Below, piece after piece: positions 1 through 37,023 of a stretch of DNA of 37,023 nt (positions within the stretch are counted from its first letter, which is position 1; every line of letters starts with the position of its first letter). The stretch spans positions 1 to 37,023 of the forward strand of contig CAYFHS010000041.1 in NCBI GenBank assembly GCA_964342815.1, in the 5' to 3' direction. The notes beneath the pieces were generated by a model that ran no database searches, had not been told where the DNA came from, and worked only from the letters and a program-made list of their open reading frames with translations. A program made the position numbers and the translations under genes. Source of the stretch: an uncultured archaeon. Lineage in GTDB: Archaea > Thermoplasmatota > Penumbrarchaeia > JASLWR01.

Positions 1-276
1 GGCTCCGCTTTTCTATTATGTTATGTGCAATGTTGTGTGCAGGACTGCATATAATTACTATTGTTTGCCTATCTGCATGATCTGCCTTTCGTCAAGAATC
101 GGTTGGGTGATGCCCCCGTTTTCCACTTGTGTCGTATCGTCACAGTCTGAGAGTGGTGATGATCTCCGCATATGGGACGGGAGCGTTTTATATTTTTTTT
201 GAGGCTGTTGGGGTTTTTCGTTTTTGCTGTTACCATCGAAATTTATATAATTATTATGTGCAGTACTGCACATAAT
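1..276 (+). repeat. Mosaic repeat block 1: palindrome variant (32-55), 34-bp hairpin motif (123-156), perfect 24-bp palindrome (253-276)
   Basis: ATTATGTGCAGTACTGCACATAAT at 253-276 is a perfect palindrome. 39-157 matches 1601-1719 with about 8 mismatches. 1-29 is identical to 4380-4408. Confidence 0.9.
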
Positions 277-580
277 GAAAGGCGTAATTATCATATTCCG
301 GTTACCTCCTAAAATCAGGAATGCAGAAATCTCGAAGTTCTGCCAAAAGTTCTACGGCCAGGACAGTTCGTCACACAGGGGAAAATATAGATATCACCGC
401 AGAGGCTTACTTGATAGTACCCCTTACCGGAAACTTGCTCGTGGTGTGATAGTACTGCGCGCAATAGATCTTGACGTAGTTGTTGAATTTCTCAACGATT
501 ACACAAACGAGATTCACATACGGGAGATAAAGCTATCTGAGTATGACACGGAATTATTACAAACCGATACTCTTCTGTAA
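275..580 (+). CDS. Unknown 101-aa protein (ORF X1), possibly Cas2/VapD-like ferredoxin fold
   Basis: Intact ORF with a paralog at 4421-4726 (10 of 101 residues differ). The ATG overlaps the end of the palindrome. The fold is only a guess from the hydrophobic pattern. Confidence 0.8.
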   Translation: MKGVIIIFRLPPKIRNAEISKFCQKFYGQDSSSHRGKYRYHRRGLLDSTPYRKLARGVIVLRAIDLDVVVEFLNDYTNEIHIREIKLSEYDTELLQTDTLL

Positions 581-645
581 AAATGTCCAATTATTCCTAA
601 ACTATCTCATCGTAGGGTTATCCGATTCCCTTGAACAATCAATTA

Positions 646-1062
646 TTATCGATCTAATAATACTTTCTCTGCTTCTTTAGGAGTGAGAATAATAACTCTA
701 TCAGTAACAACAGAACTAAATTCCTTGTCGCTGCTAAGAAGATAATCAATGTCTGTAAGCATTCCACAGGCCAATACCGGTGCATCCTTTTTACTGATAA
801 GTTTTATTGCTGAACGGAGATTTCCGATATATTCTTCTTTTTTCTTTACAATGAAGAATGAAATGAATTCATCAAGTCGCGATAACGCATTGTTTCTCGC
901 TTTTCCGGATAATTTTTCTGAAAAATTCCTTCTTAATTCTTCGATTATATAATCACTCAGAACGATGGTATGTTTCTCGATAATAAGATCTAGTAGCATG
1001 GAGACCTTGCCGGAGTGACCAATTGCCGAATACATCGTTGATGAATCCACGAGAATATTCAT
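646..1062 (-). CDS. PIN-domain (VapC-like) toxin
   Basis: Acidic PIN residues in ILVDSS, IIEEL, KKDAPV and SSDKEF. It lies downstream of an RHH antitoxin. The ATG at 1062 was preferred over the ORF-track start at 1086. Confidence 0.85.
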   Translation of the reverse strand: MNILVDSSTMYSAIGHSGKVSMLLDLIIEKHTIVLSDYIIEELRRNFSEKLSGKARNNALSRLDEFISFFIVKKKEEYIGNLRSAIKLISKKDAPVLACGMLTDIDYLLSSDKEFSSVVTDRVIILTPKEAEKVLLDR

Positions 1063-1118
1063 TTGGCGTCCTTGACAAGTCACCACTTGTCAAGTGTGAC
1101 ACGCCGCAAGGTGTGTCT

Positions 1119-1367
1119 TCATCCGAACATTTCCACAAAAAGTCTCTTTCGGACTTCAATCCCCCCTTCCAGAAGTTCTTCTTCTGTTAAACCCTCATCC
1201 TTTATGATCTTTCTTAATTCGGAAAGGGACCTGATCATCTCGGCTTTTCTAACAGCATCCCTTATGAATTCAGCCCGGGAAGGAAAGTCTCCATCTTCGA
1301 TATAACTGTCAATTCTCTTAAGCTCTTCAGGAGGAAATCTAACCTGGATTGATACCATTTGACTCAT
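1119..1367 (-). CDS. Ribbon-helix-helix (CopG-like) antitoxin
   Basis: VSIQVRFPPEELKRID...FPSRAEFIRDAVR is an RHH pattern. It sits directly upstream of the PIN gene. Confidence 0.85.
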   Translation of the reverse strand: MSQMVSIQVRFPPEELKRIDSYIEDGDFPSRAEFIRDAVRKAEMIRSLSELRKIIKDEGLTEEELLEGGIEVRKRLFVEMFG

Positions 1368-1530
1368 ATGATTGTAATTGAATTCAATCACATAAATATC
1401 TTTTGGTTGAAATCGTATAAACATCGATTATGTTTTCATCTTATTCTGAATAATTCTCAAAATTCTGCCACATTCTTATTACCCTCTCACGTTATCTACG
1501 AGTATTGACTATCTCTCCCTATCTGGCAGC

Positions 1531-1896
1531 CGTGTCTCCCATGCCTCTAAACCCCCCCCAACTCAGCCCGGCTCCCCTTGTCCCGTCGCTTTAGTTATGA
1601 GCAGTACTGCACATAATTACTATTGTTTGCCTATCTGCATAATCTGCCTTTCGTCAAGAATAGGTTGGGTGATGCCCCCGTTTTCCACTTGTGTTGCATC
1701 GTCACCGTCTGCGAGTGGTTGCTCTGTGTGATCTACCGGGTAGGAGTGTCTCCCGGTTATGCTCACAGGGCCGTCCGGGATTGTTGGTTTTGATAGGATT
1801 TGGTACTGTGGTTTGATGGTGTGTGATTCTATGGGGTCTGGTGGGTTTGAAGAGTTCTGTAGGTATTTAAGATGTTGTGCGCAGAATGCGCACAAC
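1531..1896 (+). repeat. Mosaic repeat block 2
   Basis: CGTGTCTCCCATGCCT at 1531, palindrome at 1594-1617, hairpin motif at 1685-1718, type II palindrome at 1874-1896. Confidence 0.85.
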
Positions 1897-1988
1897 AGAT
1901 GGGATCGAGGATTGAAAAAAGACGAGATTAAATTGGAAAGTACTATAAGCCGCATCAAACATATATTTTACAGAAGAAAGGTGTCAGA

Positions 1989-2270
1989 ATGGACGTTATA
2001 GGTTTCTTGAGATAAAAGGGAGCTGGCATCCGGGAACGCTACGGAGTCCGTAGGATCGGCGTGTATGGTTCATATTCAACCGGAACTCCGAACCAGGACA
2101 GCGATATCGACATACTCGTCGAGTTCTCTGAACCCACTTTCGATAACTTCATGGATCTTGCGTTCTATCTCGAAGAGGCATTGAAAAGGGAAGTGGATCT
2201 TGTTACTCCAAAAGGTCTGAGCCCGTATCTGCGGCGAACTATCGAAAAAGAGGTGGTCTGGTGTGGATAG
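1989..2270 (+). pseudogene. Minimal nucleotidyltransferase (MNT) antitoxin with premature stop
   Basis: Reads MDVIGFLR*KGAGIRERYGVRRIGVYGSYSTG...DSDIDILVEF, with GS and DxD motifs. In-frame TAA at 2013-2015. Confidence 0.85.
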
Positions 2271-2364
2271 GGATGTGATTTTTCTAAAACACATTCTTGA
2301 TGAATGCCGATTTCTATTGACCAATTGTTACGGTATGACCGTCAGGAGGGGGGCAATGAGGTAA
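2263..2364 (+). pseudogene. Truncated HEPN (DUF86-like) toxin remnant
   Basis: The GTG overlaps the MNT stop. DRDVIFLKHILDECRFLL resembles the N-terminus of MNT-associated HEPN toxins. The frame ends after 33 codons with no RxxxxH motif. Confidence 0.6.
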
Positions 2365-2432
2365 TGGGCTCGGACTGAGGGAGAATTGAAGGATTTGTGT
2401 GATATAATTCAATCTCTAAGAATATTCAAAGG

Positions 2433-2711
2433 TCATTTCTTATAGGCTTTTTTTCTGTGTATCACGGTGGTGATCTTCACTATTTTTTCGGTTTGATTCA
2501 GATCATATAGAATACGATATTTTCCAAGTCGAACTCTGAAGATATCCACATGACCTTTGAGTCGTTTGATATCCACTCCCGGACGCCTATGGAAAGGATC
2601 TACTTCCAGTTCGTCCATTATGGCAATGAATTTTTGGATGATATTTTCCGGGACTTTCTTTAGGTCTTTTTCGACCCTTGCATCTACAAGGACGGTGTAT
2701 GGTCCGACCAC
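2433..2711 (-). CDS. relE: RelE/ParE-family toxin
   Basis: DIKRLKG...FRVRLGKYRILY...HRKKAY pattern, 92 aa, downstream of a small antitoxin-like ORF. Confidence 0.9.
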   Translation of the reverse strand: MVGPYTVLVDARVEKDLKKVPENIIQKFIAIMDELEVDPFHRRPGVDIKRLKGHVDIFRVRLGKYRILYDLNQTEKIVKITTVIHRKKAYKK

Positions 2712-2720
2712 AACATCACC

Positions 2721-2939
2721 CTATGTTGATTGCCTCAACCGCTTTTTAAAATCATCCTTCGAAACAGCCTGAAACGTATGGAGTCGTTCCCGGTGTTTTC
2801 GAACATGCTCTTCGGCCAGTTCTTCCAGGGTTATTGCATCCATGAAATAGGTAAGAAGGTCGTCATAGGTCATCGAACCCATCTTGTAATCATTGAGACG
2901 TTGCTTTGTTTCATCATGAATACTTATCGTAGTGGTCAT
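2721..2939 (-). CDS. Putative antitoxin partner of RelE (72 aa)
   Basis: MTTTISIHDETKQRL...TYDDLL is an RHH-like N-terminus. It ends 9 bp before the relE start. Confidence 0.75.
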   Translation of the reverse strand: MTTTISIHDETKQRLNDYKMGSMTYDDLLTYFMDAITLEELAEEHVRKHRERLHTFQAVSKDDFKKRLRQST

Positions 2940-3078
2940 AATTAAATAAATGTTTTTAATATTTATAATAGTTTCTATTATTACTGTTACTCTGGAAAAC
3001 GCAAATTGAGTTAAGTTTTGTGTTGTCATGATTGGTATGGGAAGGTACATCGCGGGATACTGAGGAGGAGTGAGAAGA

Positions 3079-3137
3079 TTATCCTACCTTTTCCCGACTC
3101 TCACCGATCGCCTTTGCCACATCGACCTTATTGATCT
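3079..3137 (-). pseudogene. Remnant of the 3' end of an AbrB-type antitoxin gene
   Basis: 55 of 59 bp are identical to 6602-6660. Confidence 0.8.
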
Positions 3138-3242
3138 AAATATTTTTACAAATCATTATTCTCCAAATAACGATTATGCATTACGTACTAAACCCCCCCC
3201 CGATATCTGCAATTATAGATCATATCCACCCTTGTAGCTAGT

Positions 3243-3648
3243 CGTGTCTCCCATGCCTGCTAACTCGATCATGGGATCGTCCGGCTCTCAAGGCTTTTGT
3301 ATTATGTTATGTGCACATAATTTTCTATTACTATTGGTTGATACCCCTCATTTCCCACTTGCGTCGTTTCGTCACGGTCTGCGAGTTGTGATTATCTCTG
3401 CATTTGGGGCGGGAGGGCCATATATTTGTCTTGAGACTGTTGGGGTTTTAGGTTATAGGGTTTGGGTTGTTTTTGGTTATGTGCAGTACTGCACGTAATT
3501 TCTTATTACCAATCTCTGTATCCCCGTTTTCCACTTGTGTCGTATCGTTAAGGTCTGCGAGTGGCGGTTATGTACTTGTTTGGGATAGGGTGATATTATG
3601 CATAAATTCGAGTTTAAAGAAAGATATTGTGCGTATTATATACACAAC
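3243..3648 (+). repeat. Mosaic repeat block 3
   Basis: CGTGTCTCCCATGCCT at 3243, collapsed palindrome at 3307-3320, hairpin motifs at 3355-3388 and 3531-3564, palindrome at 3476-3499, degenerate type II palindrome at 3626-3648. Confidence 0.9.
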
Positions 3649-3687
3649 CGGCTTTCTTCCTTTACTTCAATAAATATATTTCGACTC

Positions 3688-3701
3688 AAAAAGATTAAAT
3701 A
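3688..3701 (+). promoter_or_regulatory. Archaeal BRE/TATA-like promoter of hicBA, probably leaderless
   Basis: AAAAAGA-TTAAATA ends about 24 bp upstream of the ATG at 3725. Confidence 0.55.
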
Positions 3702-3724
3702 TTGATTTCGTGTTTATTACACAC

Positions 3725-3931
3725 ATGAGAAAATACACCATGATTATCGAGAGGGACGAAGAAGAATGGTTTATCTCCGAGGTGGTGGAATTGCCAGGGT
3801 GCCATACTCAGGCTAGGAGTTTGGATCAGTTGATCGAACGTACAAAAGAGGCGATTGAAGTTTATCTCGCGAGTATGGACGAACCTATTGTTTTTGATGA
3901 ATTTGTAGGTGTTCAACAAGTTGAGGTGTGA
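3725..3931 (+). CDS. hicB: HicB-family antitoxin (short form)
   Basis: YTMIIERDEEEWFISEVVELPGCHTQARSLDQLIERTKEAI is the typical HicB pattern. Confidence 0.9.
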   Translation: MRKYTMIIERDEEEWFISEVVELPGCHTQARSLDQLIERTKEAIEVYLASMDEPIVFDEFVGVQQVEV

Positions 3932-3934
3932 GTG

Positions 3935-4162
3935 TTGACGTAACTGCCACGATTAACAGGCAGGGAATTATCGAAAATCGTGGGAAAATTCGGCTTTGTA
4001 CATATCAGAACCATCGGTAGTCATATGCTTTTTAAACATCCGGATGGTAGAAGAACTACAATCCCCTGCCATTCTGGTGAAGTGATCGGTCCTGGACTGT
4101 TGAACAAGATAATAAAGAAAGATCTGAGGATGACCAGAGAGGAATTTATAGAAAAAATATAA
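3935..4162 (+). pseudogene. hicA: HicA-family mRNA interferase with a stop at codon 3
   Basis: TTG ACG TAA CTG CCA CGA... reads MT*LPRLTGRELSKIVGKFGF...GSHMLFKHPDGRRTTIP, with the GSH motif present. A restart at GTG 3980 is possible. Confidence 0.8.
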
Positions 4163-4422
4163 AACTCCCCCTTTCCCCAAACTCACCTCACAACACAACC
4201 CGGCTCCCCTTGCCCCATCATCAACAAAAAATTACGAGACCCCCATTCCCCCTTGCTTCACTTTACTATCGTCCTGCGAGTGGTGATTATCTCCGCACTT
4301 TCGGGCGGGAGCGTTTTATATTTTTTTTGAGGCTGTTGGCGTGTCTCCCATGCCTGCTAGCTCGTTCACGGGTTCGTCCGGCTCCGCTTTTCTATTATGT
4401 TATGTGCAGTACTGCACATAAT
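4163..4422 (+). repeat. Mosaic repeat block 4 (left part)
   Basis: CCCGGCTCCCCTTG motif, partial hairpin motif CTGCGAGTGG at 4274-4283, CGTGTCTCCCATGCCT at 4340, palindrome at 4399-4422. Confidence 0.85.
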
Positions 4423-4726
4423 GAACGGCGTAATTATCATATTCCGATTACCTCCTAAAATCAGGAACACTGAGATATCGAAGTTCTGCCAGAAGTTCTA
4501 CGGCCAGGACAGTTCGTCTCATGGAGGGAAATATCGCTATCACCGTAGAGGCTTACTTGATAGTATTCCATACAGGAAACTTGCTCGTGGTGTGATACTA
4601 CTGCGCTCGGCGGATCTTGATGTAGTTGTTGAATTTCTCAAAGATTACACAAACGAGATTCACATACGGGAGATAAAGCTATCTGAGTATGACGGGGAAT
4701 TATTACAAACAGATAATCTTTTGTAA
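4421..4726 (+). CDS. Unknown 101-aa protein (ORF X2), paralog of X1
   Basis: About 90% amino-acid identity to 275-580. The ATG at 4421 overlaps the palindrome end exactly as in X1; the ORF-track start at 4397 is an extension. Confidence 0.8.
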   Translation: MNGVIIIFRLPPKIRNTEISKFCQKFYGQDSSSHGGKYRYHRRGLLDSIPYRKLARGVILLRSADLDVVVEFLKDYTNEIHIREIKLSEYDGELLQTDNLL

Positions 4727-4736
4727 CAGACTTTCT

Positions 4737-4989
4737 TAATTATTTATTACCAATCTCTGTGTACCCGTTTTCCGCTTGTGTCGTATAGTTATAGTCTGCA
4801 AGTGGCGGTTATGCGTGGGTTTAGGGCAGGGTGCGCCGTATTATAATTCTCACTATGGTGAAATTGGACGTGTGAAATTCTTGGAATGGACGGAGTAATT
4901 TGTATGTGGTGTAAGTGCTTCAAGAAGATCGGTGTGCTATGAAAAACTTTGGTTTTAACGAAAGATGTTGTGCACGAGTAGTGAACAAC
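4737..4989 (+). repeat. Mosaic repeat block 4 (right part)
   Basis: 4737-4813 is colinear with 3496-3572. Hairpin motif at 4772-4805, type II palindrome at 4967-4989. Confidence 0.85.
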
Positions 4990-5001
4990 CACCAGGAGGC
5001 A

Positions 5002-5409
5002 TTATATTATTAAATGTCTGATTTCACCTGTATTGTAGACCAAAACCGAATTCTGACCATTTTTCAGGCTTTTGTCATTTGACCATATCGGAATATGAAG
5101 TTTCAATGCGAGAGCGATGTAGGGAACGTCTTTCACGTCCGGTGAGATTTTTATTGCTTCCTCTACATAGGGCTGGATCTCTTCGATGGGAACGAGTATA
5201 ATCCTTCGCCTGAGAACCTCCAATAATTCATCGAAATCGTCATTGCTTCTTCTGGTTTTTTTCATCAAATATACACGATATTCTTCAAACTCGTAAAATA
5301 GATAATCTGGAGCATGGAGTTGAAAATCCTCTCTGAATAAAAGCTCAGAGGTTAGACCTTCAGTGATCAGGGCTGCAAATAGAATATTTGCATCAACAAT
5401 GAGGTCCAT
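5002..5409 (-). CDS. PIN-domain (VapC-like) toxin
   Basis: LIVDANIL, YEFEE, DVKDVPY and WSNDK supply the acidic PIN residues. Confidence 0.9.
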   Translation of the reverse strand: MDLIVDANILFAALITEGLTSELLFREDFQLHAPDYLFYEFEEYRVYLMKKTRRSNDDFDELLEVLRRRIILVPIEEIQPYVEEAIKISPDVKDVPYIALALKLHIPIWSNDKSLKNGQNSVLVYNTGEIRHLII

Positions 5410-5419
5410 AAAGGCTCCC

Positions 5420-5644
5420 TCATTCCCCGATATAATGCTTGGCAAGTTTCTTGTTCAGTTCGGCACCCAGCTTAATTGCTTCCTCTTCCGTCAGTGTGCT
5501 CTGTGCCTTGAATCGACGTAAGAATTCCAAATCTATTATCTTTTGCCTGATTGCCTGGCGTGCAACTTCCGACCAGTTGATTTCAGGGAACTCTTCCATT
5601 CTCTGTTTCATTTCATTGGGGACTGCAAGGGTCATGGTTACCAT
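5420..5644 (-). CDS. VapB-like RHH antitoxin
   Basis: MVTMTLAVPNEMKQRMEEFPEINWSEVARQAI matches an archaeal antitoxin pattern. It lies upstream of the PIN gene. Confidence 0.85.
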   Translation of the reverse strand: MVTMTLAVPNEMKQRMEEFPEINWSEVARQAIRQKIIDLEFLRRFKAQSTLTEEEAIKLGAELNKKLAKHYIGE

Positions 5645-5826
5645 TGTCTTAATCTCCTTGAACTGTGTAATTATATATATTATGTGTAATTATATAAATC
5701 TATTTCTGATATTTTCCTCGATTTTTTTCGATAAATAAACCATCGTTATGCATTCTCAAATTCGTGAAAACCGATATTTTATTGGTTTATGCGAAGTCGT
5801 GTTCTTCGTTTGTACTATCATGTGGC

Positions 5827-6135
5827 CGTCTGCCCCATGCCTCCAAAATCACCTCACAACTTCGTCCGGCTCCCCTTTGCCCATCACCAAAGGGAGCACA
5901 TTTTTTATTTTAAAATGGGCGACTTAGAAGTGAACCGAAGGTTTACCTTCGCTAAGTACGATGCCCCCATTCCTACTTTTGTCGTATCGTCACAGTCTGC
6001 GAGTGGTGATCATCTCCGCATTTGGGGCGCGAGCCATATATTTGTCTTGAGGCTGTTGGTTTTTTTTATATGTGTTTGGTTATGTGCAGTACTGCACGTA
6101 ATTTCTTATTACCAATCTCTGTATCCCCGTTTTCC
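5827..6135 (+). repeat. Mosaic repeat block 5
   Basis: CGTCTGCCCCATGCCT at 5827, hairpin motif at 5973-6006, palindrome at 6079-6102. About 58 bp around the palindrome are identical to 3472-3529. Confidence 0.9.
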
Positions 6136-6208
6136 ACCTTTTTCATCAGTTCACGGTCAGCGATCCGTTTTAATAATCCCCGATCATCTGCACTTGAAGT
6201 AAAACTTC

Positions 6209-6598
6209 CTACAATTCGTTTGCACCCCGAATTTCTATGCCCATGTATCTCTTGAGATCACGGAGGTGTTTATCCCCCGATACAATAAGATCTACTTTTC
6301 CCGAATAGGCAGCTTCTAGTATCATATTATCTGTAGGATCCTCTTTGATGATGTCGATCTTCCTTGTTGGAAAAACAACTTCTGAAAATATAAGAATCTC
6401 TTCAACGTATGCATTGATCTTGTCGTTCGGAACTTCAAATTTCTCAAGAAGTACCCTTTCTACCTCGTCTAATATCGAAGGTGACGTTATTAACTGGTAA
6501 TTGCCTTTTTTACAATCATATAGAACTCAACGTTCATTTCCGTTCCAGAAAAAAGCGGAGATATAAATATTCGTATCGAGTACCAATTTCTTGTACAA
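6209..6598 (-). pseudogene. PIN-domain toxin with in-frame TGA (absent from the ORF track)
   Basis: TTG start after GGAGG. Reads MYKKLVLDTNIYISAFFWNGNER*VL...EDPTDNMILEAA...IVSGDKHL. TGA at 6527-6529; 130 codons in total. Confidence 0.9.
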
Positions 6599-6601
6599 AA
6601 C

Positions 6602-6868
6602 CTATCCTCCCTTTTCCCGACTCTCAGCGATCGCCTTTGCCACATCGACCTTTTTGATCTTTTTCCGCTTTGCGAATTCTTCGCCCCATTTCAAGAGTGC
6701 TTCGAATTCATTTTTGGAAGGAACATTCAACCTTTTCAACACTATGGTATCATCGTTTCCAAACATTGCGAATATTTCACCCGAGGATATTCCAAGTAAT
6801 TCCCTTAATCTTTTTGGAACAACTATCTGACCCTTCGATGACATTTTCGTGATGGCCACTTCACTCAT
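6602..6868 (-). CDS. AbrB/MazE/SpoVT-family antitoxin
   Basis: TKMSSKGQIVVPKRLRELLGI..GE motif, directly upstream of the PIN pseudogene. Confidence 0.9.
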   Translation of the reverse strand: MSEVAITKMSSKGQIVVPKRLRELLGISSGEIFAMFGNDDTIVLKRLNVPSKNEFEALLKWGEEFAKRKKIKKVDVAKAIAESREKGG

Positions 6869-6961
6869 TGTTAGCACCTACTTATAGTAAGATAATAAGA
6901 CTATCTTACTATTTAGTTTTATTGAATATCTTGTTTTTTTTTTTTAAAAACGCTCCTTTAA

Positions 6962-7045
6962 TCCTTTTCCTCCCCCAAACTCTGCAAATTCTTTTCATCC
7001 TCAATCCCCACTCCCCGGCTCTCCGTCCACTTCGCTCCCCATCAA
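6962..7045 (+). repeat. Degenerate partial repeat (C-rich tract plus CCCGGCTC motif)
   Basis: CCCCCAAACTC...CCCCGGCTC resembles 4170-4215 and 1550-1580. Confidence 0.45.
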
Positions 7046-7099
7046 TATTGGTGTGGTGCTGTACCGGTACTTCGTGACTATCTAACATAATTTTCATAA

Positions 7100-10000
7100 C
7101 TAATACTGCCGATAAGGGCTCGGCCCAAGGGCACGGAGGTCTTCAATGGTGTCTCTGATGATCTGTGCGAACTTTGGACCCTCTGATGCAGATACCCACT
7201 CCAGCCGGTATCTCTCAGGCTCCAGTTCGAAATCTTCCAGCAATAGATCTATTGTATCGGCACGGGCCTTGGCCTTCAGATTTCCCTCGAGATAATGGCA
7301 GTCCCCGGGATGGCAGCCGCACATGAGAACACCATCAGCTCCGGCCAGGAGTGTCTCTATAACAATGGTGGGGTGCACCATCCCTGAACACATTACACGA
7401 ATGATCCTGACGTTCGGGGGGTACTGAAATCTGGCAACTCCCGCAAGGTCCGCACCGGTATATGAGCACCAGTTGCAGCAGAAGGCAACAAGCCTTGGCT
7501 CGAAATCCTCTTCAGGCGGCCCCTCGCCGGTTATTTCCACGGCTGTTTTACCCTGCGACATTATCTGCTCATACGTGAATCCTCTTACATACACTCCTAA
7601 CTTCGGACATGTTGCCATACAGACTCCGCAGCCCTTGCACAGTGCTTCATTGACCTCAACAGTCTTTTTTATCTGACCGTCTCTCATGTATTCAACAAGC
7701 GTTATTGCATTGAATGGACACGGGTCCACACAGTATGCGCATCCGTCACAGTACTTGTCTACAACAAATGACAGCCTCGGTGATTTTTCCATTGTGTCAT
7801 GAGATATCAGGGTGCACGCTCTGGATGCAGCAGCAAAGGCCTGAGATATTGTTTCAGATATGGATCTGGGTGAATGCGCAAGTCCCGCCATGAAAATCCC
7901 CTCCGTGGCAAAGTCAACAGGCCTGAGCTTGACATGAGCCTCTAAAAAGAAACCATCGGTGTTTGTGGGGACCTTTAACAATTTTGCTAGTTCTTCATTG
8001 GTCTCCGGAGGAACCATTGCGGCGCTGAGCACCAACAGGTCTGGATTAATTGCCAGTACCTCGTCCAGTATTTTATCTCTGATCCTGACCTGCAGTACAC
8101 CATCAACACTTTCAACCAACGGTCTTCCATCCACGTCGTATCTGATGAAGATGACTCCTCTCTCCCTTGCCTCTTCATATGCCTTTTCCTTAAATCCATA
8201 AGTCCTGATATCTCGGAATATGATAAAGATCTGTGTGTCGGGGTCCGCATCCTTTATCTTTATGGCATTTTTTACAGCTTCCGTACAGCAGACCCTGCTG
8301 CAGTAAGGCCTCTCTTCATCACGGGAACCCACGCACTGTATCATTACCACCGTTTTACCTACAGGGCCGCCGTCCGCTATTTTCTTTTCAAGCTCCAGTT
8401 GTGTAATTACTTTTTCGTTTTTACCATACAGATATTCATCAGGCTTGAGTTCGTTGGCCCCGGTAGCAACTATGATTGTTCCGTGTTCGATCATTGATTC
8501 GGAAATCCCATCACGGACCGTGCTTTCATAATTTCCCACGTATCCATTGATAGCCTTTACTGTTGAGTCGGTAAATATCTTGATATTCGGGTTCTCTTCA
8601 ACCCTATTTATCAGTGAAGCAAGATATCCCTGTATGTTATCATTCTCCAAAGTATAATGAAGATTTATCAGGTTGCCTCCTAGATGCCCCTCTTTTTCAA
8701 CAATATATGCAACATATCCCTGATCTGCTATTGCCAGTGCAGCTGTCATTCCTGCAAGCCCTCCTCCGATTATCAGTCCCTTCTGTATAACGGGCCGGTA
8801 TATCGGTTCAAGAGGCTCAAGCAGCCTGGATTTCGTTACTGCAATTCTAACAAGGTCTTTAGCCTTGTCTGTTGCCATGTCCGGAACATTCATGTGAACC
8901 CACGAGCACTGATCCCTGATATTGGCCATCTCAAATAGATACGGATTAAGGCCGGCTTCTCTGAGCATGCTCTGGAATAACGGTTCATGGGTCCTTGGTG
9001 TGCATGAAGAAACGACAACCCTGTTGAGGTTGAGTTCTGTTATCTTTTCTGTTATCTTTTTCTGTGTATCCTGGGAACAGGTGTACAAATTATCCTCGGT
9101 ATATACCACGTTCGGAAGTGTTTTTGCATATTCTACAATTCCCGGAACATCCAGATACCCTCCAATATTAAAACCACAGTTGCATACAAAGACCCCGATC
9201 CTGGGTTCCTGCCCTTCAACACTGATCTCGGGAGGGTATTGCTTCCCAACAACAAGCGAATCCCTTTCTTGGGATATCAATGCACTTGCCTCCGCAGCAG
9301 CTCCGGATCCCCCTATTACGGTTTCAGGAATGTCTTTTGGCCCGGCAAAGGCCCCGCAGACAAAAACACCTTTTTTTGATGTTTTGACCGGAGTAAGCTC
9401 CGATGTGGAACAGAAATTGTATTCATTGAGTTCTATGTCCAGTATCTCGGACAGCTTTTTTACTTCTTCAGGGGGCTCAAATCCGGTACACAGTACTACC
9501 AAGTCGAATTCCTCTTCAACTATTTGCCCCTCGGTTTCATATCGTATTGCTAGATTTTTGCTTTCTTCTAATTCTTCAACCGATGCAACCCTGCAGTTCA
9601 CAAAATTCACACCGCCCTCGTTTTTAGCCCTTTCATAATAGGCTTCAAAGCCCTTCCCAAAGGTTCTCCTATCTATGTAAAATATTGTAGCTTCAAGAGT
9701 TTTCACATGCTCTTTAGCAATCACCGCTTCTTTTATGGCATATGTGCAGCAAACAGATGAGCAGTAATTGTTTCCGCGGTGCCTGTCTCGAGAACCCACA
9801 CAGTTGATCCACGCAACCTTTTTGGGTTCTGATTCATCTGATGGCCGAATGACATGTCCCTGATAGGGTCCGGATGCTGAAAGGATCCGTTCAAATTCCA
9901 GTGATGTCAACACGTTTGCGAATCTCTTGTAGCCGTATTCGTTTGTTCGTCTTGCATTGAACATCTCAAAACCTGGAGCCATGATTATGGATCCGACATT

Positions 10001-11959
10001 GATGTTTTCAAAAGTATCTGTCATGCTGAGGTCGATGGCATCGGCTTCACAAGCGGCTTGACATTGAAGGCATTCACAACAAATTGAACAAGATAGACAC
10101 CTCTTAGCTTCGGCAATTGCTGTATCTTCGTCATAACCGAGTTCAACTTCTCTGAAATCCTTGATCCTTTCTTCAGGAGGGGCCATGGGCATATGTTTTC
10201 TTGCCTCCGCAGCCACCTCTTCTCTGAGATGATCGATTGCATATTCTTCAGCACAGCGCCCCTCCTTTAGATCCCTGCCTGAGATATATCTGTCTATTGA
10301 CTCTGCAGCATCAAATCCGTCTCTTACAGCTTCAATAACCGAGGCCGGTCCTCTCCTGATATCTCCCCCTGCAAATACTCCTTCAATACTGGTTTCCAGG
10401 GTGATCTCTTTTGCCTTGATAGTGCCCCATGGATTTGCTTCTATTTCATCAAAGCCATTTCTATTTGGGCGCTGCCCTATGGCAATGATCACCGTATCGC
10501 AGTTAAATTGCGGCCCGGCTTCATCTGAGAACTCCGGTGCGAAATTGTGGTCATCATCATAGACCTTTGTGCAGTTTACCGTTTGAAGTCCTGTAACTTT
10601 TCCGCCCTCTGCATTGATGGTTTTGGGACCCAGTGATCCGTGGATGCTTATTCCCTCGTCTTCACCCTCCTCGATCTCCCACGCATGTGCCGGCATTCGA
10701 TGGCGGCTTGATAGGTCCCTTGTCTCCAGGCAAACGATATCTACCTTTTCAGCCCCGAGACGGACTGCAGATCGAGCACAGTCCATAGCTACATTGCCCC
10801 CCCCGATCACAATGATCCTCTTTCCGAATCCCATAGGTGCCTTTTCCCCTTTGGCATCTCTGAGGAACGGGATACCGTAGAGAACCCCACTGCTGTCAGC
10901 TCCGTCTATCTTTAATCTGGCTGGATCCTGATATCCAATTGAAATAAAGATTGATCCGTATTCTTTTTTCAGGTCCTCAAAACTGATATCTCTGCCAACT
11001 CTCGTTCCTGTTTTTATCTCGATCCCTTCATCAAGTATCCTGTTTATGTCAAACATCGTTGTTTTTTCATCGATACGGTAATTGGGCATACAGGATGTCA
11101 TCATGCCTCCCGGTTTATCCGCAGCATCTATTACTGTTACCGGATATCCTCTTTTTGTGAGCTCCCGGGCACAGGTCAATCCTGCAGGTCCAGCACCGAT
11201 AACTGCTATCTTTTCATCTTTTAAAGGGATGAGTTTTTCAGCTTTCCCCTCACCATTTTCCATGACCCAGTCTGCTGCAAACCTTTTTAGCGGCCTGATA
11301 GCAACAGGTTCATCAACAGTTCCCCTGAGACACTGGTCCTCGCAGGGATGATGGCAGACACGCCCGCAAATTGCTGGAAACGGGTTTCTCTCTCTTACAA
11401 GGTTAAGAGCTTCGGCATACTTTCCCATTCCGATGAGCTGGATATATCCCTGTGCATTGACAAACGATGGGCATGTAACCTTGCACGGTGATTTTTTGTC
11501 CAACTTGTCAACAACACATTTGTTCGGAATTGCCTGTGGATATAATTTGTATATGGCGTGCCTGATTGCCAGGCATTCGTCAAATTCGGAATCCAGATCA
11601 ACCGGACAGACAGTTGTACATTCCCCGCATCCTGTACATTTTTCAAAATCTACAAATCCCGCCTTCCTACGTATCCGGACATCGAAGTTTCCTGCCTCTC
11701 CACTTACCTCTTCAAGCTCAGAATACGTGATCATCTCGATATTCGGGTGCCTTCCCACATCCACGAGTTTAGGCGACATCGTACACATTGCACACTCATT
11801 TGTCGGAAACGTTTTGTCAAGCTGAGCCATGTGCCCGCCTATGGATGGTTTTTTCTCCAGAAGATACACCTTAAAACCGCTCTCTGCCAGATCAAGTGCT
11901 GACTGCATACCGCCTATTCCACCGCCCACCACCAGTACTGCACCAACTTTGTCTCCCAT
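7100..11959 (-). CDS. hdrA: Large HdrA/HdrL-type flavo-iron-sulfur protein with inserted NAD(P)H-binding domain and C-terminal MvhD fusion
   Basis: GGGIGG...LDKTFPT motif; GltD/NfnB-like insert (CGRVCHHPCE, GAGPAG, GGGNVAMD); two CVGSRD...YCS.VCC motifs; ferredoxin motifs; MvhD motifs CNWCSY, CSG and GCHPGDCHY. GGAGG precedes the ATG at 11959. Confidence 0.93.
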   Translation of the reverse strand: MGDKVGAVLVVGGGIGGMQSALDLAESGFKVYLLEKKPSIGGHMAQLDKTFPTNECAMCTMSPKLVDVGRHPNIEMITYSELEEVSGEAGNFDVRIRRKAGFVDFEKCTGCGECTTVCPVDLDSEFDECLAIRHAIYKLYPQAIPNKCVVDKLDKKSPCKVTCPSFVNAQGYIQLIGMGKYAEALNLVRERNPFPAICGRVCHHPCEDQCLRGTVDEPVAIRPLKRFAADWVMENGEGKAEKLIPLKDEKIAVIGAGPAGLTCARELTKRGYPVTVIDAADKPGGMMTSCMPNYRIDEKTTMFDINRILDEGIEIKTGTRVGRDISFEDLKKEYGSIFISIGYQDPARLKIDGADSSGVLYGIPFLRDAKGEKAPMGFGKRIIVIGGGNVAMDCARSAVRLGAEKVDIVCLETRDLSSRHRMPAHAWEIEEGEDEGISIHGSLGPKTINAEGGKVTGLQTVNCTKVYDDDHNFAPEFSDEAGPQFNCDTVIIAIGQRPNRNGFDEIEANPWGTIKAKEITLETSIEGVFAGGDIRRGPASVIEAVRDGFDAAESIDRYISGRDLKEGRCAEEYAIDHLREEVAAEARKHMPMAPPEERIKDFREVELGYDEDTAIAEAKRCLSCSICCECLQCQAACEADAIDLSMTDTFENINVGSIIMAPGFEMFNARRTNEYGYKRFANVLTSLEFERILSASGPYQGHVIRPSDESEPKKVAWINCVGSRDRHRGNNYCSSVCCTYAIKEAVIAKEHVKTLEATIFYIDRRTFGKGFEAYYERAKNEGGVNFVNCRVASVEELEESKNLAIRYETEGQIVEEEFDLVVLCTGFEPPEEVKKLSEILDIELNEYNFCSTSELTPVKTSKKGVFVCGAFAGPKDIPETVIGGSGAAAEASALISQERDSLVVGKQYPPEISVEGQEPRIGVFVCNCGFNIGGYLDVPGIVEYAKTLPNVVYTEDNLYTCSQDTQKKITEKITELNLNRVVVSSCTPRTHEPLFQSMLREAGLNPYLFEMANIRDQCSWVHMNVPDMATDKAKDLVRIAVTKSRLLEPLEPIYRPVIQKGLIIGGGLAGMTAALAIADQGYVAYIVEKEGHLGGNLINLHYTLENDNIQGYLASLINRVEENPNIKIFTDSTVKAINGYVGNYESTVRDGISESMIEHGTIIVATGANELKPDEYLYGKNEKVITQLELEKKIADGGPVGKTVVMIQCVGSRDEERPYCSRVCCTEAVKNAIKIKDADPDTQIFIIFRDIRTYGFKEKAYEEARERGVIFIRYDVDGRPLVESVDGVLQVRIRDKILDEVLAINPDLLVLSAAMVPPETNEELAKLLKVPTNTDGFFLEAHVKLRPVDFATEGIFMAGLAHSPRSISETISQAFAAASRACTLISHDTMEKSPRLSFVVDKYCDGCAYCVDPCPFNAITLVEYMRDGQIKKTVEVNEALCKGCGVCMATCPKLGVYVRGFTYEQIMSQGKTAVEITGEGPPEEDFEPRLVAFCCNWCSYTGADLAGVARFQYPPNVRIIRVMCSGMVHPTIVIETLLAGADGVLMCGCHPGDCHYLEGNLKAKARADTIDLLLEDFELEPERYRLEWVSASEGPKFAQIIRDTIEDLRALGPSPYRQY

Positions 11960-11960
11960 G

Positions 11961-12863
11961 TCAGGCACCTCCGTTTGCTTGGACCTTTTCAAGCAGGGGT
12001 GAAACCTTAACCTGGTTTATCTTTACCGCAAGGTCCTTTTTGGGGTCCAGCCCCATGGCGATTCCCAGAAGCTGTGAATAAAATAATACGGGGATATTGT
12101 ATTCTGCATCAAAACTTGTTTCTATTGTGGGTTGGTACTCGTCATACATAATGCTGCAGAACGGGCAGAGCAGTGTCATTGCATCTGCTTCAGCTGTTTT
12201 GATATTGTCCAGCTTTTCTTTGACCATCTTTACAGAAGTGTCTTCGGATATTGAAAGTATACCGCCGCCGCAGCACTGGAGCCTGTTTTTGTATCTTACG
12301 GAAGTAGCTCCTGTTACCTCGATCAGTTTGTCCAAACTCACAGGGTTTATGGGGTCGTCGAAGCCGTCAAATATCGTTGAGGGTTTTATGTAATGGCACC
12401 CATAATGGGGTGCGATGGTAAGACTGGTGAGAGGATTTGTAACGGCCTCTTTTACCTTGTCCAATCCGACATCTTCATACAGCACCCTGGCAAAATGTTT
12501 TACCTTGGTATTTCCCTTGTATTCAAGGTTTGAACCGCCTAGATAATCGTTTATCTTTTTTTGTTCCTCTGTGCCTCGAGGACTGCTCAGATGTTTCTGG
12601 GCCTTTGTCAGGTGTCCCGTACAGGCACTGCAAAGTGTCATGATGTCAAGTCCCTGGGCCTCCGCAAGTGCAAGATTTCTTGCAGCCAACGTTAAACCTG
12701 TCTCATGATGAACTCCTGCTATAGGAAAACCACAGCATGCGAAATCGGTTATGTCAACAATTTCAATTCCAAGCCTATCTGCAACCTTTCTTGCTGAGAG
12801 TTCATAGTTCAATCCCCTTACTGGGACTGTACAACCGAGAAACAATGCATATTTACTCATCAT
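11961..12863 (-). CDS. hdrB: Heterodisulfide reductase subunit B-like protein
   Basis: Two CCG domains (ACCGF...CSAC and CCGGG...CPFC); located between hdrC and hdrA. Confidence 0.93.
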   Translation of the reverse strand: MMSKYALFLGCTVPVRGLNYELSARKVADRLGIEIVDITDFACCGFPIAGVHHETGLTLAARNLALAEAQGLDIMTLCSACTGHLTKAQKHLSSPRGTEEQKKINDYLGGSNLEYKGNTKVKHFARVLYEDVGLDKVKEAVTNPLTSLTIAPHYGCHYIKPSTIFDGFDDPINPVSLDKLIEVTGATSVRYKNRLQCCGGGILSISEDTSVKMVKEKLDNIKTAEADAMTLLCPFCSIMYDEYQPTIETSFDAEYNIPVLFYSQLLGIAMGLDPKKDLAVKINQVKVSPLLEKVQANGGA

Positions 12864-13356
12864 TGTCTCCTCCAACTATGTCCATAACTCCAGTTTTATC
12901 CATGAGAGATTTGATGTCTGGAATCTCTGCTTTTAGAAGGGGAATGTCTTTTTTTTCCCGGACTTTATTTTCAAACTCAGATACCTCCAGCAGTCTTCCA
13001 TATTTTTCCAGCAATTCCAAACTGGCCATGTGTGCATCTGGTAAATGTCCATTCTTTACTGCGATATTTCTGATAGCACCCATAAGGTCAGTGATCTTCA
13101 CATCACGGGGGCACAGTTCATAACAATTGTAGCATCCCGAACACAGCCATATAAAATCACTTTTCAACACCACTTCTTTCATTCCCAGAATCACCATTCT
13201 GATTATCTTTCTGGGATTGTATTCAGGATTCGTTGCAAAAACAGGGCATGAAACTGTGCATGTGCCGCATGCAAAACAGTTCTTTATATTCTCCCCTCCA
13301 TGAACTTTTGCAACTTCGGACTTAAAATCAGGGTTCATTTCGTGTACATTGATCAT
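12853..13356 (-). CDS. hdrC: Heterodisulfide reductase subunit C-like protein
   Basis: CFACGTCTVSCP and CSGCYNCYELCP give two [4Fe-4S] motifs. It overlaps the hdrB start. The start could be 13368. Confidence 0.93.
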   Translation of the reverse strand: MINVHEMNPDFKSEVAKVHGGENIKNCFACGTCTVSCPVFATNPEYNPRKIIRMVILGMKEVVLKSDFIWLCSGCYNCYELCPRDVKITDLMGAIRNIAVKNGHLPDAHMASLELLEKYGRLLEVSEFENKVREKKDIPLLKAEIPDIKSLMDKTGVMDIVGGDNDE

Positions 13357-13559
13357 TTCCTTCCACATCCAGATGTTTCAAATCGAAACAATGCAAATAG
13401 TTTTTTATTATTTCGACATATGTTTTGTTTTTTGTTATTTCAGACATCTGTTCAAATATTTTTTTATGGACAACTGGACTTTCTGTTTTTCCTATCTCCA
13501 TTCCACTTGCACTGCATTTCTACCCCACGCGCTCGCCCATTCCCTGCGTCGTCATGGTG

Positions 13560-13722
13560 CAGCGGCGCCTCCGGTGGAGTGAGCGGGTGTTTGGGGACGG
13601 GTATGGCGGTTTGTGTGTTTTGGTATTGGGTTTGGGGTTTGGGTTGTTTTTGGATTGATTTTGGTCATGTGCAGTACTACACGTAATTCTTATCATTTGC
13701 CTCCCGTCATATAATTAATGAT
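13560..13722 (+). repeat. Mosaic repeat block 6
   Basis: G/T-rich tract like 3442-3476, palindrome variant at 13664-13687, and a downstream ~50 bp shared with block 7. Confidence 0.8.
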
Positions 13723-13799
13723 CTGCCGGTTTACACCAGTGTCGATTTGGGGATCGTCCTGCGAAAGGTTACTATGTGCGGGTTTGGAGCAGGGATATT

Positions 13800-14738
13800 T
13801 CATTTATTTGCAGATACGGTTTTATCGCCATACTCCCTCAAAGCTCTCCTTGTGGAATGCCATATTCCACCCGCTTTCGTGGCTGCAAGTTCCCCCTGCC
13901 TCGCCCGCAGCGAAAGATATTCCTGTGAATATTTTGAATACTTTGAGAGAACCTTTAGTGGTATAAGTTCATCTTCACCGCCTGTTACAGATAAGAATTC
14001 TAGCAGAGACTCTTCCAGGGCTTTTGCAAGAAAATTGGTAAATGGCCCAAGATCTCCGGAATCTGCTTTTCTGAGAAACGCATAATATTTTCTTCGATCT
14101 TCCTTTCTTAGGATTATTGGGCTAAATCCGCGCTCTAAAAGAAACCGATTTGTCAATAATCTCGCCACCCTGCCGTTCCCATCGGAAAACGGATGGATCG
14201 CAACGAATCCGTGATGAAGGAATGCCGCCATATCTATAGGATTTCTGTCGCCTCCCTTTATCGTCTTGAACAGCCCATCCATCATCTTTGGTATCTTTGC
14301 AAAATCGGGGGGTCTCTTCACAGCTCCCGTGATCTGAACGTTGTGAATCCTGTATTTTCCGGCATCGAGCAATATTCCCCTGGCTACAACCTCGTGCAGA
14401 TCCTGTATCGAGATATGATTTATTTCTACCCTACCCTTGGCCATTTCCTCAATTAATTCATATGCGTGAGAGTTGTTAACCGCTTCAAGGTGTTCTATCA
14501 ATGATTTGCCGCCTATTGTGATGCCCTCTTCAATAACTACTTTTGTTTCTTGTAAAGTAAGGGTGTTGCCCTCAATAGCATTAGAATGATATGTATGTCT
14601 TGTCCGATGATCCTGTGAAAGTATCTCTATCAGATCAGGGTGAAGTGGTCTTAGTTCATTGACTTTCTGAAATTTTTTCATTATTCTATTAAACAATTTA
14701 TTATTTACTAACGTATCGGTATCGCTCATTTTCATCAA
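13800..14738 (-). CDS. Fic/DOC-family protein with putative C-terminal DNA-binding domain
   Basis: HPFSDGNGRVAR Fic catalytic motif and N-terminal SNAIEGN motif. The C-terminal YSQEYLSLRARQG segment looks HTH-like. Confidence 0.92.
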   Translation of the reverse strand: MMKMSDTDTLVNNKLFNRIMKKFQKVNELRPLHPDLIEILSQDHRTRHTYHSNAIEGNTLTLQETKVVIEEGITIGGKSLIEHLEAVNNSHAYELIEEMAKGRVEINHISIQDLHEVVARGILLDAGKYRIHNVQITGAVKRPPDFAKIPKMMDGLFKTIKGGDRNPIDMAAFLHHGFVAIHPFSDGNGRVARLLTNRFLLERGFSPIILRKEDRRKYYAFLRKADSGDLGPFTNFLAKALEESLLEFLSVTGGEDELIPLKVLSKYSKYSQEYLSLRARQGELAATKAGGIWHSTRRALREYGDKTVSANK

Positions 14739-14844
14739 TAGCCGATATGCATTTGGGTATACTTAATAATATCGGCATCATTAATTATTTGGGAGTGCCG
14801 ATACTATTCTCTGTCTCCTTCTGTCTTTTCCACCTCATTAAGGT

Positions 14845-14975
14845 TCCCCTTTGGCTCATCACCCACATTATGGCAGTACTGCACGTAATTATTATCATTC
14901 GCCTGTCGTCATATAATTAACGATACCCCCTTCCCACAGTATCGTACCGTAACGGCCTGCGAGTAGCGGCTGTGT
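14845..14975 (+). repeat. Mosaic repeat block 7
   Basis: TTCCCCTTTGGCTCATCACC resembles 5872-5890. Palindrome with a 1-bp deletion at 14867-14889 and a divergent hairpin motif ending CTGCGAGTAG at 14966. Confidence 0.8.
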
Positions 14976-15101
14976 GCGGGATTTCGAGAAGGGCTGCTTG
15001 ATATCCTAAGCAATCTTCCTGGACGAATGGACGAACATGAAAAGTTTTGGATTTATTATACGCAATTTATTAAATAGATTGATAATAATAAGTCGACTAC
15101 C

Positions 15102-15875
15102 ATGAGGTCCTGCGATTTCAGTATCCGTCTGAGGGTAGGCTATATTCTCGTAAGTTTGGTCATGATAATGGAAATAGGCGATACTCTTCTCGCTTATTTC
15201 GATCCGATACAGCATGCCTTTTGCAACTTCTGTTATATCAGATCATTGATGGTGCTTGTCCTATTGATCATTGGATTTGTCCAGATCAGCAAGGGGATGA
15301 AACAAGAATATCCCGAAAGCAAGCACTCGATAAAAGTGGGAATTGCCCTGTTGGTGTTCAATCAGATCCTGGGAATCTATGTTGTATACAAGTTTGGTGG
15401 CATTGAGGGTATACTTGGAATGGGTACAAAAAATTACGCCATTTGGACCACCGCGAGGATATTTATTCAACTTCGGGGGATATTCTTTATCATGCAAGTG
15501 ATACACACCTCCCGGAGAAAGAAGATTCTTGCGGCAATACTCGCCGGTGTCTTTATCGCCTGCACCGTCAATATGTTGATCATGTATCCCAAAATTGTGG
15601 ATTTCTACCAGGACCTGGGGGATTTTATAGAGGGGGAGGAGGAAGAAGAGGAAGGATTCTATTATTATAATTATTATGTGGAAGAGAGCTCCGAACCTAC
15701 CGAGGATGAGATACTCGAAAGATATAACGAGGGAAAGAAGCCTCTTTTTGTGCATATAATAATCAAAAGTATACTGGAAATGATTATAGCCATTATTTTT
15801 TTCTCATCCTTCTTCTTCCAGAGGGACGATTACGATGAGTATTATGGCGATTCAGACAATTCAGATTATTATTAA
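15102..15875 (+). CDS. Hypothetical multi-pass membrane protein
   Basis: About five hydrophobic segments, an acidic E/Y-rich loop and an acidic tail. The start is uncertain. Confidence 0.7.
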   Translation: MRSCDFSIRLRVGYILVSLVMIMEIGDTLLAYFDPIQHAFCNFCYIRSLMVLVLLIIGFVQISKGMKQEYPESKHSIKVGIALLVFNQILGIYVVYKFGGIEGILGMGTKNYAIWTTARIFIQLRGIFFIMQVIHTSRRKKILAAILAGVFIACTVNMLIMYPKIVDFYQDLGDFIEGEEEEEEGFYYYNYYVEESSEPTEDEILERYNEGKKPLFVHIIIKSILEMIIAIIFFSSFFFQRDDYDEYYGDSDNSDYY

Positions 15876-16051
15876 GGAGATACTGGATATTTTTTTAATA
15901 ATTCATACCAATGTTAAATTACATTCTCTTGCTCCCATCGTGCACCATCAGAAAGTGGTGACAAATACGTTCTTTCCCCTAAATTCCTAAATGATTCTTA
16001 CGATACCCTTTTCCTCTCTGTCCCGTATTTGGGACATTCAATACAAACTAC

Positions 16052-17929
16052 TCAAATGGGTTTCACTTCCAGGGCATCCTCATTATCCTCGGGGATCACA
16101 TCCCCATTCACCGGTTTGGTGAATTCAAAGAGATTGTATACTTGGGTTGCATCTTTCACGCATTTCAGGTGCCTGTACGGGTGAGGGCCTATGGCGGCTC
16201 TCTTTTCCGCATCGGATCGAACCTTTTTCTTCATCAGAAGCAGAAAACCAAGAAATAGCGCAATACCGACCAGCGATATAAGAAAGGTGATGGGAATCGT
16301 AACCTGTGCCAGCAATCCCAGTGCACCCAGGATAGTGGATAGGGTGATGAAAACTGGGCGCGTTCTCATTGTCTTCTTCTTCCCTTCCCATTCTACGGAA
16401 TAAAGCTCAACATAGGGCGTAATGCGCCGACGGTACCAACCCTTCACCCTTACAAGCTTCCCGATCTTATCTTTGGTCCTGAATATACCCTCGAAGAGGT
16501 CGGCGAGTTTAACCACCTGATGATAGTCCACCAGCATCAGGGCTGTACCATCGTCGATCTTTAGGTCCTCGTTGAAGAACAGCCCTGGTACTCCCCTGCC
16601 AATGACCTCCCCCTCAAGAATGACGGGCACACCCCGAATGGGATTCGCCTTTGGATCGTCTATACAGTATTCCGCAGTGGATCTTCTGAAATCCATTGGG
16701 TACCTGTATAATATCAGATAGAGCATCAGGAAGAAACCTATGATGGTCAGCATGACTCCCACCGACGCAAGAAGATATATGGGCGTATCGGTTCCGTAGA
16801 ATCCACGCAGGAAAATGAAGGTCAGTATACCCACCGGGAATCCGCTTGTCCATCCATATCCGGCGGCGATGTCCTCTGCAAAATCGTCCCAGTAAGACTC
16901 GGGCTGGATAAGGTCGAAACCGACATAGGGCTTACGACCCATATCCTCCGAGATCTTGTCCAGCACCGTGATCCTCTTTGCCGGGAGCGGGTGAGTGGAT
17001 TTGAACTCAAGCCATTTGGCCCACGGATTCCAGAGGTCCCAGGCCATGGCCTCCTTAATGTCCTCCTTGGTAAATTCGCCGCCCTTTCTCTTGAGAGATT
17101 CCGCATTGAAGGCAAGGGCACGCCCAGACCTCGGATCGGAGATCATCAGAGCGTTCTCGTACCTGAAGTGCGTCTTAGTTTTATCCCCCTTCCCCTCGGA
17201 GGCCAGACCATAAGCGATCTTTACAAGCGCTGATGAGAGGGCGTTAGGATCCCTGGTGGTCCTTGCGGAGAATCCGTCCGCCCAGTATTCCCGGTAACGT
17301 GAAACCAGCAGCACAAAGAACTGGGTGATGATGTATAGAGCGAAAGCTATGACGCCGACTATTGCCACATACCCTTTTCCCTTACCTCCCCCGGGTCTCT
17401 TTGCACTCTCGAAACATCCCCTGGCAATGATGTAGAATAATATGGGTATAGCGCTAATAACGGTCATAATGACAAAATCGTTATGGACGATATGGCCGAG
17501 CTCGTGGGCGATAACTGCTCTCTTCTCCCTTGTATTGCAGTACTTGTCGATGCCTCTGGTATAGACCAGAAAGGCATTGTTTCGGGTCCGGCCGTAACAG
17601 AAGGCGTTGGGATTGTCGTCCTCGACGATTCCGATCCGGGGAACCTTGACTTTGTTCTTTTCGCATACCTTGACAATAAAATTTGCAGTTGCGGGCTCCA
17701 GGCCTTTCAGACCCACCCATTTGATCTTGTAGATCCACCCAACGATCCAGGGTGCAACGGCCCATTGGAGCACTATAAAACCCATGGAGATCAGGATCAT
17801 GATTATCCATGAAATGCTCAGTATCAATCCTATGGCCAGGAATCCGATCATTAGAAAAAGTGCAAGGCTCAGAAAGGCCATGTTCATCCGATATCTGAGT
17901 CCCAAGCTAAGCACCTCATTCAGTATCAT
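16052..17929 (-). CDS. M48 (HtpX-like) membrane zinc metalloprotease with C-terminal extension
   Basis: AHELGH (HExxH), SRYREYWAD, STHP, DDNPNAF and several transmembrane segments. Confidence 0.9.
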   Translation of the reverse strand: MILNEVLSLGLRYRMNMAFLSLALFLMIGFLAIGLILSISWIIMILISMGFIVLQWAVAPWIVGWIYKIKWVGLKGLEPATANFIVKVCEKNKVKVPRIGIVEDDNPNAFCYGRTRNNAFLVYTRGIDKYCNTREKRAVIAHELGHIVHNDFVIMTVISAIPILFYIIARGCFESAKRPGGGKGKGYVAIVGVIAFALYIITQFFVLLVSRYREYWADGFSARTTRDPNALSSALVKIAYGLASEGKGDKTKTHFRYENALMISDPRSGRALAFNAESLKRKGGEFTKEDIKEAMAWDLWNPWAKWLEFKSTHPLPAKRITVLDKISEDMGRKPYVGFDLIQPESYWDDFAEDIAAGYGWTSGFPVGILTFIFLRGFYGTDTPIYLLASVGVMLTIIGFFLMLYLILYRYPMDFRRSTAEYCIDDPKANPIRGVPVILEGEVIGRGVPGLFFNEDLKIDDGTALMLVDYHQVVKLADLFEGIFRTKDKIGKLVRVKGWYRRRITPYVELYSVEWEGKKKTMRTRPVFITLSTILGALGLLAQVTIPITFLISLVGIALFLGFLLLMKKKVRSDAEKRAAIGPHPYRHLKCVKDATQVYNLFEFTKPVNGDVIPEDNEDALEVKPI

Positions 17930-18212
17930 ATATACAAATCGTATAATAAATTATTGCTGCCAGAATGTATGCCGCCTTCAAACTATCAACTCCTAAAAGA
18001 AGGAAAGAGCATTGATCGCGACATCCTTTCGGCACCGCATCATCAACTCCTTCCTCTCCGATCTCCTCATTCCTCCTTGATTCACAATCATTCGGTCTGC
18101 CATTGCTTACTATATACGGTCTTTCGAGTGGGATGCGGGTCCGCCCCTGATTGGAAAATAATGTGTATAATTTTAAATATTTAAAAATATAAATCCATTC
18201 CCGAGGTGTACT

Positions 18213-18689
18213 ATGAGCAAACTTGACGAAGAATGCTGCCCCCGCTTTGACCCCGAACCCTGGGACGACAAGATCATCGAATGGAACGATAAAAAATTCA
18301 TAAGGGACAAGGTTTTTACCTTATTTCATATACCGATAACTTTTGGCAAGGTTATGACAAGATTGAGCGAACGGGTGGAAAAGGCCCATGCCAAGATGCC
18401 GGACTGGCTCTGCCTGTCCCATCACACTTCGAAATGGAACATGGATCTGTATCTTGCGGTCACCAAGGAGATTCCCGGGGCCGACAACGTCAAACTGAGC
18501 GGCAAATATTTTACAAAAGTCTATGAAGGTCCCTACAAGGACACCGGAAAATGGTGCAAGGACTTTGAAAGACAGTTAAAATCAAGAAAACTTGATATGA
18601 AAACGATATATCAGTGGTACACTACCTGCCCCAAATGTGCCAAGAAATACGGCAAGAATTACGTGGTAATAGTTGCTGAATGCGGCTAG
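18213..18689 (+). CDS. Conserved small protein (often annotated 'hydrolase'; GyrI-like fold suspected)
   Basis: CCPRFDPEPWD N-terminus, YEGPY and YTTCPKCAKKYGKNYVV C-terminus. GAGGTG precedes the ATG. Confidence 0.7.
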   Translation: MSKLDEECCPRFDPEPWDDKIIEWNDKKFIRDKVFTLFHIPITFGKVMTRLSERVEKAHAKMPDWLCLSHHTSKWNMDLYLAVTKEIPGADNVKLSGKYFTKVYEGPYKDTGKWCKDFERQLKSRKLDMKTIYQWYTTCPKCAKKYGKNYVVIVAECG

Positions 18690-18691
18690 GA

Positions 18692-21600
18692 TCAACCGAA
18701 CTTCTTATCGTCCGGTATCTTCCCCGTATTTATCATCTCGTAGTCCGTCATCCGGTCGATCACATTTCCCTTCTCGTCCATGATCTCCACATCGTAATGA
18801 GTTACCCTCATGGGATCCTCCCCGGTTTCTCCCCTGTAAACGATCCGTGAAGTGAAATTCTTCGATTTCTTGGGTACCTCATAAAACTCGACCTTTTTTA
18901 TACCATTGGGTAACGACATGTTATCCCTGTGGTACATGTCGAACATACCGCAGGTCTGGAACCCGAACTCCCGGAACATGGGGCCGCTGAAGAAATGATA
19001 TTTATCGGTAAATGAGAAGAAATCTCCCACCGGCTCCCTGAACCTACCCCATCCAACCGCGTTCTTTTTTATTTTCTTACCGAGATCAGCCACGCTTCCA
19101 AGCACCTGGAAAGTGGGACCGTGGAAAAACCGGCTGTAGATACCGTCGAAATCGATAACTTCTCCCTTGGGGATCTTTCCTCTCTTCCCTTTCACCGACT
19201 TTGGCAGTTCGTTCTTCATTGTCACCGTTCCGGTAAAATGAATTCTTGGATCGCCCATTTTCAATCCCTGAGGATTGATGAAATCGCTCTCCACTGTTAC
19301 GTTTATAACTGCTTTTTTCTTGCTAACTTTGGCCGCCTCGCCAATTATTCTCACTTCAAGCGGGCGGTTCCGCAGGAGTTTTATAGGCATCTTGAATACG
19401 ATATCGTTTATCTCCACCGGATATAATTCCGGAAACATCAATCTCGAAGTCTGTGCAAACACTTCAACGCCCATTACCCCGGGCAGGTAGGGAGTCCCGG
19501 CAATGGAATGGTCTGTAAGATACAGGTCAACTTTTGTGTCGAGTTTTTTTTCCAGAATTATTTTTTTTCCAGGCTCGTGATGGTCCACCCTGTCAATGAG
19601 GGTGTATTCCGGCTTGTTATTATCAATAATTTGCTGCAGATCCCAGCTTTCTGGTGTCTGTCCGTCAGGAAGTATTATCTTGTCGGCATCCAGAAACGCT
19701 ACTTTTCCAGCAATGGTAACCTCGTTTTCCGGTCCGGAGTACAGTAATTCCTCACGAACCTTTTTCTTGCCGTACTCGAGAGGGATTAATGTTACTCCCG
19801 CATCGTCGAATATCTTCAACAGCGAGCCTCTGGTGGCCATGCCCACGCCTCTCCATCCGGTCCAGTTGGTACTTATGGATTTGCATTTTTTCCCGTACCG
19901 TTTCTGGTTAAGGTCCATGTACTTGTTCAAAAGATCGTTTGCCGATGAATAGTCCACCTGGCCAATGTTCCCGAACCGGCCCGCCACTGATGAGAACGTC
20001 ACGAACGCCTTAACATTATCCTTTTTCGTACTCTCGAATAGATTGAATGCCCCGTTTGCCTTCACGTCGAATACAAAAGCAAACTGTTCTGGTGGTTTTG
20101 CCGTGATAAGCTTTGATATTTCAATACCCGCAGCGTGTATTATGCCGTCGATTCGCCCGTATTTCTTTCGGACCTTGCTAAGGACTTCATTTATCCTATT
20201 ATGATCGGTCACGTCCGATGTGAAAAACTCCACGGTGGCCCCCATTTGTTCCATTTCCTTCATGTTGTTGTAAATGGTACGCGGCATGGTATATTTTTTG
20301 AATTCCCGCTCAACCATCACCGGGGTTGCCCGTTCACCACTGTCCTTCATCTCTTGGAATATTTTATTTTTCAATTCTTTTAACCCGTTCTCATCAAGAG
20401 CTGCAAGTTCCTCGATGTTATTGGGCATCTCAACGATATCGAGAAGGATCAAAGTGGGCTTGAAGTGAGCCGCGAGGTCCTTTGCGATCTCCGCTGTGAT
20501 ACCGAAACCCCCGCCTGGTATGACAAAGACCCAGTCCCCGGTAATATCGAGATTGGGTTTCTTGCTTGGATCCACCGCCCTATGATACATCTGAGCTATC
20601 TTTCGTACTCCTGCCTTGTAGCAAACTTCCAAACGCCCGTCCCCGTAACGTATCTCATTAACAATAAGCTTAGATGCCTTACCGGGTGATGTGAGTTTGC
20701 CGATATCGATGCATTTCACCTTTACCTTTTCGATTTCCTTGCCCAGGGCCTTCGTAAACCCGGTGATACCTCCGACAATGGGAGTTTTATATGTACCGTC
20801 TCCTTCCACACCGAATGAGCCTCCCATCTCTACAGCTGTCACAAAGAAACTACCGTTAGAAACCGATTCCGTAAGATCGCTTATGGTGGCCTTGGAAATC
20901 GCGAAGAGCGACTTTACCTTCTTTTTCGTTGCGCTCTTCCAGTCATCAAAATCCATCTTGTCAATTTCGGGTTCGTCGTCGAGACCCAGAAGATAAATTA
21001 CTCCACCCACCGACCCAAAGTCAGATTTTACCTTCCCCATTACTACTTTTTGAATTTCATAATCGGAAAGATCGAAGCTGTACGATCCCTTTTTCAGTTT
21101 TTTCTTGTCTGAATACAGGAAATCGATGACATTCGCCCCTTCTTTCTTCAGCAGCTTCTTGATCTCCTTTCCAACCCCCTTTTTATCCTGGACTATTATC
21201 AGGTTTAATCCTTTTAAATCGAGATTTACTTCGTCATTCAATGATTTCGGCACGTATCTTGTGAGGTATCTTCGCAGGTCCCTAGCCTCTCCCACAAGTT
21301 CAGGTTCCTCCACCTCAGCACCCTCGGGGGCAGGATCTTCCATTACTGTTTCATTCGTTCCTTTGACAAAGGAAACGTCATCACTAGAAACCCTTCCGGC
21401 AATGTATTGGGCAACGCTGCCTATTGTGGTATATTCGGAAAGATTTACACCTTCTTCTTGTTCAAGATTATAATGTTCACGGATGGCGGCAAACAACTCT
21501 ACCTGTTTCACAGTGTCTATCCCCAGGTCGGCCTCCATGTCGAGGTCAAGCTCCAGCATGTCCGGCGGGTATCCTGTCTTTTCGGCAACGATATCTATTA

Positions 21601-24600
21601 CCACCTTTTCGATCCCACTGGGCCCGCTAACGGATAAATCACCCTGACTTACGGATACTTCCTTCGCAGTTGTCTCCACGCTCATGGATTCACTGGCGGA
21701 ATCCGAGCTAGTCATTCCCAACCTCCCTGCGATGTAAGCAGCAACACTCCCTATTGTGGTGTATTCCGAAAGGTTCACTCCTTCCTCCTGTTCTAGTTCG
21801 TAATGTTCGCGGATAGCGGCGAATAGTTCCACCTGTTTTACAGTGTCTATCCCCAGATCGGCCTCCATGTCAAGGTCTAATTCAAGCATGTCCGGCGGAT
21901 AGCCTGTCTTCTTGCTTACTATGTCAAGTACAACCCTTTCGATCCCGCTGAGTTCGGTACCCAGCACGCCGGTCGTTGTAGCGGTATGGTCTGACCTGGG
22001 GGAAACACCCCCCGCACCCTTCTCACCGGCGATTGTTTCTGTTACCGTATCCGGGATTTCCTCGCCCAAGCTGCCTGCGATGTATTGGACCACGCTGCCT
22101 ATGGTTGAATAATTCGACAGGTTCACACCTTCTTCCTGTTCGAGTTTGTAATGTTCGCGGATAGCGGCAAACAGCTCTACCTGCTTCACCGTGTCTATGC
22201 CGAGGTCTGCCTCCATGTCGAGATCTAACTCCAGCATGTCCGGGGGATATCCGGTCTTCTCGCTTACTATGGAGATTACGACCTGCTCCAATCCGCTGGT
22301 GACACTGCCAGGTTCCATGACTATATCTTCGGGGGCACTCTGGTATGATTCACCCAGCCTGCCGGCGATATAACCAACGACACTGCCGATCGTCGAATAC
22401 TCTGAAAGGTTAACCCCCTCCTCCTGTTCGAGTCCGTAATGTTCGCGGATAGCGCCAAAGAGCTCCACCTGTTTTACAGTATCGATACCAAGGTCTGCCT
22501 CCATGTCGAGATCCAGTTCAAGCATATCAATGGGGTACCCGGTCTTCTCGCCTACAATTGCAATAACCGTTTTTTCAATTCCACCTTGAGGAGTGGATGG
22601 AGTAATGGAGGGTTGGGGGGGGGAGGGAGAAGGGGAAACCAAAGGTACAGGGGTCGGTGCCGCTACTACCTTAGGGGGTAACGCAGGGATTTTTGAAATT
22701 GCGCTCCCTTTGGCACGGGAAAGATCGTCCGTTATTCGAAGTGTTTTGTTAACCACTTCTATCTTGGCCACTCTCTGCTGTGATATCCTGTGAAGCCATC
22801 CGTCATATGTACCCTTATCAATAATCCTGAATTCATCAGTGTTCACTATCTTTGTAAGCGTCATTGCGATTTGTGAGCCGAAACCGGCTGAGAATCTCAA
22901 TGCGTATTTGTAGTATTTTCGTTCCCCCTTGGAGAGTCGGAGTCCCTCTAGGTAAGGGTCAGGTACTTTGTAATTCGCTATGGGCGGGATCTTGCCTTTT
23001 TGGAGCAATCTGATAGCGATGACATCCTCTATGCCGCATCCGAAAGCGTGACCGGTGAAACCCTTTGTGTTGGTGATAAGTATCTTCTTGTAATCCTCGC
23101 CGAAAGTGCCCTCGAGAGCGTCCTTCTCCGCGTTGGAACTGCCGCCTCTTGCCGGAGTGTACGTTTCATGGGATATGAAGACCATGTCATCCACGAGACT
23201 TTTCCTTGCAAACCCGTACCTGCGCTCCAATCTCTCGAAGAAATGATTCATCTCTGCCGCCACATGTTTTGTGTCCAGGCGCGTGGCATGATAGGCGCTG
23301 TTCGCCATGTAGGTACCCATCAATTCCACTATCGGGTCCATGCCTCTATTTGCCACATCTTCGGCCCGTTCCAGTACCATCCCAGCAGCCCCCATTCCGA
23401 CTATGAGCCCTTTTCGCCTTTTATCGAAGGGAAGCGCCGCTTCTTCAAGATTTCCCTCGGTAGTTGCAGCTCCATTGGCCAACAGGGATGTTACCAGCCA
23501 TTCCATGTTGTACTTTGCAGTTGGAGCATCTCCCGAAATGAGAAGTACACGCCGGCATCTACCCATCCTGAGGAGATCCTCCGCCATACCCACTCCCTGA
23601 GTGGTTGTTGCACAGGCCGAGTTATTATGTATGTTCGGACCCCTGGCATTGATGAGCTGAGCGAACTGGGCATGACCGAGGGAGAGAACATTGAGCATGA
23701 ATTTTCTGTTGAATTCGTAAACCGGCATATCGTCGAGTCCATTGGATAGGTCCGAGTACAGAGTGGCGAACCGGTCTGTGAGCTCCTTTTTGATGTCATC
23801 ATTTTCCACCCTGCTTATTAGGGATGCGTAAAGGTTCAGAAGCTCCCGTTTCGCCCCGGGCCCGTATTTGTCCATATAATATTCCGATGTCAATTTCAGA
23901 AGTTGGTCATAACCCGGAAAAGTGGTGGAAAAAATTATCGCCGTATCCTCCTGCATTTCTGGGGGAAGCTCCCAGTTCCCTGGAAGATAATTACCCGTTG
24001 ATGTTCGGTTGTACTTCTTGACAAGAGGTATCCCGGCGTCTCTCATGGCTTCCAGTCCGGCGGCAATGGCCAGCATGGAGGATATATCTAGTGCCTTTAT
24101 AAGTTCTTCTTCGATCCCATATTCTTTGTGAAGGTCGAATCGCCCCATCTGGCCCGCCAGTTTGATCACATGGGAATCATCCTCGATCCTCTCAAAGTGA
24201 GCCTGGCCGTTACTGGCCTTGAAAAGCTTTACGATGTTCTTGTCCAGGAACTTTTTTCGATACTCCTTATCTATTGTATCTATCAGGTTTACACCATCAA
24301 GGATGAGATCGGTATTCTTCTCATCGAAAACTTTTTTGAATTTCCCCGGAAGACCAAGTCCGGCTCCAGTGATAACTATTTGATCAAGATAGAGGTTCAA
24401 GTTCTTTACCTTCCTGCCAAGTTCGATGTATTCCGCTATCTCCGGGGTTGCGACCTTATTTGTCATCTGAAGCGGCGGTGCAAATCTCTCTTTCGACATT
24501 CTCATCTCCGGATGAATGTCGGTTTGGGCCCCTGGAGCCCTTGCTCCCATGGCTCTGCCGGCTGATATAAATTGAGTGGTAAAGAGATTTCCGTCATTGG

Positions 24601-27600
24601 AAGGGTCATACTGTTTTATCGGAACACCACAGGAACTGAGTGCGGCCAATGCTTCGTTAAATGATTGGATTCCTCCCTTCTTCGGATGATTAGTGAGGAT
24701 TGCTCTGTGAGGCCGTTCGCTGAATATGTTTTTAACAGAGATGGTAAGGGCCCTTTTTGATCCCACTTCCACGAAAACCTTGACCCCGAGTTCATTGTAC
24801 ATGGTTTCCATTTCCTTTACCCATTCCACCGCCCCGGCCACCTGTTCCTTCAAAATATCGCGGATCTCTTCCGGGGCGTCTTCCCCGGTGGGATAAAGTC
24901 CGCCGTGGACATTGGTCAATGTTGGTATTTTCGGAGCATGAATTGGTATATTGGAGAGAAATCTCCGAAGAGGTTTCTTTGCCGGGGCGACGATGTTGGA
25001 ATGAAATGCATGAGAAACGGGCAGCATGATGCAGTTCACGCCCGATTCCTTTAGTTTTTCCACAGCATCTACTACCGCCTGGCTTTCTCCAGAGATCACG
25101 TTTTCTCGGTAAGAATTCTTGTTCGCTACAATTGCATAACCTTCGATCGAATCCAGTACTTCCTGCACTTTCATCTCATCTGCTCCGATTGATGCCATCT
25201 TACCTTTATCGTCTATCTGTACATTGGCCATCTCCCTGCCTCTGGCGGCAGCAGCACGAAGGGCGCTCTCGAAATCCATCACACCACTGGCCACCAGAGC
25301 GCCGTACTCACCTAGTGAATGACCGGCAACAGCTGCGGGCTTAACCCCGAATTGATTCAGCAAGCGATATAGTGCGATGTCCCCGGTTATCATTGCCGGC
25401 TGAGTGATCTCGGTCTTCCTGAGATCGGCGATCTTCCCCTTGACAATATCTTGGTCTTCACCATCATCCGAAAAAATTATATCAGTTAGAGGTCTTCCAT
25501 TGATACCCGTCATAATTATGTCGGATTCATCGAAGGTTTCCTTGACTATTCGGTATTTTTCACCCAGATCCCTGAGCATGTTGAGATATTGGGAACCCTG
25601 GCCCGGAAAGATGAAACCCACCGTGGGAATATCTCCATCCCCCGATTTTATTTCATTTATCGATTCCGGGTCGTTATAAAATATCCCTCTGGTTTCCAGA
25701 ACGAACATCCTGTCTCGATTTTCCAGATGTTCCCAAGATAGGTTCAGTTTTGCTATGAGATCTTCGGGGTTTGGGGAGGCAATGCTGAGGCGGTATCCGT
25801 TATTATTAACCGGTCCTAAATGAGTGTTAATATTATGGGTGAATTCCGAGAGCCTGAATCCTGCGAGCGATTTTTCGCGCTCCAATCCCTCCTTGACTTC
25901 ATGAACCATCTTTTTTAATTCCTTAAGGTTGGCCGACGTTAGGCAAAGCATAGTCCCTTCCAGATGCTCCTTATTCTCCAGATACTCATCCAGATCGAAA
26001 TCGGATGGGATATATTCTTGCACATCTGGTGCCGATGTTTTTACTATTGAATCCAAACTTTGCGTTTTCCGTACATGGGGTAGTTGAACTTGGGGTATGG
26101 ATACCGGATATTGTCCTGTGTATTCCTCAAGGGTTATATGAAAGTTGGATCCCCCGAAACCGAAAGAACTCACACCGCCTCGCAGCGGATATTCCCTCCC
26201 GTTTATAATTGGTCTTTTCCAGGGCTTTTGCTCTGTTGCTACGTAAAGAGGTGTTTTCCCTAGATCGATCTGATTGTTGGGCACTCTGTAATTGATTGTG
26301 GGTGAAATTATCTTCTTATTCAGCGCCAGGATCATTTTTATCATCCCTGCTACTCCCGCGGCGCTTTTCAGGTGGCCAATTTGGGATTTTATGGAACCGA
26401 TTCCCACAGATCCCTTCCCAAGATTGCACTTTGACCATATGTCGGCAAGGGTCTGGAGCTCCACTGCATCTCCCACAACGGTTGATGTTCCGTGGGCTTC
26501 AACAAGCGTCACCGTCTCGGGACCATAACCGGCCTTATCGTGGGCCATCTCTATAGCCTGGAGCTGGCCCGGGGGATTGGGGGCAGTTATCCCCTTCCCT
26601 TTTCCGTCGCTTGAAGATCCGATCCCCCGGATCACCGCATATATCCGATCTCCGTCCTCCATGGCATCGGATAGACGCTTCATGACCAGTATTCCGGCAC
26701 CTTCCCCCATGACAAAGCCGTTGGCTCCGGCATCGAACGGCCTGCTACCGTCCTTGGACAGAGCGCCGATCTTGCAGAATTTAATATAGGTAGGAGGGTT
26801 CATTGTCCTGTCGACTCCCCCAGTTATCACCATGTCATAATCCCGGGCCCAGAGTCCCTTTATGGCAGTGTCTATAGCTGCCAGTGACGAGGCGCATGCT
26901 GCATCGGTGGTAAAGTTTGCTCCCTTGAAATTGAATACACTGGCGACCCTTGCGGCTACAATATTTGATAATTCTCCGGGCATTGTATCTTCATTTACAG
27001 GGGGCAGCCCCATGGAAAACTTTTCTTCCATCCTTTTAATGGCTTCGATCTTCTCCAATTCCGGAACGGAAGTGAATAATCCGTTCTCCTCAGCTACCTT
27101 GATGAACTCCTGAAGATGAATTCTGTTGTTGTTGATATCCCGATATTCCCCTCCTTGGGCGTTAGCAATGATAACCGCGATCCTGGTTCGGTCAATATCC
27201 TTGTGGTGATATCCCGAGTCTTCCCAGGCTTGTTTTGTAGCGGCCAGGGTCCAGAGCTGGATCGGGTCCACGTGTGCCACTGTGGTTGGCGGTATCCTGA
27301 AAGCGAGCGGATTAAATTGAAATCCATCCACAAAAGCACCGATTTTCGAGTATGTCTTGTTCAGAACTGTGGGGTCGGGGTCATAAAAAATATCTTTATC
27401 CCATCTATCATCGAAGATCTCTCTGATGGAATCCTTCTTTGATCGGATGTTGTTCCAGAAGCTATCAATTGTGAGAGCATCGGGCATGATGCAGCCCATA
27501 CCGATGACGGCAATAGGCTCAAATTTTGATTTGTAATAATCCTCGAAGAATTCGTTGTGGATCAGTGGATCACCCACAGATGAATCTGTGGATGGAGATC

Positions 27601-28273
27601 TCCCTGGTTCTTCGGATTCATCCTCATTGTTTATTCCCTCTGTAGGAGCTTCGGTGGCCGATGCCTCAATTTTTTCTTCCGGCTCCGCTTTGATAGGTTC
27701 CCCCGTTTCCACTGCACCGACTCGCTCTGCGATAAAATCCACAACACTGCCAATGGTTGGATATTCGGATAGATTTACACCTTCTTGGGAGGGCAGATCG
27801 TATTCTTCACGTATGGCTGCAAATAGTTCAACCTGCTTTACCGTGTCGATTCCGAGATCAGCTTCCATGTCGAGATCAATTTCCAGCATGTCCGGAGGAT
27901 AGCCCGTCTTTCCGGCAACTATCTCAAGAACTCTTTTACTGATATCGTTTTTTGCAGGCCCCTCAACGCGGTTTTCGTTTTCGATTGAAACGGGCTCAGT
28001 CGCTTCCGGCCTTATCTCAACCCCTATTCTATTGGCAATAAAATCAACAACATTGCGAATAGTGGGATAATCGGACAGGTTTACGCCTTCTTCAGTATCC
28101 AATTCGTATTGTTCCCGTATGGCGGCAAATAGCTCTACTTGTTTAACCGTGTCGATCCCGAGATCAGCTTCCATGTCAAGGTCCAATTCTAGCATGTCGG
28201 GAGGATACCCTGTTTTTTCAGATACTATGTCAAGGACCTTCCGTTCGATGTCTGTTATATTATTTGTAGGCAT
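18692..28273 (-). CDS. Type I iterative PKS/FAS-like megasynthase: ACP-ACP-KS-AT-KS-ACP-ACP-ACP-ACP-KR-DH
   Basis: KS1 has DAACASS, EAHGT and GHLKSAAG. AT has GHSLG and HAFH. KS2 has SACATT, SHET and GHAFG. There are six LGIDTVKQ ACPs. KR has GGGFGI and YSSAN. DH has HSIAGTPYLP. The ATG at 28273 follows GGTG; the ORF track starts at 28300. Confidence 0.95.
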   Translation of the reverse strand: MPTNNITDIERKVLDIVSEKTGYPPDMLELDLDMEADLGIDTVKQVELFAAIREQYELDTEEGVNLSDYPTIRNVVDFIANRIGVEIRPEATEPVSIENENRVEGPAKNDISKRVLEIVAGKTGYPPDMLEIDLDMEADLGIDTVKQVELFAAIREEYDLPSQEGVNLSEYPTIGSVVDFIAERVGAVETGEPIKAEPEEKIEASATEAPTEGINNEDESEEPGRSPSTDSSVGDPLIHNEFFEDYYKSKFEPIAVIGMGCIMPDALTIDSFWNNIRSKKDSIREIFDDRWDKDIFYDPDPTVLNKTYSKIGAFVDGFQFNPLAFRIPPTTVAHVDPIQLWTLAATKQAWEDSGYHHKDIDRTRIAVIIANAQGGEYRDINNNRIHLQEFIKVAEENGLFTSVPELEKIEAIKRMEEKFSMGLPPVNEDTMPGELSNIVAARVASVFNFKGANFTTDAACASSLAAIDTAIKGLWARDYDMVITGGVDRTMNPPTYIKFCKIGALSKDGSRPFDAGANGFVMGEGAGILVMKRLSDAMEDGDRIYAVIRGIGSSSDGKGKGITAPNPPGQLQAIEMAHDKAGYGPETVTLVEAHGTSTVVGDAVELQTLADIWSKCNLGKGSVGIGSIKSQIGHLKSAAGVAGMIKMILALNKKIISPTINYRVPNNQIDLGKTPLYVATEQKPWKRPIINGREYPLRGGVSSFGFGGSNFHITLEEYTGQYPVSIPQVQLPHVRKTQSLDSIVKTSAPDVQEYIPSDFDLDEYLENKEHLEGTMLCLTSANLKELKKMVHEVKEGLEREKSLAGFRLSEFTHNINTHLGPVNNNGYRLSIASPNPEDLIAKLNLSWEHLENRDRMFVLETRGIFYNDPESINEIKSGDGDIPTVGFIFPGQGSQYLNMLRDLGEKYRIVKETFDESDIIMTGINGRPLTDIIFSDDGEDQDIVKGKIADLRKTEITQPAMITGDIALYRLLNQFGVKPAAVAGHSLGEYGALVASGVMDFESALRAAAARGREMANVQIDDKGKMASIGADEMKVQEVLDSIEGYAIVANKNSYRENVISGESQAVVDAVEKLKESGVNCIMLPVSHAFHSNIVAPAKKPLRRFLSNIPIHAPKIPTLTNVHGGLYPTGEDAPEEIRDILKEQVAGAVEWVKEMETMYNELGVKVFVEVGSKRALTISVKNIFSERPHRAILTNHPKKGGIQSFNEALAALSSCGVPIKQYDPSNDGNLFTTQFISAGRAMGARAPGAQTDIHPEMRMSKERFAPPLQMTNKVATPEIAEYIELGRKVKNLNLYLDQIVITGAGLGLPGKFKKVFDEKNTDLILDGVNLIDTIDKEYRKKFLDKNIVKLFKASNGQAHFERIEDDSHVIKLAGQMGRFDLHKEYGIEEELIKALDISSMLAIAAGLEAMRDAGIPLVKKYNRTSTGNYLPGNWELPPEMQEDTAIIFSTTFPGYDQLLKLTSEYYMDKYGPGAKRELLNLYASLISRVENDDIKKELTDRFATLYSDLSNGLDDMPVYEFNRKFMLNVLSLGHAQFAQLINARGPNIHNNSACATTTQGVGMAEDLLRMGRCRRVLLISGDAPTAKYNMEWLVTSLLANGAATTEGNLEEAALPFDKRRKGLIVGMGAAGMVLERAEDVANRGMDPIVELMGTYMANSAYHATRLDTKHVAAEMNHFFERLERRYGFARKSLVDDMVFISHETYTPARGGSSNAEKDALEGTFGEDYKKILITNTKGFTGHAFGCGIEDVIAIRLLQKGKIPPIANYKVPDPYLEGLRLSKGERKYYKYALRFSAGFGSQIAMTLTKIVNTDEFRIIDKGTYDGWLHRISQQRVAKIEVVNKTLRITDDLSRAKGSAISKIPALPPKVVAAPTPVPLVSPSPSPPQPSITPSTPQGGIEKTVIAIVGEKTGYPIDMLELDLDMEADLGIDTVKQVELFGAIREHYGLEQEEGVNLSEYSTIGSVVGYIAGRLGESYQSAPEDIVMEPGSVTSGLEQVVISIVSEKTGYPPDMLELDLDMEADLGIDTVKQVELFAAIREHYKLEQEEGVNLSNYSTIGSVVQYIAGSLGEEIPDTVTETIAGEKGAGGVSPRSDHTATTTGVLGTELSGIERVVLDIVSKKTGYPPDMLELDLDMEADLGIDTVKQVELFAAIREHYELEQEEGVNLSEYTTIGSVAAYIAGRLGMTSSDSASESMSVETTAKEVSVSQGDLSVSGPSGIEKVVIDIVAEKTGYPPDMLELDLDMEADLGIDTVKQVELFAAIREHYNLEQEEGVNLSEYTTIGSVAQYIAGRVSSDDVSFVKGTNETVMEDPAPEGAEVEEPELVGEARDLRRYLTRYVPKSLNDEVNLDLKGLNLIIVQDKKGVGKEIKKLLKKEGANVIDFLYSDKKKLKKGSYSFDLSDYEIQKVVMGKVKSDFGSVGGVIYLLGLDDEPEIDKMDFDDWKSATKKKVKSLFAISKATISDLTESVSNGSFFVTAVEMGGSFGVEGDGTYKTPIVGGITGFTKALGKEIEKVKVKCIDIGKLTSPGKASKLIVNEIRYGDGRLEVCYKAGVRKIAQMYHRAVDPSKKPNLDITGDWVFVIPGGGFGITAEIAKDLAAHFKPTLILLDIVEMPNNIEELAALDENGLKELKNKIFQEMKDSGERATPVMVEREFKKYTMPRTIYNNMKEMEQMGATVEFFTSDVTDHNRINEVLSKVRKKYGRIDGIIHAAGIEISKLITAKPPEQFAFVFDVKANGAFNLFESTKKDNVKAFVTFSSVAGRFGNIGQVDYSSANDLLNKYMDLNQKRYGKKCKSISTNWTGWRGVGMATRGSLLKIFDDAGVTLIPLEYGKKKVREELLYSGPENEVTIAGKVAFLDADKIILPDGQTPESWDLQQIIDNNKPEYTLIDRVDHHEPGKKIILEKKLDTKVDLYLTDHSIAGTPYLPGVMGVEVFAQTSRLMFPELYPVEINDIVFKMPIKLLRNRPLEVRIIGEAAKVSKKKAVINVTVESDFINPQGLKMGDPRIHFTGTVTMKNELPKSVKGKRGKIPKGEVIDFDGIYSRFFHGPTFQVLGSVADLGKKIKKNAVGWGRFREPVGDFFSFTDKYHFFSGPMFREFGFQTCGMFDMYHRDNMSLPNGIKKVEFYEVPKKSKNFTSRIVYRGETGEDPMRVTHYDVEIMDEKGNVIDRMTDYEMINTGKIPDDKKFG
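21400..22575 (-). repeat. Four tandem ACP-coding repeats inside the PKS (two more at ~27735-28250)
   Basis: Repeated KTGYPxDMLELDLDMEADLGIDTVKQVELFxAIRExY units, visible at DNA level with synonymous divergence. Confidence 0.95.
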
Positions 28274-28470
28274 TTTTACACCTTTTCGTTGGTGTGGCAA
28301 ATGGGCCGAAAAATTTTCAATTGAGTATGAAATAATCTTATATAACTCTATTATCTAATGAACCACTGTGAAATTTATATTATTCAGTGGAATTCTCGAG
28401 AAAGACGACCTGACAAATGTGATTTCAAAGAGAAAAACATATCATGGATTACAAAATGAGATATTAAAAG

Positions 28471-29358
28471 TTAGCTCTCTGACTCCTTCTTTTTTTCCTC
28501 TTTTGCTTTTCTCCGTTTCTCCTTTGCCTCTTTTCTCATCTGGATCCGCTCTAGAATCAGTTTCATGTACTGCGCATCATGTTCCAGTAAAGGTGAAGTG
28601 GAGATTATGGTCACATCCAGATCGGGATTCTCAAGTAAACATTCGGCAAGAGGTTCGAACTTGATATCACTCTTCTTAATCGGGGTGTCCATGCGCTTGT
28701 TCCCGTTCTTGTGATCAACACCTGAGAAATGAGTATAGAAGGTTTTTTCGCCAGTGGTTGCGATAACTTGGTCAAATATGCTCTGGTACGCTTCTTTCTT
28801 TCTCAATATTCCCTTCTCGCGTGCGTGAATGTGGCCGAAATTGACCACTGGTACCAGTTTAGGGACCTCTTCTACAAGGGTAAGTATCTCTTCAAGACTG
28901 CCAAATACCTTTTCCCTGCCTGAAGTGACAAAACCAAGTCGAACCTTGTAATCCTTTTTCTCTATGTACTCAATGAGGTCGCTTCCGTCGTCAATGGCCT
29001 GGTTCATAGCCTTCGAGGGAGAGTATTCGTTGTAGAGACCCAGATGGCTGATAACATAGCTCACTCCCAGGTCACTGGCAACAGCCATGGATTTGCGAAT
29101 ATTCTCAAGGCTTCTCTTTCTCGACGCAGGCGTGCCGAAGATATCCATATAATAAGGAGTATGAACTGACAGGGTAACGTTTAGCTCTCGCGCAAGTATC
29201 CCCAGCTCTAAACAGTTCTCATTTTGGAATATGGGGAATCGCAGTAACTGGGTTTCCATGGCGTCGAGGTCAAGTGCGTGAATGTCATCGATGCTATCTT
29301 TGAGGGTTCGCCCTTTGCACGTTAGAGGAATCCCTGCTATACCAAAATATACGGACAT
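28471..29358 (-). CDS. Endonuclease IV (AP endonuclease family 2)-like TIM-barrel protein, probably catalytically degenerate
   Basis: FGIAGIP N-terminus, SVHTPYY, SHLG, HIHAR and HFSG match archaeal Nfo-like proteins, but several expected acidic or His ligands are replaced. Confidence 0.8.
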   Translation of the reverse strand: MSVYFGIAGIPLTCKGRTLKDSIDDIHALDLDAMETQLLRFPIFQNENCLELGILARELNVTLSVHTPYYMDIFGTPASRKRSLENIRKSMAVASDLGVSYVISHLGLYNEYSPSKAMNQAIDDGSDLIEYIEKKDYKVRLGFVTSGREKVFGSLEEILTLVEEVPKLVPVVNFGHIHAREKGILRKKEAYQSIFDQVIATTGEKTFYTHFSGVDHKNGNKRMDTPIKKSDIKFEPLAECLLENPDLDVTIISTSPLLEHDAQYMKLILERIQMRKEAKEKRRKAKEEKKKESES

Positions 29359-29766
29359 TATTACACCTGGCTATTGCCCCTGATTTCCGGTTTTCTCTTA
29401 TATCTATTTATTTGAATTTTTGAACCTAATGGATAATGAGGTATCTTATCAATGGATGAACGTGAGTTTATTTCATAATAAAGTGTGCGTCAATATTGGG
29501 TAAAGAGTAATCTATGATTATTTCAAAAATAATATTTGACATGTTGGGAACATGGAGATAATAGTTTTAATTCCAAACCTGACGCTGGGATAACTGTGGT
29601 TGAAACGATTTGAAACGCTTATTGAGCAAAACAAACGTGTACTTGAATAGACCATTTTTATTCCGAGGGGATTATTCCCCATTCCATTTTAAGATGAATC
29701 ATATCTTCAGGTAATATTGTCATGAATTTTTGGCGACCGTGTTTGAGGGATGAATTTTAAATTTGA

Positions 29767-32700
29767 TCATTCCGGATCTCTCGATAATACCTTCGAATTC
29801 GCTGCTGGTGGGAGTTTCGCCTGTTCCAACGGTTCCAAGTGTTTCTGTACTTCTGATGGTATTGAAACATGAACTTCGGATGTTTCATTATCCGAAACTA
29901 GCAATGGTTGGGCTTCCGGATTTGTCAAAGGAAATACGTCTGCGTCGGTTTCAGGAGTTTCCCGTTCTACAGCCTTCTGTATAGTCTCCTCATAGGCTGA
30001 GGGGTACATTTGGTACTGTTCAAAGCCAACTGCTGATAGTTTCCCCTCGCTAGATTGCACACTGGGCAGGTTTTCCAATGGCCCCCTTATCATGGGTTCG
30101 CGCCTGATATAACCATGCTGGATGGAACCAGCCATGTTGCTTGTTTCAATTTTCGGAGCGATAATCTGGGCAGTGGGGATATTCGATTTTAAACCACCGG
30201 TCGGTACGTGCTCGATATCCGCAAAGTCCTCCACCATCTCGTCGCTTTTCTCCTTCTTTTTCCTTGATCTGATCAATATTATTATGATCACAAGTATCGT
30301 GAACAGAATGACCGCTATGACAGATGACCAGAGCCATTTGGAACCAGATGATTTCTCAGGCGTTTGTTCAAGCTCGTCAATTATGATCACCTCGAGTTCA
30401 GCTATAGCTTCTCCACCCAAGTAGCTCGCATGGATCGTCAAAATGTAATTTCCCGTTTTCATCTGGTCGTTTGTTATTATTTTTATAATAGTCGTGTTAA
30501 ATTTATTGGGGCCCAGGTTAAAAACGGGAGTGAATACTATCCTGTCTTTAAGATCACCCGACACACTCATATTGATGGATTCCTGCCCGTTTCCAAGGTT
30601 TTTTATCTCCAGCTTAACGGATCCGACTGCCCCCCTGATTATCCGGACGTTCTCCCTTTCCAGGGATAGTGCCACATGATGCACAAGTATGAATCCCTCT
30701 TTTACTTCAAATATACGGGTACCGCCTATACAGACCCCTTCCATATCGCCCAGTCTCGGAATGATCTTCCAGTAATATGTCGTCTTATCCTTAAGCTGAT
30801 CAATGGTGTAATTCTGAGAAGTGATATTCTCTGCAATCAGAGGAGGTGTTTTTTCACTACCAAAATAAACGTCATATCTAAGAAAAGTTGCATGATCGCC
30901 CAGAGCGGTCCATCTCAATACTGTGGCTGTATAGTTTATTATACTGTTGTTTTCAGGGGTATCCAATCTGACTGCGGGAATGAAATCCTCTGCTGTGATA
31001 TTTACGTAGAAGCTAAGGGCCGAGGACATCTTCTTCGACGTTTCCTCACCGTCGAAGGCTTCCACGCGCCAATAATAAAGACCGTTAACCAGGTCTTTGG
31101 ATTCCCAGTATGTATGATCGAGGTCGGAGACGACCTTGTTCGTTCCATTGTCATTGTCCAAATAAACGTTGTACGTAAGAAAATCGTTATCAGCATCTGT
31201 GCCGTTCCATTCCAATAAAACCCCATCTGAGAAAAAAACAGTACCGTTCATCGGTGAGCTGGCTGTGCAGGTGGGAGCGGTGTTCAGAATAGTAATTTCC
31301 GGCGATCTTTGCGAAGGACCGTATTCGTCCCCATCGCCAGGCCTTACGGTGAAATACCAAATATCGTTCTTCTCCGTCGCATTATGACCGATAACATGAT
31401 GATCATCATAATCATACATGTGAAGGTTGTTTCGGAACCATTTTATCTCGGTCTCGTTTTCCATATCTTCATCGGCGTCCGAATAATTCCAAATGGCGGT
31501 GAGATTATCTCCGGTCCTGGCTTGGGAAGGAATGATAAAGGTCTCGTAGGCCTTCGGAGGCGAATTACCAATGATTATTTCCGATGAATGGACAGTTTGC
31601 CCCAATTCATCACCATCCCCTGGAAGCAAACTGACGTTCCACTTCATATTTCGGGAGGTGGCAGAGGCGGGAATGACGAGCAAATCGTTATAGTCCTCAA
31701 CCAGTGAACCATTTTCATACCAGCGAATTGAAGTTCCCGATTCTGTGTCGTTATCAGAGTCATGGAAAGTGTAGTTGATGCTAAGATTGTCAGTGGTCTT
31801 TGGATTGTTGGGTAGGATGCGCAGATTATTGACTTGTGGGGGGGTGTTCAGTATTGTTCTATTGAATGCAGAAACCGGATCGCCAGTGGTGAGGCCGTCT
31901 CCCGGTATAACAGTGAACGACCAGTTCTCCCCCTTCGAGGTGTAGTTTGAGTGAACGATCTGTTTATCGTATAGCTCATTTACTACAAGACCGTTACAGT
32001 ACCATCGAATAAACGTTCCGTTCTCAACGTCGTCGTCCGTATCGGTGAAATTATATCGTGCAGTCAGGTTATTGGCAGTTCTCGGCTCCATAGGATCTAT
32101 TGATAGATTCATAACCTTGGGGGGATTGTTCGTCATGATAGCATAAACGTAACCCTTTCCCGCATTGTTACCCCCTCCATCATGGCCTAAAGCACCAATT
32201 ATGACATCATCGTATCCATCTTTGTTGACATCTCCGGCTGAAGCGACGCTGTATCCAAAACGGTCCTCTTTATTCTCACCTGTCCTAGTCCAAAACGCTG
32301 TTTCATTAATTGTAATTCCACCGAGATAAACATAACTCTTACCCGCATTGTTTCCCCCATCATCATTGAAGAGCGAGCCGACGATGATATCGTCGAATTC
32401 ATCGCCATTTACATTAAATGCCGACGCAACTATGGAGCCGTACTCATCCCCCTTTGCTTCCCCCATGATCTCGCAGAATGAATTTTGGCCCATTGGCGTA
32501 CCCCCTAAATATACGTAGATTTTACCGGCATTGTCAGAAGATTCGTCGCTCTTTGGAGCCCCTATTATTACATCGTCAAGGCCGTCGTTATTGACATCTC
32601 CTGCAGAGGCCACGCATTCACCGAAGCTATCATACTCCATTTCCCCGGTTCTTTCCCAGAACGGACTCTGGGATATCTCATCTCCACCAAGATGAATATA

Positions 32701-33582
32701 CGCTTTTCCCGCGCCGTCGGCTCCTTCGTCGTTGTTATCCGCCCCAATTATTATATCATCGTAATCGTCTCCATTAACATTACCAGCGGAAGCTACGGAT
32801 CCACCGTAATTATTGTGATCCTCTTCGCCATTCTTTTGCCAGTACGGTGTATCGGACATCTCGATACCGCCAAGATAAACGTATGCCTTTCCCCTGCTGT
32901 TCCCGTTCCCGTCTTGTTCTTTGGCCCCGACGATGACATCATCAAATCCGTCATTGTTCACATCGCCAGCCGATGCCACACTGCACCCGTATTCGTCTCC
33001 CTCCTCCTCACCTATGCAGGTCCAGAATGCGCTTCCACCCATGGGATCACCACCAAGGAAGATATAGGCCTTCCCCTTGTAGGTATTCCCATCCCTGAAG
33101 GTTGGCGCCCCAATAATGACGTCATTGAATCCGTCGCCATTTACGTCGCCGGCTGATGCGACGCTGGTGCCGAATTTATGATTCCATGCCTCTCCTCTCT
33201 TTTGCCAGAAAGGATTATTTGATGTACTTTGACCTCCCCGGTATATATAAACCTTGCCAGCATCCATGCCACTGTCGTCGTTATACTTGACTCCCACGAT
33301 AAAATCATCATAGCTGTCATTGTCAATATCCCCTGCAGAAGCTACAGACATGCCGAACCGGTCCTCTGCGTTCTCTCCCAAATCATCCCAGAGCTTGATA
33401 TTTGCATAAGTACCCCGGGTCTCAGGCAGCTTCTCATGAGAGTTTTCCCGGTCTCTGTTATTTGACAGATAGACATTATTTTCCGGAGAAATTACGCTAA
33501 ATACCCTAAAACCTGAACAAATGATGAATAGCATCAGACAAATGATAATTATCTTTAAGGGATTCGTTTCCTGTTTGGGCAT
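29767..33582 (-). CDS. Membrane-anchored surface protein with seven FG-GAP repeats and Ig/FnIII-like domains
   Basis: Signal-like N-terminus; seven (F/Y)GxxVASAxx(V/I)xxDxxxD repeats; three NxPP...DxDxDxE...I(R/K)W repeats; C-terminal transmembrane helix followed by RSRKKKEK. Confidence 0.9.
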   Translation of the reverse strand: MPKQETNPLKIIIICLMLFIICSGFRVFSVISPENNVYLSNNRDRENSHEKLPETRGTYANIKLWDDLGENAEDRFGMSVASAGDIDNDSYDDFIVGVKYNDDSGMDAGKVYIYRGGQSTSNNPFWQKRGEAWNHKFGTSVASAGDVNGDGFNDVIIGAPTFRDGNTYKGKAYIFLGGDPMGGSAFWTCIGEEEGDEYGCSVASAGDVNNDGFDDVIVGAKEQDGNGNSRGKAYVYLGGIEMSDTPYWQKNGEEDHNNYGGSVASAGNVNGDDYDDIIIGADNNDEGADGAGKAYIHLGGDEISQSPFWERTGEMEYDSFGECVASAGDVNNDGLDDVIIGAPKSDESSDNAGKIYVYLGGTPMGQNSFCEIMGEAKGDEYGSIVASAFNVNGDEFDDIIVGSLFNDDGGNNAGKSYVYLGGITINETAFWTRTGENKEDRFGYSVASAGDVNKDGYDDVIIGALGHDGGGNNAGKGYVYAIMTNNPPKVMNLSIDPMEPRTANNLTARYNFTDTDDDVENGTFIRWYCNGLVVNELYDKQIVHSNYTSKGENWSFTVIPGDGLTTGDPVSAFNRTILNTPPQVNNLRILPNNPKTTDNLSINYTFHDSDNDTESGTSIRWYENGSLVEDYNDLLVIPASATSRNMKWNVSLLPGDGDELGQTVHSSEIIIGNSPPKAYETFIIPSQARTGDNLTAIWNYSDADEDMENETEIKWFRNNLHMYDYDDHHVIGHNATEKNDIWYFTVRPGDGDEYGPSQRSPEITILNTAPTCTASSPMNGTVFFSDGVLLEWNGTDADNDFLTYNVYLDNDNGTNKVVSDLDHTYWESKDLVNGLYYWRVEAFDGEETSKKMSSALSFYVNITAEDFIPAVRLDTPENNSIINYTATVLRWTALGDHATFLRYDVYFGSEKTPPLIAENITSQNYTIDQLKDKTTYYWKIIPRLGDMEGVCIGGTRIFEVKEGFILVHHVALSLERENVRIIRGAVGSVKLEIKNLGNGQESINMSVSGDLKDRIVFTPVFNLGPNKFNTTIIKIITNDQMKTGNYILTIHASYLGGEAIAELEVIIIDELEQTPEKSSGSKWLWSSVIAVILFTILVIIIILIRSRKKKEKSDEMVEDFADIEHVPTGGLKSNIPTAQIIAPKIETSNMAGSIQHGYIRREPMIRGPLENLPSVQSSEGKLSAVGFEQYQMYPSAYEETIQKAVERETPETDADVFPLTNPEAQPLLVSDNETSEVHVSIPSEVQKHLEPLEQAKLPPAANSKVLSRDPE

Positions 33583-33853
33583 ATCCTGGCTCCAATAAAC
33601 TTCTCCGAATGAATAATAATAATAGTATTTCCGATATATATGGTATCCTTTTGCTTATGATTATTGGAATAATAAATAATTCTCATGGGTTCGCGATTCA
33701 TGAAATTTTTTTGGTAACCTAATTTATCTCATATCAGTATCGAAAAAATGTAGCGAGGTTCGATTAAAAAAAGTTGGCCAGTAAAATTGTACCGGACACC
33801 TGACGAAATTGGCTAAATCCACATAAATAAATCAAAATTTACTATCTCTGACT

Positions 33854-36766
33854 TCAATAATCATCCCCATCTTTCTCAGTATTTAAATTATCTCCGCTCT
33901 GCTGCCTATCCTTCTTCTTTACCTTTAACAGCCTCATAATTACAACAACTGCTACAATAAGTAGCAAAAATACAGCACCAAATAAAACTCCATCAACTAA
34001 TTTTATACTTGAATCCTCTTCGTCATTAACACCTTTAACATCGGACACTTTCAAGTTCAATTTCCTCGTGAAAGCCTCCCCACCTCGATGATCATCCGCA
34101 GTGAAATGAAAAGTATGCTCGCCTTCAGGGACTGTTATATTGAACATGAAGGTTGCACCCAGGCTGTAATCACCCGAGGCTTTAACACATGGGTATTTTT
34201 CCTCACCGATGACCAGTTGGACCAATGGGGCCCTTTCACCGATATCCATATCTGTGAAAACCACAGTGAACACGAAATCAGTAGCGGTATCCCCTTCTTC
34301 AGGTGATACCTGCGGGTTTGTAAGCCAGGGGAGTTTATTTTCCAGAAATACCTGAACGATCAGCGTAGTGTTGTCAAACAGCAGCCCGTCGGATACATTG
34401 ATGTCCACAGAATCCTCTGTGACGCCTTCCGGATATGTCATTTTGAGGATGAATCCATCAACTTTAATATACGGTGAGTCAACCGTTATTATAAGATCGT
34501 CGGGATGATTATCTATGTCGGATATGTAGTTTTCAAGTGATAGATTGAACGGAACGTCCTTAACCAATTCCACCGTTGGAATTTCCAGAATGATTGGTGC
34601 ATCGTTCACAGGTGAGATTCTAACATTTATTTCCATATATTCGGTGTTGTTTCCATCATAGACGGACACGTTCACAAGGTCGAAATCCACCCCGTTGGGG
34701 TACCTGAAATTGATAATAAGCCCTTCAATATCTGAATATGATGAGTTGTCACTCAGTGTGATATTGGAAAACGGAGTATCAAGGTCCGTAATATACGGTG
34801 ATATGTCTAGTGCGAAGGGAATATCTTCGGTCAGGTTTTGCTGAGGTACGGAAGAAAGCTCTGGCGGATAGTTGTCGTAAATGACCTTCACCAGAAAATC
34901 CCTGTAAGTTGGAGTTGGGAAATCGCCATCGCTTACCGAAAGATTTACCAACTCGGTATAGGTTCCGCTGGGATACATCATGTAAAGAACCATACCTTCC
35001 ACGGTAATGTATGACGAATTCACCTCAAGGGTAAGGGTTTCCTTTGGTGTGTCCCGGTCTCTGATGTATGAGGAGAGGTTGACCATAAAAAGATAATCCT
35101 CGGGGGGTCGTTGAGTGGGGATCGGGTCAATCTCGGGTGGATATGGAGGAACAGTGGTGAACGAGAATCGGTACTCATCGACACCAGCTCCCTCGTCGTT
35201 TCCATCCTTGTCACCATCCAGATGAAATCCAAAGAGGTCCACAATATCGGTTGTGACGGTAACAGTGAATAACTCGTTCAACTTTAACGTATTGTTAGGC
35301 TTGAGGTGGGCGCTATCACCAGCAATGTTCGACCGTACTGTCCCAGTAGCGCGTTGACCCTGGGAATCCTTTAAAATAATCGAGCTTTCTGAAATAGAGG
35401 AAGGATCAACTGCTTTGTTAAAAATGATCTCTATCTCAAGCTCCGTACTCACTTCCGCAGCATCAGGAAATGGAAAAGTATTAATTACCTTTGGGGGTTC
35501 AATGTCTTTCTTCGCACCGACACAATAAAGCCCATCCCCATCGGTGGTCATAAAGATCAGGTTCCCGGCCAGGGCTGGAGAAGAGCTTATGCCCCATGAA
35601 CCTCCGCTCGTCCCAAGTTTCTTCGTCCATACTGTGGAAGAATCGGTCCTGTTCAAACAGTAGAACCGCCCATCGGCGGCACCCATGTAAACATATTTTG
35701 GTGTGATTATGGGTGAACTGTGGATCCAGTCATCGAGGTCCTTGATCCAATATTGGCTTGTCCCGCCCGTACCATTCCCAAATGCATCAAGGCAGTAGAA
35801 GTTTGCATTTTGACTGCCGATATAAACCCTCCCATAGCCCACAGCGGCAGAACCATAGGATCCACCGATATTGTGTTTCCATATCAGGGTGGTCGTTCCC
35901 CCGGAACCCATTGCATCCAGGCAATATATATTGGCGGTTTCACTAATACCGGCAATGTAAACATTACCATAGGCCAAAGCAGGAGAACTGCATGGTGGCG
36001 AATCAAGCCCGTAGGACCATATTTGCGTTCCGTTGTCGGCATTGAAACAGTATACGATATTATCTCCGCCCAACCAGCCGCCACCTCCTAAATATACCCT
36101 GCCGTTCCAGTAGGCCGGTGAACTGGTGGCTCCACCATTGTAAAAGGAACTCCAATGTTCTGTACCATTGGTGTATATGGCCTTTAGATGACCGGCACTG
36201 GAACTAATAAATATCTCATCGTCACCATCGGTAGTAGGGCTAGTTTCGATCGGGCCGCCAATTGGAGCGGTCCAGTATAATGTTGTAGTACCTCCCGTTC
36301 CATTGGCATCGAGGCAGAAAAGATTACTGCCGCCGCCGATATAGACCCTTCCCTCAAAAACCAAGGGCGAGGAATCAGTGGTAGTACTCAGATTATAAGA
36401 CCAGACCGTTGATCCGGTTGCTATGTCATAACAGTAGATCCATTCGCTCCTTCCAATATAAACCTGTCCGTACTTAACGGCAGGGGAACTATACATGTTA
36501 GATTTTGGACTTGCTCTCCATAGTTGGTTCCAGGAACTAGGGCCGATACTGCTTGCATTCCCCGTATGGTTCGAATCCCCCCGCCACATACTCCATTCAT
36601 TATAGGGAATACCGGAATCCCTGGTCGAAATATCATTAATGTATAATCCTTCGAATGAATTGATTGACGAACCGCTATCAAGAACAATAATATTAATTGG
36701 AAAAATTTGGACCAGAACTAAAATTCCAATAATTATACATCGAAATACAATCCTTTTTCGATCCAA
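33854..36766 (-). CDS. Membrane-anchored surface protein with PQQ/BamB-like beta-propeller and Ig-like domains
   Basis: WSMWRGD...HTG start, repeated SSPA...G.VY.G...YC.DA..G...W blades, DxD-containing Ig-like repeats, C-terminal transmembrane helix plus KVKKK. Probable TTG start at 36766 after GGTG; the ORF track starts at 36856. Confidence 0.88.
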   Translation of the reverse strand: MDRKRIVFRCIIIGILVLVQIFPINIIVLDSGSSINSFEGLYINDISTRDSGIPYNEWSMWRGDSNHTGNASSIGPSSWNQLWRASPKSNMYSSPAVKYGQVYIGRSEWIYCYDIATGSTVWSYNLSTTTDSSPLVFEGRVYIGGGSNLFCLDANGTGGTTTLYWTAPIGGPIETSPTTDGDDEIFISSSAGHLKAIYTNGTEHWSSFYNGGATSSPAYWNGRVYLGGGGWLGGDNIVYCFNADNGTQIWSYGLDSPPCSSPALAYGNVYIAGISETANIYCLDAMGSGGTTTLIWKHNIGGSYGSAAVGYGRVYIGSQNANFYCLDAFGNGTGGTSQYWIKDLDDWIHSSPIITPKYVYMGAADGRFYCLNRTDSSTVWTKKLGTSGGSWGISSSPALAGNLIFMTTDGDGLYCVGAKKDIEPPKVINTFPFPDAAEVSTELEIEIIFNKAVDPSSISESSIILKDSQGQRATGTVRSNIAGDSAHLKPNNTLKLNELFTVTVTTDIVDLFGFHLDGDKDGNDEGAGVDEYRFSFTTVPPYPPEIDPIPTQRPPEDYLFMVNLSSYIRDRDTPKETLTLEVNSSYITVEGMVLYMMYPSGTYTELVNLSVSDGDFPTPTYRDFLVKVIYDNYPPELSSVPQQNLTEDIPFALDISPYITDLDTPFSNITLSDNSSYSDIEGLIINFRYPNGVDFDLVNVSVYDGNNTEYMEINVRISPVNDAPIILEIPTVELVKDVPFNLSLENYISDIDNHPDDLIITVDSPYIKVDGFILKMTYPEGVTEDSVDINVSDGLLFDNTTLIVQVFLENKLPWLTNPQVSPEEGDTATDFVFTVVFTDMDIGERAPLVQLVIGEEKYPCVKASGDYSLGATFMFNITVPEGEHTFHFTADDHRGGEAFTRKLNLKVSDVKGVNDEEDSSIKLVDGVLFGAVFLLLIVAVVVIMRLLKVKKKDRQQSGDNLNTEKDGDDY

Positions 36767-36998
36767 ATCGACACCGGGATAGTAATAATTATACCGATAT
36801 AAATGGATTGTTGATTTGCGTATCCGCACCAATATCAAAAACAAATTTGTGTTCAAATATTTGAGGATAAAGACCCATTCTTCCGGTTTGTCTTTGTGTG
36901 ATGCTTGAAAAGGAATCGATTCGATGGCTTGCAGTGTTCCCCCATAAAATGCATGGTTTCAACTGTCTTAGAGAGGGTGTGCCGGAGCAGAAAAAAAG

Positions 36999-37023
36999 TA
37001 GCGGGGAGTAGATTTGAACTACT
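36999..37023 (-). tRNA. 3' end (about positions 49-73) of a tRNA, probably initiator tRNA-Met; truncated by the window edge
   Basis: The minus strand reads AGTAG TTCAAAT CTACT CCCCGCT A: a perfect T-arm, the acceptor 3' strand ending in U72, discriminator A, no encoded CCA, then a T-run. The anticodon lies outside the window. Confidence 0.8.

Follow-up and report, generated by a model that had tools for sequence, protein, structure and literature searches.

The window analysed here, i.e., the whole stretch of 37,023 nucleotides, contains a row of gene modules separated by a composite, co-oriented repeat from base 1 of the contig to about position 18140. The row belongs to a genus of uncultured archaea, apparently Thermoplasmata; it changes fast, and its non-coding repeat is private to that genus. 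The best reading of this array is a genus-specific accretion at one chromosomal site, upstream of a hydrolase gene and a megasynthase gene. Each module would consist of a header, which is the promoter of a small gene termed ORF104, followed by a cargo and then a repeat unit (the R-unit). The cargo would usually be a toxin–antitoxin (TA) pair with its own promoter, in either orientation, or else a Fic gene, an hdr operon or an HtpX-like gene. That the array turns over via homologous recombination between the repeats is given a little less than an even chance.

The repeat family bounds the modules, as the earlier sequence-only reading had claimed, and all copies lie on the plus strand. The near-identical block pairs were recovered with 92% identity at a spacing of 1562 (32–157 vs. 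1594–1719), 87% at 2603 (3468–3560 vs. 6071–6163) and 88% at 1202 (13671–13722 vs. 14873–14924). The R-unit, which closes each cassette, is non-coding, about 150 nt long and composed of parts a and b. It is unstructured, with no gain in folding over shuffled controls (z from −1.3 to +1.35; alifold about 0), and its core, GTCAC-R-GTCTGCGAG-Y-GG, varies hardly at all among 19 units from three organisms. When the whole 4.35-Mb assembly was searched with up to 2–3 mismatches, the 22–24-bp palindrome of the header and three longer motifs matched this contig alone; two short motifs (13 nt, one mismatch) matched further contigs too. A BLAST search of the blocks against the assembly gave a sole match elsewhere, a 60-nt hairpin insert (5891–5958) that is found on three other contigs, and the nine matches that a sequence model built on the b part gave in the genome all lie on the array contig; a chance origin of the pattern is excluded. 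Among 100 relatives, multi-copy matches to this model came from this genome and the same-genus genome G001 only, and the diverged repeat of G001 matches within its own array only. The repeats are thus not scattered genome-wide, and no genome-wide MITE or REP family is present. The alternative raised by the sequence-only reading, that such a family colonised a TA hotspot, is very improbable. The units are indeed short, non-coding, repeated and mosaic, and the hairpin insert occurs elsewhere, but the copies share one orientation, no terminal inverted repeats or target duplications were seen for the repeat units, and neither a Y1 HUH nor a DUF4277 transposase was found in the genome; the genome-wide scans refute this alternative unless many copies hide in unassembled sequence. 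Base 1 of the contig, where the window also starts with no sequence to its left, falls inside a repeat (nucleotides 1–29 match 4380–4408 exactly), showing that the assembly broke on the repeat. An assembly or binning artefact, with collapsed or chimeric repeats in the metagenome-assembled genome (MAG), would fit this break but is hardly credible, because independent assemblies of other samples (JGI 3300009320, several ENA runs and G001) show the same architecture, with shared cassettes 82–87% identical.

Block A (1–222) contains the end of part a (1–20), a degenerate palindrome with a doubled half-site (21–54), a linker and a b unit (111–187). The perfect 24-bp palindrome (253–276), the putative operator of ORF104-1 (275–580, plus strand), lies just 3′ of a TATA-like box, its last two bases being the start of the ATG. 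It is followed by a minus-strand TA cassette (646–1424) with a PIN toxin (646–1086; MNILVDSS start at 1062) and a ribbon-helix-helix (RHH) antitoxin (1119–1424). Block B (1529–1751) comprises part a (1529–1593), the palindrome with one mismatch (1595–1616), a linker and a b unit (1673–1751), and it adjoins a decayed plus-strand MNT/HepT cassette (1746–2343) with a second-class palindrome in its leader (1873–1897), an in-frame TAA in MNT (1989–2267) and only 27 codons kept of HepT (2263–2343). Next come a minus-strand TA cassette (2433–3050) of a ParE toxin (2433–2711) and an antitoxin (2721–3050, longest ORF), and a 58-nt minus-strand remnant of an abrB antitoxin gene (3080–3137), which is 95% identical to 6603–6660 and was left by a lost PIN–AbrB cassette. 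Block C (3243–3592) has part a (3243–3305), a truncated, degenerate palindrome (3307–3320), a b unit (3341–3419), a G/T-rich stretch, the palindrome (3477–3498), a linker and a partial b unit (3514–3592). A plus-strand TA cassette (3725–4162; HicB 3725–3931, HicA 3980–4162) stands between it and Block D (4167–4421), in which a variant part a (4167–4225), a b unit (4233–4316) and another part a (4340–4397) precede the palindrome (4400–4421) of ORF104-2 (4421–4726, plus strand). Block E (4727–4990), with a linker, a partial b unit (4755–4837) and a second-class palindrome (4964–4990), is followed by a minus-strand cassette (5002–5644) of a PIN_2 toxin (5002–5445) and a VapB-like antitoxin (5420–5644). 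Block F (5820–6138) carries a variant part a (5820–5890), the hairpin insert, a b unit (5957–6036), the palindrome (6080–6101), a linker and a b-unit stub. In the minus-strand PIN–AbrB cassette (6212–6877), PIN (6212–6583) has an in-frame TGA and the AbrB/MazE-type antitoxin (6602–6877) is intact. Among the six TA pairs of the sequence-only reading, two, MNT/HepT and PIN–AbrB, are decayed.

Beyond the TA and Fic units recognised earlier, a minus-strand hdrACB-like operon (7100–13368; hdrA-like fusion 7100–11992, hdrB 11961–12875, hdrC 12853–13368) and a minus-strand gene for an HtpX-like protease of 625 aa (16052–17929), neither of them TA cargo, also lie between repeat units. The operon is flanked on one side by a part a standing alone (6955–7045), which was read directly, is C-rich with a CCGGCTC motif and has its b partner 6.5 kb off, and on the other by a b-type unit (13530–13610) of a subtype also present in L113. 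The latter opens Block G (13530–13791), which continues with a G/T-rich stretch, the palindrome (13665–13686), a linker and a weak b unit (13720–13791). The minus-strand Fic-domain gene (13800–14738; cassette 13783–14816) is followed by Block H (14830–14998), with an a-like stretch, the palindrome with a one-base deletion (14868–14888), a linker and a b unit (14923–14998), and by a plus-strand gene (15102–15875) for a non-TA 257-aa protein of no known family, membrane-like from the sequence as read. The repeat motifs had been thought absent beyond 15 kb, which proved incorrect: a decayed R-unit at 18033–18137, with an alignment score of 28 vs. 16 for the best of 200 shuffles, forms the fixed end of the array, and its 5′ part resembles the G001-type unit. 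The conserved flank (18213–28300) then begins with the Bact_hydrolase gene (18213–18689, plus strand) and continues with the PKS/FAS-like megasynthase gene (18692–28300, minus strand, 3202 aa); no likeness was seen between the repeat and the tail of either gene.

The header, a TATA box followed by the 22–24-bp palindrome, heads each cassette and leads either into ORF104 (two intact copies) or into a short linker without the gene (at least six copies). ORF104 encodes a 101-aa conserved archaeal protein without a Pfam family, for which a ferredoxin-like fold is predicted. A set of 32 distinct ORF104 promoters was compared, drawn from Thermoplasmata, Methanosarcinales and further archaeal MAGs. 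In 21 of them the dyad centre is placed 9–12.5 nt 5′ of the ATG, behind a TATA box, and the inner palindrome pairs covary. Palindromes with 9 or more paired positions are found in 53% of the promoters vs. 2.8% of random windows. Distant homologues in ordinary contexts likewise have a covarying palindrome of their own, located after the TATA box and before the ATG. Because covarying arms are thus found in distant single-copy homologues as well, the 24-bp palindrome is most probably an ancestral operator of the ORF104 promoter, rather than the array-specific recombination site suggested by the sequence-only reading. A homodimer model of ORF104 reached an ipSAE of 0.52 (best control 0.01), a level attained by 20 of the 30 proteins whose structures were solved as pairs, against 1 of 23 single-chain ones; the dimer runs share at least 95% of contacts, with a partner pLDDT of at least 82. 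The modelling supports, rather than shows, that ORF104 forms a dimer, and ORF104 may bind DNA as a dimer and repress its own promoter through the palindrome.

ORF104 might instead be a mobile or mobilising part, with the palindrome as its target or end and not only its operator, such that the gene homes next to the palindrome, gives rise to filled and empty sites and seeds the repeat headers. The filled (4400–4837) and empty (3477–3592) sites differ by exactly the coding segment beside the palindrome, and the empty form of palindrome plus linker is old and common to L113. Furthermore, a DUF4277/DDE transposase adjoins ORF104 in L039, ORF104 lies within a duplicated segment of 1.1–1.2 kb in Haladaptatiplasma, and the predicted fold, which recalls Cas2 and HUH enzymes, is accompanied by invariant tyrosines. 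However, mobility of ORF104 is improbable, given that its distant homologues are single-copy genes in housekeeping contexts with one palindrome at the exact promoter-operator position, that the protein has neither an HUH motif nor a significant structural match, and that the G001 array has R-units while ORF104 is absent from it.

An array beside the hydrolase and megasynthase genes is also present in the same-genus genome G001 and on several metagenome contigs, and the same flank adjoins the arrays of L035 and G001; in two other genera of the family this site lacks an array. The cassettes of the relatives differ or stand in another order, separated by the same repeat or a diverged version of it. 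The cargo of G001 comprises DUF433 with a PIN-like gene, an AAA ATPase, RelE with RHH, and PIN. The L035 array reads ORF104, PIN–AbrB, ORF104, a DUF3368 TA pair and Fic, with nothing at the positions of the hdr operon, the 257-aa protein or the HtpX-like gene, and ENA contigs provide further orders, including a 14.3-kb run with more than 10 modules. Cassettes common to relatives have discrete ends. The PIN–AbrB cassette recurs in L035 and L036–L038 with different neighbours, the Fic cassette is 87% identical to L035:3884–4917, and in L113 an intact ORF104 stands 5′ of the HicB/HicA cassette. Close relatives thus differ by the gain, loss, duplication and rearrangement of modules: the comparison of cassette order across relatives reveals turnover in G001, L035 and the ENA contigs, and gene order is not invariant, consistent with the shuffling proposed by the sequence-only reading. 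Identity between ORF104 copies is 90% within the window (DNA level), 96% within L035 and 82–87% between genomes, and the right halves of b units group by genome. Headers and R-units within a genome are more alike than their orthologues, a pattern of concerted evolution.

This turnover would be driven by general homologous recombination, together with gene conversion, among the co-oriented repeats, which would loop out as circles and then reinsert at any other repeat. The repeats would also permit double-crossover exchange between strains, a dedicated integrase would not be required, and the TA modules may keep the row stable, as TA modules do in the Vibrio superintegron. Several points count against this account. 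The first arrival of each kind of cargo between R-units is not explained by homologous recombination alone, and the identity among units, 60–90% over 80–200 nt, makes them a poor substrate for it; the traces of site-specific crossover described next also speak against it.

A possible but rather doubtful alternative is an integron analogue with a trans-acting recombinase, in which the R-unit is the true site, with crossover at or beside the invariant core, and circles are excised and reinserted by a dedicated or borrowed enzyme (e.g., XerA or a different tyrosine recombinase) whose gene lies at the unassembled end of the array or somewhere else. Four arrays, with two diverged repeat families, regularly show a single co-oriented unit for each cassette, the b units keep a nearly invariant core while their left and right halves reassort on either side of it, and cassettes repeatedly start 0–35 nt from the b-unit 3′ end, all of which are expected traces of site-specific crossover. 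In addition, both repeat families keep the end motifs ATGCCCC and GGGGCA, the cargo is very diverse, and the genome encodes four tyrosine recombinases, all on other contigs, the single one traced being a tRNA-Thr-adjacent integrase. However, no IntI was found in the genome, which is 89% complete, no recombinase lies within the window, as the sequence-only reading had stated, and none adjoins any array, including that of G001, the one array with both flanks assembled and visible. Moreover, the units have neither an attC-like fold nor a dif-like architecture, the terminal unit, which is the supposed insertion point, is decayed, and one TA type is found facing either way with respect to ORF104. 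Since the assembly does not reach the left end of the array in the window and the genome is incomplete, a recombinase may simply be missing. A dedicated cassette-shuffling system can at most be inferred; homologous recombination explains the data at least as well.

Known systems share parts of this layout. The pdif modules of Acinetobacter plasmids are small accessory modules, often TA pairs, that lie between short repeated recombination sites in varied contexts, as here. The pdif sites, 28-bp targets of XerC/XerD, alternate in orientation, whereas the units described here are co-oriented and about 150 nt long, and their only dyad, with 9-bp arms and a 4–6-bp centre, is part of a promoter. Cis-mobilisable elements of ICE families lack an integrase and accrete in tandem at one att site between direct repeats, which resembles the direct repeats between successive insertions at one fixed chromosomal site in this array. 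In contrast to those elements, no linked parent integrative element or integrase is present here, the site is neither a tRNA nor a gene end, and the modules are only 0.5–1.5 kb.

Close parallels exist with sedentary chromosomal integrons and CALINs, such as the Vibrio superintegron with its VCR sites, which likewise occupy a single chromosomal locus, have one co-oriented, species-typical repeat per cassette and many TA cassettes with their own promoters, vary in cassette content and order between close relatives, and carry repeats that are uniform inside one genome but diverge from species to species. The main text of the report on archaeal integrons by Ghaly et al. 2022 (PMC9668308) does not contain the string "Thermoplasmat". 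Unlike integron cassettes, the present modules carry an extra promoter header (the putative ORF104 operator), the cargo in some cases comprises a multi-gene operon, and the units are neither imperfect palindromes nor folding, with no conserved R″/R′ core sites. Integron identity is rejected, as no IntI, attC-like folding, HUH transposase or linked recombinase was found; what stands of the proposed integron analogy is the layout, with one co-oriented block per module. Without integron sites or an integrase, this archaeal array is nonetheless laid out like a bacterial integron.

The assembly holding the window comprises 4.35 Mb in 116 contigs and is 89% complete, and a co-oriented repeat family occupies the first 18 kb of the window. 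The three block pairs which a sequence-only reading had described as bracketing discrete units were confirmed, with identities of 92% (32-157 vs. 1594-1719), 87% (3468-3560 vs. 6071-6163) and 88% (13671-13722 vs. 14873-14924). To an alignment of the repeat which closes each cassette, here called the R-unit, three organisms contributed 19 units and the same-genus genome G001 a further 5. Part a of the R-unit is C-rich and carries GTGTCTCCCATGCC, then CCGGCTCCCC; part b begins with GATGCCCCC, is nearly invariant in its core, GTCAC-R-GTCTGCGAG-Y-GG, and terminates in GGG-N-AGG. A perfect or near-perfect palindrome of 22-24 bp (starts at 253, 1595, 3477, 4400, 6080, 13665 and 14868; degenerate copies at 21-54 and 3307-3320) either separates a from b or follows b and a G/T-rich stretch. 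Downstream of it follows either a conserved linker or ORF104, the gene of a conserved archaeal protein, of which the window carries two plus-strand copies of 101 aa (275-580 and 4421-4726). The array generally reads cargo, part a, an optional palindrome module, part b, an optional second palindrome module and again cargo. The lone palindromes of the window often head an intact ORF104 in relatives, where the gene precedes HicBA (contigs L113 and L114) or MNT/HepT (ENA contig L036 and a 14.3-kb contig), and therefore an ORF104 promoter heads every module, whether or not the gene follows.

The R-unit contains short open frames on both strands and was considered as a coding relic; it is regarded as non-coding because a one-base indel between genomes shifts the reading frame. 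An origin-recognition-box-like element, a C/D-box sRNA and a G-quadruplex were likewise considered by eye and dropped. By eye, the units show no likeness to the tails of the megasynthase or hydrolase genes flanking the array, and BLAST of the blocks found no parent in the genome; a parent gene could lie beyond the contig start. On the minus strand, at 58-294 and 1620-1958, the b unit and linker form an open frame ending in ...VENGGITQPILDERQIMQIGKQ just before the palindrome, which could be a fossil gene tail; the frame is not kept in L035, a JGI metagenome contig. A second palindrome class (TTGTGC, 9 nt, GCACAA) was observed at 1873-1897, 3624-3650 and 4964-4990, in each case following AAGAT; the copy at 1873, inside an MNT/HepT cassette common to the window and L036, also has a TATA-like box. 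This palindrome resembles operators of the ORF104 type and may be the operator of another regulator.

The sequence-only reading had offered a MITE/REP-like family at a toxin-antitoxin (TA) hotspot as an alternative. Such families are dispersed across genomes and have either terminal inverted repeats with target duplications or a REP hairpin accompanied by a RAYT or HUH enzyme. In a whole-assembly search allowing 2-3 mismatches, the palindrome and three longer motifs were found only on C41, the contig of the window, and a sequence-only covariance model of the b unit gave 9 matches in this genome, all 9 of them on C41. Two short 13-nt motifs, searched over the whole assembly with one mismatch allowed, matched other contigs too. 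The alternative is rejected because the palindrome, the longer motifs and the b-unit model match C41 alone; the longer motifs are thus not scattered genome-wide. Furthermore, no terminal inverted repeats were seen in the repeat units and no Y1 HUH transposase was found in the genome. Among 100 relatives, the b-unit model gave multi-copy matches only in G001 (5, at a single locus), with one marginal match apiece in three further genomes, and BLAST of block C against 60 relatives gave no match.

BLAST of all eight repeat blocks against the genome found a sole match elsewhere, that of a 60-nt hairpin-containing insert (5891-5958) which interrupts block F between parts a and b. This insert has copies on other contigs (C25 twice, C3 and C7), recurs at the same place in L036 (about 3640-3700) and may be a small MITE. 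Rfam at gathering thresholds gave no match in the window, L035, L036 or the G001 sequence L024, and since a tRNA scan of the window found no tRNA, no tRNA-type att site is present there. The exact palindrome pattern had 0 matches in genome_contigs and 2 in metagenome_contigs, both by chance, one in a eukaryote-like satellite: the 2.4-kb metagenome contig L034 (Ga0302325_10345201) consists almost entirely of tandem ATTATGTGCAGYRCTG-like units and looks like a eukaryote-type satellite with a chance palindrome match. The b-core pattern gave 4 matches in viral contigs, all to unrelated coding sequence.

Six TA pairs had been counted between the repeats, and all six are present, although only four are intact. 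The minus strand carries PIN with an RHH antitoxin (646-1424), ParE with its antitoxin (2433-3050), PIN_2 with a VapB-like antitoxin (5002-5644), a decayed PIN-AbrB pair whose PIN has an in-frame TGA (6212-6877) and Fic (13800-14738), and the plus strand carries HicB with HicA (3725-4162) and a decayed MNT/HepT pair (1989-2343), in which MNT has an in-frame TAA and HepT is cut after 27 codons. The array does not stop at 15 kb, the limit first read from the sequence. A decayed R-unit at 18033-18137, just upstream of the conserved hydrolase promoter, aligns to the unit at 4232-4345 with a score of 28 (best of 200 shuffles, 16), and its 5′ part fits a G001-type unit with a score of 18 against 15. 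In L035, a b unit occupies the equivalent position and is followed by the hydrolase gene with nothing between, showing that 15102-17929, which encodes a 257-aa protein of no known family and an HtpX-like protease, is cargo inside the array. An hdrACB-like operon (7100-13368), flanked by a solitary part a at 6955-7045 and a b-type unit at 13530-13610, is also cargo inside the array. This operon (hdrA-fusion/hdrB/hdrC) has a GC content of 44-50% vs. 38-43% in the TA part, its only G001 counterpart is a 66-72% identical copy on another contig, and it looks like a metabolic operon carried as cargo.

Comparison with relatives revealed an array which is anchored at one flank and changes quickly in content. 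L035 shares with the window the flank of hydrolase and megasynthase genes and the repeat family, and its palindrome is identical; its modules form a different row: ORF104, PIN-AbrB, ORF104, DUF3368/UPF0175 and Fic. The G001 contig C102 is collinear with window 18605-29572 (the megasynthase region) and, beyond the megasynthase, carries DUF433 with a PIN-like gene, an AAA ATPase, RelE with RHH, and an antitoxin with PIN; gene order is therefore not invariant among relatives with the same flank. Between the G001 modules stand 5-6 co-oriented copies of a 96-nt repeat which is confined to this array in G001, has the end motifs of the window b unit (ATGCCCCC, GTCG and GGGGCAGG) and lacks its middle. 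The far side of the G001 array holds an IS1-like element and housekeeping genes, and no integrase was found past the array. Only the 3′ end of the hydrolase gene remains in G001 (L024:14314-14450), adjoining the megasynthase, and the repeat units point the opposite way relative to the flank, which, together with the IS1-like element at the far end, suggests that the whole G001 array was inverted.

The ENA contigs L036-L038 carry, in order, a PIN_2 cassette, PIN-AbrB, ORF104, MNT/HepT and then more, and one 14.3-kb ENA contig is made up solely of such modules. Cassettes common to relatives are 82-87% identical with discrete ends; those shared are ORF104, PIN-AbrB (6204-6941), Fic (13783-14816), MNT (1746-2333) and the PIN_2 antitoxin (5479-5725). 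The megasynthase of two further genera in this family is bordered by ordinary genes and has no repeats beside it. Relative to ORF104, the UPF0175/DUF3368 pair lies on the opposite strand in L035 and shares its strand in the ENA contigs, and thus the same type of cargo fits either orientation relative to the headers.

ORF104 homologues (60 proteins and 44 genome loci examined) come from Thermoplasmata, Methanosarcinales, Methanobacteriota and other MAGs, the closest named ones being from Thermoplasmata MAGs, which is one basis for regarding the source as a Thermoplasmata-type archaeon, and many are single-copy and adjoin ribosomal or tRNA-modification genes. They are characterized by a length of ~100 aa, an invariant FYGQ...GKY-x-Y-x-R-x-G motif and a palindrome between TATA box and ATG. 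Each homologue locus has one copy of the palindrome only, in its own version, directly after a TATA-like box and ending at the ATG. At least 9 paired positions were found in 53% of 36 ORF104 promoters vs. 2.8% of random 72-nt windows, and 21 of 32 distinct promoters have their dyad centre 9-12.5 nt before the ATG. The outer TTATG/CATAA is retained and the inner pairs change on both sides jointly. This position and covariation identify the 24-bp palindrome as the predicted operator of the ORF104 promoter, and ORF104 itself may bind it. No Pfam, NCBIfam, PHROG or PADLOC model covers the family, and in the Atlas it falls only in unnamed archaeal clusters. Its predicted fold is a ferredoxin-like alpha/beta domain of high confidence (pLDDT 92.6), for which structure searches gave nothing beyond generic ferredoxin-like matches (best Foldseek E, 0.017; no VIA Z above 7). 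The predicted homodimer has an ipSAE of 0.52 (best control 0.01); of proteins with solved structures, 20 of 30 pairs and 1 of 23 single chains attain that value. The runs share 95% or more of their contacts, with a partner pLDDT of at least 82, and the modelling thus supports an ORF104 dimer. ORF104 represents an archaeal protein family which is widespread and unnamed and whose palindromic operator co-evolves with it, making it a candidate new family of small DNA-binding regulators.

In three loci (L046:1-1194, L047:1-1110 and L039:6297-8294), ORF104 homologues stand head to head with a transposase containing DUF4277 and DDE_Tnp_1. L046 and L047 are from Ca. Haladaptatiplasma halalkaliphilum, in which the pair forms a duplicated 1.1-1.2-kb segment at contig ends and ORF104 seems to ride inside an IS element. 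These neighbours in L039 and Haladaptatiplasma, together with the filled and empty sites adjoining the palindrome, would fit mobility driven by ORF104, which we consider improbable as the source of the array; the genome contains no DUF4277 transposase.

attC sites are imperfect inverted repeats of 55-140 nt which fold as single-stranded hairpins, and IntI is a tyrosine recombinase with an IntI-specific extra domain. Like an integron, the array has one co-oriented site per cassette, with content varying between strains. However, 13 units folded as single-stranded DNA gave z values of −1.3 to +1.35 against shuffles, and RNAalifold of the unit alignment returned 0.0 kcal/mol for one strand and −2.35 kcal/mol for the other, so that neither folding nor alignment supports the R-unit as a structured RNA or DNA element. 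By eye, the R″ (RYYYAAC) and R′ (GTTRRRY) core sites, which end every attC site, are not conserved: GTTGGGT-like words are present in only a few units and are not kept in L035 or G001. A genome search for IntI (TIGR02249) gave only Xer-like matches below cut-off, which skip model positions 169-233. The array is not an integron: of the integron-like array first proposed, the co-oriented unit per cassette and the turnover stand, whereas IntI, attC folding and R″/R′ were not found in this 89% complete genome, and the remark that the sites do not match attC was borne out. pdif/Xer modules are flanked by dif-like sites of 28 bp, in which two 11-bp arms enclose a 6-bp spacer, in alternating orientation; the only dyad of the array has 9-bp arms and a 4-6-bp centre and lies at a promoter, in common with single-copy ORF104 genes elsewhere, and does not fit this pdif layout.

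In this 89% complete genome, with the left end of the array unassembled, no recombinase is present in the window, as noted earlier, and none lies beside the G001 array, both flanks of which are seen. The four tyrosine recombinases of the genome are all on other contigs. One, on C26, has a 75%-identical orthologue found only in the array-bearing genus and is the sole one of the four with a G001 orthologue; those on C82 and C91 have no orthologue in G001-G003 and were set aside. The C26 enzyme (51795-53163; L101:6795-8163) is a 410-aa protein with a C-terminal zinc ribbon, encoded directly after tRNA-Thr(TGT), as is its 410-aa counterpart on G001 contig C82 (L102:5974-7340). The downstream genes vary in both genomes, and the locus is probably an integrated element. 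As the tRNA-Thr-adjacent integrase of an ordinary integrated element, unlinked to the array, the C26 enzyme was rejected as the array enzyme.

Turnover of the array by homologous recombination and gene conversion between repeats is put at slightly under an even chance. It is supported by the observation that paralogues in one genome resemble each other more than orthologues in different genomes do: ORF104 identity is 90% and 96% within genomes and 82-87% between them, and the right halves of the b units cluster by genome. In addition, the terminal unit is decayed and no array has a linked recombinase. A site-specific recombination system acting in trans is rather unlikely; it would account for one unit per cassette, a nearly invariant core around which the halves reassort, cassettes that begin 0-35 nt past the b unit and very diverse cargo. 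On similarly tentative grounds, the array may be a lineage-private archaeal cassette platform, integron-like by unrelated parts, with its recombinase encoded elsewhere. In such a platform, an autoregulated promoter module (the ORF104 operator) would head every cassette and an unstructured R-unit would close it, strand exchange would take place at the invariant core of the R-unit by the recombinase encoded elsewhere, and whole operons would be captured besides TA pairs.

Literature searches found no description of comparable non-attC TA arrays in archaea, the closest being a report of attC-type integrons from 75 MAGs belonging to nine archaeal phyla (Ghaly et al. 2022; PMC9668308), the main text of which does not contain the string "Thermoplasmat". 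Archaeal integrons published so far consist of canonical attC arrays, most of which lack an integrase. The present array shows the same population behaviour, i.e., one locus, private repeats, TA-rich cassettes and quick turnover, but has none of the defining integron parts and carries metabolic cargo, with an extra hdrACB-like operon. Should a dedicated mechanism exist, the array would be a new gene-capture system; should homologous recombination suffice, integron-like evolvability can come from repeats alone.

What the first reader, a model, noticed from the sequence alone, without database searches (positions are those of the whole stretch)
18692..28273. A 9.6-kb type I PKS/FAS-like megasynthase in an archaeal context
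Seen: an intact ~3190-aa ORF with KS, malonyl-type AT (HAFH), second KS, six ACPs, KR and DH. It has an archaeal-style GGTG RBS and a TTATATAA box (28339-28346), with an archaeal Nfo-like neighbour. Established: archaeal membranes are isoprenoid-based, and ACP-dependent type I synthases are typical of bacteria and eukaryotes; tandem ACPs resemble PfaA-type iterative enzymes. Inference: an archaeal ACP-dependent pathway for a fatty-acyl or polyketide lipid of unknown structure, possibly acquired from bacteria.
Basis: partly seen in the sequence, partly recalled or inferred. Interest (0 to 1): 0.82.

Follow-up and report, generated by a model that had tools for sequence, protein, structure and literature searches.

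The report
Archaeal PfaA-like lipid megasynthase, threonine carriers
A marine Thermoplasmatota archaeon carries an intact 3,193-residue bacterial-style fatty-acid/polyketide assembly enzyme from a widespread but uncharacterised family, which matters because archaea are usually said to lack such carrier-protein machinery and because all its carrier domains have threonine where known carriers have the cofactor-bearing serine.

Summary
Window 18692-28273 (-) is one uninterrupted gene of 3,193 aa from the ATG. Its domain order is ACP2-KS-AT(HAFH)-KS-ACP4-KR-DH, and all catalytic motifs are intact.

The gene is archaeal, not contamination:
- The bin's only 16S gene is archaeal.
- Orthologues occur in all 4 genomes of its family, in 23/24 genomes of a sister family, and in 74/201 Thermoplasmatota genomes sampled.
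- The two families form one well-supported clade.

It belongs to the uncharacterised 'Type R' Pfa-like secondary lipid synthases (Shulse & Allen 2011), which are common in Acidobacteria, Elusimicrobia and Chloroflexi. It is not a PUFA synthase, because no PfaB/C/D was found.

The supporting parts are encoded in trans:
- An Sfp-type PPTase, which is fused to the synthase in the sister family.
- A single-chain acetyl-CoA carboxylase, which is adjacent to the synthase in relatives.

Unlike its relatives, this family shows neither the fused ER domain nor a FabI partner. It carries extra N-terminal ACPs instead, so the saturation of the product is open.

Every ACP, family-wide, has Thr at the phosphopantetheine site.

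The product is unknown and expression could not be tested. This scan has already reported the same family, with the same reading, on at least 19 other genomes.

The parts
18692..28273 (-). Megasynthase gene (3,193 aa from ATG 28273; an in-frame TTG lies at 28300). Domain order ACP-ACP-KS-AT-KS-ACP4-KR-DH.
   Evidence: (TIGR02813 PfaA 1211.7 bits, cut-off 1010.1)
28037..28243 (-). N-terminal ACP 1. Thr (ACG, 28148-28150) sits at the phosphopantetheine position.
27731..27934 (-). N-terminal ACP 2 (Thr codon 27842-27844)
26090..27520 (-). KS1 with its C-terminal extension. Cys469 (26894-26896), His603 and His643 in P0001 numbering.
24728..25615 (-). Acyltransferase with GHSLGE (Ser995) and the malonyl-type HAFH motif (1097-1100)
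   Evidence: (FabD 199 bits)
22691..24433 (-). KS2, a FabF-like second ketosynthase with an intact Cys1563-His1711-His1751 triad. The 2011 survey called it 'CLF'.
21401..22570 (-). Four tandem ACPs (22367-22570, 22079-22282, 21731-21934, 21401-21604), each with the motif DLGIDTVKQVEL
19721..21223 (-). KR region: a structural half plus the catalytic half (glycine-rich motif from residue 2595, Tyr2784)
18725..19573 (-). PKS-type double-hotdog dehydratase (His2931 in HxxxGxxxxP). The protein ends here, with no TE, R, ER or PPTase domain.
28274..28345 (-). Upstream region: GGTG 6 nt before the ATG and TTATATAA at 28338-28345 (candidate SD and TATA box)
   Evidence: sequence reading only
18213..18689 (+). 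Convergent 158-aa gene of family PF20603 ('Bacterial hydrolase'), ending 3 nt from the synthase stop. No link to the synthase is shown, and it is not conserved next to the gene in relatives.

Best explanation
This is a functional archaeal member of the Type R Pfa-like iterative type I synthases. I propose the following mechanism. (1) A single-chain acetyl-CoA carboxylase (G000 contig C13) makes malonyl-CoA. (2) A free Sfp/HetI-type PPTase (G000 contig C4) primes the six carrier domains on the conserved threonine. (3) The HAFH acyltransferase loads malonyl units onto the carriers. (4) Two catalytically intact ketosynthases extend the chain iteratively, probably dividing the work by chain length as the KS of PfaA and PfaC do. 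(5) KR and DH process each beta-keto group. (6) The finished long acyl chain is passed on to a lipid, with PlsC-type acyltransferases as the best candidates. In this archaeal family no enoyl reductase was found in cis or as either of the partners seen in relatives. The chain is therefore either left unsaturated (polyenoyl or hydroxy-enoyl) or reduced by an enzyme not yet identified. Shown here: gene integrity, domain content and catalytic motifs, archaeal residency, family membership, and the presence and genomic linkage of the PPTase and ACC. Inferred: priming on Thr, iteration, division of labour between the KS domains, the off-loading route and the product.
For: Integrity and domains. Archaeal host: the single SSU rRNA scores 1513 bits with the archaeal model and 1096 with the bacterial one. 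The same-genus record is titled 'Thermoplasmatota archaeon ETNP2_MAG_1'. Contig tetranucleotide correlation with the genome is 0.973, against a median of 0.984. Residency: full-length orthologues occur in f1 3/3 plus the window's own genome, in f7 23/24 and in 74/201 genomes of the phylum, including a closed 2.06-Mb genome. Clade supports are f1 0.998, f7 1.0 and f1+f7 0.996. Family: 40-46% identity over KS2-ACPs to ~3,100-aa proteins named Korobacteraceae, Terriglobales, Elusimicrobiaceae, Caldilineaceae and Chloroploca, matching the KS-MAT-'CLF'-ACP(3-6)-KR plus PPTase 'Type R' cluster of PMC3098273. PPTase link: the free 269-aa Sfp-type PPTase is 35% identical to the C-terminal PPTase domain fused to f7 orthologues. 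f1 genomes have only the free form and f7 genomes only the fused form. The PPTase gene is adjacent to the synthase in f31 and in Elusimicrobiaceae. ACC link: a 2,113-aa ACC_central ORF is present in G000. This domain was found only in synthase-bearing genomes among 41 relatives. The ACC is immediately downstream of the synthase in G017 and in a Kineosporiaceae genome. PlsC-type acyltransferases co-occur with the synthase: present in f1, f5 and f7, absent in nine families without it, with f3 as the one exception. ER: the f7 protein has an N-terminal NMO-type ER and f31 has an adjacent FabI. Neither was found in four f1 genomes.
Against: Characterised PPTases attach the cofactor to Ser, and I know of no demonstrated Thr-linked phosphopantetheine, so priming is an inference. 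No thioesterase or other release domain exists, and no conserved neighbour was found in f1. The PlsC co-occurrence rests on only three or four independent lineages. The weak NMO hits and the FabG/FabL-like SDRs on C33 leave room for an unrecognised ER.
Confidence: 0.8

Rival explanations
1. The synthase is the cell's primary de novo fatty-acid synthase. It makes saturated chains with an unidentified trans enoyl reductase, for example one of the FabG/FabL-like SDRs of the C33 type II-like cluster. The chains are then esterified by PlsC into membrane lipids.
For: ER partners recur in relatives: fused NMO in f7, FabI in f31 and fused ER in Desulfoluna. The synthase is linked to ACC and co-occurs with PlsC. 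GGGP synthase was not found in f1 4/4.
Against: No FabI or NMO-type ER was found in four f1 genomes. CarS and a G1PDH-like Fe-ADH_2 protein are kept in f1 4/4, and no clear GpsA was found, so isoprenoid ether lipids probably remain the membrane basis.
Confidence: 0.35
2. It is an ER-less polyene-forming iterative PKS, comparable to RerA of Rhodococcus or the enediyne PKSE. Its product would be a conjugated polyene pigment or antioxidant rather than a membrane fatty acid.
For: The content is KS-AT-ACPn-KR-DH with no ER in cis or trans in f1. RerA (KS-AT-ACP2-KR-DH plus a PPTase/TE protein) makes C22 nonaenes (PMC11563203).
Against: The extra KS2 and 4-6 ACPs are unlike PKSE or RerA, and no TE partner was found. 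Sister lineages carry ERs, which argues that the family normally reduces its chain.
Confidence: 0.3
3. The contig is bacterial DNA mis-binned into an archaeal MAG, or a chimera.
For: The family is mostly bacterial. The window carries no rRNA, tRNA or other RNA marker.
Against: Orthologues occur in independent MAGs of the same genus, family, class and phylum, on contigs up to 151 kb and in a closed 2.06-Mb genome. The clades follow host families. Composition fits the bin.
Confidence: 0.03
4. It is a subunit of a canonical PUFA (EPA/DHA) synthase.
For: TIGR02813 scores above its cut-off, and the protein has tandem ACPs.
Against: No PfaD (TIGR02814) was found. No PfaC-type KS-CLF-FabA DH2 was found; only one small FabZ-like gene exists. 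No PfaB was found. The protein has an extra in-line KS and Thr carriers.
Confidence: 0.03
5. It is a dead or carrier-inactive relic, because Thr cannot be phosphopantetheinylated.
For: To my knowledge, Ser-to-Thr changes inactivate characterised ACPs.
Against: Thr is conserved in 4-8 carriers in each of ~120 proteins across bacteria and archaea. Catalytic residues are invariant in 97/97 members. Frames of 9-11 kb are intact in dozens of genomes. A dedicated PPTase is fused or adjacent to the synthase. Ser appears occasionally at the same site.
Confidence: 0.05

Closest known systems
Type R secondary lipid synthase cluster (Shulse & Allen 2011, PLoS One 6:e20146, PMC3098273; Koribacter, Solibacter, Elusimicrobium, Roseiflexus)
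   Same: One pfaA-like gene with KS-MAT-second KS ('CLF')-ACP(3-6)-KR(-DH) and a dedicated PPTase. Identity to named Acidobacteria, Elusimicrobia and Chloroflexi proteins is 40-46%.
   Different: The host is archaeal, and that paper lists no archaea. This protein has two extra N-terminal ACPs, and its PPTase is in trans rather than downstream. The second KS keeps Cys-His-His, so it is not a CLF in the type II PKS sense. The product is unknown for the whole type.
PfaA of bacterial PUFA synthases / Schizochytrium OrfA (TIGR02813)
   Same: KS-MAT-tandem ACP-KR-DH order. The HMM score is above its cut-off.
   Different: No PfaB/C/D partners were found. An in-line second KS is present. Thr replaces Ser in the carriers.
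RerA/RerB polyene iPKS of Rhodococcus erythropolis PR4 (PMC11563203) and enediyne PKSE
   Same: An iterative KS-AT-ACP-KR-DH enzyme without ER that depends on a dedicated PPTase. That PPTase is fused C-terminally in PKSE and in the f7 archaeal orthologues.
   Different: No KS2 and only 1-2 ACPs in those enzymes. They have a TE partner, and none was found here.
Myxobacterial Pfa3 with a fused AGPAT (PlsC-like) domain (from my own knowledge, not checked here)
   Same: It offers a precedent for off-loading a Pfa-type product straight onto a lysophospholipid. Here PlsC-type genes co-occur with the synthase.
   Different: The acyltransferase is not fused or adjacent here, so the link is only phyletic.
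ACP-independent archaeal fatty acid synthase complex of Sulfolobus acidocaldarius (bioRxiv 10.1101/2024.07.05.601840)
   Same: Both bear on fatty-acid synthesis in archaea.
   Different: That complex is an unrelated, CoA-based system. [quoted passage not shown] The present family is an exception to that statement.

Membership tests
Type R Pfa-like secondary lipid synthase | A single pfaA homologue with KS-MAT-second KS ('CLF')-ACP(3-6)-KR | tested here: met
   KS-AT-KS-ACP4-KR-DH, plus two N-terminal ACPs
Type R Pfa-like secondary lipid synthase | Sequence kinship with the proteins of Acidobacteria, Elusimicrobia and Chloroflexi | tested here: met
   40-46% identity over 93% of the KS2-ACP region to proteins named Korobacteraceae, Terriglobales, Elusimicrobiaceae, Caldilineaceae and Chloroploca. 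All sit in one tree with the archaeal clades. The exact 2011 reference strains were not in hand.
Type R Pfa-like secondary lipid synthase | A PPTase gene immediately downstream | tested here: not met
   No PPTase lies on this contig. The cognate Sfp-type PPTase is in trans on C4. It is fused in f7 and adjacent in f31 and Elusimicrobiaceae. I treat adjacency as a cluster layout, not as a criterion of protein-family membership.
PUFA synthase (PfaABCD) | PfaA HMM score above the curated cut-off | tested here: met
   TIGR02813 scores 1211.7 bits against a cut-off of 1010.1
PUFA synthase (PfaABCD) | Partner subunits PfaC (KS-CLF-FabA DH2), PfaD (ER) and PfaB | tested here: not met
   TIGR02814 gave no match. 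Only one small FabZ-like gene was found, and no other large KS protein. The genome is 88.9% complete.
Enediyne PKSE / RerA-type polyene iPKS | KS-AT-ACP-KR-DH without ER, with a cognate PPTase and TE | tested here: inconclusive
   The ER-less core and the PPTase are present. An extra KS and six ACPs are also present, and no TE was found.
Carrier proteins (PP-binding, PF00550) | A conserved Ser that bears 4'-phosphopantetheine at the start of helix II | tested here: not met
   All six domains have Thr (ACG or ACT codons), aligned to the Ser of solved ACPs. The fold family itself matches.
Animal or fungal type I FAS | In-line ER and a TE or MPT release domain | tested here: not met
   No ER or TE domain is present

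The most novel reading that the evidence does not exclude
The carriers of this whole synthase family, including all six here, are primed on threonine by a co-evolved Sfp-type PPTase. That would be a natural O-phosphopantetheinyl-threonine modification not described for any carrier protein. In this archaeal family the ER-less synthase would then supply acyl chains to PlsC-type acyltransferases, in a cell where no GGGP synthase can be found.
Probability: 0.5. Interest if true: 0.85.

Novelty: new variant of a known kind. Interest (0 to 1): 0.68.

Why it matters
Textbooks and a 2024 study describe archaea as lacking FAS I, FAS II, ACP and ACP synthase. Here a complete carrier-protein-dependent acyl-chain factory is a long-resident gene in about a third of the sampled Thermoplasmatota genomes, with its own priming enzyme and malonyl-CoA supply. 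This gives the 'lipid divide' question a concrete gene to express and knock out. It may also explain the many 'T1PKS' calls in marine archaeal MAGs (PMC10304266). The family-wide Ser-to-Thr change at the cofactor site is a simple, testable biochemical puzzle.

Tried and rejected
- **Synteny:** I first thought the FG-GAP neighbour was conserved between families. All-against-all BLAST of the neighbours showed only the AP_endonuc_2 gene shared with the same-genus genome, and no conserved partner in f1.
- **'Archaeon without ether lipids':** GGGP synthase was not found in f1. CarS and a G1PDH-like gene are present, and GpsA is not clearly present. I therefore do not claim a bacterial-type membrane.
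- **ER searches:** searches with TIGR02814, the f7 ER domain and the f31 FabI found nothing in f1. PF03060 gave only weak, non-specific hits.
- **Literature:** searches for a characterised Type R product or for Thr-linked phosphopantetheine found nothing. PMC2681670 is not held.
- **RNA genes:** the tRNA and Rfam scans of the window were empty.
- **Complex prediction:** Complex prediction was not used. An enzyme with its carrier is a poor case for that tool by its own description.

Full report
**1. What is there**

The window is the whole of contig C41 of a 4.35-Mb, 116-contig genome bin.
- On the minus strand, one frame is open from 28300 to the stop at 18692-18694.
- The first ATG is at 28273 and gives 3,193 residues. 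GGTG lies 6 nt upstream and TTATATAA lies at 28338-28345.
- Pfam finds six PP-binding domains (two at the N-terminus, four central), a KS with its C-terminal extension, an AT, a second KS, a KR and a PKS-type double-hotdog DH.
- NCBIfam's PfaA model TIGR02813 scores 1211.7 bits against a cut-off of 1010.1.

The catalytic motifs are all present:
- KS1: Cys469, His603, His643.
- AT: GHSLGE and the malonyl-type HAFH.
- KS2: Cys1563, His1711, His1751.
- KR: glycine-rich motif and Tyr2784.
- DH: HxxxGxxxxP.

The protein ends with the DH. It has no ER, TE, reductase or PPTase domain.

**2. Is it archaeal?**

Several lines say yes.
- The bin's single SSU rRNA gene scores 1513 bits with the archaeal model and 1096 with the bacterial one.
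- The contig's tetranucleotide profile correlates 0.973 with the genome mean, against a contig median of 0.984.
- Full-length orthologues occur in the same-genus genome (92-94% identity; record title 'Thermoplasmatota archaeon ETNP2_MAG_1') and in both other genomes of the family.
- They occur in 23 of 24 genomes of a second family (f7) of the same class.
- The KS2 region is found in 74 of 201 genomes drawn evenly from the phylum. These include contigs over 100 kb and a closed 2.06-Mb genome.
- In a maximum-likelihood tree of KS1-AT plus KS2 (97 sequences, 1,489 columns, midpoint root), f1 has support 0.998, f7 has 1.0, and f1+f7 (with one unnamed metagenomic protein) has 0.996.

The gene is therefore resident and inherited within these archaea. 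A mis-binned bacterial contig is effectively excluded.

The tree holds only the 120 best database hits. In it, a second archaeal clade (a Heimdallarchaeota partial protein and a 'Methanobacteriota archaeon' protein) is separate, and Elusimicrobia and Spirochaetota sequences lie between the two. The number and direction of inter-domain transfers remain open.

**3. Which family?**

A search with the KS2-ACP region returned thousands of ~3,000-3,200-aa proteins.
- The best have the same architecture and 40-46% identity over 93% of the region.
- Those that carry names come from Korobacteraceae, Terriglobales, Elusimicrobiaceae, Caldilineaceae, Chloroploca, Saprospiraceae, Leptospiraceae, Myxococcales, Kineosporiaceae and Desulfoluna.

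This is the 'Type R' secondary lipid synthase of Shulse & Allen 2011. They describe it as one pfaA homologue, KS-MAT-CLF-ACP(3-6)-KR, followed by a PPTase gene, in Koribacter, Solibacter, Elusimicrobium and Roseiflexus, with product unknown. That paper mentions no archaea.

I found no later characterisation in the held library. One genome-mining survey notes T1PKS as the second most frequent cluster class in marine archaeal genomes.

The 'CLF' label is misleading. KS2 is FabF-like and keeps Cys-His-His in all 97 aligned members.

It is not a PUFA synthase. No PfaD, no PfaC-type KS-CLF-FabA-DH protein and no PfaB were found in the 88.9%-complete genome.

**4. Supporting machinery**

*PPTase.*
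- The genome encodes an Sfp/HetI-type PPTase of 269 aa on contig C4.
- The f7 orthologues are ~3,700 aa because they carry an N-terminal NMO-type enoyl reductase and a C-terminal PPTase domain.
- The free C4 enzyme is 35% identical to that fused domain.
- f1 genomes have only the free form and f7 genomes only the fused form. This fused-versus-split pattern ties the C4 gene to the synthase.
- In a closed genome of a third family (f31) the order is FabI-like ER, synthase, Sfp-type PPTase.
- In an Elusimicrobiaceae genome the order is synthase, PPTase, carboxyltransferase.

*Malonyl-CoA supply.*
- G000 has a 2,113-aa single-chain acetyl-CoA carboxylase with the ACC_central domain.
- Among 41 relatives, this domain occurs only in synthase-bearing genomes: f1 4/4, f7 11/24 and none elsewhere.
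- The ACC gene lies 88 bp downstream of the synthase in G017, and directly downstream in a Kineosporiaceae genome.

*Possible off-loading.*
- PlsC-type acyltransferases are absent from the four archaeal control genomes.
- Among relatives they are present in f1, f5 and f7, which hold the synthase, and absent from nine families that lack it. Family f3 is the one exception.
- These lineages are few and related, so this is a lead, not proof.

**5. What is special about this family's version**

f1 proteins have one to three ACPs where f7 has the ER, and they lack the PPTase domain. Searches of all four f1 genomes with the f7 ER domain, the f31 FabI and the PfaD model found nothing.

On domain content alone, the chain would stay unsaturated, as in RerA of Rhodococcus (KS-AT-ACP2-KR-DH, C22 nonaenes). 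ER partners recur in sister lineages, however, so an unrecognised reductase is a real possibility. One candidate is a FabG/FabL-like SDR of the separate type II-like cluster on C33. I leave the saturation of the product open.

**6. Threonine carriers**

- All six ACPs read DLGIDTVKQVEL. The Thr aligns with the phosphopantetheinylated Ser of solved ACPs. It is encoded by both ACG and ACT codons.
- The same holds for nearly every ACP of ~120 family members, bacterial and archaeal. A few first ACPs in f7 carry Ser at the same position.
- The free ACP of the C33 cluster, which sits beside an AcpS-type PPTase, has the canonical DSL motif.
- I found no paper describing Thr-linked phosphopantetheine.

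Conservation of these large intact genes, with invariant active sites and a dedicated PPTase, argues that the Thr carriers work. That remains an inference.

**7. Relation to earlier notes of this scan**

I reached the Type R and Thr readings. After that I found the scan had already reported the same family, with the same reading, in at least 19 other genomes (Marine Group II, other Thermoplasmatota, Asgard). One of those is very probably the f1 genome G002 (3,044 residues). This window adds three things:
- The ER-less, PPTase-less f1 variant with N-terminal ACPs.
- The fused-versus-free PPTase pattern.
- The phyletic links to ACC and PlsC.

**8. Verdict**

This is an archaeal variant of a known but uncharacterised family. 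Its product is unknown and its expression is untested.

Noticed in passing
window 1-7100: This stretch looks like an integron-like cassette array. A palindrome, TTATGTGCAGTACTGCACATAA, recurs at about 253, 1595, 3477, 4400 and 6080, each with 45-300-nt flanking repeats. The repeats separate small ORFs that include PIN and ribbon-helix-helix (toxin-antitoxin-like) genes. This fits earlier notes of cassette arrays in this genome.
   Followed up: partly
G000-G003 (family f1), whole genomes: GGGP synthase (PF01884) was not found in any of the four f1 genomes (89-93% complete), nor by tblastn with two class-level GGGPS proteins. It is present in 21/24 f7 genomes and in all other sampled families except f5 (G007, 85% complete, no match). 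CarS and a G1PDH-like Fe-ADH_2 protein are present in f1 4/4, so an unrecognised substitute for GGGPS is likely.
   Followed up: partly
G000 contig C33, locus L022:8434-15398: A second, type II-like carrier system lies here. It comprises an AcpS-type PPTase, FabZ-like DH, a 205-aa unknown, a FabF-like KS, a FabG-like SDR, a nitroreductase, a 130-aa ACP (canonical DSL Ser, long C-terminal tail), a second SDR and a radical-SAM enzyme.
   Followed up: partly
window 7100-13368 (-): A 1,630-aa fusion combines HdrA-like, GltD-like pyridine-nucleotide oxidoreductase and MvhD (FlpD) modules. HdrB-like (CCG) and HdrC-like (Fer4) genes lie upstream of it.
   Followed up: no
L059:834-7262 (G017:C17): In an f7 genome a 2,142-aa single-chain, eukaryote-type acetyl-CoA carboxylase starts 88 bp after the synthase stop. 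The same order is seen in a Kineosporiaceae genome.
   Followed up: yes
L048:4180-10004 (Kineosporiaceae): ETF beta and alpha subunits, a Fer4+CCG protein and an acyl-CoA dehydrogenase lie upstream of the bacterial synthase, and the dehydrogenase overlaps its start. This could be a trans enoyl-reducing module or merely a neighbouring beta-oxidation cluster.
   Followed up: no
G000 contig C55 (11.6 kb): Its tetranucleotide correlation with the genome mean is only 0.49, far below every other contig of at least 10 kb. It may be a contaminant or a mobile element.
   Followed up: no
window 29767-36856 (-): Two large surface proteins each carry a C-terminal membrane anchor. One has FG-GAP repeats plus fn3 (1,271 aa); the other has a PQQ-type beta-propeller plus Big_5 (1,000 aa).
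   Followed up: no

What the first reader, a model, noticed from the sequence alone, without database searches (positions are those of the whole stretch)
21400..28250. All six ACP domains have Thr instead of the phosphopantetheine-carrying Ser
Seen: every ACP reads DLGIDTVKQ rather than the canonical D-S. The Thr codons differ (ACG in three copies, ACT in three) and the repeats diverge mainly at synonymous sites, so Thr is maintained by selection and is not a recent lesion. Established: 4'-phosphopantetheinyl transferases modify a conserved Ser. Inference: Thr-linked phosphopantetheinylation by an unusual PPTase, a different carrier chemistry, or non-covalent CoA-based operation. I recall similar DT motifs in some bacterial homologs, so it may be family-wide; I cannot verify this here.
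Basis: partly seen in the sequence, partly recalled or inferred. Interest (0 to 1): 0.78.

Follow-up and report, generated by a model that had tools for sequence, protein, structure and literature searches.

The report
Threonine-type acyl carrier domains, archaeal synthase
All six carrier domains of a giant fatty-acid/polyketide-type synthase in a marine archaeon have threonine where acyl carrier proteins normally have the serine that holds their cofactor arm; this is the rule in a large, untested enzyme family that keeps an arm-attaching enzyme, so the arm is probably fixed to threonine, a link I found described nowhere.

Summary
Confirmed. The 3.2-kaa ORF (18692-28273, minus strand; ACP2-KS-AT-KS-ACP4-KR-DH) has LGIDTVKQ in all six ACPs (ACG x3, ACT x3). 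Thr aligns with the modified Ser of solved ACPs at the start of helix II, and no other Ser or Cys is conserved. The host is a Thermoplasmatota archaeon. The enzyme matches the 'Type R' secondary-lipid synthase of Shulse & Allen (2011), who do not mention the Thr. It is family-wide: 586 of 593 Type R ACPs have Thr, 7 have Ser, none has another residue; PfaA ACPs keep Ser. No PPTase lies in the window, but an intact Sfp-type PPTase sits on another contig. Across 301 Thermoplasmatota genomes, 96 have both this ACP and a PPTase, 188 neither, 17 one only (relatives are not independent). One single-contig genome has only Thr carriers and one PPTase, next to the synthase. Best reading: Thr-linked phosphopantetheinylation (about 0.65), inferred and not shown. 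Against it: E. coli ACP S36T is not modified, and I found no Thr-specific PPTase clade or motif. The scan has reported this family on at least eight other genomes; this case adds unlinked partner genes.

The parts
18692..28273 (-). Type R (PfaA-related) iterative megasynthase, ACP-ACP-KS-AT-KS-ACP4-KR-DH, about 3193 aa; no ER, TE or PPTase domain
   Evidence: TIGR02813 1211.7 bits, cut-off 1010.1; architecture as in PMC3098273
28028..28252 (-). ACP1, Thr codon ACG at 28148-28150
27722..27946 (-). ACP2, Thr codon ACG at 27842-27844
26114..27520 (-). KS1, PfaA-like, Cys-His-His intact (DAACAS, EAHGTST, GHLKSAAG)
24728..25615 (-). Acyltransferase, active GHSLG serine and HAFH (malonyl-type) motif
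22841..24373 (-). KS2, FabF-like, keeps Cys-His-His (NSACAT, HETYT, GHAFG); called 'CLF' in the Type R description but looks catalytically intact
22358..22582 (-). ACP3, Thr codon ACT at 22478-22480
22070..22294 (-). ACP4, Thr codon ACG at 22190-22192
21722..21946 (-). ACP5, Thr codon ACT at 21842-21844
21392..21616 (-). ACP6, Thr codon ACT at 21512-21514; modelled, Thr at the first position of helix II
19721..21253 (-). Ketoreductase (structural plus catalytic half), YSSAN tyrosine intact
18701..19618 (-). PKS-type double-hotdog dehydratase, His motif DHSIAGTPYLPG

Best explanation
The gene encodes an intact iterative Type R fatty-acid/polyketide synthase (shown: domains and catalytic motifs). 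Its six ACPs are ordinary swinging-arm carriers, but the 4'-phosphopantetheine arm is most likely attached to the Thr hydroxyl at the start of helix II (inferred). The likely loading enzyme is the stand-alone two-domain (Sfp-type) PPTase on contig C4 (about 151,780-152,590; inferred from co-occurrence). Catalysis would then run as usual: AT loads malonyl onto the arm's thiol, two active KS domains condense, KR and DH process. A Type R-associated acyl-CoA-dehydrogenase-like protein (C6) may supply the missing enoyl reduction and ACCs (C1, C13) the malonyl-CoA; these roles are inferred. The product, probably a long acyl chain or lipid, is unknown.
For: (1) Position: Thr sits exactly at the canonical attachment site and no substitute Ser or Cys is conserved. 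(2) Only hydroxyl residues occur there: 586 Thr and 7 Ser in 593 Type R ACPs, never Ala, Val, Cys, Pro, Ile or Asn. All four ACN codons are used, and Ser variants use both TCG and AGC, in a first ACP whose counterpart is Thr in related synthases. (3) All partner active sites are intact across the family. (4) The PPTase travels with the synthase: adjacent in 4 of 6 bacterial Type R loci, fused in most synthases of family f9. In the class, all 25 PPTase-positive genomes have the synthase (G007's is cut by a contig end right before the PPTase), and none of 9 synthase-less genomes has a PPTase. In the phylum: 96 both, 188 neither, 5 ACP only, 12 PPTase only. (5) In G008 and G009 (91-93% complete) and single-contig G070 (96%), every PF00550 hit is a Thr-ACP of the synthase and there is one PF01648 PPTase, with intact D-x-E and K-E motifs. 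(6) The C4 PPTase forms a clade (98/94) with the orphan PPTases of G008, G009 and G010.
Against: E. coli ACP S36T cannot be phosphopantetheinylated or acylated (PMC3340395), so Thr is not a drop-in substitute for standard PPTases. Thr is a hindered secondary alcohol (established chemistry). Type R PPTases show no unique motif, and the tree leaves them in an open polytomy that includes EntD. In this genome the PPTase is unlinked and its pairing is inferred; a second PPTase (AcpS, C33) exists with its own Ser-ACP cluster. Co-occurrence counts are inflated by kinship, and PF00550 may miss divergent Ser carriers that a PPTase could serve. A few synthases keep one Ser ACP. There are no biochemical, proteomic or expression data.
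Confidence: 0.65

Rival explanations
1. The Thr-ACPs stay apo. They act as docking/scaffold or acyl-CoA-presenting domains, the synthase works on CoA thioesters, and the PPTase is kept for another substrate.
For: S36T blocks modification in E. coli. S/T is mildly favoured at helix N-termini for structural reasons (established). An acyl-CoA-dehydrogenase-like partner is conserved with the family, which would fit CoA-bound intermediates.
Against: It does not explain why a PPTase is fused or adjacent and tracks the synthase, why only Ser ever replaces Thr, or why no other carrier is found in G008, G009 and G070.
Confidence: 0.15
2. Thr carries a different covalent group: direct O-acylation of Thr, or a CoA-derived group other than standard 4'-phosphopantetheine, installed by the PPTase-fold partner.
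For: The hydroxyl is strictly required. Other CoA-derived prosthetic groups exist on carriers of citrate lyase and malonate decarboxylase (own knowledge; on Ser, and by unrelated enzymes).
Against: The partner keeps the canonical PPTase Mg/CoA motifs. KS Cys-His-His chemistry needs a thioester-bound malonyl (established). The synthase loci examined hold no gene for another kind of modification.
Confidence: 0.08
3. Thr-ACPs are loaded only poorly. Function rests on rare holo domains or on a Ser carrier in trans (in this genome the C33 Ser-ACP/AcpS system), and tandem repetition makes up for low loading.
For: 7 first-position ACPs in fused archaeal synthases carry Ser; G000 and G010 have a separate Ser-ACP and AcpS.
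Against: Most family members have no Ser ACP at all, including G008, G009 and G070. The C33 cluster is a separate type II system with its own KS, KR and FabZ.
Confidence: 0.1
4. Artefact or decay: sequencing error, pseudogene, recent lesion or codon reassignment.
For: None found.
Against: Intact 3.2-kaa frame, two codons in the window and four across the family, purifying selection, hundreds of homologs in many phyla.
Confidence: 0.01

Closest known systems
'Type R' secondary lipid synthase cluster (Shulse & Allen 2011, PMC3098273): pfaA homolog KS-MAT-CLF-ACP(3-6)-KR plus downstream PPTase, in Koribacter, Solibacter, Elusimicrobium minutum and Roseiflexus
   Same: KS-AT-KS-ACPn-KR core; homologs from Elusimicrobium, Chloroflexota and Korobacteraceae share it, all with Thr; PPTase and ACC genes beside the bacterial homologs.
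   Different: Archaeal host; two extra N-terminal ACPs; PPTase, ACC and ACAD dispersed in the genome rather than clustered. The second KS keeps Cys-His-His, so it is not a plain CLF. The paper never mentions threonine or serine (0 hits); the product is uncharacterised.
PfaA of bacterial PUFA synthases (TIGR02813), tandem ACPs LGIDSIKR, activated by PfaE
   Same: Scores over the TIGR02813 cut-off; ACPs share the KTGYP...MLELD.DMEADLGID frame; same KS1, AT, KR and DH types.
   Different: Ser in 133 of 134 PfaA ACPs against Thr here, with coupled changes SIKRVEI to TVKQ(A/V)E. Second KS within the same chain; no pfaB/C/D partners beside the gene.
Canonical ACP/PPTase pairs (E. coli AcpP/AcpS, EntD, Sfp-type)
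   Same: Four-helix ACP fold with the site at the helix II start; PPTase with D-x-E and K-E motifs.
   Different: Acceptor is Thr; E. coli S36T is not modified (PMC3340395).

Membership tests
Acyl carrier protein (PF00550) | Sequence profile and helical-bundle fold | tested here: met
   six PF00550 domains; structural matches are ACPs, Z 10.7
Acyl carrier protein (PF00550) | Invariant Ser in the D-S motif at the start of helix II | tested here: not met
   Thr in all six; no substitute Ser
Acyl carrier protein (PF00550) | Covalent 4'-phosphopantetheine (holo form) | not testable with these tools
   needs MS; only indirect support from PPTase co-occurrence
Type R secondary lipid synthase | Single pfaA homolog KS-MAT-KS/CLF-ACP(3-6)-KR | tested here: met
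   four internal ACPs plus two N-terminal ones and a C-terminal DH
Type R secondary lipid synthase | PPTase gene directly downstream | tested here: not met
   the next gene on the same strand is an M48 peptidase; a PPTase exists unlinked on C4; adjacent or fused in relatives
Type R secondary lipid synthase | Placement in the Type R clade of the KS tree | not tested
   no KS tree was built; homologs come from the same phyla and share the KS2 HETxT motif
PfaA PUFA synthase subunit (TIGR02813) | Score over the curated cut-off | tested here: met
   1211.7 against 1010.1 bits
PfaA PUFA synthase subunit (TIGR02813) | KS-MAT-ACPn-KR order with pfaB/C/D partners; Ser ACPs | tested here: not met
   extra KS, Thr ACPs; the only other KS hit in the genome is a type II KS on C33
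Sfp-type (two-domain) PPTase, for the C4 partner | About 250 aa, two PPT half-domains, G-x-D-x-E and K-E-x-x-x-K motifs | tested here: met
   (TIGR00556 over cut-off, two stretches)
Sfp-type (two-domain) PPTase, for the C4 partner | Belongs to one Thr-specific PPTase clade | tested here: inconclusive
   family-f1 orphans are a clade (98/94), but Type R PPTases overall fall in an open polytomy

The most novel reading that the evidence does not exclude
A large cross-domain family of lipid/polyketide megasynthases, found in about a third of the Thermoplasmatota genomes sampled, uses a natural threonine-linked phosphopantetheine installed by dedicated PPTases. This would be an exception to the 'invariant serine' rule and a possibly orthogonal ACP/PPTase pair, running an unknown acyl-lipid pathway in archaea.
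Probability: 0.62. Interest if true: 0.85.

Novelty: new variant of a known kind. Interest (0 to 1): 0.72.

Why it matters
The attachment serine is treated as invariant in carrier proteins, and Ser-to-Thr is used as a null mutation (E. coli S36T). A natural Thr-linked arm would revise that rule, rescue many synthases that motif-based annotation might call inactive, and could give an orthogonal labelling or pathway-insulation pair. It also bears on whether archaea make fatty-acyl chains with ACPs: 101 of 301 Thermoplasmatota genomes searched carry this ACP type. The claim is testable with an 80-residue domain, one enzyme and a mass spectrometer.

Tried and rejected
Alternative attachment residue: Ser at +25 is in all six ACPs here but in only 23% of the family; rejected. 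Codon reassignment or sequencing error: all four ACN codons occur; rejected. A Thr-specific PPTase signature: none found; an E-x-R-x(2-3)-F stretch after D-x-E is shared by Type R partners but also by a Methylosinus PPTase whose partner was not examined. Monophyly of Type R PPTases: unresolved. Full-length homolog search timed out and was redone on the ACP region. The search for related loci returned only one near-identical genome. Sequencing runs: no RNA holder listed, which says nothing on expression. Literature: ten searches gave no paper on Thr-linked phosphopantetheine or on the DTVKQ motif; a PPTase review and the E. minutum genome paper were not held. No FabI ortholog was found in G000 with the G070 query. 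No Rfam hit in the window.

Full report
Observation. The finding lies in one minus-strand ORF, 18692-28300 from the first possible start codon; the likely start is the ATG at 28273. Its translation has six copies of DLGIDTVKQ. The Thr codons are ACG three times and ACT three times. Over 68 codons the repeats differ at 26-39 synonymous codons but only 5-15 residues. Pfam gives ACP, ACP, KS, AT, KS, four ACPs, KR and DH. Thr aligns with the Ser of solved ACPs and with the modified residue of a holo-ACP. In a moderate-confidence AF2 model of ACP6 it is the first residue of helix II, and the model's best structural matches are ACPs (Z 10.7, rmsd 2.0, 78 aligned).

Host and context. The genome has an archaeal 16S gene. 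The KS2 region is 94% identical to that of a Thermoplasmatota MAG, and the contig GC (0.45) matches the genome. Orthologs occur in all four genomes of the family and in 27 of 37 in the class, so the gene is resident and not a contaminant. Its neighbours (endonuclease IV-like gene, M48 peptidase, Fic, Hdr genes) are unrelated; there is no PPTase in the window.

What the enzyme is. The architecture matches 'Type R' of Shulse & Allen 2011 (PMC3098273): a pfaA homolog KS-MAT-CLF-ACP(3-6)-KR followed by a PPTase gene, product unknown; the text has no mention of threonine or serine. The catalytic motifs are present here and largely conserved in 94 family members. The second KS keeps Cys, His and His in register with FabF, so it is probably active rather than a chain-length factor.

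Thr is the family rule. Among 121 homologs, every protein with the KS2 HETxT motif has Thr ACPs and every PfaA-type protein has Ser. On the HMM alignment, Type R ACPs have 586 Thr and 7 Ser at the site, and PfaA ACPs 133 Ser of 134. All four Thr codons occur. The Ser exceptions use both TCG and AGC and sit in a first ACP that is Thr in related synthases. Ala, Pro, Ile, Asn, Lys and Arg are one base change away from Thr codons and never appear. That pattern points to a needed hydroxyl rather than a mere shape. All further loci read from other Thermoplasmatota families carry the same motif.

The activating enzyme. The genome has two PPTases. One is an AcpS on C33, beside a type II cluster with its own Ser-ACP. 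The other is an orphan two-domain PPTase on C4. Four of six bacterial Type R loci have a PPTase directly downstream, and most have an acyl-CoA dehydrogenase upstream and/or carboxylase genes nearby. In family f9 the PPTase is fused to the synthase. In the class, 25 genomes have a PPTase and all have the synthase; the apparent exception G007 has the PPTase right behind the KR-DH end of a contig-cut synthase. None of the nine synthase-less genomes has a PPTase. Across 301 phylum genomes, 96 have both, 188 neither, 5 the ACP only and 12 a PPTase only; relatives are not independent, so this is not a statistical test. In G008 and G009, and in single-contig G070, all PF00550 hits are Thr-ACPs of the synthase and there is a single PPTase; in G070 it is the next gene. 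All these PPTases keep the D-x-E and K-E motifs. The C4 enzyme groups with the orphans of its own family (98/94), but Type R PPTases as a whole do not resolve as a clade. G000 also holds unlinked orthologs of the Type R acyl-CoA dehydrogenase (60% identity over 544 aa) and carboxylase genes. The dehydrogenase has almost the same distribution in the class as the synthase. The full Type R gene set is therefore present but scattered.

Mechanism. Shown: intact synthase, Thr at the attachment position, hydroxyl-only substitution, co-retained intact PPTase, and no other carrier found in several genomes. Inferred: the C4 PPTase transfers 4'-phosphopantetheine from CoA to the Thr hydroxyl, and chain building then follows standard thioester chemistry to an unknown lipid. 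I put this at about 0.65. The main counter-evidence is that E. coli ACP S36T is neither modified nor functional (PMC3340395) and that no adaptation is visible in the PPTase. One coupled change is seen in the carrier: S-I-K-R becomes T-V-K-Q, which may make room for the extra methyl (inference). Rivals: apo domains working with CoA thioesters (0.15), weak loading or a Ser carrier in trans (0.10), another covalent group (0.08), artefact (0.01).

Novelty. The synthase family has been known since 2011 from sequence only. I found no paper on its Thr or on natural Thr-linked phosphopantetheine in the open-access library, which misses most subscription journals. The scan itself has reported the same family on at least eight other genomes; those notes are not independent support, and the numbers above were computed here. 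This case adds a version whose PPTase is unlinked, the class- and phylum-level co-occurrence, and the single-contig genome with only Thr carriers. Verdict: new variant of a known kind, interest 0.72, directly testable by mass spectrometry.

Noticed in passing
window:22841-24373 (-): The second KS of Type R synthases, labelled CLF in the literature, keeps a full Cys-His-His set (HETxT in all 94 family members, by selection of the set) and is FabF-like; the synthase may have two active KS domains.
   Followed up: partly
window:27722-28252 (-): Family f1 synthases start with one or two ACPs, whereas family f9 synthases start with a different domain (PF03060 hit in P0081, possibly an enoyl reductase) and end with a fused PPTase; G070 has a FabI-like gene upstream.
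   Followed up: partly
G000:C6:69662-71302 (L124): 547-aa acyl-CoA dehydrogenase with a C-terminal extension, 55-60% identical to the one upstream of bacterial Type R synthases; found in 26 of 37 class genomes, all of which have the synthase. Candidate trans enoyl reductase.
   Followed up: partly
G000:C33:26400-33400 (L011): Separate bacterial-type type II FAS/PKS cluster in this archaeon: AcpS, FabZ-like, KS, two KRs, nitroreductase-like gene, long Ser-ACP, radical SAM enzyme.
   Followed up: partly
G000:C13:40568-46906 and C1:182645-186358: A 2113-aa single-chain acetyl-CoA carboxylase-like protein and a three-gene CT/BC/BCCP operon; a single-chain ACC also follows a Type R synthase in L102.
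   Followed up: no
window:1-7100: Toxin-antitoxin-rich island (three PIN, ParE/RelE, RHH, MazE/AbrB) interspersed with dispersed repeats, including a 300-nt duplicated small ORF (254-553 and 4400-4699, 90% identical) with no Pfam match; resembles a cassette array.
   Followed up: partly
window:7100-13368 (-): hdrC-hdrB followed by a 1630-aa HdrA-like protein with an inserted GltD-like NAD(P)-binding module and a C-terminal MvhD domain.
   Followed up: no
L094, L095, L098 (first ACP of fused synthases): A divergent first ACP (KTGI[PA], D-S-V-K-Q) carries Ser while the other ACPs of the same protein carry Thr; a natural in-cis Ser/Thr comparison for experiments.
   Followed up: partly
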